Shown: one piece after another, positions 1 through 64,000 of the stretch | Layout of the letters: every line of letters starts with the position of its first letter | Numbering within the stretch: position 1 is the stretch's first letter | Source: an uncultured Actinomycetes bacterium | GTDB taxonomy: Bacteria > Actinomycetota > UBA4738 > HRBIN12 | NCBI GenBank assembly: GCA_963704725.1 | Contig: OY969934.1 | Location: 2,336,001-2,400,000 of the forward strand | Reading direction: 5' to 3' | DNA: 64,000 nt | Position numbers and translations under genes: made by a program | Notes under the pieces: generated by a model | Seen by the model: only the letters and a program-made list of their open reading frames with translations | What the model was told of the DNA's origin: nothing | Database searches by the model: none

Positions 1-395
1 AGCTCGACGATGCCCCAGGCGGACACCTCTTCGCCCCCGGCGAACTGCTTCGCCTTCCACGGCTGGTTGAAGAAGACGATGTCGAGATAGCCCGTTCCGT
101 CGAACAGGACGAGGGTGACGATCGACTTCCGGTACCGAGTGAGGCGGTGGTTGACCTTCGACACCTTCGCGAGGACCGTGACGTGCTGTCCGATACGAAG
201 CTTCCCGATCGGGGCGGTGTGGGACCGATCGATGTAGGTGCGCGGATAGTGGTGCAGGAGCTGACGCACGGTCCGGATGCCGAGCGAGTCCGCCAGGACC
301 TCGGCGGCGGGCGGCCCCTTGGTCCGGAACCCCGCGCGCCGCTTGGCGACTTGCGGGTCGATCGCCGACAGGGGCGAGTCGAGGGTCAACATCAT
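1..395 (-). CDS. recG: ATP-dependent DNA helicase RecG, N-terminal part (runs off the window edge)
   Basis: Minus-strand translation gives LGIRTVRQLLHHYPRTYIDRS and VTLVLFDGTGYLDIVFFNQPW (RecG wedge domain); next to rpmB as in actinobacteria; not in the ORF track because it is truncated. Confidence 0.9.
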   Translation of the reverse strand, partial: MMLTLDSPLSAIDPQVAKRRAGFRTKGPPAAEVLADSLGIRTVRQLLHHYPRTYIDRSHTAPIGKLRIGQHVTVLAKVSKVNHRLTRYRKSIVTLVLFDGTGYLDIVFFNQPWKAKQFAGGEEVSAWGIVE

Positions 396-456
396 CGACG
401 CAGAACCGCCCCCGCGCCCGCGCCGTAGACCATGCGTGGGTTCTACCATGCGCCCG

Positions 457-1011
457 GTGACGCACCCCCGGTTCGCGCTCGCAGCCGTGGCCGCGGCGTT
501 CCTCGCGGCCTCGTGCGCCGGCGCCGCCCCGGGCGGTGGCGCTTCGGGGGCGACCGGTCCGGTCCTGCCCGCCGCGAACGCGACGACCGCGCCGCTCCTG
601 CCGACCGACGCCCTCGCGCTGCCCGAGCTCGATCTCGCCGCGTACGGCCGCCTGATCGACCAGCTCCACGGCACGCCGGTCGTCGTGAACTTCTGGGGCT
701 CGTGGTGCGGCCCATGCCGGGACGAGGCCGCACAGCTCGCTGCGGCACACCACCGGTTCGGAGACCGGGTGCAGTTCCTCGGCGTCGACATCCTCGACGC
801 GCGCGAGAGCGCCCGCGGGTTCATGCACGAGTTCGGCTGGACCTACCCCAGCGTGTTCGACCCCGGCGGCGCGATCCGCGACGGGCTCGGATTGCTCGGC
901 CAGCCCGTGACGCTCTTCTACGACCGCAACGGCCAGATCGCCGATCGATGGATCGGGCCGATCCCGCAGGACGAGCTTCGCATCCGCGTCGAACGGCTGG
1001 TGGCGGGGTAG
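457..1011 (+). CDS. TlpA/ResA-like thiol-disulfide oxidoreductase, lipoprotein
   Basis: [13 protein letters not shown] motif; lipobox-like LAASC; GTG start 7 nt after TACCAT (alternative ATG at 448). Confidence 0.85.
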
Positions 1012-1040
1012 CGCAACCCGTCTGCTACCCTTCCACGGTC

Positions 1041-1232
1041 ATGGCCGCCGTCTGCGACATCTGCGGGAAGAAGCCGTTCTTCGGCATGCGCGTGTCGCAT
1101 TCCCACCGCCGGACGCCGCGACGGTGGAACCCCAACGTCCAGCGGGTCCGAGCCCTCGTCGACGGCACGCCCAAGCGCGTGAACGTCTGCACGAGCTGCC
1201 TCAAGGCCGGCAAGGTCCAGCGGGCCATCTGA
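1041..1232 (+). CDS. rpmB: 50S ribosomal protein L28 (Zn-binding C+ form)
   Basis: [34 protein letters not shown]...[11 protein letters not shown]. Confidence 0.97.
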
Positions 1233-1262
1233 GGACGCGCTCGCGACGTCGCGAGCGTCCCG

Positions 1263-1694
1263 TCACGCCGACTCGGCCTCCAACGCCGATCGCTGCGCCC
1301 GCGAGATCTCGATCGCTCGCGTCACCGCGGCACGAAGGGCCCCGGCACCGGTCCCCTTGACGACGTGCTCCGTGGCGCCGGCCTGCACGGACCGCCGCAT
1401 GGACTCGGCGTCCTCGTGCACGGACATGACGACGACCTGCGTCTCGGGATGCCGCTCCCGGATCTGCGCGATCGCGTCGATCCCGTCGAGTACGGGCATG
1501 CACAGGTCGAGCACGACGACGTCGGGCGCCAGCTCGTCGGCGAGCCTGACGGCCGTTCCCCCGTCCTCGGCCTCGCCGACGATGAGCAGCTCCGAGCTGG
1601 AGAGCACCACGCGAACGGCCTCTCGGATCGTCTCGTTGTCGTCGGCGACGAGCACGCGAGCTTCCGGGACCTCGGTTCGGGCCTTCGGGTCCAT
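1263..1694 (-). CDS. Single-domain response regulator (receiver domain only)
   Basis: VLVADDN...PDVVVLDLCMP...VVVMS...HVVKG receiver motifs; no output domain. Confidence 0.85.
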   Translation of the reverse strand: MDPKARTEVPEARVLVADDNETIREAVRVVLSSSELLIVGEAEDGGTAVRLADELAPDVVVLDLCMPVLDGIDAIAQIRERHPETQVVVMSVHEDAESMRRSVQAGATEHVVKGTGAGALRAAVTRAIEISRAQRSALEAESA

Positions 1695-1816
1695 CGGGCA
1701 TCCCTCCGTCTCGGCCTTCGCTCTGAGCATCGGCATCGCGACGCTCGCCGGCACAGAGGGTTCGGCACGCAAAACGCGGCTGTGGGAAAGCCCGTCGCGC
1801 GCCGGGCCGACGGCGT

Positions 1817-2635
1817 TCAGCCGATGCCCGGGACGCCGAACAGCGGATCCACGGGCCCGATGCCGTGGCCGATGGCCAGGGCGTGCCGGATGGCCTCGGT
1901 CACGAAGGCCTTGCCCAGCCTGACGGCCTCCTCGAGCGGACGGCCCCGCGCCAGGTGGGCGGCGATCGCCGAGGACAGGACGCAACCGGTGCCGTGGGTG
2001 TTCGGGGTGTCGATGCGCTCGCCGCGGATCCACTCGAGGTCGGTGCCGTCGAAGAACAGGTCGTCGGCGCCCTCGCCCCCCTCCAGGTGGCCCCCCTTCA
2101 CCAGGACGGCCGAAGGCCCGAGCGCGAGGATCGCCCTGGCGGCCTCGGCCATCTGCGCCGGCGAGTCGACGGATCGCCCGGTGAGCCCCGCGGCCTCCGG
2201 GAGGTTCGGCGTCACGAGCGTCGCCAGCGGCAGGATCCGCTCGCGCAGCGCCGCGACCGCGTCCTCCGCCAACAGGTGGTGTCCGTGCTTGGAGACGAAC
2301 ACGGGGTCGACGACGAGGGTTCGGATGCCGGTCTCGGCGACGGCGTCGGCGACGGCCTCGACGATCTCCGTCGAGGCGAGCATCCCGGTCTTGGCGGCGT
2401 CGACGCCGATGTCGGTCCCCACGGCGCGGATCTGGTCTCTCACCGTCCGAGGCGACAGGACCTCGTAGCTCCACACGCCCGTCGTGTTCTGCACGGTCAC
2501 CGCCGTGATCGCCGTCATGCCGAACACCCCGAGCGCGCTGAACGTCTTGAGGTCGGCCTGGATCCCGGCCCCGCCGCCGGAATCGGAGCCCGCGATCGAC
2601 AGCGCACGCGGGCGCGGTGCGGCGGGATCGCTCAT
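1817..2635 (-). CDS. thiD: Hydroxymethylpyrimidine/phosphomethylpyrimidine kinase
   Basis: [40 protein letters not shown]. Confidence 0.95.
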
Positions 2636-3633
2636 GCGAAGTGGTCCCACCCAGCGGGCTCGAGCGGCGTCTCGGATCCGTCCGGACCCACCGCGACCAT
2701 CCCGGGTCCCTCGACGACCGCGCCGACGACCGTGAGCGAGACGCCGAACCGCTCGTCGAGGACCTCCTCCGCCACCGCGGCGTCGGCCGGCGCCAGCGTC
2801 GCGAGCAGCTCGTAGTCCTCGCCTCCGCCGATCGCGAGCGCCAGCGGATCGAGCTCGAGCACGGCGGCGCCGTCGCGCAGGGCGGGGGCGATCGGCACGT
2901 CCGACGTCCGCACGCTCGCCCCGACGCCGCTGTCGCGGCACATCCGGGAGAGGTCCTTGGCCAGGCCGTCGGACAGGTCCATCATCGCCGTCGCGCCGCA
3001 GCGCGCGAGCGTCTGGCCCTCGCCGACCCGGGCCACGGGCCGGGCGAGCGCGTCGAGCAGCAGGCGGCCCCACGGGCGCGAGAGCGCCTCGGCCGCCTTG
3101 GGAGCCGCCGCCCGGGACAGGGCAAGCCCTCCCGCGGCAGCCCCGAGCGACCCCGTGACCGCGATCAGGTCGCCGGGGCGGGCGCCCGAGCGCGTCACGG
3201 CCCGGCCCGGCGCGACCTCGCCCGCCACCGTGATCGAGACGATCACCAGGTCGCCCCGGTTCGTGTCGCCTCCGACCAGCGAGAGCGCGTACTCGGTGCA
3301 CGCGTCGTGCATCCCGCCGTAGAGCTCCATCACCCACGGCACCTCCACGTCGGCCGTGAGCGCGATCGACGCGAGCGCCGCCCGGGGGCTCGCGCCCATC
3401 GCCGCGATGTCCGAGACGTTCACCGTCACGGCCTTCGCGCCGAGGTCGCGTGCCGAGATCGAGGCCAGCTCGAAGTGGACGCCCTCGACGAGAAGATCCG
3501 TGGTGAGCACCAGCTGGCCGCCCGTCGGCGCGAGCACGGCGGCGTCGTCGCCGAGCCCGACGACGATGGAGGGGTCGTCGACGGAGACCACCCGCGAGAT
3601 CGCGGCGATCAGCTCGTCCTCGGAGAGCTCCAT
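2632..3633 (-). CDS. thiL: Thiamine-monophosphate kinase
   Basis: [36 protein letters not shown]-terminal GWDHF. Confidence 0.95.
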
Positions 3634-3767
3634 ACGCATCGTCGGGTCGTCCCCGCTCCGGCTGTCCGGACCGTCGGAGGGCCCGGGGGGCCCGGTTGGG
3701 TAGGATACGTGCGCCCTGGGCAGCGTCAGGCCCGCCCTCGGATACCCCGCCACGAAGGAGCACCCCG

Positions 3768-5294
3768 GTGAACGTCCGTCCGTTGAACATCCAGGCCCGC
3801 GTGGTCCACGACAACCCCTCCGGCGAGGAGCTTCGCGCCTTCACCGAGCGGATGCCGACCGCGCGGGTGACGGAGTTCGGCAACGTCAACGTCCAGACCG
3901 TCGTGACGTCGCGGAGCGCGGACAGCACGTACGTCGTGGGCGAGCGCTCCTCGGGCAAGACCATGACCAGGGAGGAGTTCGACCGCATCGCCGCGATGCA
4001 GGACGAGTACCTGCGGGACCAGGAGGTCGTCGTCGTCGACGGGTACATCGGGAACGATCCGGACTTCCGCACGCGCGCCCGCCTCACGATCGAGAAGGCC
4101 AACGCGAACGTCGCGGGGATGCAGCAGAAGCTGTACTTCCCGGCGACGGAGGCGGCCGATCCCGAGGTCCACGTCGTCTACACGCCCAACCTCGCGGCCC
4201 CCGGGTACCCCGACGAGCGCCTGATCGCGGTCGACCTGGAGCGGGGCCTGACCCGCGTCCTGCACTCCGACTACTTCGGGGAGTCGAAGAAGGGCGGCCT
4301 CCGGATGTGGAACAAGAAGGTCTACGACCTCGGCGGGCTGTCGCTCCACGCCGGCCTGAAGGTCATCCCCACCCACGACGGCGAGAAGGTCTTCATGATC
4401 ATCGGGCTGTCGGGCACGGGAAAGACGACCACCACGTTCACCACGCAGAACGAGTCCCTCCCCGTGCAGGACGACTTCGTCGCCCTCATGCCCGGCGGCG
4501 TGTCGCACGGGTCGGAGAACGGCTGCTTCGCCAAGACGTTCAGCCTCGACCCCGACTTCGAGCCGAACATCTACAACGCCGTCGTGAAGCCCACGACGTA
4601 CCTGGAGAACGTCTATCAGGACGAGCGCGAGAAGGTGAACTTCTTCGAGGAGAGCTACACGCAGAACGGCCGGGCCGTCTTCCGGATGGACGATCTCGCG
4701 CGCTTCCGCGAAGCGACGGCGGTGGGCACGGTGGACTACCTGTTGATCCTCAACCGCAACGAGAACATCATCCCCGCCGTCGCCAGGCTCGATCAGGAGC
4801 AGGCCGCCGCGTACTTCATGCTCGGCGAGACCACCGGGACCTCCGCGGGCGGCGCCGCGGAGGCCGGCAAGTTCCTCCGGGTGCCCGGGACGAACCCCTT
4901 CTTCCCGCTGCCGCACGGGCTGCAGGGCAACCGGATCCTCGAGCTGTTGGCCACGCATCCCATCGAGACGTACCTGCTGAACACCGGCCGGGTGGGCGGC
5001 AAGGACGGCGACGACCGCTCGAAGAAGGTGAAGATCCCTCACACCTCGGCGTGCGTGAAGGGGATCGCCGAGCAGACGATCTCGTGGGCGGAGGACGAGG
5101 ACTTCGGCTACCTCGTCGCCGACCGCGTCCCCGACTTCGACGACGGCGAGCTGCTCCGCCCGCGAACCCTGTACGAGCGCCAGGGGCGGATGCTCGAGTA
5201 CCGCGACATGGTGGAGCGCCTCAAGAGCGAGCGCGTGCAGCGGCTCGAGGAGTTCCCGGAGCTCACGCCGGAGATCGTGAAGGCGGCCGGCTAG
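3768..5294 (+). CDS. pckA: Phosphoenolpyruvate carboxykinase (ATP-type)
   Basis: YFGESKKG, GLSGTGKTT P-loop, QDD, ENGCFAKT, NGRA, YLLNTG; AAGGAG RBS before GTG. Confidence 0.88.
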   Translation: MNVRPLNIQARVVHDNPSGEELRAFTERMPTARVTEFGNVNVQTVVTSRSADSTYVVGERSSGKTMTREEFDRIAAMQDEYLRDQEVVVVDGYIGNDPDFRTRARLTIEKANANVAGMQQKLYFPATEAADPEVHVVYTPNLAAPGYPDERLIAVDLERGLTRVLHSDYFGESKKGGLRMWNKKVYDLGGLSLHAGLKVIPTHDGEKVFMIIGLSGTGKTTTTFTTQNESLPVQDDFVALMPGGVSHGSENGCFAKTFSLDPDFEPNIYNAVVKPTTYLENVYQDEREKVNFFEESYTQNGRAVFRMDDLARFREATAVGTVDYLLILNRNENIIPAVARLDQEQAAAYFMLGETTGTSAGGAAEAGKFLRVPGTNPFFPLPHGLQGNRILELLATHPIETYLLNTGRVGGKDGDDRSKKVKIPHTSACVKGIAEQTISWAEDEDFGYLVADRVPDFDDGELLRPRTLYERQGRMLEYRDMVERLKSERVQRLEEFPELTPEIVKAAG

Positions 5295-5620
5295 TCCGTC
5301 CGTGGGTCCGCCGGCTCCCGGTGCCCCAGGAACCAGCCGGCCACGAACTGCATACCGGCTAGCGCGAGCGGAACGACGAGGTACCAGCGGAACGGGTCGA
5401 GCTCGTCCATCGCGGGTTGCCCGTGCGCGTCCACCGAGGCGTAGATCAGGAACAGCCCGGCGAGCGAGAACCACAGGCCGACCCGCCCCGTCAGGTACAT
5501 CGCGTACAGCAGATGATCCACGACGTCGGCGCCCTCGAACCGCCGCCTCGACCACGCCCACAACGACCGGAGGCCGGCCAGTCCCAGCAGCCCGGCCAGC
5601 GAGAGCTCGACGGCCTTCAC
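5291..5620 (-). CDS. Small membrane protein (about 3 TM)
   Basis: Hydrophobic 109 aa ORF; start overlaps the stop of the upstream PRTase (GTGA). Confidence 0.7.
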   Translation of the reverse strand: MKAVELSLAGLLGLAGLRSLWAWSRRRFEGADVVDHLLYAMYLTGRVGLWFSLAGLFLIYASVDAHGQPAMDELDPFRWYLVVPLALAGMQFVAGWFLGHREPADPRTD

Positions 5621-6261
5621 CCCGCGTCACCCCGGACCCGTGCCAGCGCGGCCACGACCTCGTCGTCCGTCGTCTGGTCGAAGCGCCGGTACCACTCGCC
5701 CACCGCGAGGAAGGGCGACGGTGTCGCCAGGACCACGATGCGATCCGCCTCGTCGCGCAGGCGGGCGAGCGACTGGGACGGCGCGACCGGGACGGCCAGC
5801 ACCACCTCGGCGGCGCCGCGCGATCTCGCCCACCGGAGCGCCGCGGCCGCCGTCCCCCCGGTGGCGATCCCGTCGTCGACCACGATCGCGATCCTGCCCG
5901 CCACGTCGAGCGGAGGACGGCCCGCGCGGTAGGCGTGCTGGCGGCGCTCGATCTCCTGCTCCTGGGCCTCGATCTCCCGGTCGAGGTACGCGGGGGCGAC
6001 GTGGAGCGCGACGATCGTCCGCTCGTCGAGCACCCGGACGCCGGGCGCGACCGCGCCGATCCCCAGCTCCGGGTTCCCCGGCGCGCCGATCTTCCGCGGG
6101 ACCACGACGTCCAGAGGCGCTCCCAGCGCTCGCGCCACGACCTCCCCGACGAGGACGCCGCCCCGGGGGATCGACAGGATCACGACGTCGCTGCCGGCGA
6201 ACTCCGCGAGAGCCTCGGCAAGCCGCGCGCCGGCCTCCGCGCGGTCGGTGAACACGGTCAC
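5617..6261 (-). CDS. Phosphoribosyltransferase family protein
   Basis: FTDRAEAG, PRGGV, RKIGAPGNPELGIGA, VVDDGIATGGT PRPP loop. Confidence 0.9.
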   Translation of the reverse strand: MTVFTDRAEAGARLAEALAEFAGSDVVILSIPRGGVLVGEVVARALGAPLDVVVPRKIGAPGNPELGIGAVAPGVRVLDERTIVALHVAPAYLDREIEAQEQEIERRQHAYRAGRPPLDVAGRIAIVVDDGIATGGTAAAALRWARSRGAAEVVLAVPVAPSQSLARLRDEADRIVVLATPSPFLAVGEWYRRFDQTTDDEVVAALARVRGDAG

Positions 6262-6413
6262 GCCTCCTCCATCTCTCGCCGGGCCTGCTCCTCCTCGAGC
6301 TCTCGCCGACGATCGCGGATCACTCTGGCCGGAGGCGGCATCGGCCTGCGGATCCGGCGGTAGGCGGCCAGGGGATCCGGCTTGCGCTTCGAGCGCTTCT
6401 TCCGCTCGGCCAC
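6258..6413 (-). CDS. Small basic protein, 51 aa (below the ORF-track cutoff)
   Basis: MAERKKRSKRKPDPLAAYRRIRRPMPPPARVIRDRRRELEEEQARREMEEA; GAGAGGA upstream; its TGA overlaps the PRTase GTG. Confidence 0.6.
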   Translation of the reverse strand: MAERKKRSKRKPDPLAAYRRIRRPMPPPARVIRDRRRELEEEQARREMEEA

Positions 6414-6536
6414 CCGTCCATCCTCTCACTCGGTCCGGCCGGCGGCGTCCCGAAGGCGCTCCGCCGCGGTTTGCCGCCGCCGCGGGAGGCTGCGTAGCAT
6501 GGCCCTCGGACGAGGCCCCCAACGAGGGAGGGACAC

Positions 6537-6770
6537 GTGGTTCAGGCGTACATCCTGATCCAGACGGAGGTCGGCAAGGCAGCGCAGGTCGCCAAGGAGG
6601 TCCGCGACATCCCGGGCGTGACGGAAGCCGAGGACGTCACCGGACCGTACGACGTCATCGTTCGCGCCGAGGCCAAGAACGTCGACGAGCTGGGCAAGCT
6701 CGTCGTGGCGCGCATCCAGGGCGTCGAGGGCATCACGCGCACGCTGACCTGCCCGGTCGTCCACCTCTAG
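6537..6770 (+). CDS. Lrp/AsnC ligand-binding domain protein
   Basis: MVQAYILIQTEVGKA...VTGPYDVIVR...TRTLTC; conserved actinobacterial neighbour of thiL/ddl. Confidence 0.92.
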   Translation: MVQAYILIQTEVGKAAQVAKEVRDIPGVTEAEDVTGPYDVIVRAEAKNVDELGKLVVARIQGVEGITRTLTCPVVHL

Positions 6771-6807
6771 GAGAGAGCCAACCCGGGGGCCGCGGAGCGC
6801 GCCGAGC

Positions 6808-7911
6808 TCAGACCGTTCCCTTCTTCCGCTCGGCCTCGTGCCGCTCGACGGCCAGCTCGATCAGCCGGTCGACGAGCTCCGGGTAGGACACGCCCGAGGC
6901 CTCCCACAGCTTGGGGTACATCGAGATGCTCGTGAACCCCGGGATCGTGTTCACCTCGTTCAGGAACACGCGGCCGTCGGGCGCCAGGAAGAAGTCGACG
7001 CGCGCCATCCCGGCGCAGTCGATCGCGCCGAAGGCGGCGATCGCCAGGCGCTGGACCTCCTCCAGCGTCTGCCCGTCGAGCGGTGCCGGGATGACGAGCT
7101 CCGCGCCCGCCTCGTCGAGGTACTTGGCCTCGTAGTCGTAGAACTCGTGGCCGCGTGGGACGATCTCCCCCGCCACCGAGGCCACGGGGTCGTCGTTGCC
7201 GAGCACGGCGCACTCGATCTCGCGAGCGCCCTCGACGGCCCGCTCGATCACGGCCTTGCGGCCGTAGCGGAACGTCTCCTCGAGCGCCCGTCGGAGCTCG
7301 TCCGGCCCGTGGACCTTGGTGATGCCGACCGAGGAGCCCAGCGCGGCCGGCTTGGCGAACAGCGGGTAGCCGAGGTGCTCGGCGCCCGCCGAAACCCGTT
7401 CGGCGTCCTCCTCCCAGTCGCGCTCGTGGACGACCGCGTACTCGACCACGGGGATGCCGGCGTCCACGAACAGCACCTTCTGCACGGCCTTGTCCATCCC
7501 GACGGCCGAGCCCAGCACGCCCGCCCCCACGTACGGGACGCCGGCCATCTCCAGGAACCCTTGGATCGACCCGTCCTCGCCGAAGGGACCGTGCATCACC
7601 GGGAAGACGACGTCGATCTCGGTGCGTGACCCGTGCGGGCCCACCAGGGCCTGGGCGCCCGGACCCTGGTCGAGGGCGACCTCGTCCCCCGCCCCCGCCT
7701 CGACGCCGGGGAGCGCCGACGGCTCCCCGGCCGGGGCCAGGGCGGGCGGGCCGGCGGGCATGAGGAGCCATCGCCCCCGCTTGGTGACGCCGATGGGGAT
7801 CGCCTCGTACCGCTCCGGGTCCAGGGCCGCGAGCACCGAGCGGGCGGAGATGACCGAGATCTCGTGCTCGGCCGACCGCCCGCCGAACAGGACCACGACC
7901 CGGCGCTTCAC
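6808..7911 (-). CDS. ddl: D-alanine--D-alanine ligase
   Basis: GGRSAEHEIS, HGPFGEDG, GSSVG, FYDYEAKY, NEVNTIPGFT. Confidence 0.96.
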   Translation of the reverse strand: MKRRVVVLFGGRSAEHEISVISARSVLAALDPERYEAIPIGVTKRGRWLLMPAGPPALAPAGEPSALPGVEAGAGDEVALDQGPGAQALVGPHGSRTEIDVVFPVMHGPFGEDGSIQGFLEMAGVPYVGAGVLGSAVGMDKAVQKVLFVDAGIPVVEYAVVHERDWEEDAERVSAGAEHLGYPLFAKPAALGSSVGITKVHGPDELRRALEETFRYGRKAVIERAVEGAREIECAVLGNDDPVASVAGEIVPRGHEFYDYEAKYLDEAGAELVIPAPLDGQTLEEVQRLAIAAFGAIDCAGMARVDFFLAPDGRVFLNEVNTIPGFTSISMYPKLWEASGVSYPELVDRLIELAVERHEAERKKGTV

Positions 7912-9092
7912 GCCTTCTCCAGCGCCCGCTCGAAGTCCTCCGTGATATCGCCCGCGTCCTCGATGCCGACGCTCACGCGGATCAGGCCGTCACCGATCCC
8001 GGCGGCGCGACGGGCCTCGGCGTCGAGCTGTCGGTGCGTCGTCGACGCCGCGTGTCCCACCAGCGTGTGCGTGCCGCCGAGGCTCGAGGCCACCCAGGCC
8101 AGCTCGAGCGCGTCGCAGAATCGCTGGCCGGCCTCGACGCCACCCTCGATCTCGAAGGCGAGCATGCCGCCCGCGCCGCGAGGCAGCAGCCGGCGCGCCA
8201 GGGCGTGCTGGGGGTGGGAGGGAAGCCCCGGGTAGTGCGCGCGCTCGACCTTGGGGTGCTCCTCGAGGAACTCCGAGACCACCGAGGCGTTCTCGCAATG
8301 CTTGAGCATCCGCAGCTCGAGCGTGGCCAGGCCCCGCAGGCAGAGCCAGGCCTCGAACGGCGCCATCGTGCCGCCGGTCTCGATGGCCGTGTCGCGCAGC
8401 CGGGCCGCGTCTGCGGCCGAGCAGCACACGACCCCGCCGATCAGGTCGTTGTGGCCGCCGATGTACTTGGTCGCCGAGTGGATGACGTACGTGAACCCGA
8501 GGCGAGCCGGATCGCACAGGTACGGGGAGGCGAACGTGTTGTCGACCGCCGAGGGCACGCCCGCTTCCGCACACAGGCCGGCCAGCGTCTCGAGGTCCGC
8601 CACCGTGACGTTGGGGTTGGCGATCGTCTCGCAGTAGAAGAGCCTGGCTCCCGGCAGGGCGCTGCCCACCGCCTCGAGGTCGTGCGGGTTCACGAACGTC
8701 ACCTCGATGCCGTACCGCGGCTGGAGCTTGCGCAGCAGCGAGTAGGTCCCCCCGTAGAGCTCGGTGCTCGCGACGATCCGCTCGCCCGTCGCGGCCGCGG
8801 TCGTGAGGACCGTGTGGATGGCCGCCATGCCGCTCGCGAACGAGAACGCGGCCTCCGTCGTCTCGAGCTCCGCCATGAGGGTCTCGAACGCGAGGAGGGT
8901 GGGGTTGCCGTACCCCCGGGTGTAGGTGTAGCCGGGGCGCCGGAACGAGATCGTCTCCGCATAGTCCTCGGCCGTCTCGAACCGGAACGTGGACGTCTGG
9001 AAGATCGGGACGCTCGGCGTCTCCTGATCGATCGGCGGCGTCGGGGCGTGAACGGCACGCGTCGCGAAGCCTCGCCGCCGCTCCTCGTCCAC
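7908..9092 (-). CDS. Cystathionine gamma-synthase/lyase (Cys/Met metabolism PLP) family enzyme
   Basis: YTRGYGNPT, SGMAAI, DNTFASP, HSATKYIGGH, SLGG, IRVSVGIE. Confidence 0.9.
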   Translation of the reverse strand: MDEERRRGFATRAVHAPTPPIDQETPSVPIFQTSTFRFETAEDYAETISFRRPGYTYTRGYGNPTLLAFETLMAELETTEAAFSFASGMAAIHTVLTTAAATGERIVASTELYGGTYSLLRKLQPRYGIEVTFVNPHDLEAVGSALPGARLFYCETIANPNVTVADLETLAGLCAEAGVPSAVDNTFASPYLCDPARLGFTYVIHSATKYIGGHNDLIGGVVCCSAADAARLRDTAIETGGTMAPFEAWLCLRGLATLELRMLKHCENASVVSEFLEEHPKVERAHYPGLPSHPQHALARRLLPRGAGGMLAFEIEGGVEAGQRFCDALELAWVASSLGGTHTLVGHAASTTHRQLDAEARRAAGIGDGLIRVSVGIEDAGDITEDFERALEKA

Positions 9093-9102
9093 GCCGCCCA
9101 GC

Positions 9103-9819
9103 CTACCCTCTCCGTTTCGCGCGTCGCGCCGCGCGTCGCGCCTCGGACCACTCCCGGGATCCGTCGAGCGTCCATCGAGCCGGGTAGCGCTCCCGGAGCT
9201 CGGAGACCAGGGCGCCCAGCGTGCCCATCAGCTCGTCGGTGAGGGGGCGCGCCTCCGCATCCTCGCGGCCGGCGACATCGATCGGCGCGCCCGCCCGCAC
9301 CCAGATGGGCCGCCCGAAGCTCAGGCTCTGCCGGCCACTCTTGCGCCACACGTACTGCCCGCCCCACGTGGCCACCGGAAGGATCGGCACGCCGCAGCGC
9401 ATCGCCAGGCGGACCGCGCCGGTCTTGCCCCGGCCCGGCGAGAAGTCCTCGGCCGTCGTGGTCGTGGTCCCTTCCGGATACACGACGACGATCTCGCCGG
9501 CGTCGAGCGCGCCCGCGGCATCGTCCAGGGGCGACTGGTCGCCGGATCCGCGGTCGACCCGGATCTGCCGTACGCCGCGAAGGACCGGCCCGAGCGCGGG
9601 GTGCTCGAAGAGCTCCTTCTTCGCCAGGAAGCGAGGGCGGCGCCCCGCCCTCACCACGAAGAAGGCGTGGGCGATGGGGTCGAGGTACGAGAGGTGATTC
9701 CCGGCGACGATCAGCGGCCCTTCGGCGGGGACCTGGTCCAGACCCTCGAACCGCCAGTTGAACCAGAGCTGGAAGGGCGGACGAAGGACCGACAACGTGG
9801 GGCGGTACCAGGGCTCCAG
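9103..9819 (-). CDS. Lysophospholipid (1-acyl-sn-glycerol-3-phosphate) acyltransferase
   Basis: NHLSYLD, RFLAKKELF, YPEGT, KTGAVRLA; start codon uncertain (CTG after GGAGG). Confidence 0.88.
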   Translation of the reverse strand: MEPWYRPTLSVLRPPFQLWFNWRFEGLDQVPAEGPLIVAGNHLSYLDPIAHAFFVVRAGRRPRFLAKKELFEHPALGPVLRGVRQIRVDRGSGDQSPLDDAAGALDAGEIVVVYPEGTTTTTAEDFSPGRGKTGAVRLAMRCGVPILPVATWGGQYVWRKSGRQSLSFGRPIWVRAGAPIDVAGREDAEARPLTDELMGTLGALVSELRERYPARWTLDGSREWSEARRAARRAKRRG

Positions 9820-9903
9820 GACCGCACCTCCTTCCGAGCGCCGGATGCTACCGCGTCCCGGGCGGGGCCTCCCGATCGCCCGCCGGGGCGCTAGCCTTGG
9901 TCG

Positions 9904-10548
9904 ATGCGCGTCGTCGCCATCCCGGTGAAGGGACTGTCTCGCGCGAAGAGCCGGCTCGCCCCGGCGCTGTCGACGCTGGAGCGCGGCGCGCTCACGCTGG
10001 CCATGCTCGAGGACGTCCTCGACGTGGCGCAGGCGGTCGCGGGGTGGGAGACGTGGGTCGTCTCCCCCGACGAGGTGGCCCTGGAGATCGCAGCACGCCG
10101 CGGCGCTCGCGCGGTGGCCGAGGACAAGCCGGCGCTCGCGAACGCGATCCGGCAGGTGGAGCTCCTGGCGAAGGCGCAGGGAGCCGACGCGCTGGCCGTC
10201 CTGCCGGGGGACCTGCCGCTCGTGACGCCCGAGGCGCTCCAGGAGGCCCTGCGCACGCTCGGGGCGGTCGTGCTCGCGGGCTCGGCGGACGGCCGCGGGA
10301 CGAGCTTCCTGCTCCGCCGGCCCCCCAGGGTCATCCCAGCGCGGTTCGGGCCGGACTCGTTCCGTCGACACGTGGACATCGCGACCGAGCGCGGGGTGCC
10401 CGTGGCGATCGTGGAGCGACCGGAGCTCGCGTTCGACCTGGACCGACCCGGCGATATCCTCACGCTGCTGTCCGAGGGCCGCCGAGGGCGAACGCGCGAG
10501 GTCTGCATGCAGATGGATCTCGCCGAGCGGCTCCGGCACACCGCCTGA
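9904..10548 (+). CDS. cofC: Phosphoenolpyruvate/2-phospho-L-lactate guanylyltransferase (F420 biosynthesis)
   Basis: IPVKGLSRAKSRL, AMLEDV, PGDLP, RFGPDSFRRH, DLDRPGD. Confidence 0.92.
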   Translation: MRVVAIPVKGLSRAKSRLAPALSTLERGALTLAMLEDVLDVAQAVAGWETWVVSPDEVALEIAARRGARAVAEDKPALANAIRQVELLAKAQGADALAVLPGDLPLVTPEALQEALRTLGAVVLAGSADGRGTSFLLRRPPRVIPARFGPDSFRRHVDIATERGVPVAIVERPELAFDLDRPGDILTLLSEGRRGRTREVCMQMDLAERLRHTA

Positions 10549-10568
10549 GCCGACCGAGGAGGACCGCC

Positions 10569-10775
10569 GTGCCCCAGGGAACGATCAGGGACTTCGACCC
10601 GCAGAGCCGCGACGGATCCCTGCTCATGGAGGACCGGAGCGAGGTCCTCATCGATGCGACGTCCGTGGAGGGCGCCGGGATCCTGACCCTGCGGATCGGG
10701 CAGCGGGTCCGGTTCGACCTCGTCGAGGAGGGCGGTCACAAGGTCGCAAGGACCCTGCGTATCGTCACGATGTGA
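10569..10775 (+). CDS. Cold-shock/OB-fold-like small protein
   Basis: VPQGTIRDFD...LRIGQRVRFD; GAGGAGG RBS. Confidence 0.75.
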   Translation: MPQGTIRDFDPQSRDGSLLMEDRSEVLIDATSVEGAGILTLRIGQRVRFDLVEEGGHKVARTLRIVTM

Positions 10776-10788
10776 GCGGGGATCGGCG

Positions 10789-11097
10789 CTAGCCGCGGCG
10801 GGGCGTGGCCCGGCGGCGCCGGGTCGCGATCATGTCCTTGAACTCCTTGCCCGCCGTGAACCACGGCAGATCGCGCGCCGGCACGACGATGGGGGTCTCC
10901 GGCTTGCGCGGGTTCCGCGCGATGCGCTTGTTGCGGCGTTTGCGCTCGAAGGTGCCGAACCCCACAAGCGAGACGCGGTCGCCCCGGGCCACCGTGTCCC
11001 GGATGACGTCCATCGACGCGTCGAACATCCTCGCCACGTCCGCCTTGCTGGAGCCGGTTCGCTTCGCGACCTCGGCCACCAGACCGTTCTTGTTCAT
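10789..11097 (-). CDS. hup: HU family DNA-binding protein
   Basis: MNKNGLVAEVA...GDRVSLVGFGTF...ARNP...FTAGKEFK; short basic tail. Confidence 0.93.
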   Translation of the reverse strand: MNKNGLVAEVAKRTGSSKADVARMFDASMDVIRDTVARGDRVSLVGFGTFERKRRNKRIARNPRKPETPIVVPARDLPWFTAGKEFKDMIATRRRRATPRRG

Positions 11098-11315
11098 GCA
11101 TCGCCTCCCGCGTTCGTTCCTGCACCGTAACGAGGTCCGGCGCAAACGGTCAATGCAGAGTACCCCCGGCCGCAGGCCCCGAACCCTAGGACCGTCGCCG
11201 GTGCGCCGCACACTCTCGGCCCGCTCACAGGTCCCTCTCCCGGAGGGCACGGGTTCGGGTTCGCTCGACCATGGGTGCAGCGGCGCATCGGACGCCGGGA
11301 CGGAAGGAGCATCTG

Positions 11316-11777
11316 ATGGACGACACAGGCGCGAACGGGAGAGCGAGGCTTCCCCGTCGCACGCGGCTCGCGGGAGCCGGTCTCGTCGCGGGCGGTCTGG
11401 CGATCGGCGCGATCCTGGCGGGAACCAGCATCGCCGGGGCACAGAGCGCGACGCCGGGCGCCACGCCCTCGGCAACGGCTCCCGCCTCGAACGGCGGCCT
11501 CGACCCCGCGACCGTGGACCACGGGCCGGGCGAGACCCTCCTGAAGGACGGCGACGCCACGAAGGCCGAGGCCGCGGCGCTGGCCGAGGTTCCGGGCGGC
11601 ACGGTCGTCCGCGTGGAGACCGACTCGGACGGCGCGGCCTTCGAGGCGCACGTGCAGAAGGCCGACGGCAGCGTCGTCACGGTGAAGATGGACGAGGACT
11701 TCACGGTCACGTCCACCGAGTCCGGCTTCGGCGGCGGGCCCCAGGGGGCGGCACTTCCGGACGGAGCGAACGGGTGA
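11316..11777 (+). CDS. Secreted PepSY-like domain protein
   Basis: Signal peptide; AALAEVPGGTVVRVETDSDGAAFEAHV; AAGGAG RBS. Confidence 0.75.
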   Translation: MDDTGANGRARLPRRTRLAGAGLVAGGLAIGAILAGTSIAGAQSATPGATPSATAPASNGGLDPATVDHGPGETLLKDGDATKAEAAALAEVPGGTVVRVETDSDGAAFEAHVQKADGSVVTVKMDEDFTVTSTESGFGGGPQGAALPDGANG

Positions 11778-11791
11778 TCGATCCCCCGATG

Positions 11792-11821
11792 CGAGGGGTC
11801 CGGCTCACGCCGGACCCCTCG
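11792..11821. terminator. GC-rich hairpin between the convergent PepSY gene and tRNA-Gln
   Basis: CGAGGGGTCCGGC-TCAC-GCCGGACCCCTCG, a perfect 13-bp stem. Confidence 0.7.
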
Positions 11822-11839
11822 TGCCGTTTCGAGACCTCG

Positions 11840-11910
11840 CTGGCGGGCAGGGACTCGAACCCCAACTTCCAGGGCCAGAACCTGGCGTCCTGCCATTAGA
11901 CGACCCGCCA
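11840..11910 (-). tRNA. tRNA-Gln(CTG)
   Basis: TGGCGGGTCGTCTAATGGCAGGAC-CCAGG-TT-CTG-GC-CCTGG...GGTTCGAGTCC...CCCGCCA cloverleaf; CCA tail not encoded. Confidence 0.95.
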
Positions 11911-11967
11911 CCGGCGGTCAGCCATGGTACCCGTCGCGGTCCTCCTCCGGCCGGAGGCGGCCGCGGG

Positions 11968-12957
11968 CTACGCCATCGTCAGGGCCATGAGCGCCTTGCC
12001 CGTGTGCATCCGGTTCTCGGCTTCGTCGTAGACGACCGAGTGCGGGCCGTCGATCACCGCGTCGGTGACCTCCGTGCCGCGGTCGGCGGGCAGGCAGTGC
12101 ATGTAGAGCGAGTCGCCCTTGGCCAGGTCCATCCGACGCTCGTCGCAGATCCAGTCGCGGTACCTGGCGGCGTCGGCAAGCGCCGCGGGCTCGTCCGTGA
12201 ACAGGTCGAGCCGGCCCCACGACTTGGGGTACACGACGTCGGCGCCCTCGAACGCGGCGTCCATGTCGTTCGTGAACTCGATCGACCCGCCGCCTTGCCC
12301 GGCAAGCTCTTCGGCGTTCTTGCGGACCTCCGGCATCAGGTCGAAGCCGGGAGGGTGCGCCAGGACGACGTCGATGCCGTATCGCGGCAGCAGCGTGATG
12401 AGCCCCTGGGGGACCGAGAGCGGCTTGGCGTAGCTCGGCGCGAACGCCCAGCTCACGGCCACCCGCATGCCGCGGAGGTCGTCGCCTCGCTGCTCACGCA
12501 GGGTCATGAGGTCGGCCAGCGTCTGGGTGGGGTGGTCGACGTCGCACTGCAGGTTGATCACGGGGATCTCGGCCCACCGGGCCACCTCGCGCATGTAGGC
12601 GTTGCCCTCGTACGGCTCGAGGTCGTGGCGGATGGCCAGGCCGTGACCGTACCGGGACAGGATGATCCCCATGTCCTTGGGGCTCTCGCCATGCGCGACC
12701 TGGGTCTTCTCGGCGTCCAGGAAGTGCGCGTGCGCGCCGAGCTGCGTGGCTCCGGCCTCGAACGCGTTCCTCGTGCGCGTCGACTTGTCGAGGAACAGCA
12801 TGAACAGCGTCTTGTCCGGCAGCAGCCGGTGGGACTCGCCGGCCTTGAACTTGGCCTTGAGCTCGCGCGCGAACGCGACGGCCTCGTCGATCTCCTCGGT
12901 GCTCCAGTCCCGCGTCTCGATGTAGTCCCTGCCTCGGAGCGACGAACGGTCGGTCAC
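11968..12957 (-). CDS. ygeW: YgeW-like (knotted) catabolic carbamoyltransferase
   Basis: KSTRTRN, HPTQ, SYAKPLSVPQG, VVYPKSWG, HCLPADR; KPLSVPQG and YPKSW are typical of the YgeW subfamily. Confidence 0.8.
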   Translation of the reverse strand: MTDRSSLRGRDYIETRDWSTEEIDEAVAFARELKAKFKAGESHRLLPDKTLFMLFLDKSTRTRNAFEAGATQLGAHAHFLDAEKTQVAHGESPKDMGIILSRYGHGLAIRHDLEPYEGNAYMREVARWAEIPVINLQCDVDHPTQTLADLMTLREQRGDDLRGMRVAVSWAFAPSYAKPLSVPQGLITLLPRYGIDVVLAHPPGFDLMPEVRKNAEELAGQGGGSIEFTNDMDAAFEGADVVYPKSWGRLDLFTDEPAALADAARYRDWICDERRMDLAKGDSLYMHCLPADRGTEVTDAVIDGPHSVVYDEAENRMHTGKALMALTMA

Positions 12958-13005
12958 GGTGGTCTCCCCCTCTGCTCTGGGTCGGGCTTCTCTCGGGCTT
13001 CGCGA

Positions 13006-15391
13006 TCAGCCCCCGGAAAGGGCGCTCTGGCCGAGCTCGGCACCGAAGTACTCGGGCACGGGCCGCTGGCCGGGGACCTCGGGCACCGGCGGCCACGGCG
13101 GGGCCTCGAGTCGCCGCAACCCGACGACGTCGTCCGGCTGCACGGGCGCGCGGTTCAGCTCGCGGCCGGTGGCCTCGCGGATCGCGGCGACGACGGCGGC
13201 GGTCGAGACGATCGTCGAGATCTCGCCAACCCCCTTCGCCCCGAACGGCACGTCGGGTTCGGGGTCCTCGACGACCGTGGTGACCACCGGCGGCATGTCC
13301 AGGATCGTGGGGATGAGGTAGTCGGTGAAGGACGCGTTCGCGATCCGGCCCTCCCGCAGGCGGAGCTCCTCCATCACGGCCAGCCCCAGACCCTGGGCGC
13401 TCCCGCCCTCGCTCTGCCCCTCCACCCCCTGCGGGTTGAGCGCCGCACCGACGTCGAGCGCCGACGCGAGCTGGACCGCCTTCACCAGGCCGAGCTCCTC
13501 GTCCACCTCGACGACGGCTCGCATCGCGCCGAACGCGAACATGACGTGGACGTCGCCCTGGCCGCGCTCGTCGAACCCCGTCGTCTCGCGGTGGTGGAAG
13601 GTGCGGGTGGCGACGACGGCCTCCTCGAGCAGGTCGACCAGGTCCGCGATCGGCACGCCGTCGGCCAGCACCTGCCCGTCGGCGAGCGAGAGGTTCCCCT
13701 CGGGCTGCAGCCGAGCCACGGCCCGGGCCAGGACCTCCTCGGCGACCGCGCGCGACGCGGCCTGCACGGCCCCTCCGCCCATGAACGTCTGCCGCGACGC
13801 GCTCGTCGAGCCGGCGGACTCGACCTGCGTGTCGGCCGAGTGCAGCGTGACGTCCTGCACGCCGAGCTCCTCGCGCGCGATCTGGGTGACGATCGTCGAG
13901 AACCCCTGGCCGCACTCGACGCCGGCACTGTGGACCTCGACGACGGGCCCCTGCGGCCCGGCCGAGAGCGTCACCCTGGCCTGGTGGAAGTCGTCGAATC
14001 CCTCGCTGTAGGCGATGTTCTTGTAGCCGACCGCGAAGCCGACGCCCCGTCGCAGCCCCTCGCCGTGGCCGACGTTGCCGGCGCCGCCCGGAAGGCCCAT
14101 CGGATCGCGCGCCGCCGGGGGCTCGGGATCGGGAGGCAAGGGGAGCGCCCGGCACCGCTCGATCACCTCTCGGACGGGAGCGCTGCCCCGGATCACCTGT
14201 CCGGTCGGCAGGACCGAGCCCGGGCCGACGACGTTGCGCAGACGCAGCTCGACGGGGTCGAGGCCGAGCGTCTGCGGCCAGCCGGTCCATGTTGGCCTCG
14301 TGGGCGAAGCAGACCTGCGGCGCACCGAAGCCGCGCATCGCGCCGCACGGCGGGTTGTTCGTGTAGACGGCCGTCCCCTGAAGGAGCGCGTTCGGCACCT
14401 CGTACGGCCCGGCCAGGAACGTGGTCGCGTTGCCGATCACCGCCGGCGAGGACGAGGCGAACGCGCCGCCGTCGATCACGATCCGACCGCGCACGGCGAC
14501 CAGCCGCCCGTCCCGCGTCGATCCGGTCCGCAGCCAGATCCGCGCGGGGTGCCGGTGGACGTGGGCCAGGAACGACTCCTCGCGGCCGTACGACATCTTC
14601 ACCGGCCGCCCGGTGCGCATCGCGAGGAGACAGGCGTGGATCTGCATGTGGAGGTCCTCGCGGCTCCCGAACGCGCCGCCCACCCCGGCCAGGGTGATCC
14701 GCACGCGCTCCTCGGGAAGGCCGAGCACCGGGGCGATCTGCTGCCGGTCGACGTGGAGCCACTGCGTCGAGACGATCAGGTCGATCCCGCCGTCCTCCGC
14801 CGGGATGGCCAGGCCGGCCTCCGGCCCGAGCGCGGCCTGGTCCTGCATCCCGGTTTCGTAGTAGCCCTCCACCCAGACCTCGGCGTCGGCGTCGGGGTCC
14901 CCGTGCTCGATGCGGACGTGCCGCAGCACGTTGCCCCACTCGCGGAGCTTCGGCGCGCCGGGCTCGAGCGCGCCGACCATGTCGAGCACCGGGTCCAGGA
15001 CCTCGTACTCGACGTGGATCCGGGCGGCGGCGCGTTTGGCGAGCTCGAGGGTCTCGGCAGCGACCACGGCGACCGGTTGGCCGGCGTGCAGGACCACGTC
15101 CCACGGCAGCACCGGCTGGTCCGAGAACTCGAGCCCGTACGTCTTCTTGCCCGGCACGTCCTCGTGGGTCAGGACGGCCTGGACGCCGGGGCTGGTGAGC
15201 GCCTCGGCCACGTCGATCCGCAGGATCCGGGCGTGCGGGTGTGGGCTTCGGAGCGTGGCACCCCACAGCATGCGCTCGTGCCACAGGTCGCTCCCGTACG
15301 CGAACGTTCCCTTCGCCTTGGGGACGCCGTCCACCCGGCGGACGCGTTCGCCGACCCGCCCTCGCGTGCGCTCCCCGAGCCGCGTGCTCAT
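13006..15391 (-). CDS. Xanthine dehydrogenase family molybdopterin subunit (PucD/XdhA-like); +1 indel near 14277
   Basis: LRSPHPHA, GGAFGSRED, AMRGFGAPQ, SASRQT, GAKGVGE; the protein continues across two track ORFs. Confidence 0.88.
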
Positions 15392-16743
15392 GCGCGCTCA
15401 CCCCCGATCCGAGCGCCGATCCGACGCCCCTCGCGAGCGATCTCGTCCTCGTCCGCCGTCACCAGGCGCCCGTCGCGCACGACGATGTGGCCCTCCACCA
15501 CGAGGTTCCGGACGCGCTCGCTGGCACCCATCAGGAGGCCCGCGACGGGATCGGCGTCCGTCCCCGCGTGGGCGATGCCGTCGACCCCGAACAGCGCGAC
15601 GTCGCCCCGCTTGCCCGGCTCGATCGATCCGACGTCGTCGCGGCCGAGCACCTCCGCACCGCCGCGTGTGGCGAGACGAAGCGCCTCGCGCGCCGTCAGC
15701 CCGCGCTCCGGCCCCCCGGCGCGCGACACGAGCATGGCCTGGCGGATCTCGGCGAACAGGTCGCACGGCTCGTTCGAGGCCGACCCGTCCACGCCCAGGC
15801 CGACCCGCGCCCCCTCGTCGACCAACGCGCGGACCGGAGCGATCCCGGCGCCGATCCGCAGGTTGGAGGAGGGGCAGGAGGCCACGCCCGTCCGCGTGTC
15901 GGCGATCCGCCGGACGTCCTTCTCGTTCAGGTGGATGGCGTGGGCGAACCACACGTCGGGGCCGAGCCAACCCCAGTCGTCCATCAGCTCCAGCGGGCGG
16001 CGTCCGAAGCGCTCGAGGCAGAACCGCTCCTCGTCGAGCGTCTCGGCGAGGTGCGTGTGCATCGGCACGCCGAGCCGGCGAGCGAGCTCGGCGCTCTCCC
16101 GCATCAGCCGCTCGGTCACGCTGAACGGGGAGCACGGCGCGAGCGCGACGCGGAGCATCGACCCGGGTGACGGGTCGTGGAACCGGGCCACGGCCTCCTC
16201 CGACCTCGCGAGCGCGTCGTCCGTGGACTCCACGACGGAGTCGGGCGGCAGCCCGCCGGCCGACTGGCCGAGGTCCATCGAGCCGCGGCACGGATGGAAG
16301 CGCACCCCGAGCTCACGCGCGGCGCCGATCTCCACCTCGAGGAGATCGCCCGCGCCCGCGGGGTGGATGTAGTGGTGGTCGGTGGTGGTCGTGCAGCCGG
16401 ACAGCGCCAGGAGCGCGAGCCCCACGCGCGCCGACGCCCGCTCCCACTCCGCGTCGACGCCCGCCCACACCGGGTACAGCTCGACGAGCCACCCGAACAG
16501 CCCCTGCTCTCTGGCCCGGGCCCGGGTGAGCACCTGATACAGGTGGTGGTGGGTGTTCACCAGACCGGGCAGGGCGATCTGACCACGGCCGTCGAGCCGC
16601 TCGTCGGGCTCGGCAGGCGGCGCCCCGGTCCCGACCCAGGCGACGGCCCCGTCCTCGATCAGGATCGAGCCGCCGGTCACCTCGGCGCCGTCGTCGCCCA
16701 TCGTGACGACGACGTCGCACGCCTCGATCAGGAGCCTGCTCAC
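15388..16743 (-). CDS. 8-oxoguanine deaminase-like amidohydrolase
   Basis: PGLVNTHHHLYQ, DHHY, RGSMDLGQSAGGLPP, APCSPFSV, HTHLAET, GVDGSASN. Confidence 0.85.
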   Translation of the reverse strand: MSRLLIEACDVVVTMGDDGAEVTGGSILIEDGAVAWVGTGAPPAEPDERLDGRGQIALPGLVNTHHHLYQVLTRARAREQGLFGWLVELYPVWAGVDAEWERASARVGLALLALSGCTTTTDHHYIHPAGAGDLLEVEIGAARELGVRFHPCRGSMDLGQSAGGLPPDSVVESTDDALARSEEAVARFHDPSPGSMLRVALAPCSPFSVTERLMRESAELARRLGVPMHTHLAETLDEERFCLERFGRRPLELMDDWGWLGPDVWFAHAIHLNEKDVRRIADTRTGVASCPSSNLRIGAGIAPVRALVDEGARVGLGVDGSASNEPCDLFAEIRQAMLVSRAGGPERGLTAREALRLATRGGAEVLGRDDVGSIEPGKRGDVALFGVDGIAHAGTDADPVAGLLMGASERVRNLVVEGHIVVRDGRLVTADEDEIAREGRRIGARIGGERA

Positions 16744-17213
16744 GCCAGTGCCTCCCGGCGCCGTTGCGCCGCAAGCGAAACGGCGTCGACGATCTTCTGG
16801 TAGCCCGTGCACCGGCACAGGTTCCCCGAGAGCGCCTCGCGCACGGCGAGGTCGTCGGGCGCCGGGTCGCGTTCGAGGAGGTCGGTCACCGCCACGATCA
16901 GCCCGGGCGTGCAGAACCCGCACTGCACCGCGCCGGCCTCCACGAACGCCTCCTGCACCGGATGCAAGAGGTCGCCGTCGGACAGCCCCTCGACGGTCCG
17001 GACCTCGCGCTCGTGCGCCTGGGCCGCGAGCACGAGGCACGAGCACACGAGCTCGCCGTCGAGCCACACCGAGCAGGAGCCGCACTCCCCCTGCTCGCAC
17101 GCGTTCTTCGACCCCGGGAGCCGGAGCTCGTCGCGCAGGAACGACAGCAGGCTCGAGCCCTCCCAGGCGTCGGCCTCCCGCCACTCCCCGTTGACGCGGA
17201 CCCGGATCAGCAC
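16740..17213 (-). CDS. Xanthine dehydrogenase family 2Fe-2S subunit
   Basis: KNACEQGECGSC, QCGFCTPG, GNLCRCTGY. Confidence 0.92.
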   Translation of the reverse strand: MLIRVRVNGEWREADAWEGSSLLSFLRDELRLPGSKNACEQGECGSCSVWLDGELVCSCLVLAAQAHEREVRTVEGLSDGDLLHPVQEAFVEAGAVQCGFCTPGLIVAVTDLLERDPAPDDLAVREALSGNLCRCTGYQKIVDAVSLAAQRRREALA

Positions 17214-17271
17214 GGCCCGCCCCCCTCCGTGCCGGGCCGAACGCTCGCCTGCGGGCTCCCTCCCCGGGCGC

Positions 17272-18153
17272 TCACGACACCATCGCCTCCTCGGCGCGCT
17301 CCTCCATCGCCCAGCCGAGCGCGCGACGCGCCAGCACGCGGACGCCGTGCCGACGGTAGGCGGCCGTTCCCCGAACGTCGTCGATCGGGCTCGCCGCCTC
17401 CGCCACCTGTTCCGCGAACGCCTCCGCGACGCCCGGGGCGAGCGGCGCCGCGAGGTCGTCCCACGCGCCGGCGCGCTCGAGCTCGGCGACGAGCGCGGCC
17501 TCGGCGCCGGGGGCCCGAACGACGGTCGGGGCCACCGAGCCGAGGGCGACCCGCACGCTGCGACTCGCCTGATCGAGGACGAGGCACAGCGCCGCAACCG
17601 AGATCACCATCGCGTTGCGCGTGCCGATCTTCGAGAACGACTGCGGCCCGCCGGCGGTCCGCCACCGGGCCCCGAGGATCAGCTCGTCGGCCTCGAGCGC
17701 GTTCCGCTTCACCCCGAGCAGGAAGCCGTCCCACGGCAGCCACCGCTCGCCCCGCGCCGCCGAGACGAGCCCGATCTCCGCGTCGTGGGCCGCGAGCACG
17801 GGGAGCGCGTCGCCCGCCGGCGACGCCGTCCCGAGGTTGCCGCCCACGGTCCCCCGGTTCCGGATCTGGGGCGAGCCGACGGAGCGCGACGCCTCGGCCA
17901 GGGCGCGGAGCTGCGGCAGCTCCCGCTGGATCCGCGCATAGGTGACGCCGGCCCCGAGGACGACCAGCCCGTCGTCGATCCGCCACGTACGGAGCTCGGG
18001 CAGGCGAGACACGTCCAGGATGGCCTCGGGCCTGGCCAGGTCGAAGTTGATCTCCACCATGAGGTCGGTCCCGCCGGCGATCGGCACGGCCTCGGGATGG
18101 GCGGCGCGCAGCTCGAGCGCCTCCGCGAGCGTGGTCGGCAGGTAGGCCTCCAC
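17272..18153 (-). CDS. Xanthine dehydrogenase family FAD subunit
   Basis: AGGTDLMV, QIRNRGTVGGN, SPAGD, PIDDVRGTAAYR. Confidence 0.92.
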   Translation of the reverse strand: MEAYLPTTLAEALELRAAHPEAVPIAGGTDLMVEINFDLARPEAILDVSRLPELRTWRIDDGLVVLGAGVTYARIQRELPQLRALAEASRSVGSPQIRNRGTVGGNLGTASPAGDALPVLAAHDAEIGLVSAARGERWLPWDGFLLGVKRNALEADELILGARWRTAGGPQSFSKIGTRNAMVISVAALCLVLDQASRSVRVALGSVAPTVVRAPGAEAALVAELERAGAWDDLAAPLAPGVAEAFAEQVAEAASPIDDVRGTAAYRRHGVRVLARRALGWAMEERAEEAMVS

Positions 18154-18156
18154 GGC

Positions 18157-19166
18157 TCAGAACTCCCCGCCCGCGAACGCGTCGATCATGGCCTCCACGT
18201 CGTCACCGAGCGGATACAGGACGGGGCACGTGCACCCGGCCTCGACGTACTCGCGCACCTTGGCCCGGCACTCGTCCGCCGTTCCCGAGGCCGTGATCAT
18301 CTGCACGACGTCGTCGGGAACCAGCCTCATGGCGCGGCGGATCTCCTCGGGGCCGGCCGGCCAGGTGAGGACCTTGCCGATCTCCTCCAGCAGCGACGGC
18401 TCGACGCCGCTCGCCTTCCCGATGTGCGGCTGCTGCCCCAGGTACTGCGTGACGAGCTCGCGCGCCCGGTCCAGGGCCAGGTCGCGATCCTCGTCGAGCG
18501 AGCAGACCACGAGCTGCGGACGGTCGATGTCCTCGACGCGCACGCCGCGCTTGGCGCGCCCGCCGCGAGCCGCTCCATCGCGGTCGCGTTGTACGCCGGG
18601 CTCACCAGGTAGTTGAGCAGCGCGCCGTCGGCGATCTCGCCGGCGAGCTCCATCATCTGCATGCCCGTCGCGCCGAGGTAGATCGGCACCGCTCTCGGCG
18701 AGCGGTCGCCGTGGACGATGTCGATCTGGATGTCCTCGACGTCGACGAACTCGCCGTGGAACGTCACGTTCTCCATCGCGATCAGCCGGCGGACGACTTC
18801 GACGTACTCGCGCATCGCGAGCAGCGGCCGCTCCCGCCTCACGCCGACCTTCGTGGCGAGCGGCTCCCACCACGCGCCGATCCCGAGCATGATCCGCCCG
18901 GGCGCCAGGTCGTCGAGCGTGACGAACGTCGCCGCCATGAGCCCGGCGTTCCGCGTCCAGTTGTTCACGACCCCGGATCCCACCTTGATGCGCTCGGTCG
19001 TCGCAGCGAACGCGGCCATCGGCACCGTGGCCTCGCGCACGAGGCGGCTCTCGGCCTGCCACACGGCCTCGAACCCCTGGGCCTCGGCGTGTCGCACGTA
19101 CCGGATGCCGTCGGCGAGCGGGTGCTTGTCCTGCAGGTAGATCGCCACGCGCCCCTCGGAGCTCAC
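18157..19166 (-). CDS. LLM-class, Mer-like oxidoreductase (probably F420-dependent); indel near 18558
   Basis: [48 protein letters not shown]; C-terminus ASGTADEC...[10 protein letters not shown] lies in the adjacent frame. Confidence 0.82.
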
Positions 19167-19173
19167 CGCCACC

Positions 19174-20517
19174 TCACGCACCCCCCGCCGGCTCGAACGG
19201 GTGGGCCGGGATCGCGTCCATGCGGTTCCACAGGTCCTGGGCCGCCGCCTGCGCCAGGGCCCGGGGTTCGCCCTCGTCCTGGGTCGCCAGTCGCCGGTCC
19301 CTGACGACGACGGAGCCATCAACCACGACGTCGCGGACGTTGGACGCGGACAGCCCGAACACCCAGTGCCCGGCGAGGTTCTCCGCGCTGAGCGGTGTGG
19401 GGGGGTCGTAGTCGAGCACGACGAGATCGGCGGGCGCTCCGGGCTCGATCCGGCCCAGGAGCGGCTCCCCGAACGCGCGCCCGGCGAACGCGGCCCCGGC
19501 GGCGAGACGGCCGAGCACCCACGACGGCGAGATCGAGGGGTCGTCCTCGTGGCCGCGCCAGTAGGCGGCGCGTGACTCGGCGAACATGTCCCCGTCGATC
19601 CCGTCCGTTCCGAGCGCCACCCGCTCGCCGAGCGCGCCGACGGGGGCCCGCCCGACGCGGTTGTTCATGTTCGACCGCGGGTTGTGAACCACCCAGGCGC
19701 CGGCGTCGCGGATCAGGCCGATCTCGCGGTCGTCGACGTGCACGCAGTGCGCGAGGAGCGATCGCTCGGTGAGTGCGCCCGCATCGGCCAGGCGCTCGAC
19801 CACGCGACGCCCGAACCGGGCCTCGGCGTCGCGCTCGTCGGCGGCATCCTCGGCCACGTGGACGTGGATCCCGACCAGGAACTCGTCCGCAAGCGAAACG
19901 CAAGCAGCGAGCGTCTCCGCGGACAGGGTGAAGGAGGCGTGCGCCCCGACCATCGTCCGCAGCGTCGATGAGGCATCGTCGGCCCGGTCCTCCTTGAGAC
20001 GGCGAAGGGTCTCCTCGAGCCCGGCGGCCGCGGCGTCGAGGCCGTCGCGGTCGGTGACCTCGTAGCACAGGATCCGGCGGGCGCCGAGGCTGCTCAGGCC
20101 CTGGTCGAGCCACTCGAGCGACGCCGCGATGGCGGTCGGCGAAGCGTGGTGGTCGACGATCGTCGTCGTCCCCGAGAGCAGGGCATCGGCGCCGCCCGTC
20201 ATGGCCGACCGAAGGATCGATGTCGGGTCGAGTGCCCGGTCGAGCCGCCACCACACGCGCTGGAGGATCTGCACGAAGCTCTCCGGCGGCTCGAGGCGGT
20301 AAGGCATCCCTCGAGCCAGCGCCGAGTAGAGGTGGTGGTGCGCACACACGTTGCCCGGGATCACCAGGCAACCCGTGCAGTCGATCACGTCGGCCGATGG
20401 CTCCGCGGTCGCGCCCTCCGCCGCGATCCGGCCGTCGACCACCAGGACGTCGATCGGCCGGAGCGCCGGCGGATCGAGCGACGTGACCACCGTCCCGCCC
20501 GACAGGAGCAGGGTCAC
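19174..20517 (-). CDS. SsnA-like amidohydrolase
   Basis: [61 protein letters not shown] match the SsnA subfamily. Confidence 0.82.
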
Positions 20518-23127
20518 TCGGCCTCCGCGCGCCGGGCGGCCGCCCCGGCGAGCCGCGGGGCGAGCGCGGCACCCGCCGCCGAGTCGCGCATCGGGAGCTT
20601 CGTCCGCCACGTGCCCTCGAACGCGTGGAGCGCGCCGGCGCAGGCGGCCGCCGTCGGCACGAGTCCGATCTCGCCGACGCCCTTGGCCCCGAACGGCCCC
20701 TCGGGCTGCGGCACCTCGACCAGGATCGTCTCGACGTCCGGCATCCGAGGCGCCGGCACGATGCCGAGCGACTTCAGGGTGGTCGTCGTGGGGAACCCGC
20801 CCTCGACGGCGTACTCCTCGGTCAGGCCGAACCCCAGGCCCATGTGCACGGCGCCCTCGATCTGGCCCTCGAGCAGCGTGGGGTTCATGGCCCTGCCGAC
20901 GTCGTGCGCGGCGACGACCTTCTCCACGTGGCCCTCGTCGTCCAGGATCACGACCTGCACGGCCCAGCCGAAGGCGAAGTGCGTGACGGGGTTCGGGGCG
21001 TCCGATCCCGGCTTGTCCGTCCAGTCCACGACGATCTCGCCGTAGAACTCGCGGCCCGCGAGATCCTCGAGCCGGCTGCCGATCAGCTCCGCCTTGAGCT
21101 TCTTCGCCGCCTCCTGGATGGCGCGGCCGCCGAGGACCGTCGAGCGCGACGCCGTGGTCTGCCCGGTGTCGAGCTCGCGCATCGTGTCGACGATCACGTG
21201 GACCCGATCCGCCGTGATGCCGAGCTCCTCACAGACCACCTGCAGCAGGACGGTGTTCACGCCCTGGCCCATCTCGGTCCACGAGTGGAACAGCGTGACC
21301 GTGCCGTCGGCCTCGGGCCGCAGGATCGCCCGGCCGAACTCCGTCAGCCCGTTGCCGATCCCGGTGTTCTTCACGCCGGAGCCGATCCCCGCGTACCGGG
21401 CTCCCCGGTAGGCGTCGCGGACGGCCTCCAGGCACGCCTTGATCCCGACGCCCTCGCCCAGCACCTGCCCCGTGCCGAAGCGGTCGCCGACCTCGAGCGC
21501 GTTGCGCCACCGGATCTCCCAGGGGTCGAGGCCCACGAGCTCGGCCAGGCGGTCGAGCATCCCGTCGATCGCGAACATCACCTGGTTCACGCCGAAGCCG
21601 CGGAACGCGCCGCACGGCGGGTTGTTCGTGTAGACGGCCCGGGCCTCGACGTCGACCGCGTCGAACGCGGTACGGCCCGCACGCGTGCCCGGCCGCCCGC
21701 TCGAGCACCTTGTCGCCGACGCTCGCGTACGCGCCGGTGTCGCCGACGATCCGCGCCCGGACCCCGGTCAGCCTGCCGTCGGCCTCGCACCCGACCGTGT
21801 ACGTCATCGTGAGCGGGTGGCGCTTGGGGTGGAAGCGGAGGCTCTCGGCCCGCGTCAGCGTCAGCAGGACCGGCCGCCCCGTCGCCACCGCGGCGAGCGC
21901 GGTGTGGCACTGCACGTTCAGGTCCTCCTTCGCGCCGAACGCGCCGCCGTTGGAGACCTGGGTGACGCGGACGCGCTCCTCCGGCCATCCGAGGAACGAG
22001 GCGATCTGCCGACGGTCCTCCCACACGCCCTGCCCCTGGGACGAGACGTGGACCGTCCCGTCCGCCTCCGGCACCGCGAACGCGGACTCGGGCTCGAGGA
22101 AGGCGTGCTCGATGAACTGGGTCTGGAACGTCTCGGTCAGCACATGCGCCGATCCCTCGAGGGCGGCGTCGACGTCGCCACGCTTCACGATCGAGGTCGA
22201 GAGCAGGTTGCCGCTCTCGTGCAGCGCCGGGGCCTCCGGGGCCAGCGCGTCGAACGGGTCGGTGAGCGGCTCGAGCACCTCGTACTCGACGGCGACGAGC
22301 TCGGCAGCGTCGCGGGCGGCGCGCCGGGTCTCCGCGACGACGATCGCGAGCACGTCGCCGACGTAGCGCGTGATCTCGCCCTCGGCGACGACCTGGGGCC
22401 AGTCTCGCGTGATCAGGCCCTGGGCGCGCTCCCCCGTGACGTCGTCGGCGAGGAGCACGGCCACGACCCCCTCGTGCGCCAGCGCCGGCGCGGGATCGAT
22501 CCGCACCAGGCGCGCCCGGGGGTGGTCGCTGAACCGGAGCGCCCCGTGGAGCATCCCGGGCGCCGTGAGGTCGTTGATGTACGGCTTGTCCCCGAGCGCC
22601 AGCTCCCGGCCCTGGTACCGCGCCGTCCGCGAGCCGACCCGCCCCGACATCTCGGGCTCCGGCATGGGCTCGCCGGCGCGCGAGCGGGCCACGAGGTCGA
22701 CGGCATCGACGATCTTGAGGTAGCCGGTGCACCGGCACAGGTTGCCGGCGAGGGCCTTGGCGATCTCCTCGCGGGAGGGCGCGGGGTTCTTGGCCAGCAG
22801 GCCCTCGCCCTTCATCACGATGCCCGGCGAGCAGAACCCGCACTGCGACGCGCCGGAGACGACGAACCCGTCCGCCCACCGCTCGCGCTCCTGCGGCTCG
22901 AGGCCCTCCTGCGTGACGATGTGACGCCCCGCCACCCGGTCGGCCTTCTGCGCGCACGAGACCACGGCCTTGCCGTCGACCAGCACCGTGCAGGCCCCGC
23001 ACGAGCCCTCCGGGGCGCACCCGTCCTTCACCGAGGTCACGCCGAGCTCCTCGCGGAGGAGCTCGAGCAGGCTCATGCCCGGGCGAACCTCGGCCGAGAC
23101 CGGTCGTCCGTTCAGCGTGAGGTCCAC
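20514..23127 (-). CDS. Fused 2Fe-2S + molybdopterin hydroxylase (selenium-dependent XDH/XdhD-like architecture); indel near 21665
   Basis: N-terminal KDGCAPEGSCGAC, QCGFCSPG, CRCTGY, then HAFLEPE, GGAFGAKED, AFRGFGVNQ, TTASR, GAKGVGE. Confidence 0.85.
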
Positions 23128-23182
23128 GAGGGCCTCGCCTCCTTCTCGCCGCATCGAACTGCTCGCATCATGAGGCCGCCCG

Positions 23183-24139
23183 TCATCGTTCGGCCGGACC
23201 GATCCTCGTGCCGGTCTCCCCCGCCAGCGCGCGGGCCACGCTCTCGGGGTTGGTGATCAGGGCGGTGCCGCCGGTGGCCTCGACGAACGCGACCGCGGCC
23301 TCGATCTTCGGCGCCATGCTGCCCTTGGCGAAGTGCGTGCCCTCGGCCAGGTACGCCCGGGCCTCCTCCGGCGTCAGGTGGTCGACCCATTCCTGCTCCG
23401 GCGTGCCGAACCGGAGCGCGACCTTCTCGATCGACGTGCTGATCACGAACAGCTCCGCCCCCAGCGAGGACGCCAGCAGCGAGGAGGCACGGTCCTTGTC
23501 GATGACCGCGGCGACGCCGCGGAGATCGCCGTTCTCGTCCGCGACCACGGGGATCCCGCCGCCGCCGACGGCGATCACGACGACCCCGGCGCGCAGGAGG
23601 TCGCGGATCACGGCTTCCTCGACGATCCGCATCGGCTCCGGCGAGGCGACCACCCGGCGCCAACCGCGGCCGGCGTCCTCGACCACGCTCCACCCCTCCT
23701 CGTCCCGGCGGCGGGCGGCCTGCGCCTCGTCCATGTACGAGCCGATGGGCTTGGTCGGATCCCGGAACGCCGGGTCGTCCGCCGCCACCTCGGTCTGCGT
23801 GATGACGGTGGCGACGCGCTTGTCGATGCCGAGCCGGGCGAAGTCGTTGTACAGGTTCTGCTGGAGGGCGTAGCCGATCGCCCCCTGCGTGTCGGCCCCG
23901 CACACGTCGAGCGGGACCTCGTGGAGCTCGTGAGCGGCGAGCTCGGACCGGCGGAGGATGAACCCGACCTGCGGGCCGTTGCCGTGCGTGATGGTCACGT
24001 TCCAGCCGTCGCGGATCATCCCGGCGATGTGCATGCACGTCTCGCCGGCGGCGATGTACTGATCGCGCACCGTCTGGTGCATCGTGTCCTTGATCAGCGA
24101 GTTCCCGCCGATCGCGACGACCGCCGTGCGCTCACCCAT
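23183..24139 (-). CDS. arcC: Carbamate kinase
   Basis: VAIGGNSL, THGNGPQVG, PTKPIG, RRVVASP, AVIDKD, GSMAPK. Confidence 0.95.
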   Translation of the reverse strand: MGERTAVVAIGGNSLIKDTMHQTVRDQYIAAGETCMHIAGMIRDGWNVTITHGNGPQVGFILRRSELAAHELHEVPLDVCGADTQGAIGYALQQNLYNDFARLGIDKRVATVITQTEVAADDPAFRDPTKPIGSYMDEAQAARRRDEEGWSVVEDAGRGWRRVVASPEPMRIVEEAVIRDLLRAGVVVIAVGGGGIPVVADENGDLRGVAAVIDKDRASSLLASSLGAELFVISTSIEKVALRFGTPEQEWVDHLTPEEARAYLAEGTHFAKGSMAPKIEAAVAFVEATGGTALITNPESVARALAGETGTRIGPAER

Positions 24140-24157
24140 CGCCGGTCCCGAACCCCC

Positions 24158-25111
24158 CTACTCCACCGCGCCCAGGACCAGCGACAGCAGGGCCATCCGC
24201 ATCACGACGCCGTTGAACGCCTCGGTCCAGTATCGGGCGTGGCGGGTCGCATCGACGTCGGCCGGCAGCTCGTCCATCCGAGGGAGCGAGTGCAGGATGA
24301 TGGCGTCGCTCTTGGCCTTCTCGCCCAGCAGCTGGCGGGTCACGCGGTACTCGGCGGGCGTGGTGGGGAGCTCTCCGCCGCGCTCGTCGCGCCCCTTCGT
24401 GTAGTCGGCCTGCACCACCGGCTCCATGTAGATGACGTCGACGTCGCCGATGACCTTCTCGACGGACTCGGCCTCGATGTACCGGACGTTGCGCTCGTCG
24501 AGCTCCGTCTTGAACTCCGGCAGGAGCGACATGTCGGGCGGGCCGACGACGTAGGAAACGACGTCGAACTGGCTGAACGCGTACAGGATCGAGTGCATCG
24601 TCCGCATCCGCATGTCGCCGACCAGCAGGAAGTTCAGCCCGTCGATGCGGCCGCGCTCCTTCCACGTCGTGTAGAGGTCGGTGAGGACCTGCGTGGGGTG
24701 CTCGCCCCAGCCGTCCCCGCAGTTGATGATCGGCACCGAGGCCCACCTCGCGGCCTCCTCGGGCGCGCCCTGCTGGAAGTGCCGCATCGCGATGACGTCC
24801 GCGTAGAACTCCAGCATGTGGACCGTGTCCTTGATCGACTCCTGGTAGAAGTCGCCGGCGCGGGTGTTCTTCGCGTCGGAGAACCCGAGCACGTGCCCGC
24901 CGAGCCGGTGCATGGCCGCCTCGGTGGCCATCCGCGTCCGGGTGCTCGGCTGGTAGAACGCCGTCAGCAGGCTCTTGTCCTTGAGCAGGTCGCTGTTGCG
25001 CCGCCCCTTCGCGATCGGCGCGAGCCGGTCGCAGATCTCGAAGACGTGGAAGAACTCCTCCCGCTCGAACTCCTTGAGCGAAAGGATGTCGCGTCCGGCG
25101 AAGCTCCTCAT
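24158..25111 (-). CDS. Aspartate carbamoyltransferase-like protein with an altered acceptor site
   Basis: FYQPSTRT, MRH, GDGWGEHPTQ, HSLPR retained; YMEPVVQ replaces the canonical YMTRxQxER. Confidence 0.8.
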   Translation of the reverse strand: MRSFAGRDILSLKEFEREEFFHVFEICDRLAPIAKGRRNSDLLKDKSLLTAFYQPSTRTRMATEAAMHRLGGHVLGFSDAKNTRAGDFYQESIKDTVHMLEFYADVIAMRHFQQGAPEEAARWASVPIINCGDGWGEHPTQVLTDLYTTWKERGRIDGLNFLLVGDMRMRTMHSILYAFSQFDVVSYVVGPPDMSLLPEFKTELDERNVRYIEAESVEKVIGDVDVIYMEPVVQADYTKGRDERGGELPTTPAEYRVTRQLLGEKAKSDAIILHSLPRMDELPADVDATRHARYWTEAFNGVVMRMALLSLVLGAVE

Positions 25112-25130
25112 CGATGTCCTCCTCGTTCGT

Positions 25131-26473
<1,343 letters not shown>

Positions 26474-26477
<4 letters not shown>

Positions 26478-27967
26478 GCCACCTCGATGCCCGAACGGGC
26501 GTTGAACGCCCGGATCGCCTCGTCCCACGCCGGCATCAGGTCGCGCAGGCCGCGCCAGAACCCCTGGTCGCGCCGGGCCGTGAAGTCCTCGATCGACACG
26601 CCCTGCTGCTCGACCCACGTGAAGTACCCGAGGTTGAAGACCCGGTCTCGGTCCTCGTCCGTGAGCTGGGCCATGTCGCCCGTGCCCTGCCCCTCGAGAG
26701 AGCGGCCGAACGTCTCGGCGGCCTCGGCCTCCCCGAACCCGCCGGGGAAGTCGCGCGCCAGGACCTTGTCGACCTCCGTGCGGTACATCGAGGCGCCGTC
26801 CGTCGCGATCGTCACGATGACGTCGTCGGCTCCCAGATGCTGCAGCCTCGCCGTCTTGATCGCGCCGAGGACGTTGCAGATGCTCGAGAGCCCGAAGGAG
26901 TCCAGGGCGGAGATCGTCGCCTCGTCGACGCCGCGCCGGCGGAGGTAGGCCCGGCCCTCCGCGGTGTTGAACAGGACGTTCAGCCGGTCGGTGTCCCGGT
27001 CGCTGAGGTCCACCACGACGTCGGTGTTCATGACGTTGTGGATCAATGGAACGTGCTTGTCGCCGATCCCCTGGATGTTGTGCTCGCCGAACCCGTTGCG
27101 GAGCAACGTGGGACACTCGAGCGCCTCGGCCGCGACGATGGACGTTCCGTACCGGTCTTTCAGGTGGTCGCCGGCCGCGATCGTGCCTGCGGAGCCGGTG
27201 GCGGAGACGAACGCGCGCAGGCGCAGTCCCGGGTCGCGCTCGCGCAGCGTCTCGAACACGTGGGCCAGCGCCCGGCCCGTGACCAGCTCGTGCACGAGGT
27301 GGTTGGGGTACTCCGAGAACTGGTTCAGGATCACGTTCCCCGGATCCACGGCCAGGCGCTTGCACTCGTCGTAGATCTCGCGGACGTTGCTCTCCACGCC
27401 CGGCGTCCGGATGACGTCGGCGGCGTCGAGGACCCACCGCTCCAGCCACTCGAACCGCTCGCGGCTCATGCCCTCCGGTAGGACCGCCACGCCCCGGCAC
27501 CCCATGATGCGGCTGATGGCCACGCCGCCCCGGCAGTAGTTGCCGGTCGAGGGCCACACGGCCCGGTGCGCGGTCGCGTCGAACTCGCCGCCGACGACCC
27601 GGGGCACCAGGCAGGCGTAGGCCGCCAGGACCTTGTGCGCGCCGATCATGGGGAAGCGGTCGCCGAGCACGACCACGATCTTCGCGTCGACGCCGGTGAG
27701 CGACGACGGCAGGACCACGTGCGCGGGGACCTCGACGATCCCTCGCCGGTCCGCGGCGTTGTACCAGTGGACGCGGAACAGGTTCAGCGGGTGGGCGGAG
27801 TCGGGGTCGATGCCCGCGAGCTCGTCGCGGATCCGCTGGGGGATCTTGGCGGGCTCCGCCAGCTGCTCGAACGTGGGCAGCGCGATCCCCGCCTCACGGA
27901 ACCGGTCGACCGTCCGCTCCTGGATCCGCGGATCGGCGACGTCGTGCTCGAGGCCCGATCCCGTCAT
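26474..27967 (-). CDS. Fold-type II (TrpB/CysK superfamily) PLP-dependent enzyme, about 497 aa
   Basis: [37 protein letters not shown]. Confidence 0.82.
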
Positions 27968-28067
27968 CTCGACCACCTCCCACCCCTCGACCGGCCGCTC
28001 CACGAATCGGGCCCGGGCGAACCCTCCGGGCGGCTCGAGGGTCGCGGCTCCCGGCCGAGGCCCAACC

Positions 28068-28095
28068 CCGGTGAATATTAGAGTTTGTTGAAGCG
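28068..28095 (-). promoter_or_regulatory. AT-rich promoter/operator for the leftward catabolic operon
   Basis: Minus strand reads GCTTCAACAAACTCTAATATTCAC, with a TAATAT -10-like hexamer; AT island in the divergent intergenic gap. Confidence 0.5.
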
Positions 28096-28174
28096 GGCGC
28101 CGCAGGGGATGCCCGTCGGCCCGTGGCGTGAGGGGCCCTTCGGCCCTGCTCGCCGACGGCGAGATTGACAGACC

Positions 28175-28444
28175 GTGGACACCGTGAGCGCACCGGCGGA
28201 TCGGCGCAGGGTCAGGGCCGAGTTCACCGTCTTCCCCTTCCGTGAGAGCGAGGCCCTGCCGGCCCACGCCCGGGCCGCCGTGGAGGCGGCTCGATCGGCC
28301 GGTGCGGAGGTGGACGTCGAGCCGCTGTCCAGCGTCGCCTCGGGTGAGGTCGAGGTCGTCCTCGAGGCCGTGCGCGCGGCGGCCATCGCCGCGTTCGGGG
28401 CGGGAGCGACGCGGTTCACCCTCAACGTCGAGGTGGAGCCGTGA
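28175..28444 (+). CDS. Thiamine_BP/YkoF-like small ligand-binding protein
   Basis: RAEFTVFPF...[13 protein letters not shown]...[13 protein letters not shown] ferredoxin-like pattern; coupled to the next gene by GTGA. Confidence 0.7.
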
Positions 28445-28926
28445 CCGCGGAGACCGAGTTCGCGCAGGCGCTGGCGGGGGCGCTCGGGCCCCTGTACCGC
28501 GTGTCCGTCGTCGGCTCGAACGGGGACGTCGAGGCGACGTTCCGGGCCCCGGACCAGGCCGAGGCCGGGGTCCCCTCGAGCCGGATCGGGCTCCCGGGCT
28601 CCTCCTCGTGCCTGGTGGTCGAGGTCGACGTCGGCGCGCTCCAGGCCGCCGACCGCGTCCTGCACGAGCTCGCCCGGGCCAGATGGGAGACCTCGATCGG
28701 CCTGCCCAACCTGGACGGTGCCCTCGAGGAGCTGATCTCCGACGCCGAGTCCAGGATCGGACGGCCGGTCGCCGAGATGAGCCGGATCGACAAGCAGCGG
28801 CTGGTCAAGTTCCTGGACGAGCGCGGGGCGTTCTCCCTCCGCAAGTCGGTCGAGGGGGTCGCCCTCGTGCTCGGGGTGAGCCGATTCACGGTCTACAACT
28901 ACCTCGACGCCTCGCGAGGCTCTTGA
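28441..28926 (+). CDS. Transcriptional regulator with a YheO-like HTH_22 C-terminus
   Basis: [38 protein letters not shown]. Confidence 0.85.
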
Positions 28927-29170
28927 CGGCGCCCCCGGCGTGCGCGGAGACGGCCCGCTCCCGGGCCCCACGACCCCATCGCAGCGGGCCGTTTGCCTCA
29001 GCGCCCGTCTCCGCCCCGCCCGGCATGCTTGCCGACGGCGTTCAACATTCCGACAGGTCGGGAGCGATCACCGTGCGGAACCCCCAGCCGATCCCCCGTC
29101 GATCCGCGTCCACGGTTCGTGCGGCGGCGGGGTCGCCCTGCGGCCACCCCCGGACGCGGCGGCCGGTCGC

Positions 29171-30353
29171 GTGACGATCGCCGCCCGTGGGGACCTGCGC
29201 CGGTTCCTGGTGAGCTGGTTCGCGCTGCCGGGGGCCGCGCTCGCCGCCCTGCTGGTCGGCGCGGCGATGCTCCTCGCGCTCGGCGCGAACCCTCTGACCG
29301 GATACCGCGCGCTGGCCGAGGGAGCCTTCGGCAGCTTCGATGCGCTCGCCGACACGGCGATCAAGGCGGTGCCGCTGGTGCTCGTCGGCGTGGGCATCTG
29401 CATCGCGTTCCGCGCCAACGTCCTGAACATCGGCGGCGAGGGTCAGATGGTCATGGGCGGCCTGGCGGCCACGGCGACGGCGATCGCCGTCCCCGGCGTG
29501 CCCGCGCCCCCTCATGGTGCCGCTCGTGCTGCTCGCCGGCGCCGCCGGCGGGGCCGTGTGGGGGGCGATCCCCGGGTCGCTGAAGGCCTACCTCAACGTC
29601 AACGAGATCCTGTCCACGATCATGCTCAACATCGTTGCGGTGCAGGTCATGAACTATCTGCTCGCCGGACCCATGGTCGACAAGGAGTTCTCCGGCTTCT
29701 CCCTGATCCCGCAGACCAAACGGCTCGCGCCGAGCGCGGACCTGCCGGTGCTCCCCGGCGGAACGAAGCTCCACGCGGGGGTCGTCGTGGCGGTGCTCGC
29801 CGCGGTGCTCGTGTACGTCCTGCTGTGGCGAACGGGGCTCGGGTTCCGGCTACGCGCGGTGGGGCTGTCGCGAGAGGCGTCCGCGTACGCGGGCATCCCC
29901 GTGAAGCGGACCATCACGCTGGCGATGACGCTGGCCGGGGCCATGTCCGGCCTGGCCGGCGCCGTGGTGGTCTTCGGCGGGGCCTCGCACCGGATGGTCA
30001 CGGACGGCACCGCGACGGGGTTCACCGGATCCGCGGGCTTCAACGGGATCGTCGCCGCCCTGTTCGGGGGGCTGCATCCCGTGTGGACGATCCTGTCCGC
30101 GTTCGTCTTCGGCGGCCTGCTCGTCGGTGGCAACGCCATGCAGATCGCCGTCCAGGTCCCGACGGCGCTGGTCGTGGCGCTGAACGGCGTGCTCGTGGTC
30201 TTCGTCGTCTCGATCGAGTACCTGCGCCGCCGGGCCCGACTGCGGCTCGAGGTGCCCGCCGGCGCGCTGGCCGAGAGCCGTCCCCGGCTCGAGCCCGCCG
30301 CCGCGGGGGCCGCCGCGGCGGCGGAGGATCCCCCCGGGGAGGCCGGCGGATGA
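29171..30353 (+). CDS. Nucleoside/purine ABC transporter permease 1; indel in the C-run near 29510
   Basis: NIGGEGQ, then NEILSTIMLN, GFRLRAVG, GFNGIVAALFG in the shifted frame. Confidence 0.85.
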
Positions 30354-31282
30354 GGGACTTCTTCACCCTCACCGTGCTCACGGCCACCGTCGCCGCCGGG
30401 GTCCGGCTGGCCACCCCGTTCCTGCTGGCCAGCCTTGGCGAGACCATCGGACAGCGCAGCGGGGTCCTCAACCTGGGCGTCGACGGGATCATGCTGCTCG
30501 GCGCCTTCGGCTCGTACTACACGGCCCTGCACTCGCACAGCCTGTGGCTCGCGGTGCTGGTCGGCGCGCTCGTCGGGGCGACGATGGGCCTCGTCACGGC
30601 CTTCGTCAGCGTGACGCTGAAGGCCGAGCAGGGCATCAGCGGCATCGGCGTCTTCCTGTTCGGCCTGGGGCTGTCCGACCTGCTGTTCCAGAAGCTCGTG
30701 GGCACGCCCGTGCCGATCCCGACGTTCCCCACGGTCAAGGTCCCGCTCCTCGCGAGCATCCCCACCGTCGGCGAGATGCTGTTCCAGGCCAACCTGATGG
30801 TCTACCTGGCCTTCCTGCTGGTCCCCGTCCTCGCGTTCGTCCTCAACCGAACGACGTACGGCACCAACGTGAAGGCGGTGGGCGAGAACCCGGCCGCCGC
30901 CGACAGCGTCGGCGTGAACGTCGCGCGGGTGCGGTACTCCACGGTCCTGCTGGGCAGCACGCTCGCCGGCGTGGCCGGCGCGGCCCTCGCGCTCCAGCTC
31001 GGCATCTTCCAGCAGAACCTCACCCAGGGGCAGGGGTTCATCGCGGTCGCGCTGGTCTACTTCGGCGCGTGGCGTCCCGTGGGCGTGATGGCCGGCTCGC
31101 TCCTCTACGGGATGGTCGCGGCCACGGTCCTGACGTGGAAGACGCTCGGGATCATCCCGCAGAGCGCCTCGGACCTGGCGGCGATGGCTCCGGCGGTGCT
31201 CACCGTCCTCGCCCTCGTCGTCGTCGCCCGGCGCTTCCGGCAGCCGGCCGCCCTGGCCAGGCCCTACGAACGAGGAGGCTGA
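30350..31282 (+). CDS. Nucleoside/purine ABC transporter permease 2
   Basis: QRSGVLNLGVDG, AVGENPAAADSVG, GQGFIAVALV. Confidence 0.9.
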   Translation: MRDFFTLTVLTATVAAGVRLATPFLLASLGETIGQRSGVLNLGVDGIMLLGAFGSYYTALHSHSLWLAVLVGALVGATMGLVTAFVSVTLKAEQGISGIGVFLFGLGLSDLLFQKLVGTPVPIPTFPTVKVPLLASIPTVGEMLFQANLMVYLAFLLVPVLAFVLNRTTYGTNVKAVGENPAAADSVGVNVARVRYSTVLLGSTLAGVAGAALALQLGIFQQNLTQGQGFIAVALVYFGAWRPVGVMAGSLLYGMVAATVLTWKTLGIIPQSASDLAAMAPAVLTVLALVVVARRFRQPAALARPYERGG

Positions 31283-31343
31283 GGACGCTCGAGGGACGGA
31301 TCCCCGCATCACCGAAGGCACGGATCCCGAAGGAGGGGTTGGC

Positions 31344-32423
31344 ATGGACACGAAGCTGCTTCGATGGGCCCGCCTCGCGGCCATCGTCGCGGTCCTGGCG
31401 ATCGTCGCCGCGGCCTGCAGCGACGACGGCACCACGAACGGGCCGACGAACACCGGCACCACCGGCACGACGGCGACGACGACCGGGACCACCGGCACCA
31501 CCGGCGCCACCGGCACCACGGCCGCCGAGCCGTTCCGCGTGGCGGTCGTCGCACCGAGCGCCACGAACGACCTGGCGTTCACGCAGTCGATGGTCGACGC
31601 GCTGAACACCCTGAAGGACTCCGAGAACCTCGACATCGCGGTCTCGGACAACCTGTTCGTCGTGGACGACGCGGCGAGCGCGCTCCAGAACTACGCCGAG
31701 CAGGGCTACGACCTGGTCATCGCGCACGGGTCGCAGTTCGGCGGCATCATCGAGCAGCTCGCGCCGGAGTTCCCCGACGTCTCGTTCGCCTGGGGCACGG
31801 CGGGCGACACCTTCGGCCAGCCCAACGTGTACGCCTACCAGGCCGCGTCGGACCAGGGCGGCTACGTCCAGGGCGTGCTCGCGGCGGGGCTGACGCAGAC
31901 CAAGAAGATCGGCGTGGTCGGCCCCATCGAGGTCGGCGACGCGAAGCTGTACGTCGACGGGTTCGTCGCCGGCGTCGCGGCCGCCGATCCCTCGGTCAAG
32001 GTGAACGTGAACTACACGGGATCGTTCAGCGACGTCGCGCTCGCGACGGAGGCGGCCCGGAGCTTCGTGGCGGCCGACGCCGACGTCCTGACCGGCTCGG
32101 CCCAGATGGTCGTCGGAGCGGTCGGGGTCGCGTCGGAGCGAGACGTGCCGTGGTTCGGGACGCAGGCCAACCAGACCTCGCTCGCCCCGAACATCGTCGT
32201 GTCTTCCCAGGTCTACCACTGGGAGGTCGCCCTGCAGCAGATCATCGACGGCATCCGCGGTGGGACGCTGGGCGGCCAGAGCTACACGATCGATCTCGCC
32301 AACGGCGGCGAGGTCATCGAGTTCAACCCGGATTACAGCGTTCCCGCCGACGTGCAGGCGGCCGGTGAGGACGCGATCGCCGGGCTCTCGGACGGCTCGA
32401 TCACGACCGGCGTCTCCGAGTAG
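31344..32423 (+). CDS. BMP family ABC substrate-binding lipoprotein
   Basis: Lipobox AAAC; Thr/Gly linker; DLAFTQS, GYDLVIAHG, YTGSFSD. Confidence 0.9.
   Translation: MDTKLLRWARLAAIVAVLAIVAAACSDDGTTNGPTNTGTTGTTATTTGTTGTTGATGTTAAEPFRVAVVAPSATNDLAFTQSMVDALNTLKDSENLDIAVSDNLFVVDDAASALQNYAEQGYDLVIAHGSQFGGIIEQLAPEFPDVSFAWGTAGDTFGQPNVYAYQAASDQGGYVQGVLAAGLTQTKKIGVVGPIEVGDAKLYVDGFVAGVAAADPSVKVNVNYTGSFSDVALATEAARSFVAADADVLTGSAQMVVGAVGVASERDVPWFGTQANQTSLAPNIVVSSQVYHWEVALQQIIDGIRGGTLGGQSYTIDLANGGEVIEFNPDYSVPADVQAAGEDAIAGLSDGSITTGVSE
31447..31522 (+). repeat. Imperfect 9-bp repeats (ACCGGCACC) encoding a Thr-Gly-Thr linker
   Basis: TNTGTTGTTATTTGTTGTTGATGTT in the BMP N-terminus. Confidence 0.8.
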
Positions 32424-32448
32424 CTCGAAGGGGCGAGGGGGAGGGACG

Positions 32449-34041
32449 GTGGAGGCGACCGCTCCGGGAACGGCCTCGGTGGAGGCCGCGCCGATGCTGG
32501 AGATGCGCGGCATCACGAAGCGCTTCCCCGGAGTGGTCGCCAACCACCGGATCGACTTCGACGTGCGCGTCGGCGAGGTGCACACGCTCCTCGGCGAGAA
32601 CGGGGCGGGCAAGAGCACGCTGATGCGCGTCCTCTACGGCCTGTACCGGGCGGACGAGGGCGAGATCCGCCTGGGCGGCGAGCGGGTCACCATCGCCTCT
32701 CCCGCCGACGCGATCCGCAACGGCATCGGGATGATCCACCAGCACTTCATGCTCGTGCCCTCGCTCACCGTGGGCCAGAACGTCGCGCTGGGGCTGCGCT
32801 CCTCGCGCGGCTTCCTCACGGACCCGGACCGCGTCGCCCGGACGGATCCGGGAGCTCTCGCAGGCCTACGGGCTCAAGGTCGACCCCGACGCGTACGTGT
32901 GGCAGCTCTCCGTGGGCGAGCGCCAGCGCGTCGAGATCATGAAGGCGCTCTACCGCAACGCCACGCTGCTCGTGCTCGACGAGCCGACGGCGGTGCTCAC
33001 CCCACAGGAGGTGGACGACTTCTTCGTCATCCTGCGGCAGATGGTCCGCGACGGGCGTGGCCTCGTCTTCATCTCGCACAAGATCCGCGAGGTGCTCGCG
33101 CTCTCGGATCGCATCACCGTCCTGCGCGACGGTCGCACCGTCGGCACGGTCCTGCCCGCCGACGTGTCGCGGCGGGATCTCGCCAACATGATGGTGGGCC
33201 GCGAGATCGACACCGCCGAGCGGCCCACCGAGGCCTCGGCGGCCGAGGTTCGGCTGGTCGTGCGCGGGCTCCACGTTCGCGGCGACCGCGGGAACGAGGC
33301 GGTGCGGGGCGTCGACCTGGAGGTTCGCTCGGGCGAGGTCGTGGGGATCGCCGGCGTGTCCGGGAACGGGCAGCGCGAGCTGGCCGAGTCGATCGCCGGC
33401 CTCCGGCCGTCGACCGCGGGCTCGATCCTGCTCGACGGCGCCTCCCTGGACGGACGGGGGCCCGCGGAGGTGCGGGAGGCCGGGCTGGGCCACGTCCCCG
33501 AGGAGCGGATGCGCGACGGGGTGATCGGCGACTTCAGCGTGGCCGACAACCTGCTGCTCGTGGACAGTCGCTCCACCGACTACACGCGAATCTGGGGTTC
33601 CTGCGCAACCGCGCCATCCGCGGCCACTGCGAGCAGCTCGTCGCCGACTTCAACATCAAGGCGCCGAGCCTGGACACGCCGGCCCGAAACCTGTCGGGCG
33701 GCAACATCCAGAAGCTGATCCTGGCCCGAGAGCTCTCCGGGCGGCCCCGCGCCCTCCTGGTCGCGCAGCCCACGCGCGGCGTCGACGTCGGCGCCGCCGA
33801 GTACATCCACCGCCGCCTGATGGAGCAGCGCGCCGCCGGCACCGCCATCTTGATCATCTCGGAGGACCTGGACGAGATCCTGTCGCTCTCGGACCGGATC
33901 CTCGTCGTGTACGAGGGGTCGATCATCGGGGAGGTGGATCCCCGGACGACGGCCCGGGAGACCCTGGGGCTGATGATGGCCGGCGTCCGGGCCGACGCGG
34001 CGGACGATCGGGCCGGGGCCCCCTCCTCGCGCGAGGACTAG
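32449..34041 (+). CDS. Nucleoside/sugar ABC ATPase with two NBDs; compensating indels near 32838 and 33590
   Basis: GENGAGKST, LSVGERQRVEI, LDEPT, LSGGNIQK, QPTRGVDVGA. Confidence 0.88.
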   Translation: MEATAPGTASVEAAPMLEMRGITKRFPGVVANHRIDFDVRVGEVHTLLGENGAGKSTLMRVLYGLYRADEGEIRLGGERVTIASPADAIRNGIGMIHQHFMLVPSLTVGQNVALGLRSSRGFLTDPDRVARTDPGALAGLRAQGRPRRVRVAALRGRAPARRDHEGALPQRHAARARRADGGAHPTGGGRLLRHPAADGPRRAWPRLHLAQDPRGARALGSHHRPARRSHRRHGPARRRVAAGSRQHDGGPRDRHRRAAHRGLGGRGSAGRARAPRSRRPRERGGAGRRPGGSLGRGRGDRRRVRERAARAGRVDRRPPAVDRGLDPARRRLPGRTGARGGAGGRAGPRPRGADARRGDRRLQRGRQPAARGQSLHRLHANLGFLRNRAIRGHCEQLVADFNIKAPSLDTPARNLSGGNIQKLILARELSGRPRALLVAQPTRGVDVGAAEYIHRRLMEQRAAGTAILIISEDLDEILSLSDRILVVYEGSIIGEVDPRTTARETLGLMMAGVRADAADDRAGAPSSRED

Positions 34042-34168
34042 CGTGCGGCGCCACCGAACGTCTTCCGACGGCGCCGAAGGAGGGGAACGCCGAGGGTCGG
34101 GCGGCCCTGCCGCGAAAGGCCGGGCGACCGCTTTCGGCGTGCCCGGCGGGGCCGATGGTTCCATCGGC

Positions 34169-36250
34169 ATGGACGATCGCTCCGCCTCATCCGCCGTCGG
34201 CTCCGGCGAGCCGCTCGAGTTCCCCGGAACGCTCGAGCGCCAGCTCCGGGACTCCCCCGAGCTCGTCGAGCGCCTCCTGGAGGAGATGCCCGCGGGGTTC
34301 CTCAGCGTGGACGGCAACCTGCGGGTGCGCTACCTCAACCGGGCCGCGGAGGTCTCCTGGGGGTTCTCCCGGCAGGAGTGCCTGGGCCGCGGCATCTGGG
34401 AGATCTGGCCCGAGGCGGCCACGCCGGAGACCATCGACGCCATGGTCCGGATGGCCTCGACCGGCGAGCCGGTGCAGTTCGAGACCTTCTACGAGCTCTA
34501 CCACCAGTGGATCCAGGTGTTCGCGTTCCCCGCCACCGACGGGTTCTCCGCGTTCTTCCTCGACATCACCGCTCGACGGACCGCCGAGCTCGAGCGCAAC
34601 GCCGCCGAGGCGAGGTACCGGGACATCATCGAGGAGGTCCCGGCCATCACCTACCTCGAACGACGCCACGGAGGTGCGCGGAGGCACCATCTTCGTCAGC
34701 CCGCAGTCCAAGCAGATCCTCGGGTACTCGCCCGAGGAGTGGATCCTCAACCGCGAGCTGTGGTACCAGCTGCTCCATCCCGACGATCGCGACGCGGTGA
34801 TGGCGCAGAGCGTTCGCTGCCGCGAGCTCGGCGCCACGTTCGAGGCCGAGTACCGGATGCTCGCCCGGGACGGACGGGTGGTCTGGGTCCACGACCGATC
34901 GACACCGGTCCTGGGTCCCGGCGGGCGGCCGAAGCTCGTCCACGGGGTCATGGTCGACATCACGGCCCATCGGCTGGCCCAGGAGGAGATCGAACGCCGG
35001 GAGGCGATCCTCGCCGCGGTCGGGTTCGCCGCCGAGCGGCTCCTACGATCCGATCGGTGGGAGTCCGCGATCGACGACGTCCTGTGCCGGCTCGGCGAAT
35101 CGGCGGCCGTGGACCGCGTCGACCTCATCGAGCTCCAGGCCGACGGAACGGACCTGTGCGCATGGAGCCGTGCCGAATGGTGCGGCCCCGGGATCGACTC
35201 GGTCGGCGACGGGCTCCAGGGGCATGCCGATGCCCGGGAGCCCACGAGTGGGTCTCCAGGCTCGAGGCCGGGGAGACGCACGCCGGCACGCCCGCCGAAG
35301 GCACGCCGTGCCCCTACCTCTCGGACGTTCGCACGTTCGCGCTCGCGCCGCTGCTGGTGGCGTCGCGCCTGTGGGGGTTCCTCGCGCTGGGCGAGGTCAC
35401 CACGGACCGGACATGGACGGCGGCCGAGCGGGACGCCGTCGCCGCGGCCGCGGCGGCCGTGGCCACCGCGATGGAGCGACAACAGGCCACGCGCGCGCTC
35501 CGCGAGAGCGTCGAGGCGCTCAGCCGGTCGAACGAGGACCGGCAGCGACTCCTGGCTCGCCTGGTCAAGGCGCAGGAGGAGGAGCGGGAACGGGTCGCGA
35601 ACGATCTCCACGACGACTCGATCCAGATCATGACCGCGGTCGGGCTGCGGCTGGCGGTCCTGCGCGGCCAGGTGAAGGACGGGGCCGCGGAGCAAACGCT
35701 CACGAACGCCGAGGCCACGGTGGCGGAGGCGATCCGCCGCCTGCGCCGGGTCCTGTTCGAGCTGCGGCCGTTGAGCCTGGACAGCTCGGGCCTCGCCACG
35801 GCCATCGGCGACCACGTCCGGTTGATGGACGAGCCGGACGCACCCGAGTTCTCGATCGACGACCGGCTCCTGACGGAGCCCCCGGTCGAGGCCAGGACGA
35901 TCCTGTACCGCATCGCGCAGGAGGCGCTCACGAACGTCCGCAAGCACGCCCGGGCGGAGCACGCCTGGATCGAGCTCAGCTCCGAGGGTGAGGGGGTGCG
36001 CGTGCGGATCCGGGACGACGGCGTGGGGTTCGATCCCTCGTCCCGGCCGAACGGGGGCCTCGGACACGTGGGGATCCCGTCCATGCGCGAGCGCGCCAAT
36101 CTCGCCGGCGGGTGGCTCCGGATCGACGGGACGCCCGGCGCCGGGACGACGGTGGAGTGCTGGATCCCGCGGATCGCCGCGCCGCCGAACGGCGACGGGT
36201 CGGCTACGGGTGCGGATCCAGGACCATCGGTGGCAGTGGATCCTGCGTGA
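34169..36250 (+). CDS. PAS-PAS-GAF sensor histidine kinase (HisKA_3); compensating indels near 34660 and 35235
   Basis: Two PAS domains (one in the shifted frame, HPDDR...EYRM), [30 protein letters not shown]. Confidence 0.85.
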
Positions 36251-37610
36251 AGTCGAACTCCCTGAGCAGGTTCCCCAGGATCGGCACGTCCTCTCGAACC
36301 GTGGGACGGGAGTCGGGGCGGCTCATCGTCGCCGGGTCCAGGCGCTGGCCGCCCAGGTAGAGGTCCTCGATCAGCTTCAGGTACGCGTCGAACGACAGCG
36401 TCTGCGAGTCGATCGTCCCCGCCTCGGCCCACGGGCTGATCATCAGGCCGGGCACGCGGATCCCGTAGCCGTTGACGTCCACCCGGGGCGGGCGGAGGTG
36501 ATCGTAGAACCCTCCCCAGTCGTCCCACGTGATGAAGATCGCCGTCTCGTCCCAGTCCGGACCGTTCATCGCCGCGTTCACGACCTGCGTGACGTGCCGC
36601 TGTCCCCTCCACACCGGCTCGCCGGCCCCGGGGTGCTCCCCGACGCCGGTGTACGGCATGACCCATGACACGGTCGGCAGCGTTCCGGCGGCGGCCTGGG
36701 CGAAGAAGTCCTCGTGCGGCCGGACGTTCTGGACCTGGTGGTTCTCGCGGACCGTGGTGAACCAGGGCAGTGGGTCCTGCTGGGCCACGGTGCGCCGCAC
36801 GCCGCCCTGGACGTTCGTGCACTCGAACGCGCAGGTGTCGTCGCCCACGTAGTAGGCCCAGCTCACGTCCTGCTCGTGGAGCAGATAGGTGATGTCGGTC
36901 CACGCGTAGAGCGCCCGGTCCTTCTTGGCGCGCTGCGCGGACGCCTCGGCCGAGAGCGAGAGGTCCGAGGAGCAGCTCATCGGGTCGTGCGGGTCGTTGC
37001 AGTGGGCCGCCCACGCCGAGACGAGGAACAGGTGCGCCGGCAGCGTCCAGGAGTCCGCCGGCGCGAACATGTGGTCCTGCAGGACGAAGTTCCTGGCGTA
37101 CGCCCAGTAGTTGGGGATCTCACGCTGGGTCATGTAGCTCATCACGTCGGGCTGCCCCTGCGGCCCGAGGTAGCTTGCGCAGGACGGGTCGCTCCGGTGG
37201 TCCGCGCAGAAGATCGGGCTGTCGATCACCGTGCGGACGAACCCGTCCATCCTTCCGCCGTCCACGTCGGCCCGCGAGTGTCGCTGCGCGTGCGGGCCGC
37301 CCTGCTGCAGCTGGCTGTCCGTGTGATACGGGCGCACGCACCGGTGCAGGATCGGATCCGGCACGCAGACGCTCGGATGCCCGTTCCGCATGGGGATCCC
37401 GTCGGCGCCGGGGAAGGTCCCGAAGTAGTGATCGAAGGACCGGTTCTCCTGCACGATGAAGATGAGGTGCTTCAGGTGGGCCTGCGCCTGCTCGAGCTGG
37501 CTGAGCCTGCTCGAAGAAGGCCTCGACGCGCGGGCGGCGTCCCCCCCTCCGCCACTGCAGGCCGCCACCAGGGCCACGCTCGCCAACAGGATCGGGATCG
37601 TCCGCCTCAT
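36204..37610 (-). CDS. Phospholipase C/acid phosphatase (phosphoesterase family) lipoprotein, copy 2
   Basis: [28 protein letters not shown]; lipobox VAAC. Confidence 0.88.
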
Positions 37611-39037
37611 CGCCGTCCTCCCCCGCCGGGCGTCGGATCCAGGATCAGAGGCGGGATCGGATCCTGGTCGAAGTCGAACTCCTCCCGCAGGTCCCCGAGC
37701 AGCCCCACGTCCTCGCGAACGGTCGGCCGGGGATCGGGACGTCCATCGGTGCGTGGGTCGAGCCGCTGTCCGTCGAGGAACAGGTCCTCGATCAGCTTCA
37801 GGTACGCGTCGAAGCCGAGGGTCTGGTCGTCGATCGTCCCGCCCCTGGCCCACGGGCTGATGAGGATCCCCGGCACACGGATGCCGTACCCGTTCTCGTC
37901 GACGCGGGGCGGGGGGACGTGATCGTAGAAGCCGCCCCAGTCGTCCCAGGTGAGGAAGATCGCCGTCCGGTCCCACAGCGGGCTCCGCATGAGGGCGTTG
38001 ACCACCCGCGTGACGTGGGCCTGCCCCCTCGACAGCGGCGCGCCGTTGCCCGGGTGCTCGCTGTCGAGGCCGCCGGGCATCACCCACGAGACCGCGGGGA
38101 GCGAGCCGTCCCGGGCGGCGTCGAAGAAGTCCTCGTGGGTCTGGATGCGGTCCTGGGTGTGCTGCTCGTGGACGGTGGTGAACGCGGGGAGGGGGTTCTG
38201 GGCCGGCGGCGTCTTCTGTGGGGCGCCGGCGTCGCAGAACGCGTCGGGGTTCAGGCACGTGTCGTCGCCCACGTAATACGCCCAGCTCACGCCGCCCCTC
38301 GTGAGCAGGTAGGTGATGTCCGTCCACCCGTAGATCGCCGGATGCAGGCCGTGCCGCTGACGGTCCACGACGCCGTCCTGCTCGAGGTCGGACCGGCAGC
38401 TCATCGGATCGCGCGGATCCTCGCACCGGGCCGCCCAGCCCGAGACGAGGAACAGGTGGGAGGGCAGCGTCCACGAGTCCGTCGGCGCGAAGAAGCGATC
38501 CTGCAGCACGAACGTCCTCGCGTAGGCCCAGTAGTTCGGGATCTCGTCGGCCGTGTGGTAGCCCATGACGTCCGGCTGCCCCTGCGGTCCGACGTCGTCG
38601 CGGCACGAGGGCTTGTCGCGGTGTTCGGCGCAGAAGTTGGGACCGTCGACCAGCGTCCGGACGAACCCGTCCATCCGACCCCCGTCGACGTCGCGCACCG
38701 AGTGCCGATGCCCGTGCGGGCCTCCCTCGCCGACCAGGGTTCGGTCGTGGTAGGGGCGGACGCAGTGGCCGAGGACCGGGTCCGGGACGCACACCGCCGG
38801 CCGGCCGCCACGCATGGGGATCCCGTCGGCGCCGGGGAACGTGCCGAAGTAATGGTCGAACGAGCGGTTCTCCTGGACCACGAACACCAGGTGCTCGATG
38901 TGCTCGAAGCCCTGGAGGCGGGCATCGCCCGAGGACGCGGCGTCCGGCGCCGGTCCGGACGACGCCGCGCACGCGGTCGCGATCGGTACGCAGGCGGCCG
39001 CGATGAGCGCGAGCCGCGAGCGGACAGGCATCGTCAT
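37607..39037 (-). CDS. Phospholipase C/acid phosphatase (phosphoesterase family) lipoprotein, copy 1
   Basis: [28 protein letters not shown]; lipobox ATAC. Confidence 0.88.
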
Positions 39038-39129
39038 CGGCGACCGAGCCTACCAACGGCCGCCCGGGTGGGCGCCCGCGTCGGGCATTGAGAGTATGTG
39101 GCACCCGCCCGAGCGTGAAGGAGCCCGCC

Positions 39130-40593
39130 GTGGAACCGCAGGGAGCATCGCCCGGCAAGACCCTCGTGACCCTGATCCCCGGGGACGGCATCGGCCCCGA
39201 GTGCGTGCGCTCGGCCCAGCGGATCGTCGAGGCGGCCGGGGCGAGGATCGAATGGGAGGAGCGGGAGGCGGGCGCGGAGGTCTTCAAGCGAGGGCTCCCC
39301 TCGGGCGTGCCGGAGGAGACGATCGAGTCGATCGAGCGCACGCGCGTCGTCCTCAAGGGCCCCCTCGAAACCCCGGTGGGCTTCGGCGAGAAGAGCGCCA
39401 ACGTCACGCTCCGCAAGCTGTTCGAGACGTACGCCAACGTCCGGCCCGTGCGCGAGCTGCCCGGCGTCACGACGCCCTACACCGGGCGAGGGATCGACCT
39501 CGTCGTCGTCCGGGAGAACGTCGAGGACCTGTACGCCGGCATCGAGCACATGCAGACGCCAGGCGTGGCCCAGACGTTGAAGCTGATCAGCCGCAAGGGG
39601 TGCGAGAAGATCGTGCGCTTCGGGTTCGAGCTCGCCATCGCCGAGGGCCGCAGCACGGTGCACTGCGCCACCAAGGCCAACATCATGAAGTTCTCCGAGG
39701 GGATGCTGAAGCGCACGTTCGAGGAGATCGCGCCCGAGTACCCCGGCATCGAGGCGTGGCACATCATCGTCGACAACTGCGCCCACCAGCTCGTGAAGCG
39801 GCCGGAGCAGTTCGACGTGCTGATCACGACGAACATGAACGGCGACATCCTGTCGGACGAGTCGAGCGCCCTGGTCGGCGGGCTCGGCTACGCGCCGAGC
39901 GCCAACATCGGGACCGACGTCGCGATCTTCGAGGCCGTGCACGGCTCGGCGCCGAAGTACGCGGGCAAGGACGTCATCAACCCCACGGCGGTGATCCTGT
40001 CGGCGGTGCTGATGCTGCGGTACCTCGGCGAGTTCGAGGTCGCCGCCGACGTCGAGCACGCGATCCTGGTCACGCTCGAGCAGGGGGTCCTGACCGGCGA
40101 CGTGATGGGCTACGACCGCGGCACGCCGACGTCGCGATACACGGACACGATCATCGAGAACCTCGGCAAGCGCTCGGAGCGGTGGGAGGTCCGCGACTAC
40201 AAGCCGATCTCCGTCCCCCGCGTGAGCGCCCGGCCCGACTTCGTCCAGGCCGCCGCTCGCTCCGCCGTGGGCCTGGACGTCTTCGTCGAGTCCGCGCTCG
40301 GCCCCGACGAGCTGGGGGCGAGCCTTCGCGAGCTCACGGCGGGCGCCGACCTCGAGCTGCGGTCGGTCGCCAATCGCGGCCGGCAGGTCTACCCCCCCAC
40401 CGGCGCCGCCGCCGACATGGTCGACCACTACGCCTGCCGGTTCCTGCTCGGCCGGCCCGCCGACGACCTGCCCGAGGAGGCCGTCCACGACCTCCTCGCC
40501 CGGATCTCGTCGCGGCACCGGTGGATGCATCTGGAGAAGCTGCAGGAGTTCGACGGCGCGCCGGGCTTCACCCGGGCCCAGGGGGAGAACTGA
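39130..40593 (+). CDS. icd: Isocitrate dehydrogenase (Thermus/Rickettsia-type with C-terminal extension)
   Basis: [53 protein letters not shown]-terminal FTRAQGE. Confidence 0.9.
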
Positions 40594-40714
40594 CGTCCTC
40601 GGCGGGCGTTCGGGCGGTGCCGAGGCGTGGGAGAAGTACCGGATTGACCGGGCACGGGCTCCGGTGGAGCATGGCCGCCCCGAGACGATCTCCGACGGAA
40701 AGGAACCCTTCCGC

Positions 40715-41960
40715 ATGCGCAACCCACACCGCGCGTCCGCGCTGGTCGCGGCCGTCGCGATCGCGGGCGGCCTGACCTCGCTCGGCCCGCTCTCGCTCGC
40801 GGCCCCCAGCGACGCCGGCTCGATCGTCTTCACCACGTTTCGCGACGGGAACGCCGAGATCTACGTGATGGCCGCGGACGGCACGGGCGCGGTCAACCTC
40901 ACACGGAACGCCGCGGCGGATACCCAGGCTGCGGTCTCCCCCGACGGGTCTCGCATCGCGTTCGTGTCGGATCGGGACGCGGGCGACCAGGAGATCTACG
41001 TCATGAACGCCGACGGCACGCACGTCGCCCGCCTGACCGAGTCGCCGGGCGCGGACCTCGCCCCGGCATGGTCGCCCGACGGCACGATGATCGCCTTCCA
41101 GACCGAGCGGGACGGCAACTTCGAGATCTACGTGATGGCCGCGGACGGGACCGACCCCGTGAACCTGACGAACCTCCCCGGCGCCGACACCACGCCTGAG
41201 TGGCGCCCCGACGGCCTGCGGATCGCCTTCGGCTCCGACCGCGACGGCGACGCCGAGATCTGGGACATGGTCCCGGACGGGACCGGGCCGGTCAACCTCA
41301 CCAACAACCCGTCGCGGGAGGCGAATCCCAGCTACGCCCCCGACGGCACGGCGATCGTCTTCGACACGAACCGCGACGCCGGGAATCTTCGAGATCTACG
41401 TCATGGGCGCGGACGGGACCTCGCCGACCCGACTGTCGAACGACGAGGCCGCCGACACGGACCCCTCGTTCTCGCCGGACGGGACCGCGATCGCCTTCCA
41501 GACGGATCGGGACGACAGCCTCGAGATCTACACGATGGCCGCCGACGGGACCGATCCCACCCGGCTCACGACGACCAAGGAGAACGACGTCCAGCCCGAT
41601 TGGAGCGACGTGAGCGGCGCGTCGCCCCCGGGAGGTGGGGGGTGCACCATCCGCGGGACCTCCTCCGGCGAGACGCTCCGCGGGACGACCGGCGACGACG
41701 TGATCTGCGGCCTAGGGGGCGACGACCGGCTCGTGGGACTGGGCGGGAACGACACCCTGAAGGGCGGGGGCGGCGGCGACACGCTGATCGGGGGACCCGG
41801 GGTCGACACCTTCCTGGCCGGCGGGGGGGACGACGTGGTGCGAGCGCAGGACTCCACGGACGAGGACGTGGACGCCGGCCGGGGCGACGATGTGTGCCGG
41901 ATCGACGCACGGGACACCGCGGAGGGGTGCGAGCGGGTGATCCGCCCTCCGAAGAACTGA
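40715..41960 (+). CDS. Secreted TolB-like PD40-repeat beta-propeller with a C-terminal RTX-type Ca-binding region; indel near 41386
   Basis: Repeated SPDG-x-IAF...EIYVMxADG units; GGxGxDxL repeats. Confidence 0.82.
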
Positions 41961-42009
41961 CGCCGAAGCCGGAGGAGCCGCTCGCGAGGAGGCTCGATAC
42001 CCTGGGTCG

Positions 42010-42660
42010 GTGACGAACTCCGACGGGCTCCTCGACGCCGCGACGACGCTCGAGCTGGCCGACTGGCGCCGCAGGATCGCCGAGCTCTACGCGGAGGTAC
42101 GCGGCGCCCGGGACCCCCGAACCGCCTACGAGCGGTGGCGATCGGTGCGCGAGGAGCTCTTCCGCACCCACGCGGCGTCCCCGATCCCCCCGGGGGACCG
42201 CGCCGCGTACGAGGGCATCCCCTGCTTCCCGCACGACCCCTCCGCTCGCGTGCTCGGCAGGATCGAGCCGGCGACACCGGAGCGCTTCGACATCGCGGAC
42301 AGCGGTGACGGCTCGTTCGCGTTCCGGCGGGTGGGCCGTGTCCGGTTCGAGCTCCACGGCCGCGAGTCCGCACTCGACCTGTTCTGGATGGAGGGGTACG
42401 CGGGCGGGTTCTTCCTCCCGTTCCTCGACGCCACGAGCGGGGACGAGACCTACGGCGGGGGCCGGTACCTGCTGGACACGGTGAAGGGCGCCGACCACGG
42501 GGTCGAGGGTGACGCCCTCGTCCTGGACTTCAACCTGGCCTATCCCCCGTCCTGCTCGTACGACCCGCGCTGGGTGTGCCCCCTGGCGCCCCCGGGCAGC
42601 CGGCTGTCCGTGCCGGTCCGCGCCGGCGAGCGCTCGCCGCGATCGGCTCGGCTCACATGA
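42010..42660 (+). CDS. DUF1684 family protein
   Basis: FLDATSGDETYGGGRYL, LDFNLAYPPSCSY, CPLAPP. Confidence 0.88.
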   Translation: MTNSDGLLDAATTLELADWRRRIAELYAEVRGARDPRTAYERWRSVREELFRTHAASPIPPGDRAAYEGIPCFPHDPSARVLGRIEPATPERFDIADSGDGSFAFRRVGRVRFELHGRESALDLFWMEGYAGGFFLPFLDATSGDETYGGGRYLLDTVKGADHGVEGDALVLDFNLAYPPSCSYDPRWVCPLAPPGSRLSVPVRAGERSPRSARLT

Positions 42661-43225
42661 GCGTGGCCTGGACGCCTCCGTCGTAGACGAGTCTCCCGTC
42701 CTCGAGCCGAGCCTGCGGATGGAGCTCGTGCTCCTCGATCCGGCCGTCGACCAGGTGGCGAACCCGACCTCCGCCGGCCACGATGGCATCCGCGATCATG
42801 CGCCGGTGGCACCGGCGCCAGTCGGCCTCGGCGCAGAGGAAGGCCGTCGGGAGTTCCCTCCCCCACGACAGGAGCCGGGCGAGGCCCTCCCGGAACACGC
42901 TCGTCTCCATGTGGTCGGCGTAGCCGCGGAAGGCGTCGACCCGCAGGGCCGTGTGCCGGGAGCCGATCTTCGGCCTGCGGAACCCGCCGAGCTCGGTGCC
43001 GACCCAGCGGTACTCGATGCCGTCACGTTCCGCCGATCGGCGCAGCGCCTCGGCCGCGAACTGAGGGTTCCGGCGCGATCCCGGCGCCACCCGCACGTCG
43101 ACGAGCCGGCGCACGCCGGCGCAGTTCAGGGTCGACAGCAACGAACCGATCGCCTGCGTGCCGTGTCCCACGCTGAACAGCACGAAAGACGTCCGTTCGG
43201 CGACCGTCGATGGGTTGGGCTCCAC
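42653..43225 (-). CDS. DUF488 family protein
   Basis: SVGHG, LVDVR, SRRNPQF, FRGYADHM, CAE..W.RCHR. Confidence 0.88.
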   Translation of the reverse strand: MEPNPSTVAERTSFVLFSVGHGTQAIGSLLSTLNCAGVRRLVDVRVAPGSRRNPQFAAEALRRSAERDGIEYRWVGTELGGFRRPKIGSRHTALRVDAFRGYADHMETSVFREGLARLLSWGRELPTAFLCAEADWRRCHRRMIADAIVAGGGRVRHLVDGRIEEHELHPQARLEDGRLVYDGGVQATLM

Positions 43226-43269
43226 GCCGGTTCGGTATCCTTCCTCCCGCTCGGCCCAGGCCGGGTCTC

Positions 43270-43345
43270 GGTCCCATCGTCTAGTGGCCTAGGACACCAC
43301 CCTCTCAAGGTGGAGACACGGGTTCGAACCCCGTTGGGACTACCA
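43270..43345 (+). tRNA. tRNA-Glu(CTC), probable integration site
   Basis: GGTCCCATCGTCTAGTGGCCTAGGACACCACCCT-CTC-AAGGTGGAGACACGGGTTCGAACCCCGTTGGGACTACCA. Confidence 0.96.
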
Positions 43346-44816
43346 TCGAGCCTTTGTGTGAACCGAGGAGCGACTCCAACGGCTCCGCGTACGTGGAGTC
43401 CGCGACCACGCCGTCTCGAACACGGATCGTCTGGAAGAATGCTCGGTTCCACATCCTGCGGACGTCGGGCTTGGCTTTCCGATAGCTGGCCGCGCAGTCC
43501 TCTGCCAGATCGAGCGCGAGGTCGATGATCTGCTTCGCCTGCGCCAGCTTCTCTCCGTCCGTCGCAAGCTGTGACTCGGCGTCGGCCACCTCGGCGTTGA
43601 TCCGGGCCTGCTCGCGCTTGAGGGTCGCGACGTCGATCGCGTCGGCGTAATAGGCGCGCAGCAGCTTATCGCGCTCGTTGGCGAGTTGGCGCAGGCGCCG
43701 TGACAAGAACTCTGCGACCTCCGCTCGGTGCCACTCGCGCTCGGCGACCTCGACTTGGAGGACCTGCTCCAGCCGGCGCCTGAGGTCCGCAGAGACCCGG
43801 ACGCCCTCGTAGAGACCCTCGACCTCTCGTTCGAGCTCGGCGACCGGGACGTAGCGGTCCTGCGAGCACCGTGTCCGCCGCGTGTTCCGCCCGATGCAGC
43901 GGAAGTAGCCGAAGCGGCGCTTGGCGAGCGCGTAGTAGAGCTTCGAGTCGCACTCGGCGCAGACCAGCGTGCCCTTCAGGTAGTGGTCGTGCTTCCAGCC
44001 CCGGTCCCCGCCGGTTGAGTGCGCGTCAAGGACGCTCTGCACCCGATCGAAGACCTCGCGGGAGATCAGCGGCTGGTGGATGCCCTCGTGCTCGGCACCC
44101 TTCCACCGGACGACGCTGGCGTACACGGGGCTTCGGAGCATCCGATGGATCGCGCTGGTGCCAGGCGGGTTGCCAAGGCGGTTCCTGAGACCCTTCTCCG
44201 CGAGGGCCTCTGTGAGGGCCGCGACGGACAGCGAGCCGGTCGCGTACCGCTCGAATGCCCACACGACGATGGGAGCCTGCTGATCCGGCTCGAGCACGGA
44301 CTCGCCGCCGCGCCGGCCGCCGTCGCGACGGACGTTCCGGTACCCGAAGGGCGCCCGGACCGGCCAGCCCCCTTGGGCCGCCTTCTGGTCCATCCCCTTG
44401 CGGATCTCCTGGCCAAGGTTGGCCGAGTAGAACTCGGCGATCGAGGCGAGGATCCCCTCCACCAGCTTGCCGGAGGCCGAGTCCTCGAGCGTCTCGGTGA
44501 CCGAGTGCAGCTGCACACCGGCCTTGCGAAGCGCGGCCCGGACCGCCGCGTGGTCCTCCAGGTTCCGAGCCAGCCGGTCGAGCTTGTGGACTACGAGGGA
44601 GCCGATGCTCGGATCCTCGGCAAGCCGGCGAAGCATCGCCTGGAGCTGCGGCCGGTCGGCGGTGCGCGCAGACTCGCCTCGGTCGACGTACTCATCGGCG
44701 AACCCCCAGCCCTTGTCCGCGATGAACCTGCGGCAGGCCTGGGCCTGGGCAGGGATCGAGTAGCCCTCCTCGGCCTGCTCCTTGGTCGAGACCCGGAGGT
44801 AGATGACCGCCTTCAC
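43305..44816 (-). CDS. Large serine recombinase/integrase
   Basis: YLRVST catalytic Ser motif, KLDRLAR, recombinase domain, Zn ribbon CAEC...C...C, coiled coil; last 13 codons are antisense to tRNA-Glu. Confidence 0.93.
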   Translation of the reverse strand: MKAVIYLRVSTKEQAEEGYSIPAQAQACRRFIADKGWGFADEYVDRGESARTADRPQLQAMLRRLAEDPSIGSLVVHKLDRLARNLEDHAAVRAALRKAGVQLHSVTETLEDSASGKLVEGILASIAEFYSANLGQEIRKGMDQKAAQGGWPVRAPFGYRNVRRDGGRRGGESVLEPDQQAPIVVWAFERYATGSLSVAALTEALAEKGLRNRLGNPPGTSAIHRMLRSPVYASVVRWKGAEHEGIHQPLISREVFDRVQSVLDAHSTGGDRGWKHDHYLKGTLVCAECDSKLYYALAKRRFGYFRCIGRNTRRTRCSQDRYVPVAELEREVEGLYEGVRVSADLRRRLEQVLQVEVAEREWHRAEVAEFLSRRLRQLANERDKLLRAYYADAIDVATLKREQARINAEVADAESQLATDGEKLAQAKQIIDLALDLAEDCAASYRKAKPDVRRMWNRAFFQTIRVRDGVVADSTYAEPLESLLGSHKGSMVVPTGFEPVSPP

Positions 44817-45028
44817 GGCGCCTCCTCCCCCATCAGCTGCTCTGCCAGCGCGAGCAGCGCCCTAGCGAGAGGCCCGAGGTTAGCATCGACCTCTGCCGCA
44901 TCGGCTTCCGCAATGGCGTCGAGACCGTCCCGCCGCGGCTCGCGTTCCCCGTCCGCAGGGTCGTCGCCCCTCCCGCGCCGGTGGCGGAGCTCGGCATCTG
45001 TTGGCGCGTCCTCGCGCCGCGGCCTCAA
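44813..45028 (-). CDS. Small protein coupled between the relaxase and the recombinase (71 aa)
   Basis: TTG start overlaps the relaxase TGA; its TGA overlaps the recombinase GTG; GAGGAGG RBS lies in its 3' end. Confidence 0.6.
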   Translation of the reverse strand: MRPRREDAPTDAELRHRRGRGDDPADGEREPRRDGLDAIAEADAAEVDANLGPLARALLALAEQLMGEEAP

Positions 45029-46011
45029 GGGGCATGTCGGGGCGGCAGGGCGCGGAATCGAGGCGTGGCCGATGCCGGGGAGATGCGGCGTCGATGGCTG
45101 GGATCGGCGTCGGTGAAGTACCGACCCAGGCATCGGGTGGTCCGGTAGAGGTCACGGGATCGGGCCGGCAGTTCGGTCAAGGCGAGTCGCTCTCCGTCGG
45201 TCGGCACGTGCTTCCACACTGCCCCGAGCACGCCGAGCTCAGTGAGGACGTCCTCGCTCGCCACGTACAGCGGGAACGAGGTCGCGAGCGGGCCCGAGAT
45301 GTGCAGGCTCCCGGTGGCATGGCGAAGCGCGGATCCGACCTCCCCCTCGCGCACCCCCTCCGGAACGGTGATGAGGAGGTTCGGGAACCCAAGGAACTCC
45401 TGCTCCTTCGTCCACCCTGCCGCGAGCCGGAGGTAGCCCTCGAGCTTCCGAGAGAGCGCGCCGAACGCCTCGGTCCCCCGGTCGTACTCCACGTAGAACT
45501 CGCACGCGCCGCCGGGATGCAGGTACCGCCCGAACCCGTCGGGCTTGACGTCGCCGGCCCGGGTCCGGACCCAGTGCTCGGGTCGCCAGGTGTGGAGGCA
45601 GTGGCCCTCGTGGGCCCTGGAGGCCTCGGCGAGCGCGCAGAAGAACGCGTTGACCCCGAGGCGGTGGGCAAGCAGCAGGTTCGTCCGGTAGCTGTGATCG
45701 GGGACCCAGGGCAGTTCGGAGGCGCGGACGCCCTTCGCGTCGGCGACCTCGGCGAGGCCTGGCTTCGTGAGGTACCAGCAGGCGGGCGGCCTCCCCTCCC
45801 CGAAACCCCTCCCCACCGAGAAGGATGAGATGAGATCAAGATCTCTCAGTTCCTTGAGCCGGTGCTGGGCTCTCCTGAGCGATGCGAAGAAGAGGCTCTT
45901 GATCTGGTGGGTGGTGAGGACCTTGTGCTCGAGCAGGCTGAGGAAGATGGCGTGGTCTCGTTCATCGAGCGAGACCAGGCGGTGAAGGTCGTTTCGTTCT
46001 GCTCGAACCAT
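45025..46011 (-). CDS. Replication-relaxation (Replic_Relax, MOBC-like) protein
   Basis: HKVLTTHQI wHTH, AHRLGVNAFF, KPDG...YVEYDRGTE...KLEGY nuclease-like motif. Confidence 0.85.
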   Translation of the reverse strand: MVRAERNDLHRLVSLDERDHAIFLSLLEHKVLTTHQIKSLFFASLRRAQHRLKELRDLDLISSFSVGRGFGEGRPPACWYLTKPGLAEVADAKGVRASELPWVPDHSYRTNLLLAHRLGVNAFFCALAEASRAHEGHCLHTWRPEHWVRTRAGDVKPDGFGRYLHPGGACEFYVEYDRGTEAFGALSRKLEGYLRLAAGWTKEQEFLGFPNLLITVPEGVREGEVGSALRHATGSLHISGPLATSFPLYVASEDVLTELGVLGAVWKHVPTDGERLALTELPARSRDLYRTTRCLGRYFTDADPSHRRRISPASATPRFRALPPRHAP

Positions 46012-46756
46012 GTTCTGGGCACAGCTCCCCCCTCCTTCGGTGGGTGGCCTTCGGCCAAACAACCCCGTGACCTGCGGTTTCGCGATCTGACGCCCTGTGC
46101 TCTCACGCCGCCCACGCGCCGTCGGTGCTCGCAGCACCCGGCTCCCAGGGACGGTCGCGAGCTCGCGCCAGGGCGCGCGGCCGCAACTGCCGCCTCCCGA
46201 GGATGTTCAGTTCGTGCCTTCCCTCACCTCCTCTGTCCGCCGCTCAGGCATGGGTGGCAGCCTTCGGCCGGGACCTGCTCCCGCCGAGCCGTCCGCGTTC
46301 GTGCCGCCTCACCCTCGCGCTGCCTCTGCCGGGCGCTCGGTCTTCGTCCGCCTCGAGCCTCCGGTCGTGCGCCTTGCCTCCCTCATCTCCGAGCTCGCCT
46401 CCCATGAGGTGCCCGGGTTCGGGGCTGCGGCGCTCCCGTCGGTTCTTGGCCTCGAAGCCCTTGCGTCCGCCCTTGGCGATCGCGAGGGACGGCGGCGTCT
46501 TCGCATCCGGCCCGGCGGTGGCGATCCTTGCCTCCGCCGCCACGGCAACCCTGCTGGCGAACCAATCGCCGAGACGTGGCCATCTCCACCCCTACAAATG
46601 CACGGAAGGGGCCGGAACCTTGACACCGAGGAGGGGGGAGAAATTGGGGAGTTTTCGAGGAGTGCAGGTCAGGAGGGGTGGAGACCGAAGAGGGACAGCT
46701 GTCCGGGCGCAGCGTGTGCGAACCGGACAGATCTGTGACGAAACGTTCCGAAGACA

Positions 46757-47336
46757 TGTGGAACGTTCCGGACACATGCGTGACACCGCCTGAGTGAGGC
46801 CGCAGCCTCCGCCCTCGGCAGGCTCGAGCGCTTTCACCGCACGCTGAAGGAGTGGCTCGCTGACGAGGGACCGGCCGAGGACCTGGCGCACCTGCAGGAG
46901 CTGCTCGATGGCTTCCGCCACCACTACAACACCGAGCGACCGCACCAGGGCGTCGGCGACCTCACCCCGTCCGAGCGCTTCGGCGGCAAGACGCTCCCGG
47001 AGCGACCGAAGCCCGCGCCTCCGCCTCCGCCCGAGACGCTGGAGGAACCCTCCTACCCCGAGCGGGCGATCCTGCGCACGGTCTCTCCTCGCGGCACACG
47101 ATCGGCTGGCAACGTCACCAGGTCCAGGTGGGAGCGCGCTGGATAGGCGCCACCGTCCGGGTCGTTCCCGTCGGTCGGCTGATCCACGTCTACTGGGGAG
47201 AGAAGCTGATCCGGCTGCTCGCCCCGGACCCGAACGTCTACTACATCGGAATCAAGCCGAGAAAGGAGCTACCCGCCACGACCGCTGTCACGTAGGTTCC
47301 CGGTACGCGGTGTCACGCATCTCCCCGGAACAAACA
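46757..47336 (+). mobile_element. Internally deleted IS481-family remnant that retains both ends
   Basis: C-terminal transposase fragment GRLERFHRTLKEWL...HYNTERPHQGVGDLTPSERF; inverted repeats GTTCCGG-N4-ATGCGTGACACCGC at 46765-46789 and 47307-47331. Confidence 0.75.
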
Positions 47337-48016
47337 TCGGTCAGTCGCGGCGCGGCGCGGATCCGAACACGCTTCGTGTTCTGCGACAGAGGGTTTCCGA
47401 TTCCTCCCCTCGGCGCTCGGCGGCGACAGGACCTGGGGGGAGACTCGGTGGGGACTCCCCGATTCCTCGGCCCGTTCGAGCCCCGTCCTCGCGGACCCCG
47501 CCGCTTCTTGCCCCTTGCCTATTTGGGTTGGCGCCCGGCCATCGGTTCCATGTCCTGCCGAGTCCATCGGCGATCCCCTGCAGGCTTCAGCCGGCGTTGA
47601 CAAGACGGTTCGGCGGCGCCGAAGTCGCATGCGGCTGTTCCCACTGAGGTCCCGCCGAGTCCCTCGAGGCGGGGGGGCGCGGTTGCAGGCGCGGAGTTCC
47701 CACGCGCCTATCAGCGGCCAGTCGCTAGGTGCCGGGAGAGTCCGACCTCGTGGAGTTCGATGCACTGGTCCGGCTCGGTGGCTGAGGCAAGAGGGACTGC
47801 GCGGGCCCATTCCGCGGCCCTGCCAGGGGGCGCGACGAGCTTCGCGTGTTGGGCCGCTGTAGTCTAAGCGCCCCAGGGCGCCGGCCTAGGTCTTTCGGTC
47901 CATTCGGCCGTGGGGCATCCGAGTCGGGGGAGGCAACATGGTCCGGACGACCCGGGTCTCATCCAAGAGGCAGAGGGTCTGCCCCAGGTTTGGTTGACTC
48001 GCGGGGTTGACGGCTT

Positions 48017-48883
48017 TCAGGCCGCATAGGCGACCTCGTGCACGGCTTCGAACTCGATCGGGGTGAGCTTGCCGAGGGCCCGCTGACGGCGCCGGCGGTG
48101 GTAGGTGCGTTCGATCCAAGTGACGATCGCCAGGCGGAGCTCGTCTCTGGTCTGCCAGCGCCCCCGGTCCAGGACGTTCCTCTGCAGCAGGGCGAAGAAC
48201 GACTCCATGGCGGCGTTGTCGGCGCAGGTCCCGGTGCGACCCATCGACCCGATGAGGCCGTGGTTCCTCAGCAGACGCACGAACTTCCCGGAGCGGAACT
48301 GACTGCCGCGGTCCGAGTGGACCAGCGTGCCGGCAGGGCTCCGCAGGCCGATCGCGCCTCGGAGCGCGGCCACGGCCAGAGAAGCCTTCATCCGGTGGTC
48401 CATCGAGTAGCCGACGATGCGACCGGAGAAGGCGTCCTTGATCGCACAGAGGTAGAGCTTGCCCTCCGCCGTCGGGTGCTCGGTGATGTCGGTGAACCAC
48501 AGCTCGTTCGGCCTGCGGGCACCGAACGCACGGCGGACCAGGTCGTCGTGCACCGGCTCTCCGGGCCTGGGCCTTCGTCCCTTCTTGCGGGCGAGCACCG
48601 AGAAGATGCCGTGCGCGCTGCACAGACGGTGCACCCGGTTCTCGCTGGCGGTGATGCCGCGCTCGGCGACGAGCTCGTCGGTGATGAACCGGTAGCCGAA
48701 GGCCGGATCATCGGCGTGGATCTGCAGGGCGGCGTCGACCAGGTGGGCGTCGGACCAGTCCCTGGTGCTGACCGGGTTCGCCTTCCACTTGTGATAGGCC
48801 TGCGGCGAGAAGCCGAGCACCCGGCAGGTCACCGTGACGGGGATCCCGTCTGCGGCAAGCTCGCGGACCAGCGGGTACATCAT
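48017..48883 (-). CDS. IS3-family transposase OrfB (DDE)
   Basis: WFTDITE, HSDRGSQF, DNAAMESFF. Confidence 0.92.
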   Translation of the reverse strand: MMYPLVRELAADGIPVTVTCRVLGFSPQAYHKWKANPVSTRDWSDAHLVDAALQIHADDPAFGYRFITDELVAERGITASENRVHRLCSAHGIFSVLARKKGRRPRPGEPVHDDLVRRAFGARRPNELWFTDITEHPTAEGKLYLCAIKDAFSGRIVGYSMDHRMKASLAVAALRGAIGLRSPAGTLVHSDRGSQFRSGKFVRLLRNHGLIGSMGRTGTCADNAAMESFFALLQRNVLDRGRWQTRDELRLAIVTWIERTYHRRRRQRALGKLTPIEFEAVHEVAYAA

Positions 48884-49164
48884 TTTGGGTTGACGCCCTG
48901 CCCGAGGTAGACGGCGGCCCGGCGGAGCACCTCGTTCTCCTGCTCGAGCAGCCGGTTGCGCTTTCGCAGCTCGCGGATCTCCGCCTCCTCGGCGAGCGTC
49001 AGGCCCTCGCGCATGCCGTCCTCGATCTCGGCGCGCTTCACCCAGCGATGCAGACAGGACTCGGAGATCCCGAAGTCCTTCGCGATCTGGCTCATCGGAG
49101 CCTCTTTGCGCCGGGCCACGGCGACGACGTCACGGCGGAACTCAAGGGGGAACGCCTGGGGCAT
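48880..49164 (-). CDS. IS3-family transposase OrfA
   Basis: FPLEFRRDVV HTH, EIRELRKRNRLLEQENEVLRRA; ATGA overlap with orfB. Confidence 0.9.
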   Translation of the reverse strand: MPQAFPLEFRRDVVAVARRKEAPMSQIAKDFGISESCLHRWVKRAEIEDGMREGLTLAEEAEIRELRKRNRLLEQENEVLRRAAVYLGQGVNPK

Positions 49165-49576
49165 CTGCTGCCTCCTTCCGGTGAGGGTCATCCTCACACG
49201 TCAGGAGTCAACCAAAGGCTGGGCAGACCCAGATGTAATAGGTTGAGGGGGAAGGAAAGATGAGACGTGGTCTGCACCGCTTTGCGTTTGTCATTACGGC
49301 CGGGCTCGTTGTGCTGTTGACGGCGTTGCCGGCCGGAACAGCCTGGGCGTCAAGTCCAGACAATCATTGCAGCTACGCTTTTGGGATGTCTTCCCAAAAG
49401 CTCACTTGCTATGGAGTTCAGAAGGATATCACTGCTTATGGACAGGACATACAGTTGACCTTCGCGGGCCACACCGTATGGCTGGAGGGACACACTAACA
49501 ACCTGGTCGAGATTTACGATGGGCCCAAGACGCAGGCTAACGACGTGGTGAACCGCCCTGGGTTCCGTAGAGACCT

Positions 49577-50464
49577 TCAGGCTTGGATTCGCTCCTCGAT
49601 CTCCGAAGCGTAGAACACCTCCTCGAACTCCGCCGGCGGGACGTGGCCGATCTCTCCGTGCAGCCTTCGGAAGTTGAACCAGTCGATGTACTCAAGCGTG
49701 GCGATCTCGACCTGATCGGGGCTCGGCCAGGGCCCACGGCGGCGGATCAGCTCGGTCTTGTAGAGCCCGATCGCCGACTCGGCCATGGCGTTGTCGAAGG
49801 AGTCGCCCACGGAGCCGACCGAGGGGACGATGCCGTGCTCTGCCAGGCGCTCGGAGTAGGCCACCGATACGTATTGACCTCCGGCGTCGGAGTGATGAAC
49901 GAGACCCTCGACGGAGACCCCTCGACGCCACACCGCCATCTCGAGCGCCTCGGTGGCGAGTGAGGTCCGAAGGTGCGTGGCGATCGACCAGCCGACGATC
50001 ATGCGGGAGAAGACGTCCTGCACGAACGCCACGTAGCAGAACCCGGACCAGGTACGGACGTAGGTGATGTCCGCGAGCCACAGCGCGTTGGGCCGAGCTG
50101 CCGTGAAGTCCCGCTCCACGAGATCCGGCGGTCGGGCTGCCTTCTCGTCGCGACGGGTGGTGAACGTCTTCTTCCCTCGCCGGACTCCGTGCAGGCCAGC
50201 CTGGCGCATCAGGCGGGCCACCCGGTCGCGCCCGATCGCGATGCCTTCGCGGTGCAGCTGGTGCCACACCTTCCTGGCGCCGTAGACCGAGTAGTTGGCC
50301 TTGAAGACCCGTTCGATCTCCTCGTGCAGCCAGGCGTCGGTGATCGCTCTCGCCGACGGGGGACGGCTTCTGCGGGTGTAGTAGGTCGACGGCGATGCCC
50401 CCAGGGTCCGGCACAGGAGCTCGACCTCGAAACGATCCCGCCTGGTCTCGATGAAGCGGGTCAT
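49577..50464 (-). CDS. IS3-family transposase OrfB (DDE)
   Basis: YGARKVW, WLADITYV, HHSDAGGQY, DNAMAES.IGLYKTE. Confidence 0.92.
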   Translation of the reverse strand: MTRFIETRRDRFEVELLCRTLGASPSTYYTRRSRPPSARAITDAWLHEEIERVFKANYSVYGARKVWHQLHREGIAIGRDRVARLMRQAGLHGVRRGKKTFTTRRDEKAARPPDLVERDFTAARPNALWLADITYVRTWSGFCYVAFVQDVFSRMIVGWSIATHLRTSLATEALEMAVWRRGVSVEGLVHHSDAGGQYVSVAYSERLAEHGIVPSVGSVGDSFDNAMAESAIGLYKTELIRRRGPWPSPDQVEIATLEYIDWFNFRRLHGEIGHVPPAEFEEVFYASEIEERIQA

Positions 50465-50793
50465 CTCCGGGGCCGATCGAGCTCCTGGGCGAAAAACACG
50501 CTCGCCTCCTTCAGGATCTGGTTGGCGCGGCGGAGCTCGCGGTTCTCCTTCTCGAGCTCGGCGATCCGGGCACGCTCGTCGGTGCTGAGGCCTGGTCGCG
50601 TCCCGTTGTCGATCTCGGCCTGGCGGACCCAGTTGCGGAGCGTCTCCGGGCCGATGTCGAGCTTGCGGGCGATCCGCGTGACGACGCCGTGACGCTCACC
50701 GCTTTGCTGCATCGTGGTGAGGACGAGTGAGACCGCTCGGTCCCTCACCTCGGGCGGGTACCGCCTGGACGACGGGTGCTTCTGCTGGGCCAT
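50461..50793 (-). CDS. IS3-family transposase OrfA
   Basis: RRYPPEVRDRAV, ETLRNWVRQAE, ELRRANQILK...FFAQELDR; TTTTTC slippery site near the 3' end. Confidence 0.9.
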   Translation of the reverse strand: MAQQKHPSSRRYPPEVRDRAVSLVLTTMQQSGERHGVVTRIARKLDIGPETLRNWVRQAEIDNGTRPGLSTDERARIAELEKENRELRRANQILKEASVFFAQELDRPRR

Positions 50794-50909
50794 GGATCCT
50801 CCTCCGTTTCCAAGGTTCGGAGTCTCCATCAAACCCAGGGCGGTTCATGGTCTGCGACATTCCGCTCTGGGGGGGTGCGTGCAAGTACGTCTATCACTAG
50901 ACGGCGACG

Positions 50910-50944
50910 GCGAGGGGGGCAGCGTCCGACGCTGCCCCCCTCGC
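50910..50944. terminator. Strong hairpin after the secreted-protein stop (possibly bidirectional)
   Basis: GCGAGGGGGGCAGCGT-CCG-ACGCTGCCCCCCTCGC, perfect stem. Confidence 0.75.
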
Positions 50945-51052
50945 TCGATGTCCTCCCACCACTCGGGCGCATCGACCAGGTCCAGGACTCGGAGCCGGTC
51001 ATCCATCGCTCTCCCAGGTGGTCTGCGAAGCCGCTTGCGTCCTCGGCTCAGG

Positions 51053-52246
51053 TCAGACGTGACTGCTGAGGTACCAACCGCTCAGGTGCCACGCGAGAAC
51101 AGCCACGTACGCGACCACAGTCCAGACGAGCAGTCTCGGCCGGATTCTGTAGAGGATCCAGCCGAATAGAGCCACCATCACGAGCTTCAACGGCCATCCG
51201 AGCAACCGCGCGAATGGGTTCGCCTCGACGGCCTGCTCGCTCCCGAGCGCGAATCGCGTCAGAAGAACGTCTGCTACGTTCAACGCGTTCAATAGGATAA
51301 GGCAGAGGAGGGGTCCCTCAGAGAGTTCGTCCAATCGCCTCGAAAGCGGCCCCCATGCACAACCCAGGAGCGCCGCACCCGCCAAGACGGTCGAGGTCTT
51401 GACGAAGACCACCAGATTGCTCGAGGCCCATGGCCACTCGTAGGAGAAGGCGGTCTTCCCGGCCCAGAGTAGGGGGATGACGAAAAGGGCCCATCGCCAG
51501 TTCCGGCGCCAGCCGAGGAGCGCGCCAAAGATCGCGATCGGCACCAGGCCCGGGACAGCCGAAAGAGGAGTAGACGAGGGGACCACAGACATCTGGTCCG
51601 AGATCACCAGCCAGAGCACGAGCACGATGAAGACCGTGCCAACGCCAACCGCGAAACGGGATCCGGTTTGGGAATGCGCGGTCTCTGAGCCGCCCTTGCG
51701 CCGCACAATGCCCGCGGTCATCACTGCTGGAACGAGCACCAACGAGTAATCCAAGAGGACCCCTGCCGAGGGAAGCAGGACCCAGGCCCAGCTGCCGTGC
51801 GACGTTGCGGGGCCGAATGGCAGGAATCCCGCGCCCAGAGGCTGCGGCAGCGGCATGTCCACCCTAGCGAACGGCTGAGTCGCGGAGGCAATGAACCAAG
51901 CTGCTGCGGGCAACCAGAATGTTCTGAGTCGGCCTCTCGCCGCCAACACCACACCAGCCAGAACGACTGCGAGAAAGCTCGCCAGCGAGGAAGCGAGATC
52001 TGGGACCGGCGAACCCACTGCCATCGAGGCATAGCTCCGTCCAGCAGTCTTGTCGAAGTAGTGCCACTCAAGAGCGCGAAAGTGGGCAACCGCAGCGATG
52101 TGAACAACAAGGAATACCGCCATTGCTCCACCGAGCAAGAAGAGCCCGACCACCAATGCACTCCGTTGGCTCGCATGTAACGGGTCCCTTTGACCGACCC
52201 CGCTCGGGCGGACCCGCTCCCTAGGGGCGTCAACGGCTGTATCCAT
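51053..52246 (-). CDS. Multi-pass membrane protein with a C-terminal DUF5658-like domain
   Basis: Many hydrophobic segments; LNVADVLLTRFAL...EANP motif; more AT-rich codon usage than the core. Confidence 0.72.
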   Translation of the reverse strand: MDTAVDAPRERVRPSGVGQRDPLHASQRSALVVGLFLLGGAMAVFLVVHIAAVAHFRALEWHYFDKTAGRSYASMAVGSPVPDLASSLASFLAVVLAGVVLAARGRLRTFWLPAAAWFIASATQPFARVDMPLPQPLGAGFLPFGPATSHGSWAWVLLPSAGVLLDYSLVLVPAVMTAGIVRRKGGSETAHSQTGSRFAVGVGTVFIVLVLWLVISDQMSVVPSSTPLSAVPGLVPIAIFGALLGWRRNWRWALFVIPLLWAGKTAFSYEWPWASSNLVVFVKTSTVLAGAALLGCAWGPLSRRLDELSEGPLLCLILLNALNVADVLLTRFALGSEQAVEANPFARLLGWPLKLVMVALFGWILYRIRPRLLVWTVVAYVAVLAWHLSGWYLSSHV

Positions 52247-52287
52247 GCTGGTCACATCGGCATGAGAGCCTGGATGCTGAACAGGTG

Positions 52288-52312
52288 AACATGGTCCGGT
52301 CCCGGCGGTTCC
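52288..52312 (-). promoter_or_regulatory. ECF (SigH/SigR-like) promoter candidate
   Basis: Minus strand GGAAC-N17-GTT upstream of the membrane protein; flanked by the inverted repeat AACAGGTG/CACCTGTT. Confidence 0.4.
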
Positions 52313-52865
52313 CCACCTGTTCCGGCCCGGGACGGGAGCGCCTCACCGAGGGGGCCTCGATCACTCAGGACTGTCATCTTCGGCGAGCTGCCCTACCTTG
52401 CCACCTGCTCTTCTGCCACAAGGCCGGAAGAACTGGACAACGAGCGCGGGCGGACTGCGGGCACGGGCTTTGTCTGCCCCGCATCCGCTGACGTCTTAGA
52501 CGACAGCCGCGTGGCGAAGCGCCTCCAGGACTGGCAGGCGGTTCACACATCGTCCAGCCAGGTCTACGAGCGCAAACGCCCAGGTCACGGGCTGAGTTCG
52601 TGACTGTGTCGGCCGCGAACACGCCACTCGTGCCCCCGTGAATATCCTGTGGCAGGTCACAGCTCGGGCTCGGCGCTATCGCTTGGGTCATGCCGAAGCA
52701 TTCCTCAGATCCCATCACGTGCAGGAATGCGTGGTGAGGGAGCAGTGTCTTCACCTGCTTGGAGTGGGGACACGCCGACCTGTTCATCCCGCCTTGAATC
52801 AACCGGCGCCCATCGCCACGATCGACGTCGGCGCCGGAGACGGGTTCTAGGAGGTGCGGGCGGGC

Positions 52866-53231
52866 TCAGGCGCGGGCGAGCGGAGTCTTCCTCGACCGCC
52901 GAAGAGCCCGATCCCTGGTGAGAAGTGGCACGTCGTGAACGATGCTGGTCGCGGCGATGAGCTCGTCCGCTGGGTCCCCCCGGACATCCAGGCGGGTGCT
53001 CGTCTTGGCGATCTCGGTAGTGATCGGCCACAGGTGGATCCTCGTCAGGGTTCTCACCACCTGCCGATCGTCGAGGTCGACCTCGATCCGTCCGAGCTGA
53101 GCGAGCTTGGCGATCTCCCACAACACGATCGCGGAGATGGACCAGGGGTGGCTGCGAAGCAGCTTGCTCTCCCCGGGGGTGAGGGCTCCCGTCACCGCGT
53201 AGAGCAGGACGTGGGTGTCAAGATTCAGCAT
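52866..53231 (-). CDS. vapC: PIN-domain VapC toxin
   Basis: LDTHVLL, SAIVLWEI, DPADELIAAT, LLTRD. Confidence 0.92.
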   Translation of the reverse strand: MLNLDTHVLLYAVTGALTPGESKLLRSHPWSISAIVLWEIAKLAQLGRIEVDLDDRQVVRTLTRIHLWPITTEIAKTSTRLDVRGDPADELIAATSIVHDVPLLTRDRALRRSRKTPLARA

Positions 53232-53436
53232 GCCAGCGGACGCCGGTCGAGATGATGTCGCCCTTGATCTCGAGCTTGTCTTTGAGCGCGCCGATCAGCT
53301 CGGCGGACTCGGCCCTGATCGGGACCAGCTTGGCCACGGGTTTCCCGCGCTTCGTGATCACGATCCCCTCGTCATCGACCTCGTCGAGGATCGCCAGGCA
53401 CTGCTCCTTGAACTTCGCGGCAGGCATCTGCTTCAT
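53218..53436 (-). CDS. Phd/YefM-family antitoxin
   Basis: AAKFKEQCLAILDEV...IVITKRGKPVAKLVP; overlaps vapC. Confidence 0.92.
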   Translation of the reverse strand: MKQMPAAKFKEQCLAILDEVDDEGIVITKRGKPVAKLVPIRAESAELIGALKDKLEIKGDIISTGVRWHAES

Positions 53437-53442
53437 GGACAG

Positions 53443-53469
53443 ACCATAGCACTAGTCATCCCAGATGAC
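53443..53469 (-). promoter_or_regulatory. TA promoter (leaderless, extended -10) with a palindromic operator
   Basis: TGC-TATGGT 6 nt before the antitoxin ATG; GTCATC-CCA-GATGAC palindrome at 53455-53469. Confidence 0.6.
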
Positions 53470-53556
53470 CAGATTGCTCTTCGGATGGCTTCACCGGATG
53501 ATACGCGTTCACCACCCGGTCGTGACATCGACCGGTGCGGAGCCGGTGGTCACGCC

Positions 53557-54117
53557 CTAAGGACCGCCTCCTATGCGATAGCGCACGTGGATGACTCCGT
53601 TGCCGAAACGGTGCGTCTCGAGAAGTTCGAGATCTCGTCGTAGGGCGGCTCGGAATGCCGGCTTTCCGCCGCCGACGATCACCGGGTTGAGGAACAGGTG
53701 ACATTCGTCGACGAGATCGCCTTCGAGCGCAACCCCCGCAAGCTCGGCGCCGCCGATGAAGATGTCGTGCTCCGATTCCCGTGTGAGCTTCCGGATCGCC
53801 TCGACCTCGAAGTCCCGCTCGACATGGGTGTTGCCTGTCGTAACGTCTGTCAGCGTTCGTGAGAAGACGATCTTCTGGGCCTGCTGCCAGACCCGAGCGA
53901 ACTCGCGGCGTTCGGCTGGGTAGCCCTCCACGGGCCCGTCCCAGTACGCCATCATCTCGTAGAGACGCCGCCCGTAGAGATGGATTCCGACCGGACGCAG
54001 CAACTCGGTGATGAACTCGAACTGGACCTGATCGGGATCGGTCCAATCGAAGGCACCACGCGCGTCCTCGATGTAGCCGTCGAGCGATGTGTTGGTGATG
54101 TAGATCAACTTCGACAT
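53557..54117 (-). CDS. Dihydrofolate reductase-like (RibD_C) protein
   Basis: SLDGYI, LYGRRLYE, KIVFSRTL, GGAELA, PVIVGGGKP. Confidence 0.88.
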   Translation of the reverse strand: MSKLIYITNTSLDGYIEDARGAFDWTDPDQVQFEFITELLRPVGIHLYGRRLYEMMAYWDGPVEGYPAERREFARVWQQAQKIVFSRTLTDVTTGNTHVERDFEVEAIRKLTRESEHDIFIGGAELAGVALEGDLVDECHLFLNPVIVGGGKPAFRAALRRDLELLETHRFGNGVIHVRYRIGGGP

Positions 54118-54128
54118 ACGAGAGCCGA

Positions 54129-54608
54129 CTAGGGCGCGTCGGCCGCCCGCTGGAGCTCGGCGACATCGATCTTGCCCATCTTGAGCATCGCCTCCATGGC
54201 CCGGCGGGCACGCTCCTGGTCGGGATCTCCGAGCAGCTCGTTCAGCTGGCGCGGCACGATCTGCCACGATAGCCCGAATCGATCCTTGAGCCATCCGCAC
54301 GGGCCCGGCTCGCCTCCGTCCGCCGTGAGCGCATCCCACAGCCTGTCGACCTCAGCCTGGTCTTCGCACTCGATGACGAACGAGACCGCCTCGTTGAAGG
54401 TGAAGTCCGACCCGCCGTTCAGGCCCTGGAAGTGCTGGCCACCCAGCGTGAAGTCGACCGTCAGGACCATCCCGGCCGGCCCGCTGGGCGTGTCGGCGGG
54501 GGAGCGCCAGACCTTGTCGACGCTGCTGTCCGGCAGCAGGCTCGTGTAGAGCTTGGCCGCCTCCTCGGCCTTGCCGTCGAACCACAGGCACGGAAAGGGG
54601 TTGCGCAT
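54129..54608 (-). CDS. VOC/PhnB (3-dmu-9_3-mt) family protein
   Basis: PCLWFDGKAEEA, LNGG, CGWLKDRFGLSWQIVP. Confidence 0.9.
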   Translation of the reverse strand: MRNPFPCLWFDGKAEEAAKLYTSLLPDSSVDKVWRSPADTPSGPAGMVLTVDFTLGGQHFQGLNGGSDFTFNEAVSFVIECEDQAEVDRLWDALTADGGEPGPCGWLKDRFGLSWQIVPRQLNELLGDPDQERARRAMEAMLKMGKIDVAELQRAADAP

Positions 54609-54826
54609 CTTCTCCTCCTGTCAGAGCGCCGCCGCGGGATCACCTCATCACAGGGTAGGACGACACAGGCACACCGAACTCATCGACGACAGGAGGCTGT
54701 CGACGGTCCGTGACGCGTCACTCCCCGAGCCGCCGGGCGGTCGCCACGACCGTGTGGGCCCGACCCAGGATGACCCTCGACGGTCGGCGCGGTGGGCGCA
54801 GGAAACGGTGATCGACAAGCGAGGCG

Positions 54827-56176
54827 TCAGTCGCGATGAGCCCACGCGGGGGGCGGGTCGGGGAGCGCGAGCACGACCTCGACCGGCTGCGGGGGGTCGG
54901 GCAGCACGACGACCGCCCTGGGGACGTCCTCAGACACGGGCTCGGAGCGTACGTGTGCGGCGTCGGCCCTGCGGACGGCGCGTGACGCCAGAGGGACCGT
55001 GGCCGCGACCGTCACCACCACCGCCGAGGCGATCAGTGTCTCGCGCACGCCGATGAGCTCGGCGATGCGACCCGCCAGCACCAGGCCGATCGAGCTGAGC
55101 ACGGTGGTCACCAGCCAGTCGTACGAGGCGACCCGGGCCATCACCGCCGGCGGGATCCACGACTGGAGCACGACCTCGTAGACCGTGGCCGCGTACGTCA
55201 TCGCGATCCCGGCCGCGAGCATGGCGAGGGCGAGGACCGCGATCGGGGCTGGCACGGCGAGCAGGGCGATCCCCGGGACCGTGACCAGCGCGACGGCGAA
55301 GATGGCGCGGAGCTGTCGCCGGGCGGGGACCCGCAGGGCGACGATCCCCCCCAGCACGCTCCCCAGACCGAACGCGCTGATGACCAGCCCCCAGGAATCC
55401 GCTCCGCCGAGCGACCGGAGCGCGACCTCGGGACCGAGCACTGCCAGGGTGCCGAGGATCGCCATCAGCGAGACGCCGGAGGCGAGCATGATCATGAGCA
55501 GCCACGGTCTGACCACGAGCTCGCGGAACCCGACCCGCAGGTCGTGCAACATCCGCTGCTCGGGGTCCCGCTCGTCCGCGGGTCGCTCTCGGGTCGTGAC
55601 CAGCACCAGGAACGCCGCGCTGAGCACGAAGCTCGCCGCATCCACCGCGAGCGCCACGCCGGGGCTGATCCAGACGATCAGCAGCCCCGCGATCGCCGGT
55701 CCGACGGTGGTGGCCAGGCCCCGACTGATCGACAGCTGCGCGTTCGCCGGCTGGAGCTCCTCGGACGGGACCACCTCGGCGATCAGCCCGGTCGACGCGG
55801 GATCGAAGAACGCCGAGGCGGCCCCGTGCAGCGCCTGCAGCCCGATCAGCAACGGCAGGCCGGCGTGATCCGTGATGATCAGGGTCGCCAGGCTCGCCTG
55901 GCAGACGGCGCGCAGGAGATCCGCGGCCACCATCACCCTCGATCGGCGCAGACGATCCGCGATCACGCCCCCGAACAGCAGGAAGACGCCTCTGGCGGCG
56001 GTCTCGGCCGCGACGATGAGGCCGACGTCCCCGAGGCTGCCCCCCAACGCGAGCACCGCGAACGGGAGGGCCACGAAGGCGAAGCGGTCCCCGACCACGG
56101 AGATCGTCGCCGCGAAGTAGACCAGGCGGAAGTCGCGACGGCGGAGAGGGCCGGGCGCGTCCGAGCGCAGCTTCAC
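54827..56176 (-). CDS. MFS transporter (macrolide-efflux/H+ antiporter-like)
   Basis: GGVIADRLRRSRVMVAADLLR motif A; about 12 TM. Confidence 0.88.
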   Translation of the reverse strand: MKLRSDAPGPLRRRDFRLVYFAATISVVGDRFAFVALPFAVLALGGSLGDVGLIVAAETAARGVFLLFGGVIADRLRRSRVMVAADLLRAVCQASLATLIITDHAGLPLLIGLQALHGAASAFFDPASTGLIAEVVPSEELQPANAQLSISRGLATTVGPAIAGLLIVWISPGVALAVDAASFVLSAAFLVLVTTRERPADERDPEQRMLHDLRVGFRELVVRPWLLMIMLASGVSLMAILGTLAVLGPEVALRSLGGADSWGLVISAFGLGSVLGGIVALRVPARRQLRAIFAVALVTVPGIALLAVPAPIAVLALAMLAAGIAMTYAATVYEVVLQSWIPPAVMARVASYDWLVTTVLSSIGLVLAGRIAELIGVRETLIASAVVVTVAATVPLASRAVRRADAAHVRSEPVSEDVPRAVVVLPDPPQPVEVVLALPDPPPAWAHRD

Positions 56177-56535
56177 GCCGGCCCCACGTCGCTGCGCCAC
56201 GGCACGCCGATCACGACCGGATTGTGCCATCGACGTCGCCCGGTCTGAAGTCGTCCACCCGGGCGCCGCCGACTCGGCCGATGGCCGCGGCGACGGGGCC
56301 CCCCGCGCACCACACCAGCCCGTCGGGCGATCACCCTACTCCGGCCGCGACGAGCAGAGCGTACGTTCGAAGCTCGCCAATTCCGACTGGTGGTTCGGGC
56401 TCACCTCCCCCAGCCCGGGCCGGCCTTCGAGCCGAACGCGAGCCGCCACGGAGACCGGCTCTGACCAGCAAGTCCTGCGCGAATCGGGTCGTTCGTCCCC
56501 ACTCGCCGCCCCGGCCCCGGGCCACACTCGTCGGT

Positions 56536-56859
56536 ATGGACGTCTCGAATCTCGCTGAACAGTCGAGCGAGGGATCCCCGGCTCCGGCCGTGGCGTTCGG
56601 CGCCCTGGGCGACCCCGCGCGGCTCGCCGTCCTGCGCGCCCTCCAGGGCGGGACCACCTGCGTGTGCGAGCTCGCCCCGAGGCTCGAGATGGCCCCGAAC
56701 CTCCTCTCCTACCACCTGCGGATCCTGCGGGAGGCCGGGCTCGTCGAGGGATCCCGGCGCGGCCGGCGGATCGAGTACCGGGTCCGTCCCGTGGCGCTGC
56801 GGGAGCTTGCGGTCGAGCTCGTGCGGCTCGCCGTGGGCGGTGACGACCACGAGCGCTGA
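56536..56859 (+). CDS. ArsR/SmtB family regulator
   Basis: ALGDPARL, TCVCEL, LSYHLRILREAGLV. Confidence 0.88.
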   Translation: MDVSNLAEQSSEGSPAPAVAFGALGDPARLAVLRALQGGTTCVCELAPRLEMAPNLLSYHLRILREAGLVEGSRRGRRIEYRVRPVALRELAVELVRLAVGGDDHER

Positions 56860-57901
56860 GGTCTCGACCCGGGCACGCCCAACACGCGAGGGATCGCGCG
56901 CGTGGATGCCGGTGGCCGTCGCGGCCCTGGTGTGGCTCTCGCTCTACCGGGCGAACGGGCCGTTCTGGAGCTGGCTCCTGTTCCGAACGATCGGCCTCGA
57001 CCAGCAGAGCCGGCTCGGGGAGACGATCCGGTTCTTCGTCTTCGACACCGCGAAGATCCTGCTGCTGCTGTCCGGGATCATCTTCGTCGTCACGGTCCTG
57101 CGCTCCTTCCTCAGCGTCGAGCGGACCCGCCGCCTCCTCGGCGGACGCCGTGAGGGCATCGCCAACGTCGCGGCCGCGATGCTCGGGGTCGCGACCCCGT
57201 TCTGCTCGTGCAGCGCGGTGCCCGCGTTCATCGGATTCGTCTCGGCCGGCGTGCCGCTCGGCGTGACGCTCTCGTTCCTGATCGCGAGCCCCCTCGTGAA
57301 CGAGGTCGCCGTCGTGCTCCTGTTCGGGATGTTCGGGTGGCGGATCGCGCTCCTGTACGTCTCGGCCGGGCTCGTGATCGCGATCGCGGCAGGGTTCGTG
57401 CTCGGCAGGCTCGGGCTCGAGAGGTGGGTCGAGCCGTTCGTCTACGAGGTGCCCGCCGGCGCGGCGCCCGGTGACCCTCGCCTCGGGTGGGGCGACCGGT
57501 TCGCGCTCGGCACGGAGGAGATGGGCAGGATCGTTCGCAAGGTCCTGCCGTACCTCCTCGTCGGTATCGCCATCGGAGCCGTGGTCCACGGCTGGGTCCC
57601 GGAGAGCTTCTTCGCTCGCTACGCGGGCCCCGGCAACCCGCTCGCGGTCCCGTTCGCGGTCGTGCTCGGGATCCCCCTGTACTCCAACGCGGCCGGCGTG
57701 CTGCCGCTCATCGAGGCGCTGTACGCGAAGGGATTGGGGATGGGAACCCTGCTCGCCTTCATGATGGCCGTGGTCGCGCTCTCGCTCCCCGAGATGGTCC
57801 TGCTCCGGCGCGTCCTCAAACCCAAGCTGATCGCCGCGTTCATCGGCGTCGTGGGCGCGGGGATCCTGCTCGTCGGCTACCTGTTCAACGCGGTCCTGTG
57901 A
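56840..57901 (+). CDS. ArsP/DUF318 family permease
   Basis: TPFCSCSAVP, SPLVNE, GIPLYSN, ALSLPE. Confidence 0.9.
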   Translation: MTTTSAEVSTRARPTREGSRAWMPVAVAALVWLSLYRANGPFWSWLLFRTIGLDQQSRLGETIRFFVFDTAKILLLLSGIIFVVTVLRSFLSVERTRRLLGGRREGIANVAAAMLGVATPFCSCSAVPAFIGFVSAGVPLGVTLSFLIASPLVNEVAVVLLFGMFGWRIALLYVSAGLVIAIAAGFVLGRLGLERWVEPFVYEVPAGAAPGDPRLGWGDRFALGTEEMGRIVRKVLPYLLVGIAIGAVVHGWVPESFFARYAGPGNPLAVPFAVVLGIPLYSNAAGVLPLIEALYAKGLGMGTLLAFMMAVVALSLPEMVLLRRVLKPKLIAAFIGVVGAGILLVGYLFNAVL

Positions 57902-57914
57902 AGGAGGAAACGAC

Positions 57915-58160
57915 ATGTCCGTTCATATCGAGATCCTCGGCCCCGGGTGCGTCCGGTGCCGGACCCTGTACGAGAACGCGAAGGCCGCCGTGGACGAGCT
58001 CGGCATCGACGCCCGCGTCGAGAAGATCGACGACGTCGCCGTGATGGCCATGCGGGGCATCATGGAGAGCCCGGCGCTCATGGTGAACGGCAAGCTCGTG
58101 CTGGCCGGCCACCTGGCGACCCCTCACCGGATCGGCGAGATCATCTCCGCGTCGATCTAG
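57915..58160 (+). CDS. Small thioredoxin-like protein (MTH895/TM0996 type)
   Basis: ILGPGCVRC...GIMESPALMVNG. Confidence 0.88.
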   Translation: MSVHIEILGPGCVRCRTLYENAKAAVDELGIDARVEKIDDVAVMAMRGIMESPALMVNGKLVLAGHLATPHRIGEIISASI

Positions 58161-58183
58161 CGATCGCGCCGGAGCTCGGGTCC

Positions 58184-58342
58184 CTAATCCTTCAGCTCGG
58201 CGAGCGCTCGCCCCACGAGCGCGAGCGCGCGGCCCTGCTCTGCGAGCCGTTCCTGGAGCCACTCGCGGTGGAGCTCGAGGAGGCGGCGGACGGTCTCGGG
58301 GTCCCCGGCTCCGAGGACGGCCCGGACCCCCTCGGGCGGCAT
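58184..58342 (-). CDS. Possible small coiled-coil protein resembling a MerR C-terminal half
   Basis: MPPEGVRAVL...LLELHREWLQERLAEQGRAL; no HTH. Confidence 0.35.
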   Translation of the reverse strand: MPPEGVRAVLGAGDPETVRRLLELHREWLQERLAEQGRALALVGRALAELKD

Positions 58343-58394
58343 CGCGCACGCGCGGAGCGTCCGGGCCGCCCACGCGAGCGAGCCGACCCCGAGC

Positions 58395-59282
58395 TCAGGG
58401 GCGGTCGGAGAACGTTCCGAGGTGACCAAGCTTCTCCGGGTTGCTGACGGCACGCAGCGTCTGCACCTGCTCGTCGGCGATGTCGAGCGTGACGGCGGCC
58501 ACGGGCCGCCCCTCGCGGTCGTAGAAGATCGCTCCGGGCTGACCGTTGAGCGTGACCGAGCGCATGCCGGTCACCCCGGCCCGCCCCCCTCGTGCCGCGG
58601 GTCCCTGGAGGAGCCGGACCACGCGGTCGCGCCCGTGGACGGGGCGCGGGAAGGCCGTGCCCTTGCCACCGCCGTCGCCGTACGCGACGACGTCCGCGGC
58701 GAGCAGGCCGACGAGGCCCTCGACGTCTCCCAGCAGGACGGCCTCGAAGAAGCGACGGGCCAGCTCCTCCCGCCGTGCCCGGGAGGCCTCGAAGCGCGGC
58801 TTCTTGGCCTCGATCTGGCGCCGGGCACGGACGGCGATCTGACGGCAGTTGTCCTCGCTCTTGCCGACGACGGCGGCGATCTCCTCGTAGCCGTACTCGA
58901 AGACCTCCCGCAGGAGGAAGACCGCCCGCTCGACCGGGCTCAGGCTCTCGAGCAGCACGAGGAACGCCATCGACAGCGAATCGGCCGTCTCGGCGTGCCC
59001 GGCGACGTCGGACTCGGGATCCGTGACGATCGGCTCGGGTAGCCAGGTCCCGACGTAGCTCTCCCTGCGCACACGCGCCGAGCGCAGGTGGTCGATGGAC
59101 AGCCGGGTGGTGACCGCCGACAGGAACGCCTTCGGCGAGTCGATGGCCGTCCCCTTGACGCCCTCGCGGTGCAGGCGCAGGAAGGCCTCCTGCACGATGT
59201 CCTCGGCCTCGCTCGCGCTGCCGAGCATCCGGTAGGCGATCGAGAACATCAGCGGCCGGAGCTCGTCGAACAGGTCGCTCAC
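58395..59282 (-). CDS. sigJ: ECF41/SigJ-type sigma factor with a SnoaL-like C-terminal extension
   Basis: AYRMLGS, YVGTWLPEP, DGGGK, NPEKL. Confidence 0.9.
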   Translation of the reverse strand: MSDLFDELRPLMFSIAYRMLGSASEAEDIVQEAFLRLHREGVKGTAIDSPKAFLSAVTTRLSIDHLRSARVRRESYVGTWLPEPIVTDPESDVAGHAETADSLSMAFLVLLESLSPVERAVFLLREVFEYGYEEIAAVVGKSEDNCRQIAVRARRQIEAKKPRFEASRARREELARRFFEAVLLGDVEGLVGLLAADVVAYGDGGGKGTAFPRPVHGRDRVVRLLQGPAARGGRAGVTGMRSVTLNGQPGAIFYDREGRPVAAVTLDIADEQVQTLRAVSNPEKLGHLGTFSDRP

Positions 59283-59323
59283 CCGCACCTCCCGCGTCGA
59301 CCGGATCTCCATCGTCCCAGTGA

Positions 59324-59350
59324 GACGAGACAGCCGGTCGATCTGTGACA
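59324..59350 (-). promoter_or_regulatory. ECF41-type promoter driving sigJ
   Basis: Minus strand TGTCACA-N16-CGTC. Confidence 0.7.
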
Positions 59351-59374
59351 GCTCGTCCCGGCAACCATCACGAG

Positions 59375-59400
59375 TGTCACACCGCCCGGACCGAACCGTC
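59375..59400 (+). promoter_or_regulatory. ECF41-type promoter driving the small membrane protein
   Basis: TGTCACA-N15-CGTC. Confidence 0.7.
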
Positions 59401-59435
59401 TCCTGTCCCGGACCGTGCGCGAGGAGGCGAGATCG

Positions 59436-59636
59436 ATGGAGAACCTGGACGTGTCCCGGACGTCGGCGGCGGGCCGCCGAGACGGGCCGAGCCTGGTGTG
59501 GCGGATCTTGCTGGTCGCCGCGGGTGCGGGGCTGGCCGTGATCGGGTGGACGTTGGTGATGACGGCGATCCTGTCGTTCATCGGGCTCCCCCTGTTCCTG
59601 TTCGGGGTGGCCCTGATGCAGAGTCAGGAGGGCTGA
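59436..59636 (+). CDS. Small two-TM membrane protein (66 aa)
   Basis: GAGGAGG RBS; WRILLVAAGAGLAVIGWTLVMTAILSFIGLPLFLFGVALM. Confidence 0.75.
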   Translation: MENLDVSRTSAAGRRDGPSLVWRILLVAAGAGLAVIGWTLVMTAILSFIGLPLFLFGVALMQSQEG

Positions 59637-59676
59637 GGCCGGCCGGAGGGTGCTCCGTCGCCGGGGGAGCCCGAGG

Positions 59677-60414
59677 TCACTCGGCCTCGGGGGTACCTCG
59701 CATGACGTCGCGGCGGGGCGGCTCCAATCTGACACAGCACTCACCGGGGACGGGGTCGAGCACGACGTCGATCGTGTCGTTCCCCAACCCGCGAACGATC
59801 CCCTCGATCAGGCGCTCGTTCATCCCGCACACGACGTCCCGAGCCTCGTTCGCGAGCGCGTCAAACGGACAGCTCCGCAGGCGCAGGCATCCACGCTCGT
59901 CGGGATAGGGTTCGAAGCCGGCCTGCTCGAGCACCGTGCCGGTCACCGTCATCGCCCGCTCCGCTCCCGGTGGGGCGATGCCGCGTCGCCGCCGCTCGGC
60001 GCGGCCGATCTCCAATCCTGCCTCCCTCGCGGCCCGGCTCGCGGCGTCTTCGCCCGTCTCGCCGGGGCCTTGCGTCCGGAGGGCCCGGAGCAACACGGAG
60101 CCCAACAGGTCGTATCGACGCTCCGGGATCGTCACGTCGATCTGGCGAGGCGACGGCTCGTAGTACTTCGCGGTGCGGCCGGCGCCACGCCCACCTCGGC
60201 CCGGTGGCCGGGCATACGAGGCGACGAGGAGTCCCCGATCGACGAGCTTGTCGAGATGGAACGCCGCCAGCTTCCGTGAGATGCCCGCCGCGGCCGCGGC
60301 CTCGTCGCGGGAGACCGGTCTGCCCTGAGCGCGGACGAACACGTACAAGGTGCGGCGCAGCTCGTCCTCCAGCGCTCCCAGCGCCTCCGCGTCTCGTTCC
60401 AGCCCGTTGAGCAC
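59677..60414 (-). CDS. HTH metalloregulator (COG2345/SufR-like, Cys-rich C-terminus)
   Basis: SRDEAA...LAAFHLDKLV..GLL, GRTAKYY, RSCPF, VCGMN, ECC; GTG start 7 nt after TAGGAT. Confidence 0.82.
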   Translation of the reverse strand: MLNGLERDAEALGALEDELRRTLYVFVRAQGRPVSRDEAAAAAGISRKLAAFHLDKLVDRGLLVASYARPPGRGGRGAGRTAKYYEPSPRQIDVTIPERRYDLLGSVLLRALRTQGPGETGEDAASRAAREAGLEIGRAERRRRGIAPPGAERAMTVTGTVLEQAGFEPYPDERGCLRLRSCPFDALANEARDVVCGMNERLIEGIVRGLGNDTIDVVLDPVPGECCVRLEPPRRDVMRGTPEAE

Positions 60415-60582
60415 CGGACGCATCCTACACCAGAATTCCTTGGACATAGGTGGATTACCAGACTCGAATCTGGGAAAAGGCCAACCATGATTCGCATTGT
60501 TCCGTTGACGCGGCCGCACGAGACGTGATACATCCAACTCCGTAACGCCAGCAAGGGCTGGTGTTAGAGGAAGGAGGAGTCC

Positions 60583-61269
60583 ATGACTCCGAGCGGATGG
60601 CTCCGGCGACGAGGGATCACCACCGCGGTGGCGATCGCGACGGTCGCCGTGCTGGGACTCGGGACCGCGTCGTTCGCGGCCACGAGCGGGACGTCCACGA
60701 CGGGCGGCATGCCCGGCCGGACGGCCCATCTTTCGAAGCGGGTGTTCCACGACGGGATGCGGACGCTGTGGGAGCAGCACGTGGCCTGGACCCGCCTGTT
60801 CATCGTGAGCTTCGCGGCCGACGGGCCGGACCTGCAGGCGACGACGGACCGGCTGCTGCAGAACCAGGCGGACATCGGGAACGCCGTGAAGCCCTTCTAC
60901 GGGCGTGTGGCCGCCGATCAGCTCACCGCACTGCTGAGGCAGCACATCCTCACGGCCGCCGATCTGCTGGCCGCCGCGAAGGCCGGTGACACGACGGCAT
61001 TCGAGCAGGCACGGGCCGACTGGTACGAGAACGCCAGACAGATCGCCCGCTTCCTGCACGACGCGAACCCCGACCACTGGCGGCTCGCCGACCTCCGAAG
61101 CATGATGAAGGACCACCTCGATCTCACGCTGCAGGAGGCCTCCGACCAGCTCGGCGGCGAGTACGTCGCGAGCGTCGCGGACTACGACGCCGTCGAGACC
61201 GAGATCCTGGCGATGGCCGACATGCTCTCGTCCGGCATCGTCGCGCAGTTCCCCCAGGCGTTCGCCTGA
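60583..61269 (+). CDS. Secreted helical protein with repeated His motifs
   Basis: Signal peptide; LWEQHVAWTR, LLRQHI, MMKDHL; AAGGAGG RBS. Confidence 0.75.
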   Translation: MTPSGWLRRRGITTAVAIATVAVLGLGTASFAATSGTSTTGGMPGRTAHLSKRVFHDGMRTLWEQHVAWTRLFIVSFAADGPDLQATTDRLLQNQADIGNAVKPFYGRVAADQLTALLRQHILTAADLLAAAKAGDTTAFEQARADWYENARQIARFLHDANPDHWRLADLRSMMKDHLDLTLQEASDQLGGEYVASVADYDAVETEILAMADMLSSGIVAQFPQAFA

Positions 61270-61346
61270 GGACCGACGCCGGGACCCGGCGGTCGTCGCT
61301 GCCGCCGGGTCTCCCGGCCGAGAACGGAGGCTTCCATGGATCAACG

Positions 61347-62021
61347 GTGGTCGACGTGATCGAGTCATCCCACCTCCAGGTCGATCCCGAGGACGACGTC
61401 GGCTGGGAGCTGGTCCGTCCTCGGCGTGTCACGCTCGAGCAATGGGATCGATACCAGGGATACGTGGGCGAGATCCTGGAGGCGTTCGGGATGGACCCGG
61501 AGACGCCGGGCACGAGGCGTACGCCGGAGCGCTTCCTGAAGGCCCTGCTCGATTCGACGGACGGCTACGAGGGCGACCCGAAGCTGCTCACCGCGTTCCC
61601 CACCGAATGCCGGGGCGGCCCCGATTGCCGGATCAGCCAGATCATCGAGGGGCCGATCTCGTTCTTCGCCCTGTGCGAACACCACGCACTCCCGTTCCAC
61701 GGCGTGGCGCACGTGGGCTACGTGGCTCACGAGAACATCATCGGCATCTCGAAGCTGACGAGGCTGGTTCGGGTGTTCGCCCGGCGCTTCACCGTGCAGG
61801 AGCGCATCGGCCGGCAGGTCGCCGACACGCTCGTCGAGCTCATGCAACCCCACGGCGTGGCGGTCCACCTCGAGGCCGTCCACCTGTGCACACAGATGCG
61901 GGGCGTCCGCGAAGAGGGATCGAGCACGCTGACGTCGTTCTGGCGCGGCACCTACGAGCAGGACGCCGAGCTCCGTCGGTCGTTCATGCAGGCCGTGACC
62001 CGGTCCAGGGCGAACCCGTGA
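61347..62021 (+). CDS. folE: GTP cyclohydrolase I
   Basis: TPERF, LCEHHALPF, GISKLTR, VQER, HLCTQMRG. Confidence 0.92.
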   Translation: MVDVIESSHLQVDPEDDVGWELVRPRRVTLEQWDRYQGYVGEILEAFGMDPETPGTRRTPERFLKALLDSTDGYEGDPKLLTAFPTECRGGPDCRISQIIEGPISFFALCEHHALPFHGVAHVGYVAHENIIGISKLTRLVRVFARRFTVQERIGRQVADTLVELMQPHGVAVHLEAVHLCTQMRGVREEGSSTLTSFWRGTYEQDAELRRSFMQAVTRSRANP

Positions 62022-62824
62022 CCCCGCTGGAGCTGCTCTTCGAGCGCGACCGCCTGCCGTCGTTCGACGTGCCGGAGGGTCTGGCGCGGCGGTACGGAGG
62101 AGGCCTCGGGTTCCCGTCGCCGCACCTGTACGCCAACTTCGTCTCGTCGCTCGACGGGGTCGTCGCCCTGGGTGGCGAGCCCCACTCAGGCCGCACGATC
62201 GCGAGGAACAGCGACGCCGATCGATTCGTCATGGGCCTGCTCCGCGCCTGCGCTGACGCCGTCCTGATCGGGGCCGGCACGTTGCGGGCCGCTCCCGGCT
62301 CCCGGTGGACGCCCGGCTACGCGGACGCGGAGGCGGCGACGGAGTTCGCCGAGCTCCGGAGACGTCTCGGTCGCGAGGCCGAACCACGTCTGATCGTGCT
62401 CACCGGACGCGGCGAGATCGACCCGCGGCACCCGGCGCTCGAGTCCGGAGCCCTGGTGATCACGACGAGCCGTGGAGCGGCGGCCCTCGGCCGCCGGCTC
62501 CCCGCGTCCTCGAACATCGTCGCGCTCGGAGACGGTTCGGCGATCGATCCGGCCGACGCGATCGCCGCCGTTCGGCGCGAGGGACACGACGTCGTCCTGT
62601 CAGAGGGAGGCCCGGTGGTCATCGGCGGCCTGCTCCGGGCGGGCCTCCTCGACGAGCTCTTCCTCACACTCTCCCCCACCCTGGCCGGTCGGTCGGAGCG
62701 AGGGGACCGGCCGGGCCTCGTGGAGGGGATCGAGCTGCTGCCGTCGCGGTCGGTCCGGGGCGAGCTGCTGAGCGCGCGACGGAACGGATCCCATCTCTTC
62801 CTGCGGTACGCGATCTCGAGCTGA
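62018..62824 (+). CDS. RibD_C/dihydrofolate reductase-like protein (Rv2671-like)
   Basis: ANFVSSLDG, LRACADAVLIGAGT, LSEGGP, DELFLTLSP; GTGA overlap with folE. Confidence 0.87.
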   Translation: MTPLELLFERDRLPSFDVPEGLARRYGGGLGFPSPHLYANFVSSLDGVVALGGEPHSGRTIARNSDADRFVMGLLRACADAVLIGAGTLRAAPGSRWTPGYADAEAATEFAELRRRLGREAEPRLIVLTGRGEIDPRHPALESGALVITTSRGAAALGRRLPASSNIVALGDGSAIDPADAIAAVRREGHDVVLSEGGPVVIGGLLRAGLLDELFLTLSPTLAGRSERGDRPGLVEGIELLPSRSVRGELLSARRNGSHLFLRYAISS

Positions 62825-63019
62825 GTGCGGCGAACGGGGCGGTCCCCAACGTCCCCCGGCACCCCGGCCGCCGGTCGTGACCGTGACGACTTCTCCATCG
62901 CAGGAGCCTTGCCGTCGCTCGCCCCGGGCCGCAGCATCGGGTTCGTGCATCATGCTCCTCAGCCCGCGGCCGTCCTCGGTCCGTCGCGCCGTGACACCGT
63001 CATCAGGCTGTGGCCCGCG

Positions 63020-63535
63020 GTGCACCGGCTCGTCGTGGTCGGACTGTCCGCCATAGGGCTGAGCGGCCTGATCGCCTGGGGGCTCGGATCGCTGCTGGAT
63101 CCGGCGTTCGTCGCCGGCGACCCGCCCGGTGTGACGTATACGGCGGCCCGGTGCGTCGAGCTGGCCGAGTACGCGCCCGGCGCCGGCACGTGCCGGGAGG
63201 CAGCCGCCGACCACCACTTCGGCGAGGTCGTGGAGGGCAGGCTCGCGGCCGGGGTTCTGGGGGTGGTGGCGGCCGGCGCCTACCTGTGGCTCCGACGGCG
63301 GATGCCCGGCCGACCCGACCCCCTCGTCGACCTGCTCGAGCATGGCGTGGGAGCCGCCTTGTTCGGCACGGCCACGCTGGGGTTGCTCACGCTCGGCCTT
63401 GGCCAGCTTGCGCAGGGTGTCGATGCGGGCGCGGGGATGTACCTCAGTGCCGGTGCCGTCGCCCTGCCGATCGCGATCGTCTACACGGCTCGTCTGCTCG
63501 GGACCCGCGCGTCGGGCGGGGCCGCGGTCGGCTGA
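63020..63535 (+). CDS. Membrane protein of unknown function
   Basis: About 4 hydrophobic segments with a Cys-containing loop; start uncertain. Confidence 0.6.
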   Translation: MHRLVVVGLSAIGLSGLIAWGLGSLLDPAFVAGDPPGVTYTAARCVELAEYAPGAGTCREAAADHHFGEVVEGRLAAGVLGVVAAGAYLWLRRRMPGRPDPLVDLLEHGVGAALFGTATLGLLTLGLGQLAQGVDAGAGMYLSAGAVALPIAIVYTARLLGTRASGGAAVG

Positions 63536-63636
63536 CGAGCGCCGCAGACCCGACGTCCCCCGCAGAGGCGGGGCGTTCGGCCCGCGCGACGGGCGGGTCT
63601 CGGGCGCAGCATGGAGCCATCGATCGGAGGTGCGAC

Positions 63637-64000
63637 ATGGCGGTCATCAGCACGATCTACCGTGGCGACATGAGCTTCGAGGCGACGATGGGAGAGCATC
63701 GCCTGGTCATCGATGTGCCGGCGAGCATCGGGGGGAGAGAGCGGGGTCCGACGCCGCTGGACCTGTTCGTCGCGTCCCTCGGCTCCTGCGTGGCGGCCTT
63801 CGTCGCCAACTACTGCGAGCGAACGGGGCTCGACCCCACGGACCTGAGCGTGGACGTGAGCTTCCAGCAGTCCGATGTCGAGCCCACCTGCCTGGAGGAC
63901 CTGGAGGTGGTCATCAACCTCCCGAACGCCGACTGCGGTGAGCGGGAACGGGCGATCAAGCGGATCGCCGAGCACTGCCCCGTGCACGAGACGATGGAGT
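63637..64000 (+). CDS. OsmC-family protein (3' end beyond the window)
   Basis: GGRERGPTPLDLFVASLGSC...HCPVHET; GGAGG RBS. Confidence 0.85.
   Translation, partial: MAVISTIYRGDMSFEATMGEHRLVIDVPASIGGRERGPTPLDLFVASLGSCVAAFVANYCERTGLDPTDLSVDVSFQQSDVEPTCLEDLEVVINLPNADCGERERAIKRIAEHCPVHETME

Follow-up and report, generated by a model that had tools for sequence, protein, structure and literature searches.

To our knowledge, it was not until 2025 that the reductive pathway of urate degradation was solved, and so far this has been done for gut anaerobes alone. The closest described systems, and the canonical steps used below, come from the available parts of two reports. In E. coli the cluster consists of xdhD-ygfM, ygfK, ssnA, hyuA, ygeW, yqeA, ygeY and ygeX (Li et al. 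2025, PMC12507026). In Clostridium sporogenes and C. difficile the corresponding systems use XdhAC as DOPDH and either YgfK or UacX as DOPOR, and the available text describes these enzymes as dependent on SelD and the YqeBC selenium system; indeed, it gives YqeB/YqeC as a selenium-cofactor trait of all cluster-carrying gut strains (Liu et al. 2025, bioRxiv 10.1101/2025.04.24.650524). The two accounts, in these parts, disagree on which ureido group is removed by YgeW. For Chloroflexota, Li et al. also describe a luciferase-family protein next to SsnA as a putative F420 reductase, and this is the only phylum that the available sections name for the swap. In the same sections membership of PF00185 is enough for a protein to be counted as YgeW, and membership of PF00291 for YgeX; therefore, the two transferases and the PLP pair that are described below would not have been told apart by that survey.

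Here we analyse a 64,000-nt window (the whole stretch of DNA that was examined) from an uncultured Actinomycetes bacterium (Actinomycetota; UBA4738; HRBIN12; assembly GCA_963704725.1, contig OY969934.1, 2,336,001-2,400,000 of the forward strand), whose genome spans 3.45 Mb and is 95% complete. Genes were called by codon bias and families were assigned with Pfam and NCBIfam scans, which together revealed a tightly packed minus-strand block of 12 genes, read from 28003 to 11968 (Table 1). According to the coordinates, neighbouring genes are separated by 58 bp at most and overlap by up to 4 bp. Content and order of the block are exactly those given by the original prediction, which had described a purine ring-degradation cluster from the sequence. 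We estimate a probability of roughly 0.65 that these genes encode a reductive uric-acid (2,8-dioxopurine/yanthine) pathway in a soil-bacterial variant that proceeds by the steps proposed here on the basis of homology. As regards substrates, F420 usage and what the PLP enzymes do, we infer the following scheme. The PucD-type xanthine dehydrogenase (XDH), its FAD and 2Fe-2S subunits and the 8-oxoguanine deaminase would feed purines to urate, and the FAD-less TIGR03311-type hydroxylase would take the 6-oxo group off urate to give 2,8-dioxopurine. The Mer-like LLM would take the part of YgfK or UacX and reduce 2,8-dioxopurine with F420H2, while the SsnA-like amidohydrolase would open the ring, and the hydantoin would probably be opened by a HyuA-family dihydropyrimidinase encoded 38 kb away. 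Both ureido groups of 2,3-diureidopropionate would be removed by phosphorolysis, one by CTase_B and the other by CTase_A in place of the hydrolase YgeY, and carbamate kinase would use the two molecules of carbamoyl phosphate to make ATP, at most two per urate. Finally, PALP1 and/or PALP2 would convert diaminopropionate to pyruvate and ammonia.

Table 1. Features of the cluster and its plus-strand flank, in window coordinates. Start codons of the block genes are our own choices.
Feature	Position	Strand	Family evidence
CTase_B, compact YgeW-type carbamoyltransferase	11968-12957	-	NF005538; PDB 3q98
PucD-type xanthine dehydrogenase Mo subunit	13006-15391	-	TIGR03196
8-oxoguanine deaminase family amidohydrolase	15388-16743	-	NF006055, 619.4 bits vs cut-off 532
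Xanthine dehydrogenase 2Fe-2S subunit	16740-17213	-	Fer2, Fer2_2; XdhC/PucE-type NCBIfam matches
Xanthine dehydrogenase FAD subunit	17272-18153	-	FAD_binding_5 + CO_deh_flav_C
Mer-like LLM, putative 2,8-dioxopurine reductase	18157-19172	-	Pfam Bac_luciferase PF00296, both pieces
SsnA-like amidohydrolase, putative ring-opening step	19174-20517	-	NF005540; 35% identity to E. coli SsnA
Fused 2Fe-2S/molybdopterin hydroxylase (SeXDH), TIGR03311 type, without FAD domain	20514-23139	-	Pfam domains, TIGR03311
Carbamate kinase	23183-24139	-	TIGR00746, 360.3 bits vs cut-off 358.25; NF009007, 376.7 bits
CTase_A, ATCase-derived (PyrB-like) carbamoyltransferase	24158-25111	-	TIGR00670
PALP2, 448 aa, fold-type II PLP enzyme, uncharacterised family	25131-26477	-	Pfam PALP, 145.7 bits
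PALP1, 509 aa, fold-type II PLP enzyme, uncharacterised family	26474-28003	-	Pfam PALP, 43.7 bits
Small Thiamine_BP-domain protein	28175-28444	+	Pfam PF01910, 29.9 bits
HTH_22-domain protein, candidate local regulator	28441-28926	+	Pfam PF13309, 76 bits
Two ABC permeases	~29514-31282	+	Pfam BPD_transp_2 twice
BMP binding protein	31344-32423	+	Pfam Bmp
ABC ATPase, frame-broken	~32430-34041	+	Pfam ABC_tran

The block was compared with 80 related loci from Actinomycetota, Chloroflexota, Armatimonadota and other MAGs, including 73 with at least 1.1 kb downstream, 60 with at least 4 kb upstream and 38 with full flanks. The cluster is kept in relatives down to the order level, and these relatives and the 80-locus comparison alike bear out its conservation as a unit. 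For example, CTase_B is found at 37 of the 38 full-flank loci, PALP1 at 34/38 and PALP2 at 32/38, and SsnA orthologues that are at least 60% identical occur in 17 of 40 relatives.

Three of the 12 genes carry single-base indels relative to intact relatives: the fused hydroxylase (+1 near 21675), the LLM (-1 near 18565) and the PucD-type subunit (+1 near 14272). As a consequence, none of the three forms a single open frame here. By a crude measure, the interval 2350000-2380000 of the genome contains seven flagged frame breaks, the highest number for any 30-kb interval, most of which contain 0-2. This density, together with the three broken pathway genes, means that the pathway may be inactive in the source strain; the indels, including that in the ABC ATPase, could be real mutations in a pathway of the same origin that is now decaying or dead. 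We regard this as unlikely, given that the segments past the breaks are still 78-90% identical to relatives and retain their codon bias, that neither nonsense codons nor deletions accompany the breaks, and that unrelated neighbour genes are broken too. Moreover, approximately 5% of coding segments appear similarly broken genome-wide, and related MAG loci show like breaks in other genes, as one might expect for long-read consensus errors.

Several observations support the predicted assignment of the block to purine/urate catabolism of the reductive (2,8-dioxopurine) type. The fused hydroxylase matches TIGR03311 on its two pieces (574 and 407 bits), and its intact counterpart in a congener passes the equivalog cut-off (982 bits against 830); we propose that it is a putative dehydroxylase converting urate to 2,8-dioxopurine. 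Similarly, the two pieces of the PucD-type subunit match TIGR03196 with 470.8 and 360.4 bits, and an intact relative scores 867.6 against a cut-off of 783.65. The FAD subunit has XdhB-type NCBIfam matches, every one under its cut-off. Adenine deaminase is present at 14/38 full-flank loci, which adds to the purine context. The 8-oxoguanine deaminase gene was also considered as a substitute for HyuA, and was rejected because its product passes its own equivalog cut-off and the gene moves among relatives with the XDH genes and not with SsnA. One could still imagine that SsnA, the LLM, the hydroxylase and the transferases form a module for another N-heterocycle (pyrimidine, pterin or nicotinate-type) that merely lies beside a purine XDH, because the substrate assignments are all based on homology and the hydroxylase is no nearer to E. 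coli XdhD (27.5% identity) than to E. coli XdhA (30%). This is very improbable, however, since the intact hydroxylase scores as a TIGR03311 equivalog, purine deaminases are co-clustered, SsnA, a YgeW-type transferase and carbamate kinase co-occur as they do in solved urate clusters, and sister clusters add true YgeY, YgfK and HyuA-family genes.

The SsnA-like protein aligns over its full length with E. coli SsnA and reaches 419.5 bits for NF005540 (cut-off 444) and 396.9 bits for TIGR03314 (cut-off 455.5). It counts against the urate reading that SsnA and CTase_B both lie under the curated SsnA and YgeW cut-offs, as does the low identity of the hydroxylase to XdhD. A HyuA-type hydantoinase (TIGR02033) was predicted to be missing, and none is present in the cluster or anywhere in the 64-kb window; in the genome, however, a TIGR02033 hydantoinase of 600.9 bits, 44% identical to E. 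coli HyuA, is encoded at 2401734-2403080, 1.7 kb beyond the window end. It adjoins another F420-type LLM and an aldehyde dehydrogenase, and may therefore serve a different pathway. Among the full-flank relatives, 9/38 carry a TIGR02033-type hydantoinase within the cluster. The other predicted absences hold for the window and, in most cases, also for the whole 3.45-Mb genome. Searches for canonical ygfK, ygeY and ygeX elsewhere in the genome found none: the best genome-wide scores were 152.9 bits for YgfK (TIGR03315, cut-off 835.3), 134.9 bits for the M20 hydrolase YgeY (TIGR03526, cut-off 321.5) and 40.9 bits for the diaminopropionate ammonia-lyase YgeX/DpaL (TIGR03528, cut-off 532). Likewise, uricase, HIU hydrolase and OHCU decarboxylase are all absent from the genome at family cut-offs.

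The LLM is probably F420-dependent, as judged from its relatives in sequence space. All 14 of the best NCBIfam matches of its N-terminal piece are F420-class families, as are all six matches of the intact relative's LLM, and F420 enzymes account for all ten of its best PDB matches, with Mer at the top. Mer is also the best NCBIfam match of the intact relative (NF002619), but the score of 180.2 bits falls well below the cut-off of 276, and the LLM is therefore not a Mer; its context is instead purine catabolism. The host carries F420 biosynthesis genes, including CofC within the window (9904-10548; 165 bits, cut-off 105) and FbiC elsewhere in the genome (CofH part, 515 bits against 374). In 66 of the 73 loci the LLM directly follows SsnA. 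Among the seven loci that lack it, four have a PyrD/PreA-like (UacX-like) gene in the slot and one has a genuine YgfK that scores 874 bits (cut-off 835); of the remaining two, one carries a YgfK fragment at another place in the cluster, and in the other (L055) the slot is empty. Thus the replacement of YgfK by the LLM, as originally predicted, agrees with its occupation of the position that UacX-like enzymes or YgfK hold in sister clusters. The claim that the variant was undescribed is overstated, since a luciferase-family F420 swap in Chloroflexota already appears in the available text of Li et al. 2025 (PMC12507026).

The empty slot of L055, and the finding that the LLM of the intact relative that was scanned exceeds the cut-off of no named NCBIfam subfamily, would also fit a purine cluster whose LLM acts on a later intermediate or in F420 redox balance and another enzyme reduces the ring. 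We find such an arrangement improbable, as it sits poorly with the adjacency of LLM and SsnA at 66/73 loci, with UacX-like or YgfK enzymes in the same position at 5/7 LLM-less loci, and with a host genome that is devoid of YgfK. Reduction of 2,8-dioxopurine by the LLM is the role that we prefer.

For the removal of the ureido groups the block encodes two carbamoyltransferases and a carbamate kinase that is 47% identical to E. coli YqeA. CTase_B is most similar to YgeW, which is its top PDB match (3q98), and is 38% identical to the E. coli protein with the YgeW substrate-side motifs in place; it is shorter, however (329 aa against 396 aa), is missing three YgeW insertions and misses the cut-off of the YgeW family NF005538 (247 bits against 453). 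CTase_A passes TIGR00670 marginally (242 bits against 236.95). It was rejected as the housekeeping pyrB, as a separate pyrB with 309.8 bits is located elsewhere in the genome. While CTase_A retains STRTR and HPTQ, LRVQRER of the host's pyrB is replaced in it by EPVVQAD, so that the second-substrate motif of true PyrB is not matched, and across CTase_A and seven aligned orthologues the sequence reads EPVVQ[A/P]D, with a three-residue insertion in the preceding loop. We take the LRVQRER position to be that which binds the aspartate side chain, i.e. the second substrate. These features suggest that CTase_A may be a phosphorolytic stand-in for YgeY.

Indeed, the distribution of the two genes conforms to the predicted replacement of YgeY by a PyrB-like transferase. 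Among the 60 loci with sufficient upstream sequence, the decarbamoylase slot holds CTase_A at 49, YgeY at eight, both at none and neither at three, such that the two are mutually exclusive at one position. CTase_A is often accompanied by carbamate kinase in related loci, and in two congeners YgeY (approximately 480 bits, cut-off 321) lies exactly where CTase_A and carbamate kinase would sit. On an SsnA tree built by a quick method the CTase_A/YgeY label changes at least five times, and one pair on the tree, with nearly identical SsnA sequences, combines a locus of the CTase_A type with one of the YgeY type; the scatter of the YgeY type on this tree indicates that the swap occurred repeatedly.

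The two PLP enzymes, whose genes overlap by 4 bp (PALP1 stop, PALP2 start), resemble YgeX in their common fold only. PALP1 is distantly CysK/CBS-like, with a cysteine synthase as best PDB match (E 2e-15) and no NCBIfam family at cut-off, and it retains an invariant lysine and a glycine-rich loop across 26 orthologues. PALP2 is distantly threonine-synthase-like (77.5 bits against the NCBIfam threonine synthase cut-off of 303; best PDB match E 3e-8) and shares 23% identity with E. coli YgeX (E 1e-4). Both fall into generic 'PLP-dependent enzyme' clusters in the ESM Atlas. PALP1 and PALP2 might assume the role of YgeX. A single lyase would be enough for this step, which speaks against a role for the pair.

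The plus-strand genes that face the block appear to be a local feature. What had been predicted as a regulator pair is wrong, as only the HTH_22 protein is a candidate regulator and its neighbour carries a Thiamine_BP domain (PF01910). The facing BMP importer is real according to Pfam, but its link to the cluster is not conserved: a BMP gene lies within 10 kb at only 2/38 full-flank loci, and the association is specific to the source genome. The importer and HTH_22, each near 2/38 full-flank loci, were accordingly rejected as conserved parts of the system.

Taken against the described systems, the locus shares with E. coli an SsnA, a YgeW-type transferase, carbamate kinase, a fused FeS/Mo hydroxylase and, elsewhere in the genome, a HyuA-family enzyme. 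The predicted logic is also shared, namely dehydroxylation, reduction, ring opening, removal of two ureido groups and formation of pyruvate. It differs in lacking YgfK, YgeY and YgeX, whose roles would fall to the LLM, the ATCase-derived second transferase and two unrelated PLP enzymes, and in that the TIGR03311-type hydroxylase has no YgfM partner. YqeB and YqeC are absent from the genome at family cut-offs, and neither reaches its cut-off in any of 21 genomes, which counts against the urate reading, given that the trait is described for all cluster-carrying gut strains. With the clostridia, going by the portions of the published description that were available, the locus has in common the FAD-less fused hydroxylase and a predicted ATP yield through carbamoyltransferase and carbamate kinase. 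Unlike those systems, for which SelD and YqeBC are both described as needed, this genome encodes SelD (376 bits) without YqeB or YqeC, an LLM would serve as the reductase, and the presence of two transferases could bring the yield to two ATP. The nearest parallel in the available text of Li et al. is their Chloroflexota case, in which a PF00296 protein likewise takes the YgfK/UacX place next to SsnA.

Together, the cluster and its approximately 80 relatives suggest that a rebuilt pathway is common in uncultured soil phyla without uricase genes. A broader reading, which we offer tentatively and hold to be less probable than its negation, is that uricase-less soil Actinomycetota, Armatimonadota and Chloroflexota mineralise urate with F420H2 and without YgfK or YqeBC, gaining two ATP per urate by double phosphorolysis. 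Since YgfK, an iron-sulfur flavoenzyme, and the YqeBC selenium system would both be dispensable, such a route might tolerate oxygen. If true, it would depend on three enzyme families that are as yet unstudied, namely an LLM that reduces dioxopurine, a carbamoyltransferase of ATCase descent that acts on ureido amino acids, and the pair of PLP enzymes, the last of which would provide functions for two orphan families. It would also add a further physiological role for coenzyme F420, and would represent a case in which a carbamoyltransferase evolved from ATCase displaces a hydrolase with a gain of ATP. The natural swaps seen among these loci, of LLM for UacX-like enzymes or YgfK and of CTase_A with carbamate kinase for YgeY, point to the protein-substrate pairs in which these activities could be assayed.

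Because plain ORF lists were useless at the ~72% G+C of the source genome (a single contig of 3.45 Mb, 95% complete), genes were called by codon bias. Assignment of these calls with Pfam and NCBIfam gave a minus-strand run with the same gene list, in the same order, as the original prediction, with neighbouring genes overlapping by 4 bp at the tightest and lying at most 58 bp apart. The BMP-type ABC importer also proposed there was recognized by Pfam on the plus strand, after an HTH_22 gene. Of the supposed regulator pair, only the HTH_22 protein stood, its partner being a small Thiamine_BP-domain protein.

Features of the cluster and its surroundings (window positions, the window being genome 2336001-2400000, unless prefixed; scores against each family's own curated cut-off)
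Feature	Position	Strand	Assignment	Score or remark
Gene run	28003 down to 11968	-	the twelve genes below
PALP1		-	fold-type II PLP enzyme	all families below cut-off
PALP2		-	fold-type II PLP enzyme	all families below cut-off
CTase_A		-	ATCase-like carbamoyltransferase	TIGR00670, 242 vs 237
CK		-	carbamate kinase	TIGR00746, 360 vs 358
SeXDH		-	fused 2Fe-2S/Mo hydroxylase	TIGR03311
SsnA		-	SsnA-like amidohydrolase	419.5 vs 444
LLM		-	Mer-like luciferase-like enzyme	F420-class matches
XDH FAD, XDH FeS		-	xanthine dehydrogenase subunits	XdhB/XdhC-type matches
oxoGD		-	8-oxoguanine deaminase	619 vs 532
PucD		-	xanthine dehydrogenase Mo subunit	TIGR03196
CTase_B		-	YgeW-like carbamoyltransferase	247 vs 453
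cofC	9904-10548	+	F420 biosynthesis	TIGR03552, 165 bits; 1.4 kb from cluster end
Histidine kinase	34659-36250	+	PAS/GAF/HisKA_3	apparent frame-change split near 35200
Two tandem genes	36204-39037	-	Phosphoesterase family (PF04185)	homologue also upstream of PALP1 in congener locus L037
Beta-propeller protein	40739-41960	+	PD40, RTX calcium-binding repeats	frame change near 41385
Large serine recombinase	43305-44816	-	Resolvase, Recombinase, Zn_ribbon_recom	~15 kb from cluster
Hydantoinase locus	L023:140-4593 (genome 2400140-2404593)		adjoining F420-type LLM, DUF3291 protein, dihydropyrimidinase, aldehyde dehydrogenase
Chloroflexia or Limnocylindrales locus	L120:11353-14649		SsnA, then YgfK or PyrD/PreA-like
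Dense break stretch	14000-44000 (genome 2350000-2380000)			7 flagged/30 kb

The same block was present in ten fetched relative neighbourhoods, and SsnA orthologues of at least 60% identity were found in 17 of 40 relatives, a tally that takes in the unpublished genome G011. Scanning GTDB species genomes gave 444 encoding stretches, of which the best 80 loci, all from MAGs, were annotated by tblastn with assignment of the best match before features were counted. These 80 carried the labels Actinomycetota (including Thermoleophilia and Gaiellales), Chloroflexota, Armatimonadota, Dormibacterales and others; Actinomycetota and Chloroflexota are the phyla across which the original prediction had proposed mapping the block.

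Two slots of the cluster, the proposed reductase and decarbamoylase positions, are occupied by replacements. LLM, whose ten best solved relatives are all F420 enzymes (top match Mer, E 3e-38) with FMN-dependent enzymes following at 1e-8 or weaker, lies next after SsnA in 66 of the 73 loci among the best 80 that had sufficient downstream sequence. Four of the other seven, all Chloroflexota, have there instead a PyrD/PreA-like gene, from the family of the C. difficile reductase UacX; one has YgfK proper, at 874 bits (cut-off 835). In one more locus a fragment of YgfK lies at another place in the cluster, and in the last the slot is empty. The loci with YgfK or a PyrD/PreA-like enzyme after SsnA, from Chloroflexia and Limnocylindrales (L116, L119, L120, L123 and L124) and otherwise with the same cluster, add a nuance to the remark on LLM in Chloroflexota in the available text of PMC12507026.

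At the second (decarbamoylase) slot, 60 loci with sufficient upstream sequence divided into 49 with CTase_A, eight with YgeY, none with both and three with neither. Two congeners, G004 and G005, have a genuine YgeY (~480 bits against 321) exactly where CTase_A and CK stand here. An SsnA tree (short search, SH-aLRT support only) requires at least five CTase_A/YgeY label changes on well-supported branches; on it one YgeY locus groups with a CTase_A+CK locus, the two having almost identical SsnA sequences. The four YgeY-type genomes examined (G004, G005, G019, G030) each encode one carbamate kinase, located elsewhere, and a CTase_A-type congener, G010, encodes two. Four YgeY-type loci place a threonine-synthase-like PLP enzyme, 29% identical to PALP2, between hydroxylase and SsnA; all four lack PALP2, and three also lack PALP1. 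In locus L054 the PALP1 match is distant and on the opposite strand. In both PALP1 and PALP2 a Lys and a Gly-rich loop are invariant across 26 orthologues, and every solved structure is only remotely related to them.

CTase_A retains the carbamoyl-phosphate motifs. At the position that we take to bind the aspartate side chain, it and all seven aligned orthologues read EPVVQ[A/P]D, as against LRVQRER in the genome's own housekeeping pyrB, a separate gene (an argF is encoded as well); the eight proteins also share a three-residue loop insertion. CTase_B has YgeW as its best solved match and shares its substrate-side motifs but lacks three YgeW insertions.

Whole-genome searches returned nothing above curated cut-offs for YgfK, YgeY, YgeX or uricase (pucL), whose genome-wide search the original prediction had proposed, nor for HIU hydrolase, OHCU decarboxylase or YqeB. 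SelD and FbiC are encoded. The claimed lack of HyuA holds inside the window and fails 1.7 kb past its end, at the genome's only HyuA-family gene, a dihydropyrimidinase (TIGR02033, 599-601 bits; 44% identity to E. coli HyuA) 38 kb from the cluster across unrelated genes. Its locus is possibly a reductive module for pyrimidines or hydantoins, linked to F420; the second LLM there (TIGR03842, 448 bits against 295) is only 26% identical to that of the cluster. Of 38 related loci with complete flanks, 9 have a TIGR02033 hydantoinase no more than 10 kb away, and such genes occur in 15 of 17 relatives with SsnA versus 6 of 23 without, these relatives being non-independent and several genomes incomplete.

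SeXDH, LLM and PucD each switch frame without a stop, at one-base indels seen against intact relatives (near 21675, 18565 and 14272), and the importer ATPase is also frame-broken. We consider consensus errors likelier than decay: the pieces 3′ of the breaks are still 78-90% identical to relatives and keep their codon bias, and comparable breaks affect other genes in related MAG loci. By a crude codon-bias measure that yields some false flags, 134 of 2589 coding segments (~5%) genome-wide end in an apparent break. The genome's densest break stretch by this measure, with 7 flagged where most 30-kb windows have 0-2, may reflect either an assembly artefact or decay in this region.

Modelled on the reductive urate pathway steps solved by Li et al. 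(PMC12507026 and preprint) and Liu et al. (bioRxiv), as far as their available text goes, a pathway may be proposed for which we infer all substrates and cofactors. XDH and deaminases would make urate, the TIGR03311 hydroxylase would convert it to 2,8-dioxopurine, LLM would reduce this with F420H2, and SsnA would open the ring. A hydantoinase, probably the distant dihydropyrimidinase, would open the hydantoin; CTase_B and CTase_A would phosphorolyse the two ureido groups, carbamate kinase would yield up to two ATP, and a PLP enzyme would release pyruvate. We leave the ureido groups unallotted between the transferases, since the accessible portions of the two studies conflict on which group YgeW removes; Li et al. 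there treat every PF00185 protein as a YgeW and every PF00291 protein as a YgeX.

Within the literature text available, F420 appears with SsnA in Li et al. only (PMC12507026), and dioxopurine with carbamate kinase in Li et al. 2025 and Liu et al. 2025 only. The variant had been predicted to be undescribed; Li et al. had already noted a putative F420 luciferase-family reductase next to SsnA in Chloroflexota, and the window is therefore a further, well-supported example of a known but still putative variant, to which we add the absence of YqeB and YqeC, the frame-break caveat and graded evidence for the swaps.

Follow-up and report, generated by a model that had tools for sequence, protein, structure and literature searches.

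The reductive, oxygen-independent (2,8-dioxopurine, 'yanthine') urate pathway of Escherichia coli and Clostridium involves XdhD-YgfM, YgfK, SsnA, HyuA, YgeW, YqeA, YgeY and YgeX (Li et al., 2025, Life Metab; Liu et al., 2025, bioRxiv). In E. coli, YgeW removes one ureido group by phosphorolysis and YgeY the other by hydrolysis. A replacement of YgfK by an F420-type luciferase-like (LLM) oxidoreductase has been hinted at for Chloroflexota (Li et al., 2025). An ATCase-like enzyme is mentioned in neither paper, and neither contains a hit for pyrB or aspartate.

Pseudo-ATCases have been described by Barba, Dutoit, Legrain and Labedan (2013, BMC Syst Biol 7:99). The sole assayed member in that account is the ureidoglycine carbamoyltransferase Rxyl_2847 from Rubrobacter xylanophilus. 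Encoded beside a carbamate kinase, it phosphorolyses allantoate, the one-carbon-shorter analogue of diureidopropionate. A second subgroup, represented by Nocardioides sp. JS614, is located next to a ygeW homologue, xdhABC and hyuA. For this ygeW-linked subgroup, the 2013 paper proposed no function. In genuine ATCases, Arg229 and Gln231 bind the beta-carboxylate of aspartate, Arg167 and Lys84 the alpha-carboxylate. An RxQxER motif is common to all known ATCases (Shi et al., 2015).

The window, a stretch of 64,000 nucleotides from an uncultured Actinomycetes bacterium, carries a carbamoyltransferase gene, here named PyrB2, in the following surroundings:

26474..27961, minus strand: PALP_A, a CysK-like PLP enzyme with an N-terminal extension, start uncertain
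25131..26528, minus strand: PALP_B, a ThrC/dehydratase-like PLP enzyme with an N-terminal Cys-rich segment, start uncertain
24158..25111, minus strand: PyrB2, a pseudo-ATCase-type carbamoyltransferase of 317 aa; ATCase fold, carbamoyl-phosphate motifs kept, RxQxER and Lys84 replaced
23183..24139, minus strand: carbamate kinase, a cluster-specific second copy (NF009007, 376.7 bits; TIGR00746, 360.3 bits, cut-off 358.25)
20514..23157, minus strand: XdhD-like Mo/Fe-S enzyme of the selenium-dependent XDH type (TIGR03311, 577.5 and 355 bits in two pieces; frame switch near 21666)
19174..20553, minus strand: SsnA-like aminohydrolase (NF005540, 418.8 bits, slightly under the cut-off of 444 and by far the best family)
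18157..19223, minus strand: luciferase-like (F420-type, LLM) oxidoreductase at the place of E. coli YgfK (frame switch near 18540-18559)
16740..18153, minus strand: molybdenum hydroxylase, FAD subunit (17272-18153) and 2Fe-2S subunit (16740-17258)
15388..16782, minus strand: 8-oxoguanine-deaminase-type amidohydrolase (NF006055, 617.8 bits, cut-off 532)
13006..15397, minus strand: PucD-type xanthine dehydrogenase Mo subunit (frame switch near 14270)
11968..12957, minus strand: YgeW-like carbamoyltransferase of 329 aa (NF005538, 247.2 bits, cut-off 453)
28169..28926, plus strand: divergent Thiamine_BP-like ORF and HTH_22 regulator, a pair that also flanks the cluster in two other loci (L046, L033)
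29153..34041, plus strand: BMP-family (purine/nucleoside-type) ABC transporter, its ATPase in three frames

From PALP_A to the YgeW-like gene, the cluster runs in the listed order on a single strand with short gaps. The carbamate kinase gene lies 18 nt 3' of PyrB2, in agreement with an earlier note on this DNA that had placed PyrB2 directly upstream of it. The other carbamate kinase of the genome is located at position 1799195. The catabolic setting supposed in that note was borne out: PyrB2 resides in an SsnA/XdhD reductive-urate cluster, together with a YgeW-like gene and a carbamate kinase and without YgeY. The set comprises an SsnA-like enzyme, a XDH of the selenium-dependent type and an LLM protein instead of YgfK. 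The best solved relative of the YgeW-like protein in the window is E. coli YgeW (3q98, E 7.5e-64); its relatives at other loci, as distinct from the window copy, share 32-40% identity with E. coli YgeW. Genome-wide, neither a YgeY (best 134.9 bits, cut-off 321.5) nor a YgeX-type lyase (best 40.9 bits, cut-off 532) was found over the cut-off. In protein atlas clusters, PALP_A is named 'PLP-dependent enzyme' only. Single-base indels interrupt XdhD, LLM and PucD in this assembly, one in each gene. If these three indels are real rather than assembly errors, the urate pathway is decaying in this genome. Among the sequencing runs listed for this DNA, none contained more than 0.10 of the sampled words, and there was no RNA run with such words.

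PyrB2 is an intact ORF with an ATG start, preceded by a Shine-Dalgarno sequence (GAGGAGG) about 7 nt upstream. Its GC3 of 0.98 stands beside a genomic GC content of 70.9%. The protein contains the Pfam domains OTCace_N (E 1.1e-41) and OTCace (E 1.7e-23). The published neighbourhood map of the urate pathway scores 'YgeW' by PF00185, a domain which PyrB2 carries too (Li et al., 2025; Liu et al., 2025). The predicted structure has an ATCase fold (pLDDT 92, TM 0.89 to 1ml4). 1ml4 is the top match, and the best solved relatives are ATCases throughout, at 35-42% identity. The model supports the fold, the strand register and the flexibility of loops; its confidence is lowest in the 80s and 240s loops, with block pLDDT values of 67, 63 and 60. 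PyrB2 passes TIGR00670 by 5 bits (242.0, cut-off 236.95). It stays below NF002032 (211.3 bits, cut-off 263) and far under the cut-offs of NF006046 and NF008853. The YgeW models gave 25.7-26.5 bits only, below their thresholds of 453-500. The 120 closest clusters in the database are all named 'aspartate carbamoyltransferase', and a pyrB label from annotation pipelines, as the note had foreseen, follows from these scores and names.

The motifs of PyrB2 were read from its translation and an alignment to E. coli PyrB. The carbamoyl-phosphate motifs are intact, as first noticed: STRT, MRH, HPTQ and HSLP, the last one where ATCase has HPLP. Arg105 and Arg167 are kept. The segment VDVIYM-E-P-V-V-Q-A-D aligns without gaps to VDILYM-T-R-V-Q-K-E-R of E. 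coli, as the note had read it. This strand register puts Pro231 at the place of Arg229, Val233 at that of Gln231 and Asp236 at that of Arg234. The RxQxER motif of the 240s loop is not present. The 80s loop reads K-N-T-R-A-G-D-F-Y-Q-E-S, compared to N-T-S-L-G-K-K-G-E-T in E. coli, and is two residues longer. It holds an Arg at the position of Ser80 and no Lys at position 84, the exchange reported for the Lys84 loop. The 240s region is also longer than in ATCase, by some 5-8 residues according to the alignment chosen.

A comparison of 74 family members, drawn from several phyla, shows 129 of the 317 positions to be invariant. They include Y228-M-E with E230, Q234, Y237 and the stretch T83-Y89; P231, V233 and D236 are invariant or nearly so. 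The residue changes, shared across these members, are not a matter of chance or a sequencing quirk. The Pro/Val pair at the former clamp is flanked by the invariant Glu230 and Tyr237 and the (near-)invariant Asp236. Lys81 and Arg84 of the 80s loop are invariant as well, and at least 95% of the members have R241 in their longer 240s loop. The original claim of a lost aspartate recognition holds for the positions used by ATCase, but not for positive charge in general, and Lys81, Arg84 and Arg241 could yet bind a carboxylate.

The marginal TIGR00670 score and the nearest solved structures, all of them ATCases, are the points in favour of PyrB2 as a true though divergent aspartate carbamoyltransferase of pyrimidine synthesis. 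The probability of this explanation is practically negligible. Both the RxQxER motif and Lys84 are replaced, and PyrB2 is limited to 41 of 181 genomes of its order, where it tracks SsnA. A search of the genome for a separate canonical pyrB, proposed along with the earlier claims, was successful: a canonical pyrB (309.8 bits, RVQRER motif, Lys84) with an adjoining dihydroorotase-like ORF lies at 2073366-2075619 of the genome. PyrB2 is only about 31% identical to this canonical PyrB of the same genome. PyrI had zero matches genome-wide. In the window, pyrC, pyrI and pyrR were absent from the scanned ORFs, as the first reading of the sequence had stated.

The order-wide survey covered 181 genomes of the same order with a completeness of at least 85%. 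SsnA was present in 51 of them. These SsnA-positive genomes carried PyrB2 (38), YgeY over the cut-off (10), neither (3) or both (0). All ten YgeY genomes of the order were SsnA-positive. The 130 SsnA-negative genomes had PyrB2 in three cases and YgeY in none. Four of the 51 SsnA-positive genomes are unpublished (G079 with PyrB2, G011 and G050 with YgeY, G078 with neither); the remaining 47 comprise 37 with PyrB2, eight with YgeY and two with neither.

The exchange takes place at a fixed position. Two genomes of the same genus (G004, G005) encode a YgeY-family hydrolase between PALP_B and XdhD (NF009555, 484.6 and 480 bits, cut-off 321). In G000, G009 and G010, PyrB2 and the kinase occupy exactly this slot. 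The YgeY-bearing G004 and G005 carry only the other type of carbamate kinase. PyrB2 and YgeY variants coexist within two more genera (G161 versus G162, G176 versus G175). YgeY was found in none of five PyrB2 genomes, taken from five other lineages (0/5). Exclusivity and a shared slot are the pattern which a phosphorolytic substitute for the ureido-hydrolase, releasing two carbamoyl phosphates per urate, would be expected to leave.

Beyond the order, the best 80 PyrB2 loci were taken from named MAGs of Actinomycetota, Chloroflexota, Verrucomicrobiota, Planctomycetota, Spirochaetota, Thermotogae and Pseudomonadota. SsnA, XdhD, LLM or YgfK occurred in 71 of these loci, a carbamate kinase or YgeW-like gene in 65. 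The gene directly 3' of PyrB2 was XdhD (35 loci), YgeW-like (33) or the kinase (6). PALP_B was immediately upstream in 49/80 and PALP_A was present in 65/80. A link of PyrB2 to the F420 variant was rejected: two Spirochaetota loci (L098, L118) have PyrB2 together with a YgfK of the E. coli type. Locus L095 is arranged as SsnA, LLM, diaminopropionate ammonia-lyase (NF006058, 386.5 bits, cut-off 276), PyrB2, YgeW-like and kinase. The presence of the lyase in this operon points to diaminopropionate as the product.

A YgeY-family hydrolase is encoded beside PyrB2 in four of the 80 loci (L099, L105, L110, L120; three were checked, 409.8-565.7 bits), and these genomes also have a YgeW-like gene. The strict rule that PyrB2 always replaces YgeY was rejected, and PyrB2 is not a universal YgeY substitute, because these four loci outside the order hold both. 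The combination of YgeY, YgeW-like and PyrB2 in four genomes suits an action of PyrB2 on another carbamoyl compound, with an indirect link to YgeY only. Candidates would be N-carbamoyl-beta-alanine or an isomer with an opened ring that precedes diureidopropionate in the pathway; PyrB2 might also carry out a carbamoylation in biosynthesis. A hydantoinase/dihydropyrimidinase-type gene lies near PyrB2 in 13/80 loci, and the two uncharacterised PLP enzymes that accompany PyrB2 imply that the lower pathway may differ from that of E. coli. Such a role is nonetheless quite improbable in view of the exclusivity towards YgeY in the order, the common slot within three genera and the compact L095 operon.

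PyrB2 is probably a catabolic carbamoyltransferase of the reductive urate pathway, acting in the place of YgeY, presumably on the 2-ureido group of diureidopropionate, and providing a second carbamoyl phosphate. The substrate, the direction, the regiochemistry and the ATP yield are what we infer from comparative genomics. The pathway would start with a urate reduction by the XdhD-like enzyme and the F420-type reductase. Ring opening by SsnA and a hydantoinase would lead to 2,3-diureidopropionate, and the removal of both ureido groups to 2,3-diaminopropionate. In contrast to YgeY, PyrB2 would transfer the carbamoyl group onto phosphate, and the adjacent carbamate kinase would use the carbamoyl phosphate for ATP formation. 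Together with the YgeW-like enzyme, two ATP per urate instead of one may be gained. PyrB2 would attack the 2-ureido group, either in 3-amino-2-ureidopropionate or in 2,3-diureidopropionate itself, leaving the 3-ureido group to the YgeW-like enzyme. The 2-ureido group is suggested because Arg105 and Arg167, which define the geometry for an alpha-N-carbamoyl group and an alpha-carboxylate, are kept, while the beta-carboxylate clamp (Arg229, Gln231) is exchanged for Pro/Val.

From the gene combinations it follows only that PyrB2 and the YgeW-like enzyme would differ in the ureido group that they attack; they do not assign either group to one of the two. If the regiochemistry were reversed within the same pathway, PyrB2 would act as a phosphorylase of albizziin (3-ureido-2-aminopropionate), catalyzing the reverse of a diaminopropionate beta-N-carbamoyltransferase reaction, and the 2-ureido group would fall to the YgeW-like enzyme. 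E. coli YgeW has been assigned the 2-ureido group, so that the 3-ureido group (albizziin) would remain for PyrB2; albizziin was found as YgeW product and is turned into pyruvate by YgeY and YgeX (Li et al., 2025). PyrB2 occupies the YgeY slot, and all that the missing Arg229/Gln231 reveal is that the distal group differs from a carboxylate of the aspartate type. However, Liu et al. (2025) report the opposite order for YgeW, and the question is disputed in print. Furthermore, a beta-amino acceptor would place its sole carboxylate at the site of the aspartate beta-carboxylate, the very clamp that PyrB2 has lost, whereas Arg167 for the alpha-carboxylate is invariant. The albizziin assignment is considered unlikely. 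The more specific form of the 2-ureido assignment is put forward tentatively, with rather more doubt than confidence: PyrB2 may be a dedicated alpha-N-carbamoyl-2,3-diaminopropionate (2-ureido) phosphorylase, working with one kinase and with a YgeW-like enzyme specific for the 3-ureido group. Both ureido groups would then yield ATP, and this fully phosphorolytic form, rather than that of E. coli, could be the common version in soil Actinomycetota and several other phyla.

It was not until 2025 that the reductive urate pathway was solved, in gut bacteria; the order of ureido removal and the stereochemistry of the last steps are still disputed. Concerning the latter, the proposed R (D) configuration of the intermediates fits poorly to an L-aspartate-like binding in PyrB2. 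The ATCase scaffold is structurally better understood and offers a second system for the regiochemistry; if PyrB2 is a 2-ureido phosphorylase, its specificity would settle the disputed cleavage order. If the proposed role is true, PyrB2 doubles the substrate-level ATP from urate. Hydrolase and phosphorylase versions inside single genera represent a natural experiment in enzyme replacement. In soil bacteria, YgeW-like enzymes seem to be paired with PyrB2 as a rule. The family is mislabelled pyrB in all records examined, and the annotations of at least 579 relatives in one genome collection are open to correction. PyrB2 may also serve engineered uricolytic strains in balancing energy yield and flux.

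The role proposed here for PyrB2 was found in no published paper. The family itself belongs to the pseudo-ATCases known since 2013. In common with these (Barba et al., 2013), PyrB2 is a paralogue annotated as ATCase beside the genuine one of the same genome. It keeps STRT and HPTQ, has the R230-Q232 motif replaced and the H265-P268 motif in a variant form, and is found in a catabolic purine context with a carbamate kinase as neighbour. It also branches with ATC II, the Pyrococcus abyssi ATCase being the closest solved relative and 1ml4 the top match. In a FastTree phylogeny, PyrB2 belongs to a clade of 36 rows (support 97), 35 of which have Arg80 and lack RxQ; 47 canonical ATC II rows fall outside this clade.

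The assayed subgroup 1 is distinguished by HPLA together with AIA, AIS or SIA and by an allantoinase neighbour (Barba et al., 2013). In PyrB2 the corresponding motifs are HSLP and P-V-V, the latter followed two residues on by V-Q-A/P, and the neighbours are SsnA, XdhD and LLM. A function as ureidoglycine carbamoyltransferase (allantoate phosphorylase) like Rxyl_2847, in an oxidative urate pathway, would agree with the same broad pseudo-ATCase assemblage, the adjacent carbamate kinase and the chemical nearness of allantoate to diureidopropionate. It is very improbable, as the motifs and neighbours differ and uricase, PuuE and any allantoinase over the cut-off are absent from the genome. Judged by the described motifs and context alone, the context of PyrB2 resembles subgroup 2, and HSLP fits subgroup 2 or 3 (Barba et al., 2013). 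Among the matches to P0191, with an HPLA-like motif, no named Rubrobacter, Bilophila or Nocardioides entry was present.

The window cluster shares SsnA-like, XdhD-like and YgeW-like enzymes and a carbamate kinase with the pathway of E. coli and Clostridium, and the diaminopropionate end product is implied by the ammonia-lyase in sister clusters. It differs in the F420-type LLM for YgfK, PyrB2 for YgeY and two other PLP enzymes for YgeX, and its hydantoinase is about 38 kb away. With ATCase (PyrB, ATC II; PDB 1ml4, 1d09), PyrB2 has the fold, the carbamoyl-phosphate site, Arg105 and Arg167 in common. Unlike ATCase, it has Arg229, Gln231, Arg234 and Lys84 replaced, has no PyrI or pyrC partner and is placed in a catabolic context. 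The catabolic ornithine and putrescine carbamoyltransferases of the arginine and agmatine deiminase pathways likewise couple a ureido phosphorolysis to ATP formation from carbamoyl phosphate by a carbamate kinase. PyrB2 originates from another branch of the superfamily and would use another substrate, with two transferases feeding one kinase.

The carbamoyltransferase PyrB2 is encoded by an intact gene:

24158..25111, minus strand: PyrB2, ATG start, 317 aa, intact

A GAGGAGG ribosome-binding site lies ahead of the start codon, and the stop codon of the upstream PLP-enzyme gene is located 19 nt before this start. GC3 is 0.98 at a window GC of 70.9%. Pfam detects both halves of the aspartate/ornithine carbamoyltransferase fold, and the closest solved structure by sequence is the ATCase of Pyrococcus abyssi (1ml4, E 1.8e-72). 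An AlphaFold2 model from a 42-row alignment has a mean pLDDT of 92.0 and a pTM of 0.92, with the 80s loop (block value 67) and residues 231-250 (63, 60) as its only soft parts. Its top structural matches are ATCases throughout (1ml4: TM 0.89, 42% identity). When aligned with E. coli PyrB (K-12 translation), PyrB2 shows STRT, Arg105, HPTQ, Arg167 and HSLP. In ATCase, Arg229 and Gln231 anchor the aspartate beta-carboxylate, and Arg167 and Lys84 position the alpha-carboxylate (Shi et al., 2015, in the accessible text). PyrB2 keeps Arg167, Arg105 and the whole carbamoyl-phosphate site, whereas the beta-carboxylate clamp is changed to Pro/Val. The model strand V226-I-Y-M229 runs gap-free from the conserved Asp, so E. 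coli positions 228, 229, 231 and 234 correspond to Glu230, Pro231, Val233 and Asp236. The 80s loop, TRAGDFYQE versus TSLGKKGE in E. coli, is two residues longer and carries Asp87, Phe88 and Tyr89. Across 74 full-length family members, Lys81 and Arg84 are invariant and Arg241 is conserved in the remodelled loops; Glu230, Gln234, Asp236 and Tyr237 are invariant beside the Pro/Val replacement. The sequence features listed in the earlier note were all recovered in the alignment, model and ORF. Its claim that aspartate recognition is lost holds for the ATCase positions, but the basic residues Lys81, Arg84 and Arg241 remain in the loops. The predicted active site fits an alpha-N-carbamoyl acid with a cationic or neutral side chain.

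The genome is a single contig of 3.45 Mb (95% complete). A separate canonical pyrB is present:

2074726..2075619 of the genome: canonical pyrB (TIGR00670, 309.8 bits), with RVQRER and the loop lysine

A dihydroorotase-like ORF abuts this gene, an argF-like gene is also found, and PyrI has no match anywhere in the genome. PyrB2 shares about 31% identity with the canonical PyrB. That PyrB2 is a true ATCase is very unlikely: its TIGR00670 score of 242.0 bits passes the cut-off of 236.95, but the canonical pyrB elsewhere, the missing PyrI and the replaced active-site residues speak against this role. PyrB2 is not the cell's ATCase. The score also bears out the expectation that pipelines would label the gene pyrB; wherever a source names one of the 120 closest protein clusters (80-97% identity), the name is 'aspartate carbamoyltransferase'.

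Frames were chosen by third-position GC, and genes were then identified with Pfam and NCBIfam. The minus-strand cluster spans about 27961 to 11968 of the window and comprises, besides PyrB2:

first gene, minus strand: PALP_A, CysK-like PLP enzyme
after PALP_A, minus strand: PALP_B, ThrC/dehydratase-like PLP enzyme
directly after PyrB2, minus strand: carbamate kinase
after the kinase, minus strand: XdhD-like selenium-type molybdenum enzyme
after XdhD, minus strand: SsnA-like aminohydrolase
after SsnA, minus strand: luciferase-like (F420-type) oxidoreductase (LLM)
after LLM, minus strand: FAD and 2Fe-2S subunits
after these subunits, minus strand: 8-oxoguanine-deaminase-type hydrolase
after this hydrolase, minus strand: PucD-type xanthine dehydrogenase
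cluster end, minus strand: YgeW-like carbamoyltransferase (best solved relative E. coli YgeW, 3q98)

Flanking the cluster in divergent orientation are a regulator pair and a BMP-type ABC transporter. The kinase stands immediately downstream of PyrB2, as in the earlier note. The gene set is that of the reductive urate pathway reported in 2025. According to the accessible parts of the pathway papers, XdhD converts urate into 2,8-dioxopurine, which is reduced by YgfK. SsnA and HyuA open the rings to 2,3-diureidopropionate, phosphorolysis by YgeW and hydrolysis by YgeY yield diaminopropionate, and YgeX forms pyruvate. Neither YgeY (best match 134.9 bits, cut-off 321.5) nor YgeX (40.9 bits, cut-off 532) was found in the genome. 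YgfK is replaced by LLM, a swap mentioned for Chloroflexota in the accessible text of Li et al. A gene for CofC (F420 biosynthesis; 9895-10548, plus strand) lies 1.4 kb past the cluster end and is syntenic in four relatives (G009, G010, G004, G005). Beyond the window, a further gene was identified:

2401734..2403080 of the genome (G000:C1), 1.7 kb past the window end: D-hydantoinase (TIGR02033, 600.9 bits)

This enzyme is likely the HyuA equivalent; its orthologue in genome G162 (locus L128, 243-1589; 83% identical) is directly adjacent to the cluster. The conserved fold-type-II PLP pair (25131-27961, minus strand) stands in the place of E. coli YgeX. PALP_A has an N-terminal extension and the ThrC-like PALP_B a Cys-rich N-terminus. 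In G162 and at the Frankiaceae locus L095, a bona fide diaminopropionate ammonia-lyase replaces one or both PLP enzymes.

Compared with G009 and G010, the XdhD, LLM and PucD genes each carry one single-base indel that breaks the frame without compensation:

~21666: indel in the XdhD-like gene
~18540-18559: indel in LLM
~14270: indel in the PucD-like gene

An ABC ATPase (32428-34041) and a PAS/GAF histidine kinase (34127-36136) are each read in three frames. So many frameshifts close together point to errors of long-read assembly more than to decay. PyrB2 itself is intact. Further window features are two phosphoesterase paralogues and a mobile-element patch (43305-50832):

36219..38998, minus strand: two tandem phosphoesterase-family paralogues (PF04185)
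43425..44840: large serine recombinase, within the patch
45157..45996: Replic_Relax protein, within the patch
48017..49200 and 49580..50799: two IS3-type transposase pairs, within the patch

In the same order, 181 genomes reach at least 85% completeness, and 41 of them have PyrB2 (E <= 1e-100). Among the 51 SsnA-positive genomes, 38 hold PyrB2, 10 hold YgeY over the cut-off, none holds both and three hold neither (G040, G078, G177; 88-93% complete), counts that are not independent trials, as the genomes are kin. Without four unpublished genomes (G079, G011, G050, G078) the numbers are 37, 8 and 2 of 47. The 130 SsnA-negative genomes comprise three with PyrB2 (87-89% complete), none with YgeY or both, and 127 with neither. 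A smaller pass over 41 relatives overlapping the 181 gave 18 SsnA-positive genomes (PyrB2 10, YgeY 7, neither 1). In G113, which has PyrB2, an M20 match below threshold (216.8 bits) lies on a different contig. Three genera contain both variants. The congeners G004 and G005 carry a YgeY-family hydrolase (484.6 and 480 bits versus 321) between PALP_B and XdhD, the slot that holds PyrB2 and kinase in G000 (the window's genome), G009 and G010. The remaining cluster is collinear, YgeW-like gene included, and the contrast is repeated in G161 versus G162 and G176 versus G175. The replacement of YgeY by PyrB2 is positional too. The only carbamate kinase type in YgeY-variant genomes is the other, non-cluster one. 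In G030 (family f7), whose cluster is of the YgeY variant, a threonine-synthase-family PLP gene lies between SsnA and XdhD (L044, 1521-2801; NF006050, 317.7 bits); G175 shows an unannotated gap of ~1.3 kb there (L130).

A scan with one genome per species yielded 579 PyrB2 relatives, of which the best 80 loci (PyrB2 76-93% identical) were examined. Their MAG labels include Gaiellaceae, Thermoleophilia, Acidimicrobiales, Streptosporangiaceae, Frankiaceae and Nitriliruptorales within the Actinomycetota, besides Chloroflexota, Verrucomicrobiota, Phycisphaerales, Spirochaetota, Thermotogae and Pseudomonadota. Any of SsnA, XdhD, LLM or YgfK occurred at 71 of these 80 loci, SsnA at 58, carbamate kinase at 53, the YgeW-like gene at 58, PALP_A at 65 and PALP_B at 58; with locus lengths of 2,033-20,963 bases, part of the absences reflects contig ends. 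Immediately downstream of PyrB2 lies the YgeW-like gene (33/80), XdhD (35/80) or the kinase (6/80), and immediately upstream PALP_B (49/80). L095 is ordered SsnA, LLM, diaminopropionate ammonia-lyase (386.5 bits, cut-off 276), PyrB2, YgeW-like gene and kinase, which ties both transferases to diaminopropionate. Two Spirochaetota loci (L098, L118) combine PyrB2, PALP_A-like, YgeW-like, kinase and SsnA genes with an E. coli-type YgfK (50% identity); a tie of PyrB2 to the F420 variant is thereby ruled out. One genome, G016, encodes PyrB2 twice: the second copy (L038, G016:C206, 4353-5300; 73% identity to PyrB2 of the window) belongs to an additional cluster of greater divergence, where LLM (about 50%) and an SsnA-like gene (39%; 476 bits, over the SsnA cut-off) are also found.

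In five other lineages, one PyrB2 genome each was searched for YgeY without a match (0 of 5; completeness not established). Four of the 80 loci (L099, L105, L110, L120) contradict a strict replacement rule, with a YgeY-family gene beside PyrB2 (409.8-565.7 bits in three). PyrB2 might, less probably, act on some other carbamoyl substrate, as these four genomes hold YgeY, YgeW-like gene and PyrB2 together and the two accompanying PLP enzymes are without characterised function. A catabolic role in the reductive urate pathway, as an alternative to YgeY, is probable from sequence and gene context. Candidate substrates would be 3-amino-2-ureidopropionate or 2,3-diureidopropionate, the latter a homologue of allantoate that differs by one carbon. 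Given the gene combinations, PyrB2 and the YgeW-like enzyme would have to attack different ureido groups. By active-site logic, PyrB2 would take the 2-ureido and the YgeW-like enzyme the 3-ureido group. This assignment is tentative, at somewhat under even confidence, since the R configuration proposed for the intermediates sits awkwardly with an L-aspartate-like pose. The cleavage order is disputed in print: in their accessible parts, Liu et al. agree with the assignment and Li et al. disagree.

The 74 full-length members share at least 71% pairwise identity and 129 of 317 invariant positions. Median identity to the window across the 80 loci is 80% for PyrB2, the highest among cluster proteins but inflated by selection on PyrB2 similarity, 57% for SsnA and 51% for the YgeW-like protein. 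For a tree, the 150 best 50%-identity representatives were reduced to 94 of 290-360 aa, four frameshift-like rows were removed, and the window PyrB2, E. coli PyrB, genome PyrB and window YgeW-like protein (outgroup) were added (94 rows in total). Of the 93 rows without the outgroup, 48 are canonical and carry RxQ, 40 lack RxQ and have Arg in place of Ser80, and 5 are of other types. FastTree joins 35 of the 40 in one clade (support 97), inside which PyrB2 is a compact subclade set off by a long branch (support 100). In the accessible text of Barba et al. (2013), this assemblage is named pseudo-ATCases and placed at the root of ATC II, and allantoate phosphorolysis is demonstrated for Rxyl_2847 from Rubrobacter xylanophilus. 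PyrB2 is unlikely to be an allantoate phosphorylase itself: it lacks the subgroup 1 motifs, and uricase, allantoinase over the cut-off and PuuE were not found in the genome. HSLP is common to PyrB2 and pseudo-ATCase subgroups 2 and 3.

PyrB2 as a YgeY alternative was not found in the literature searched, and the listed entries on 2,8-dioxopurine, isoxanthine or yanthine since 2024 give no such role. The accessible text of Li et al. and Liu et al. does not mention pyrB or aspartate. The neighbourhood map of Li et al., in its accessible part, scores 'YgeW' as PF00185 and 'YgeX' as PF00291, an approach in which PyrB2 and both PLP enzymes would go unnoticed. A pseudo-ATCase subgroup of Nocardioides sp. 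JS614 adjoins a ygeW homologue, xdhABC and hyuA, with no function given in the accessible text (Barba et al., 2013). Catabolic, kinase-coupled pseudo-ATCases are a known kind of enzyme, to which the order-wide exclusivity with YgeY, the same-slot replacement, its exceptions and the active-site argument are added here.
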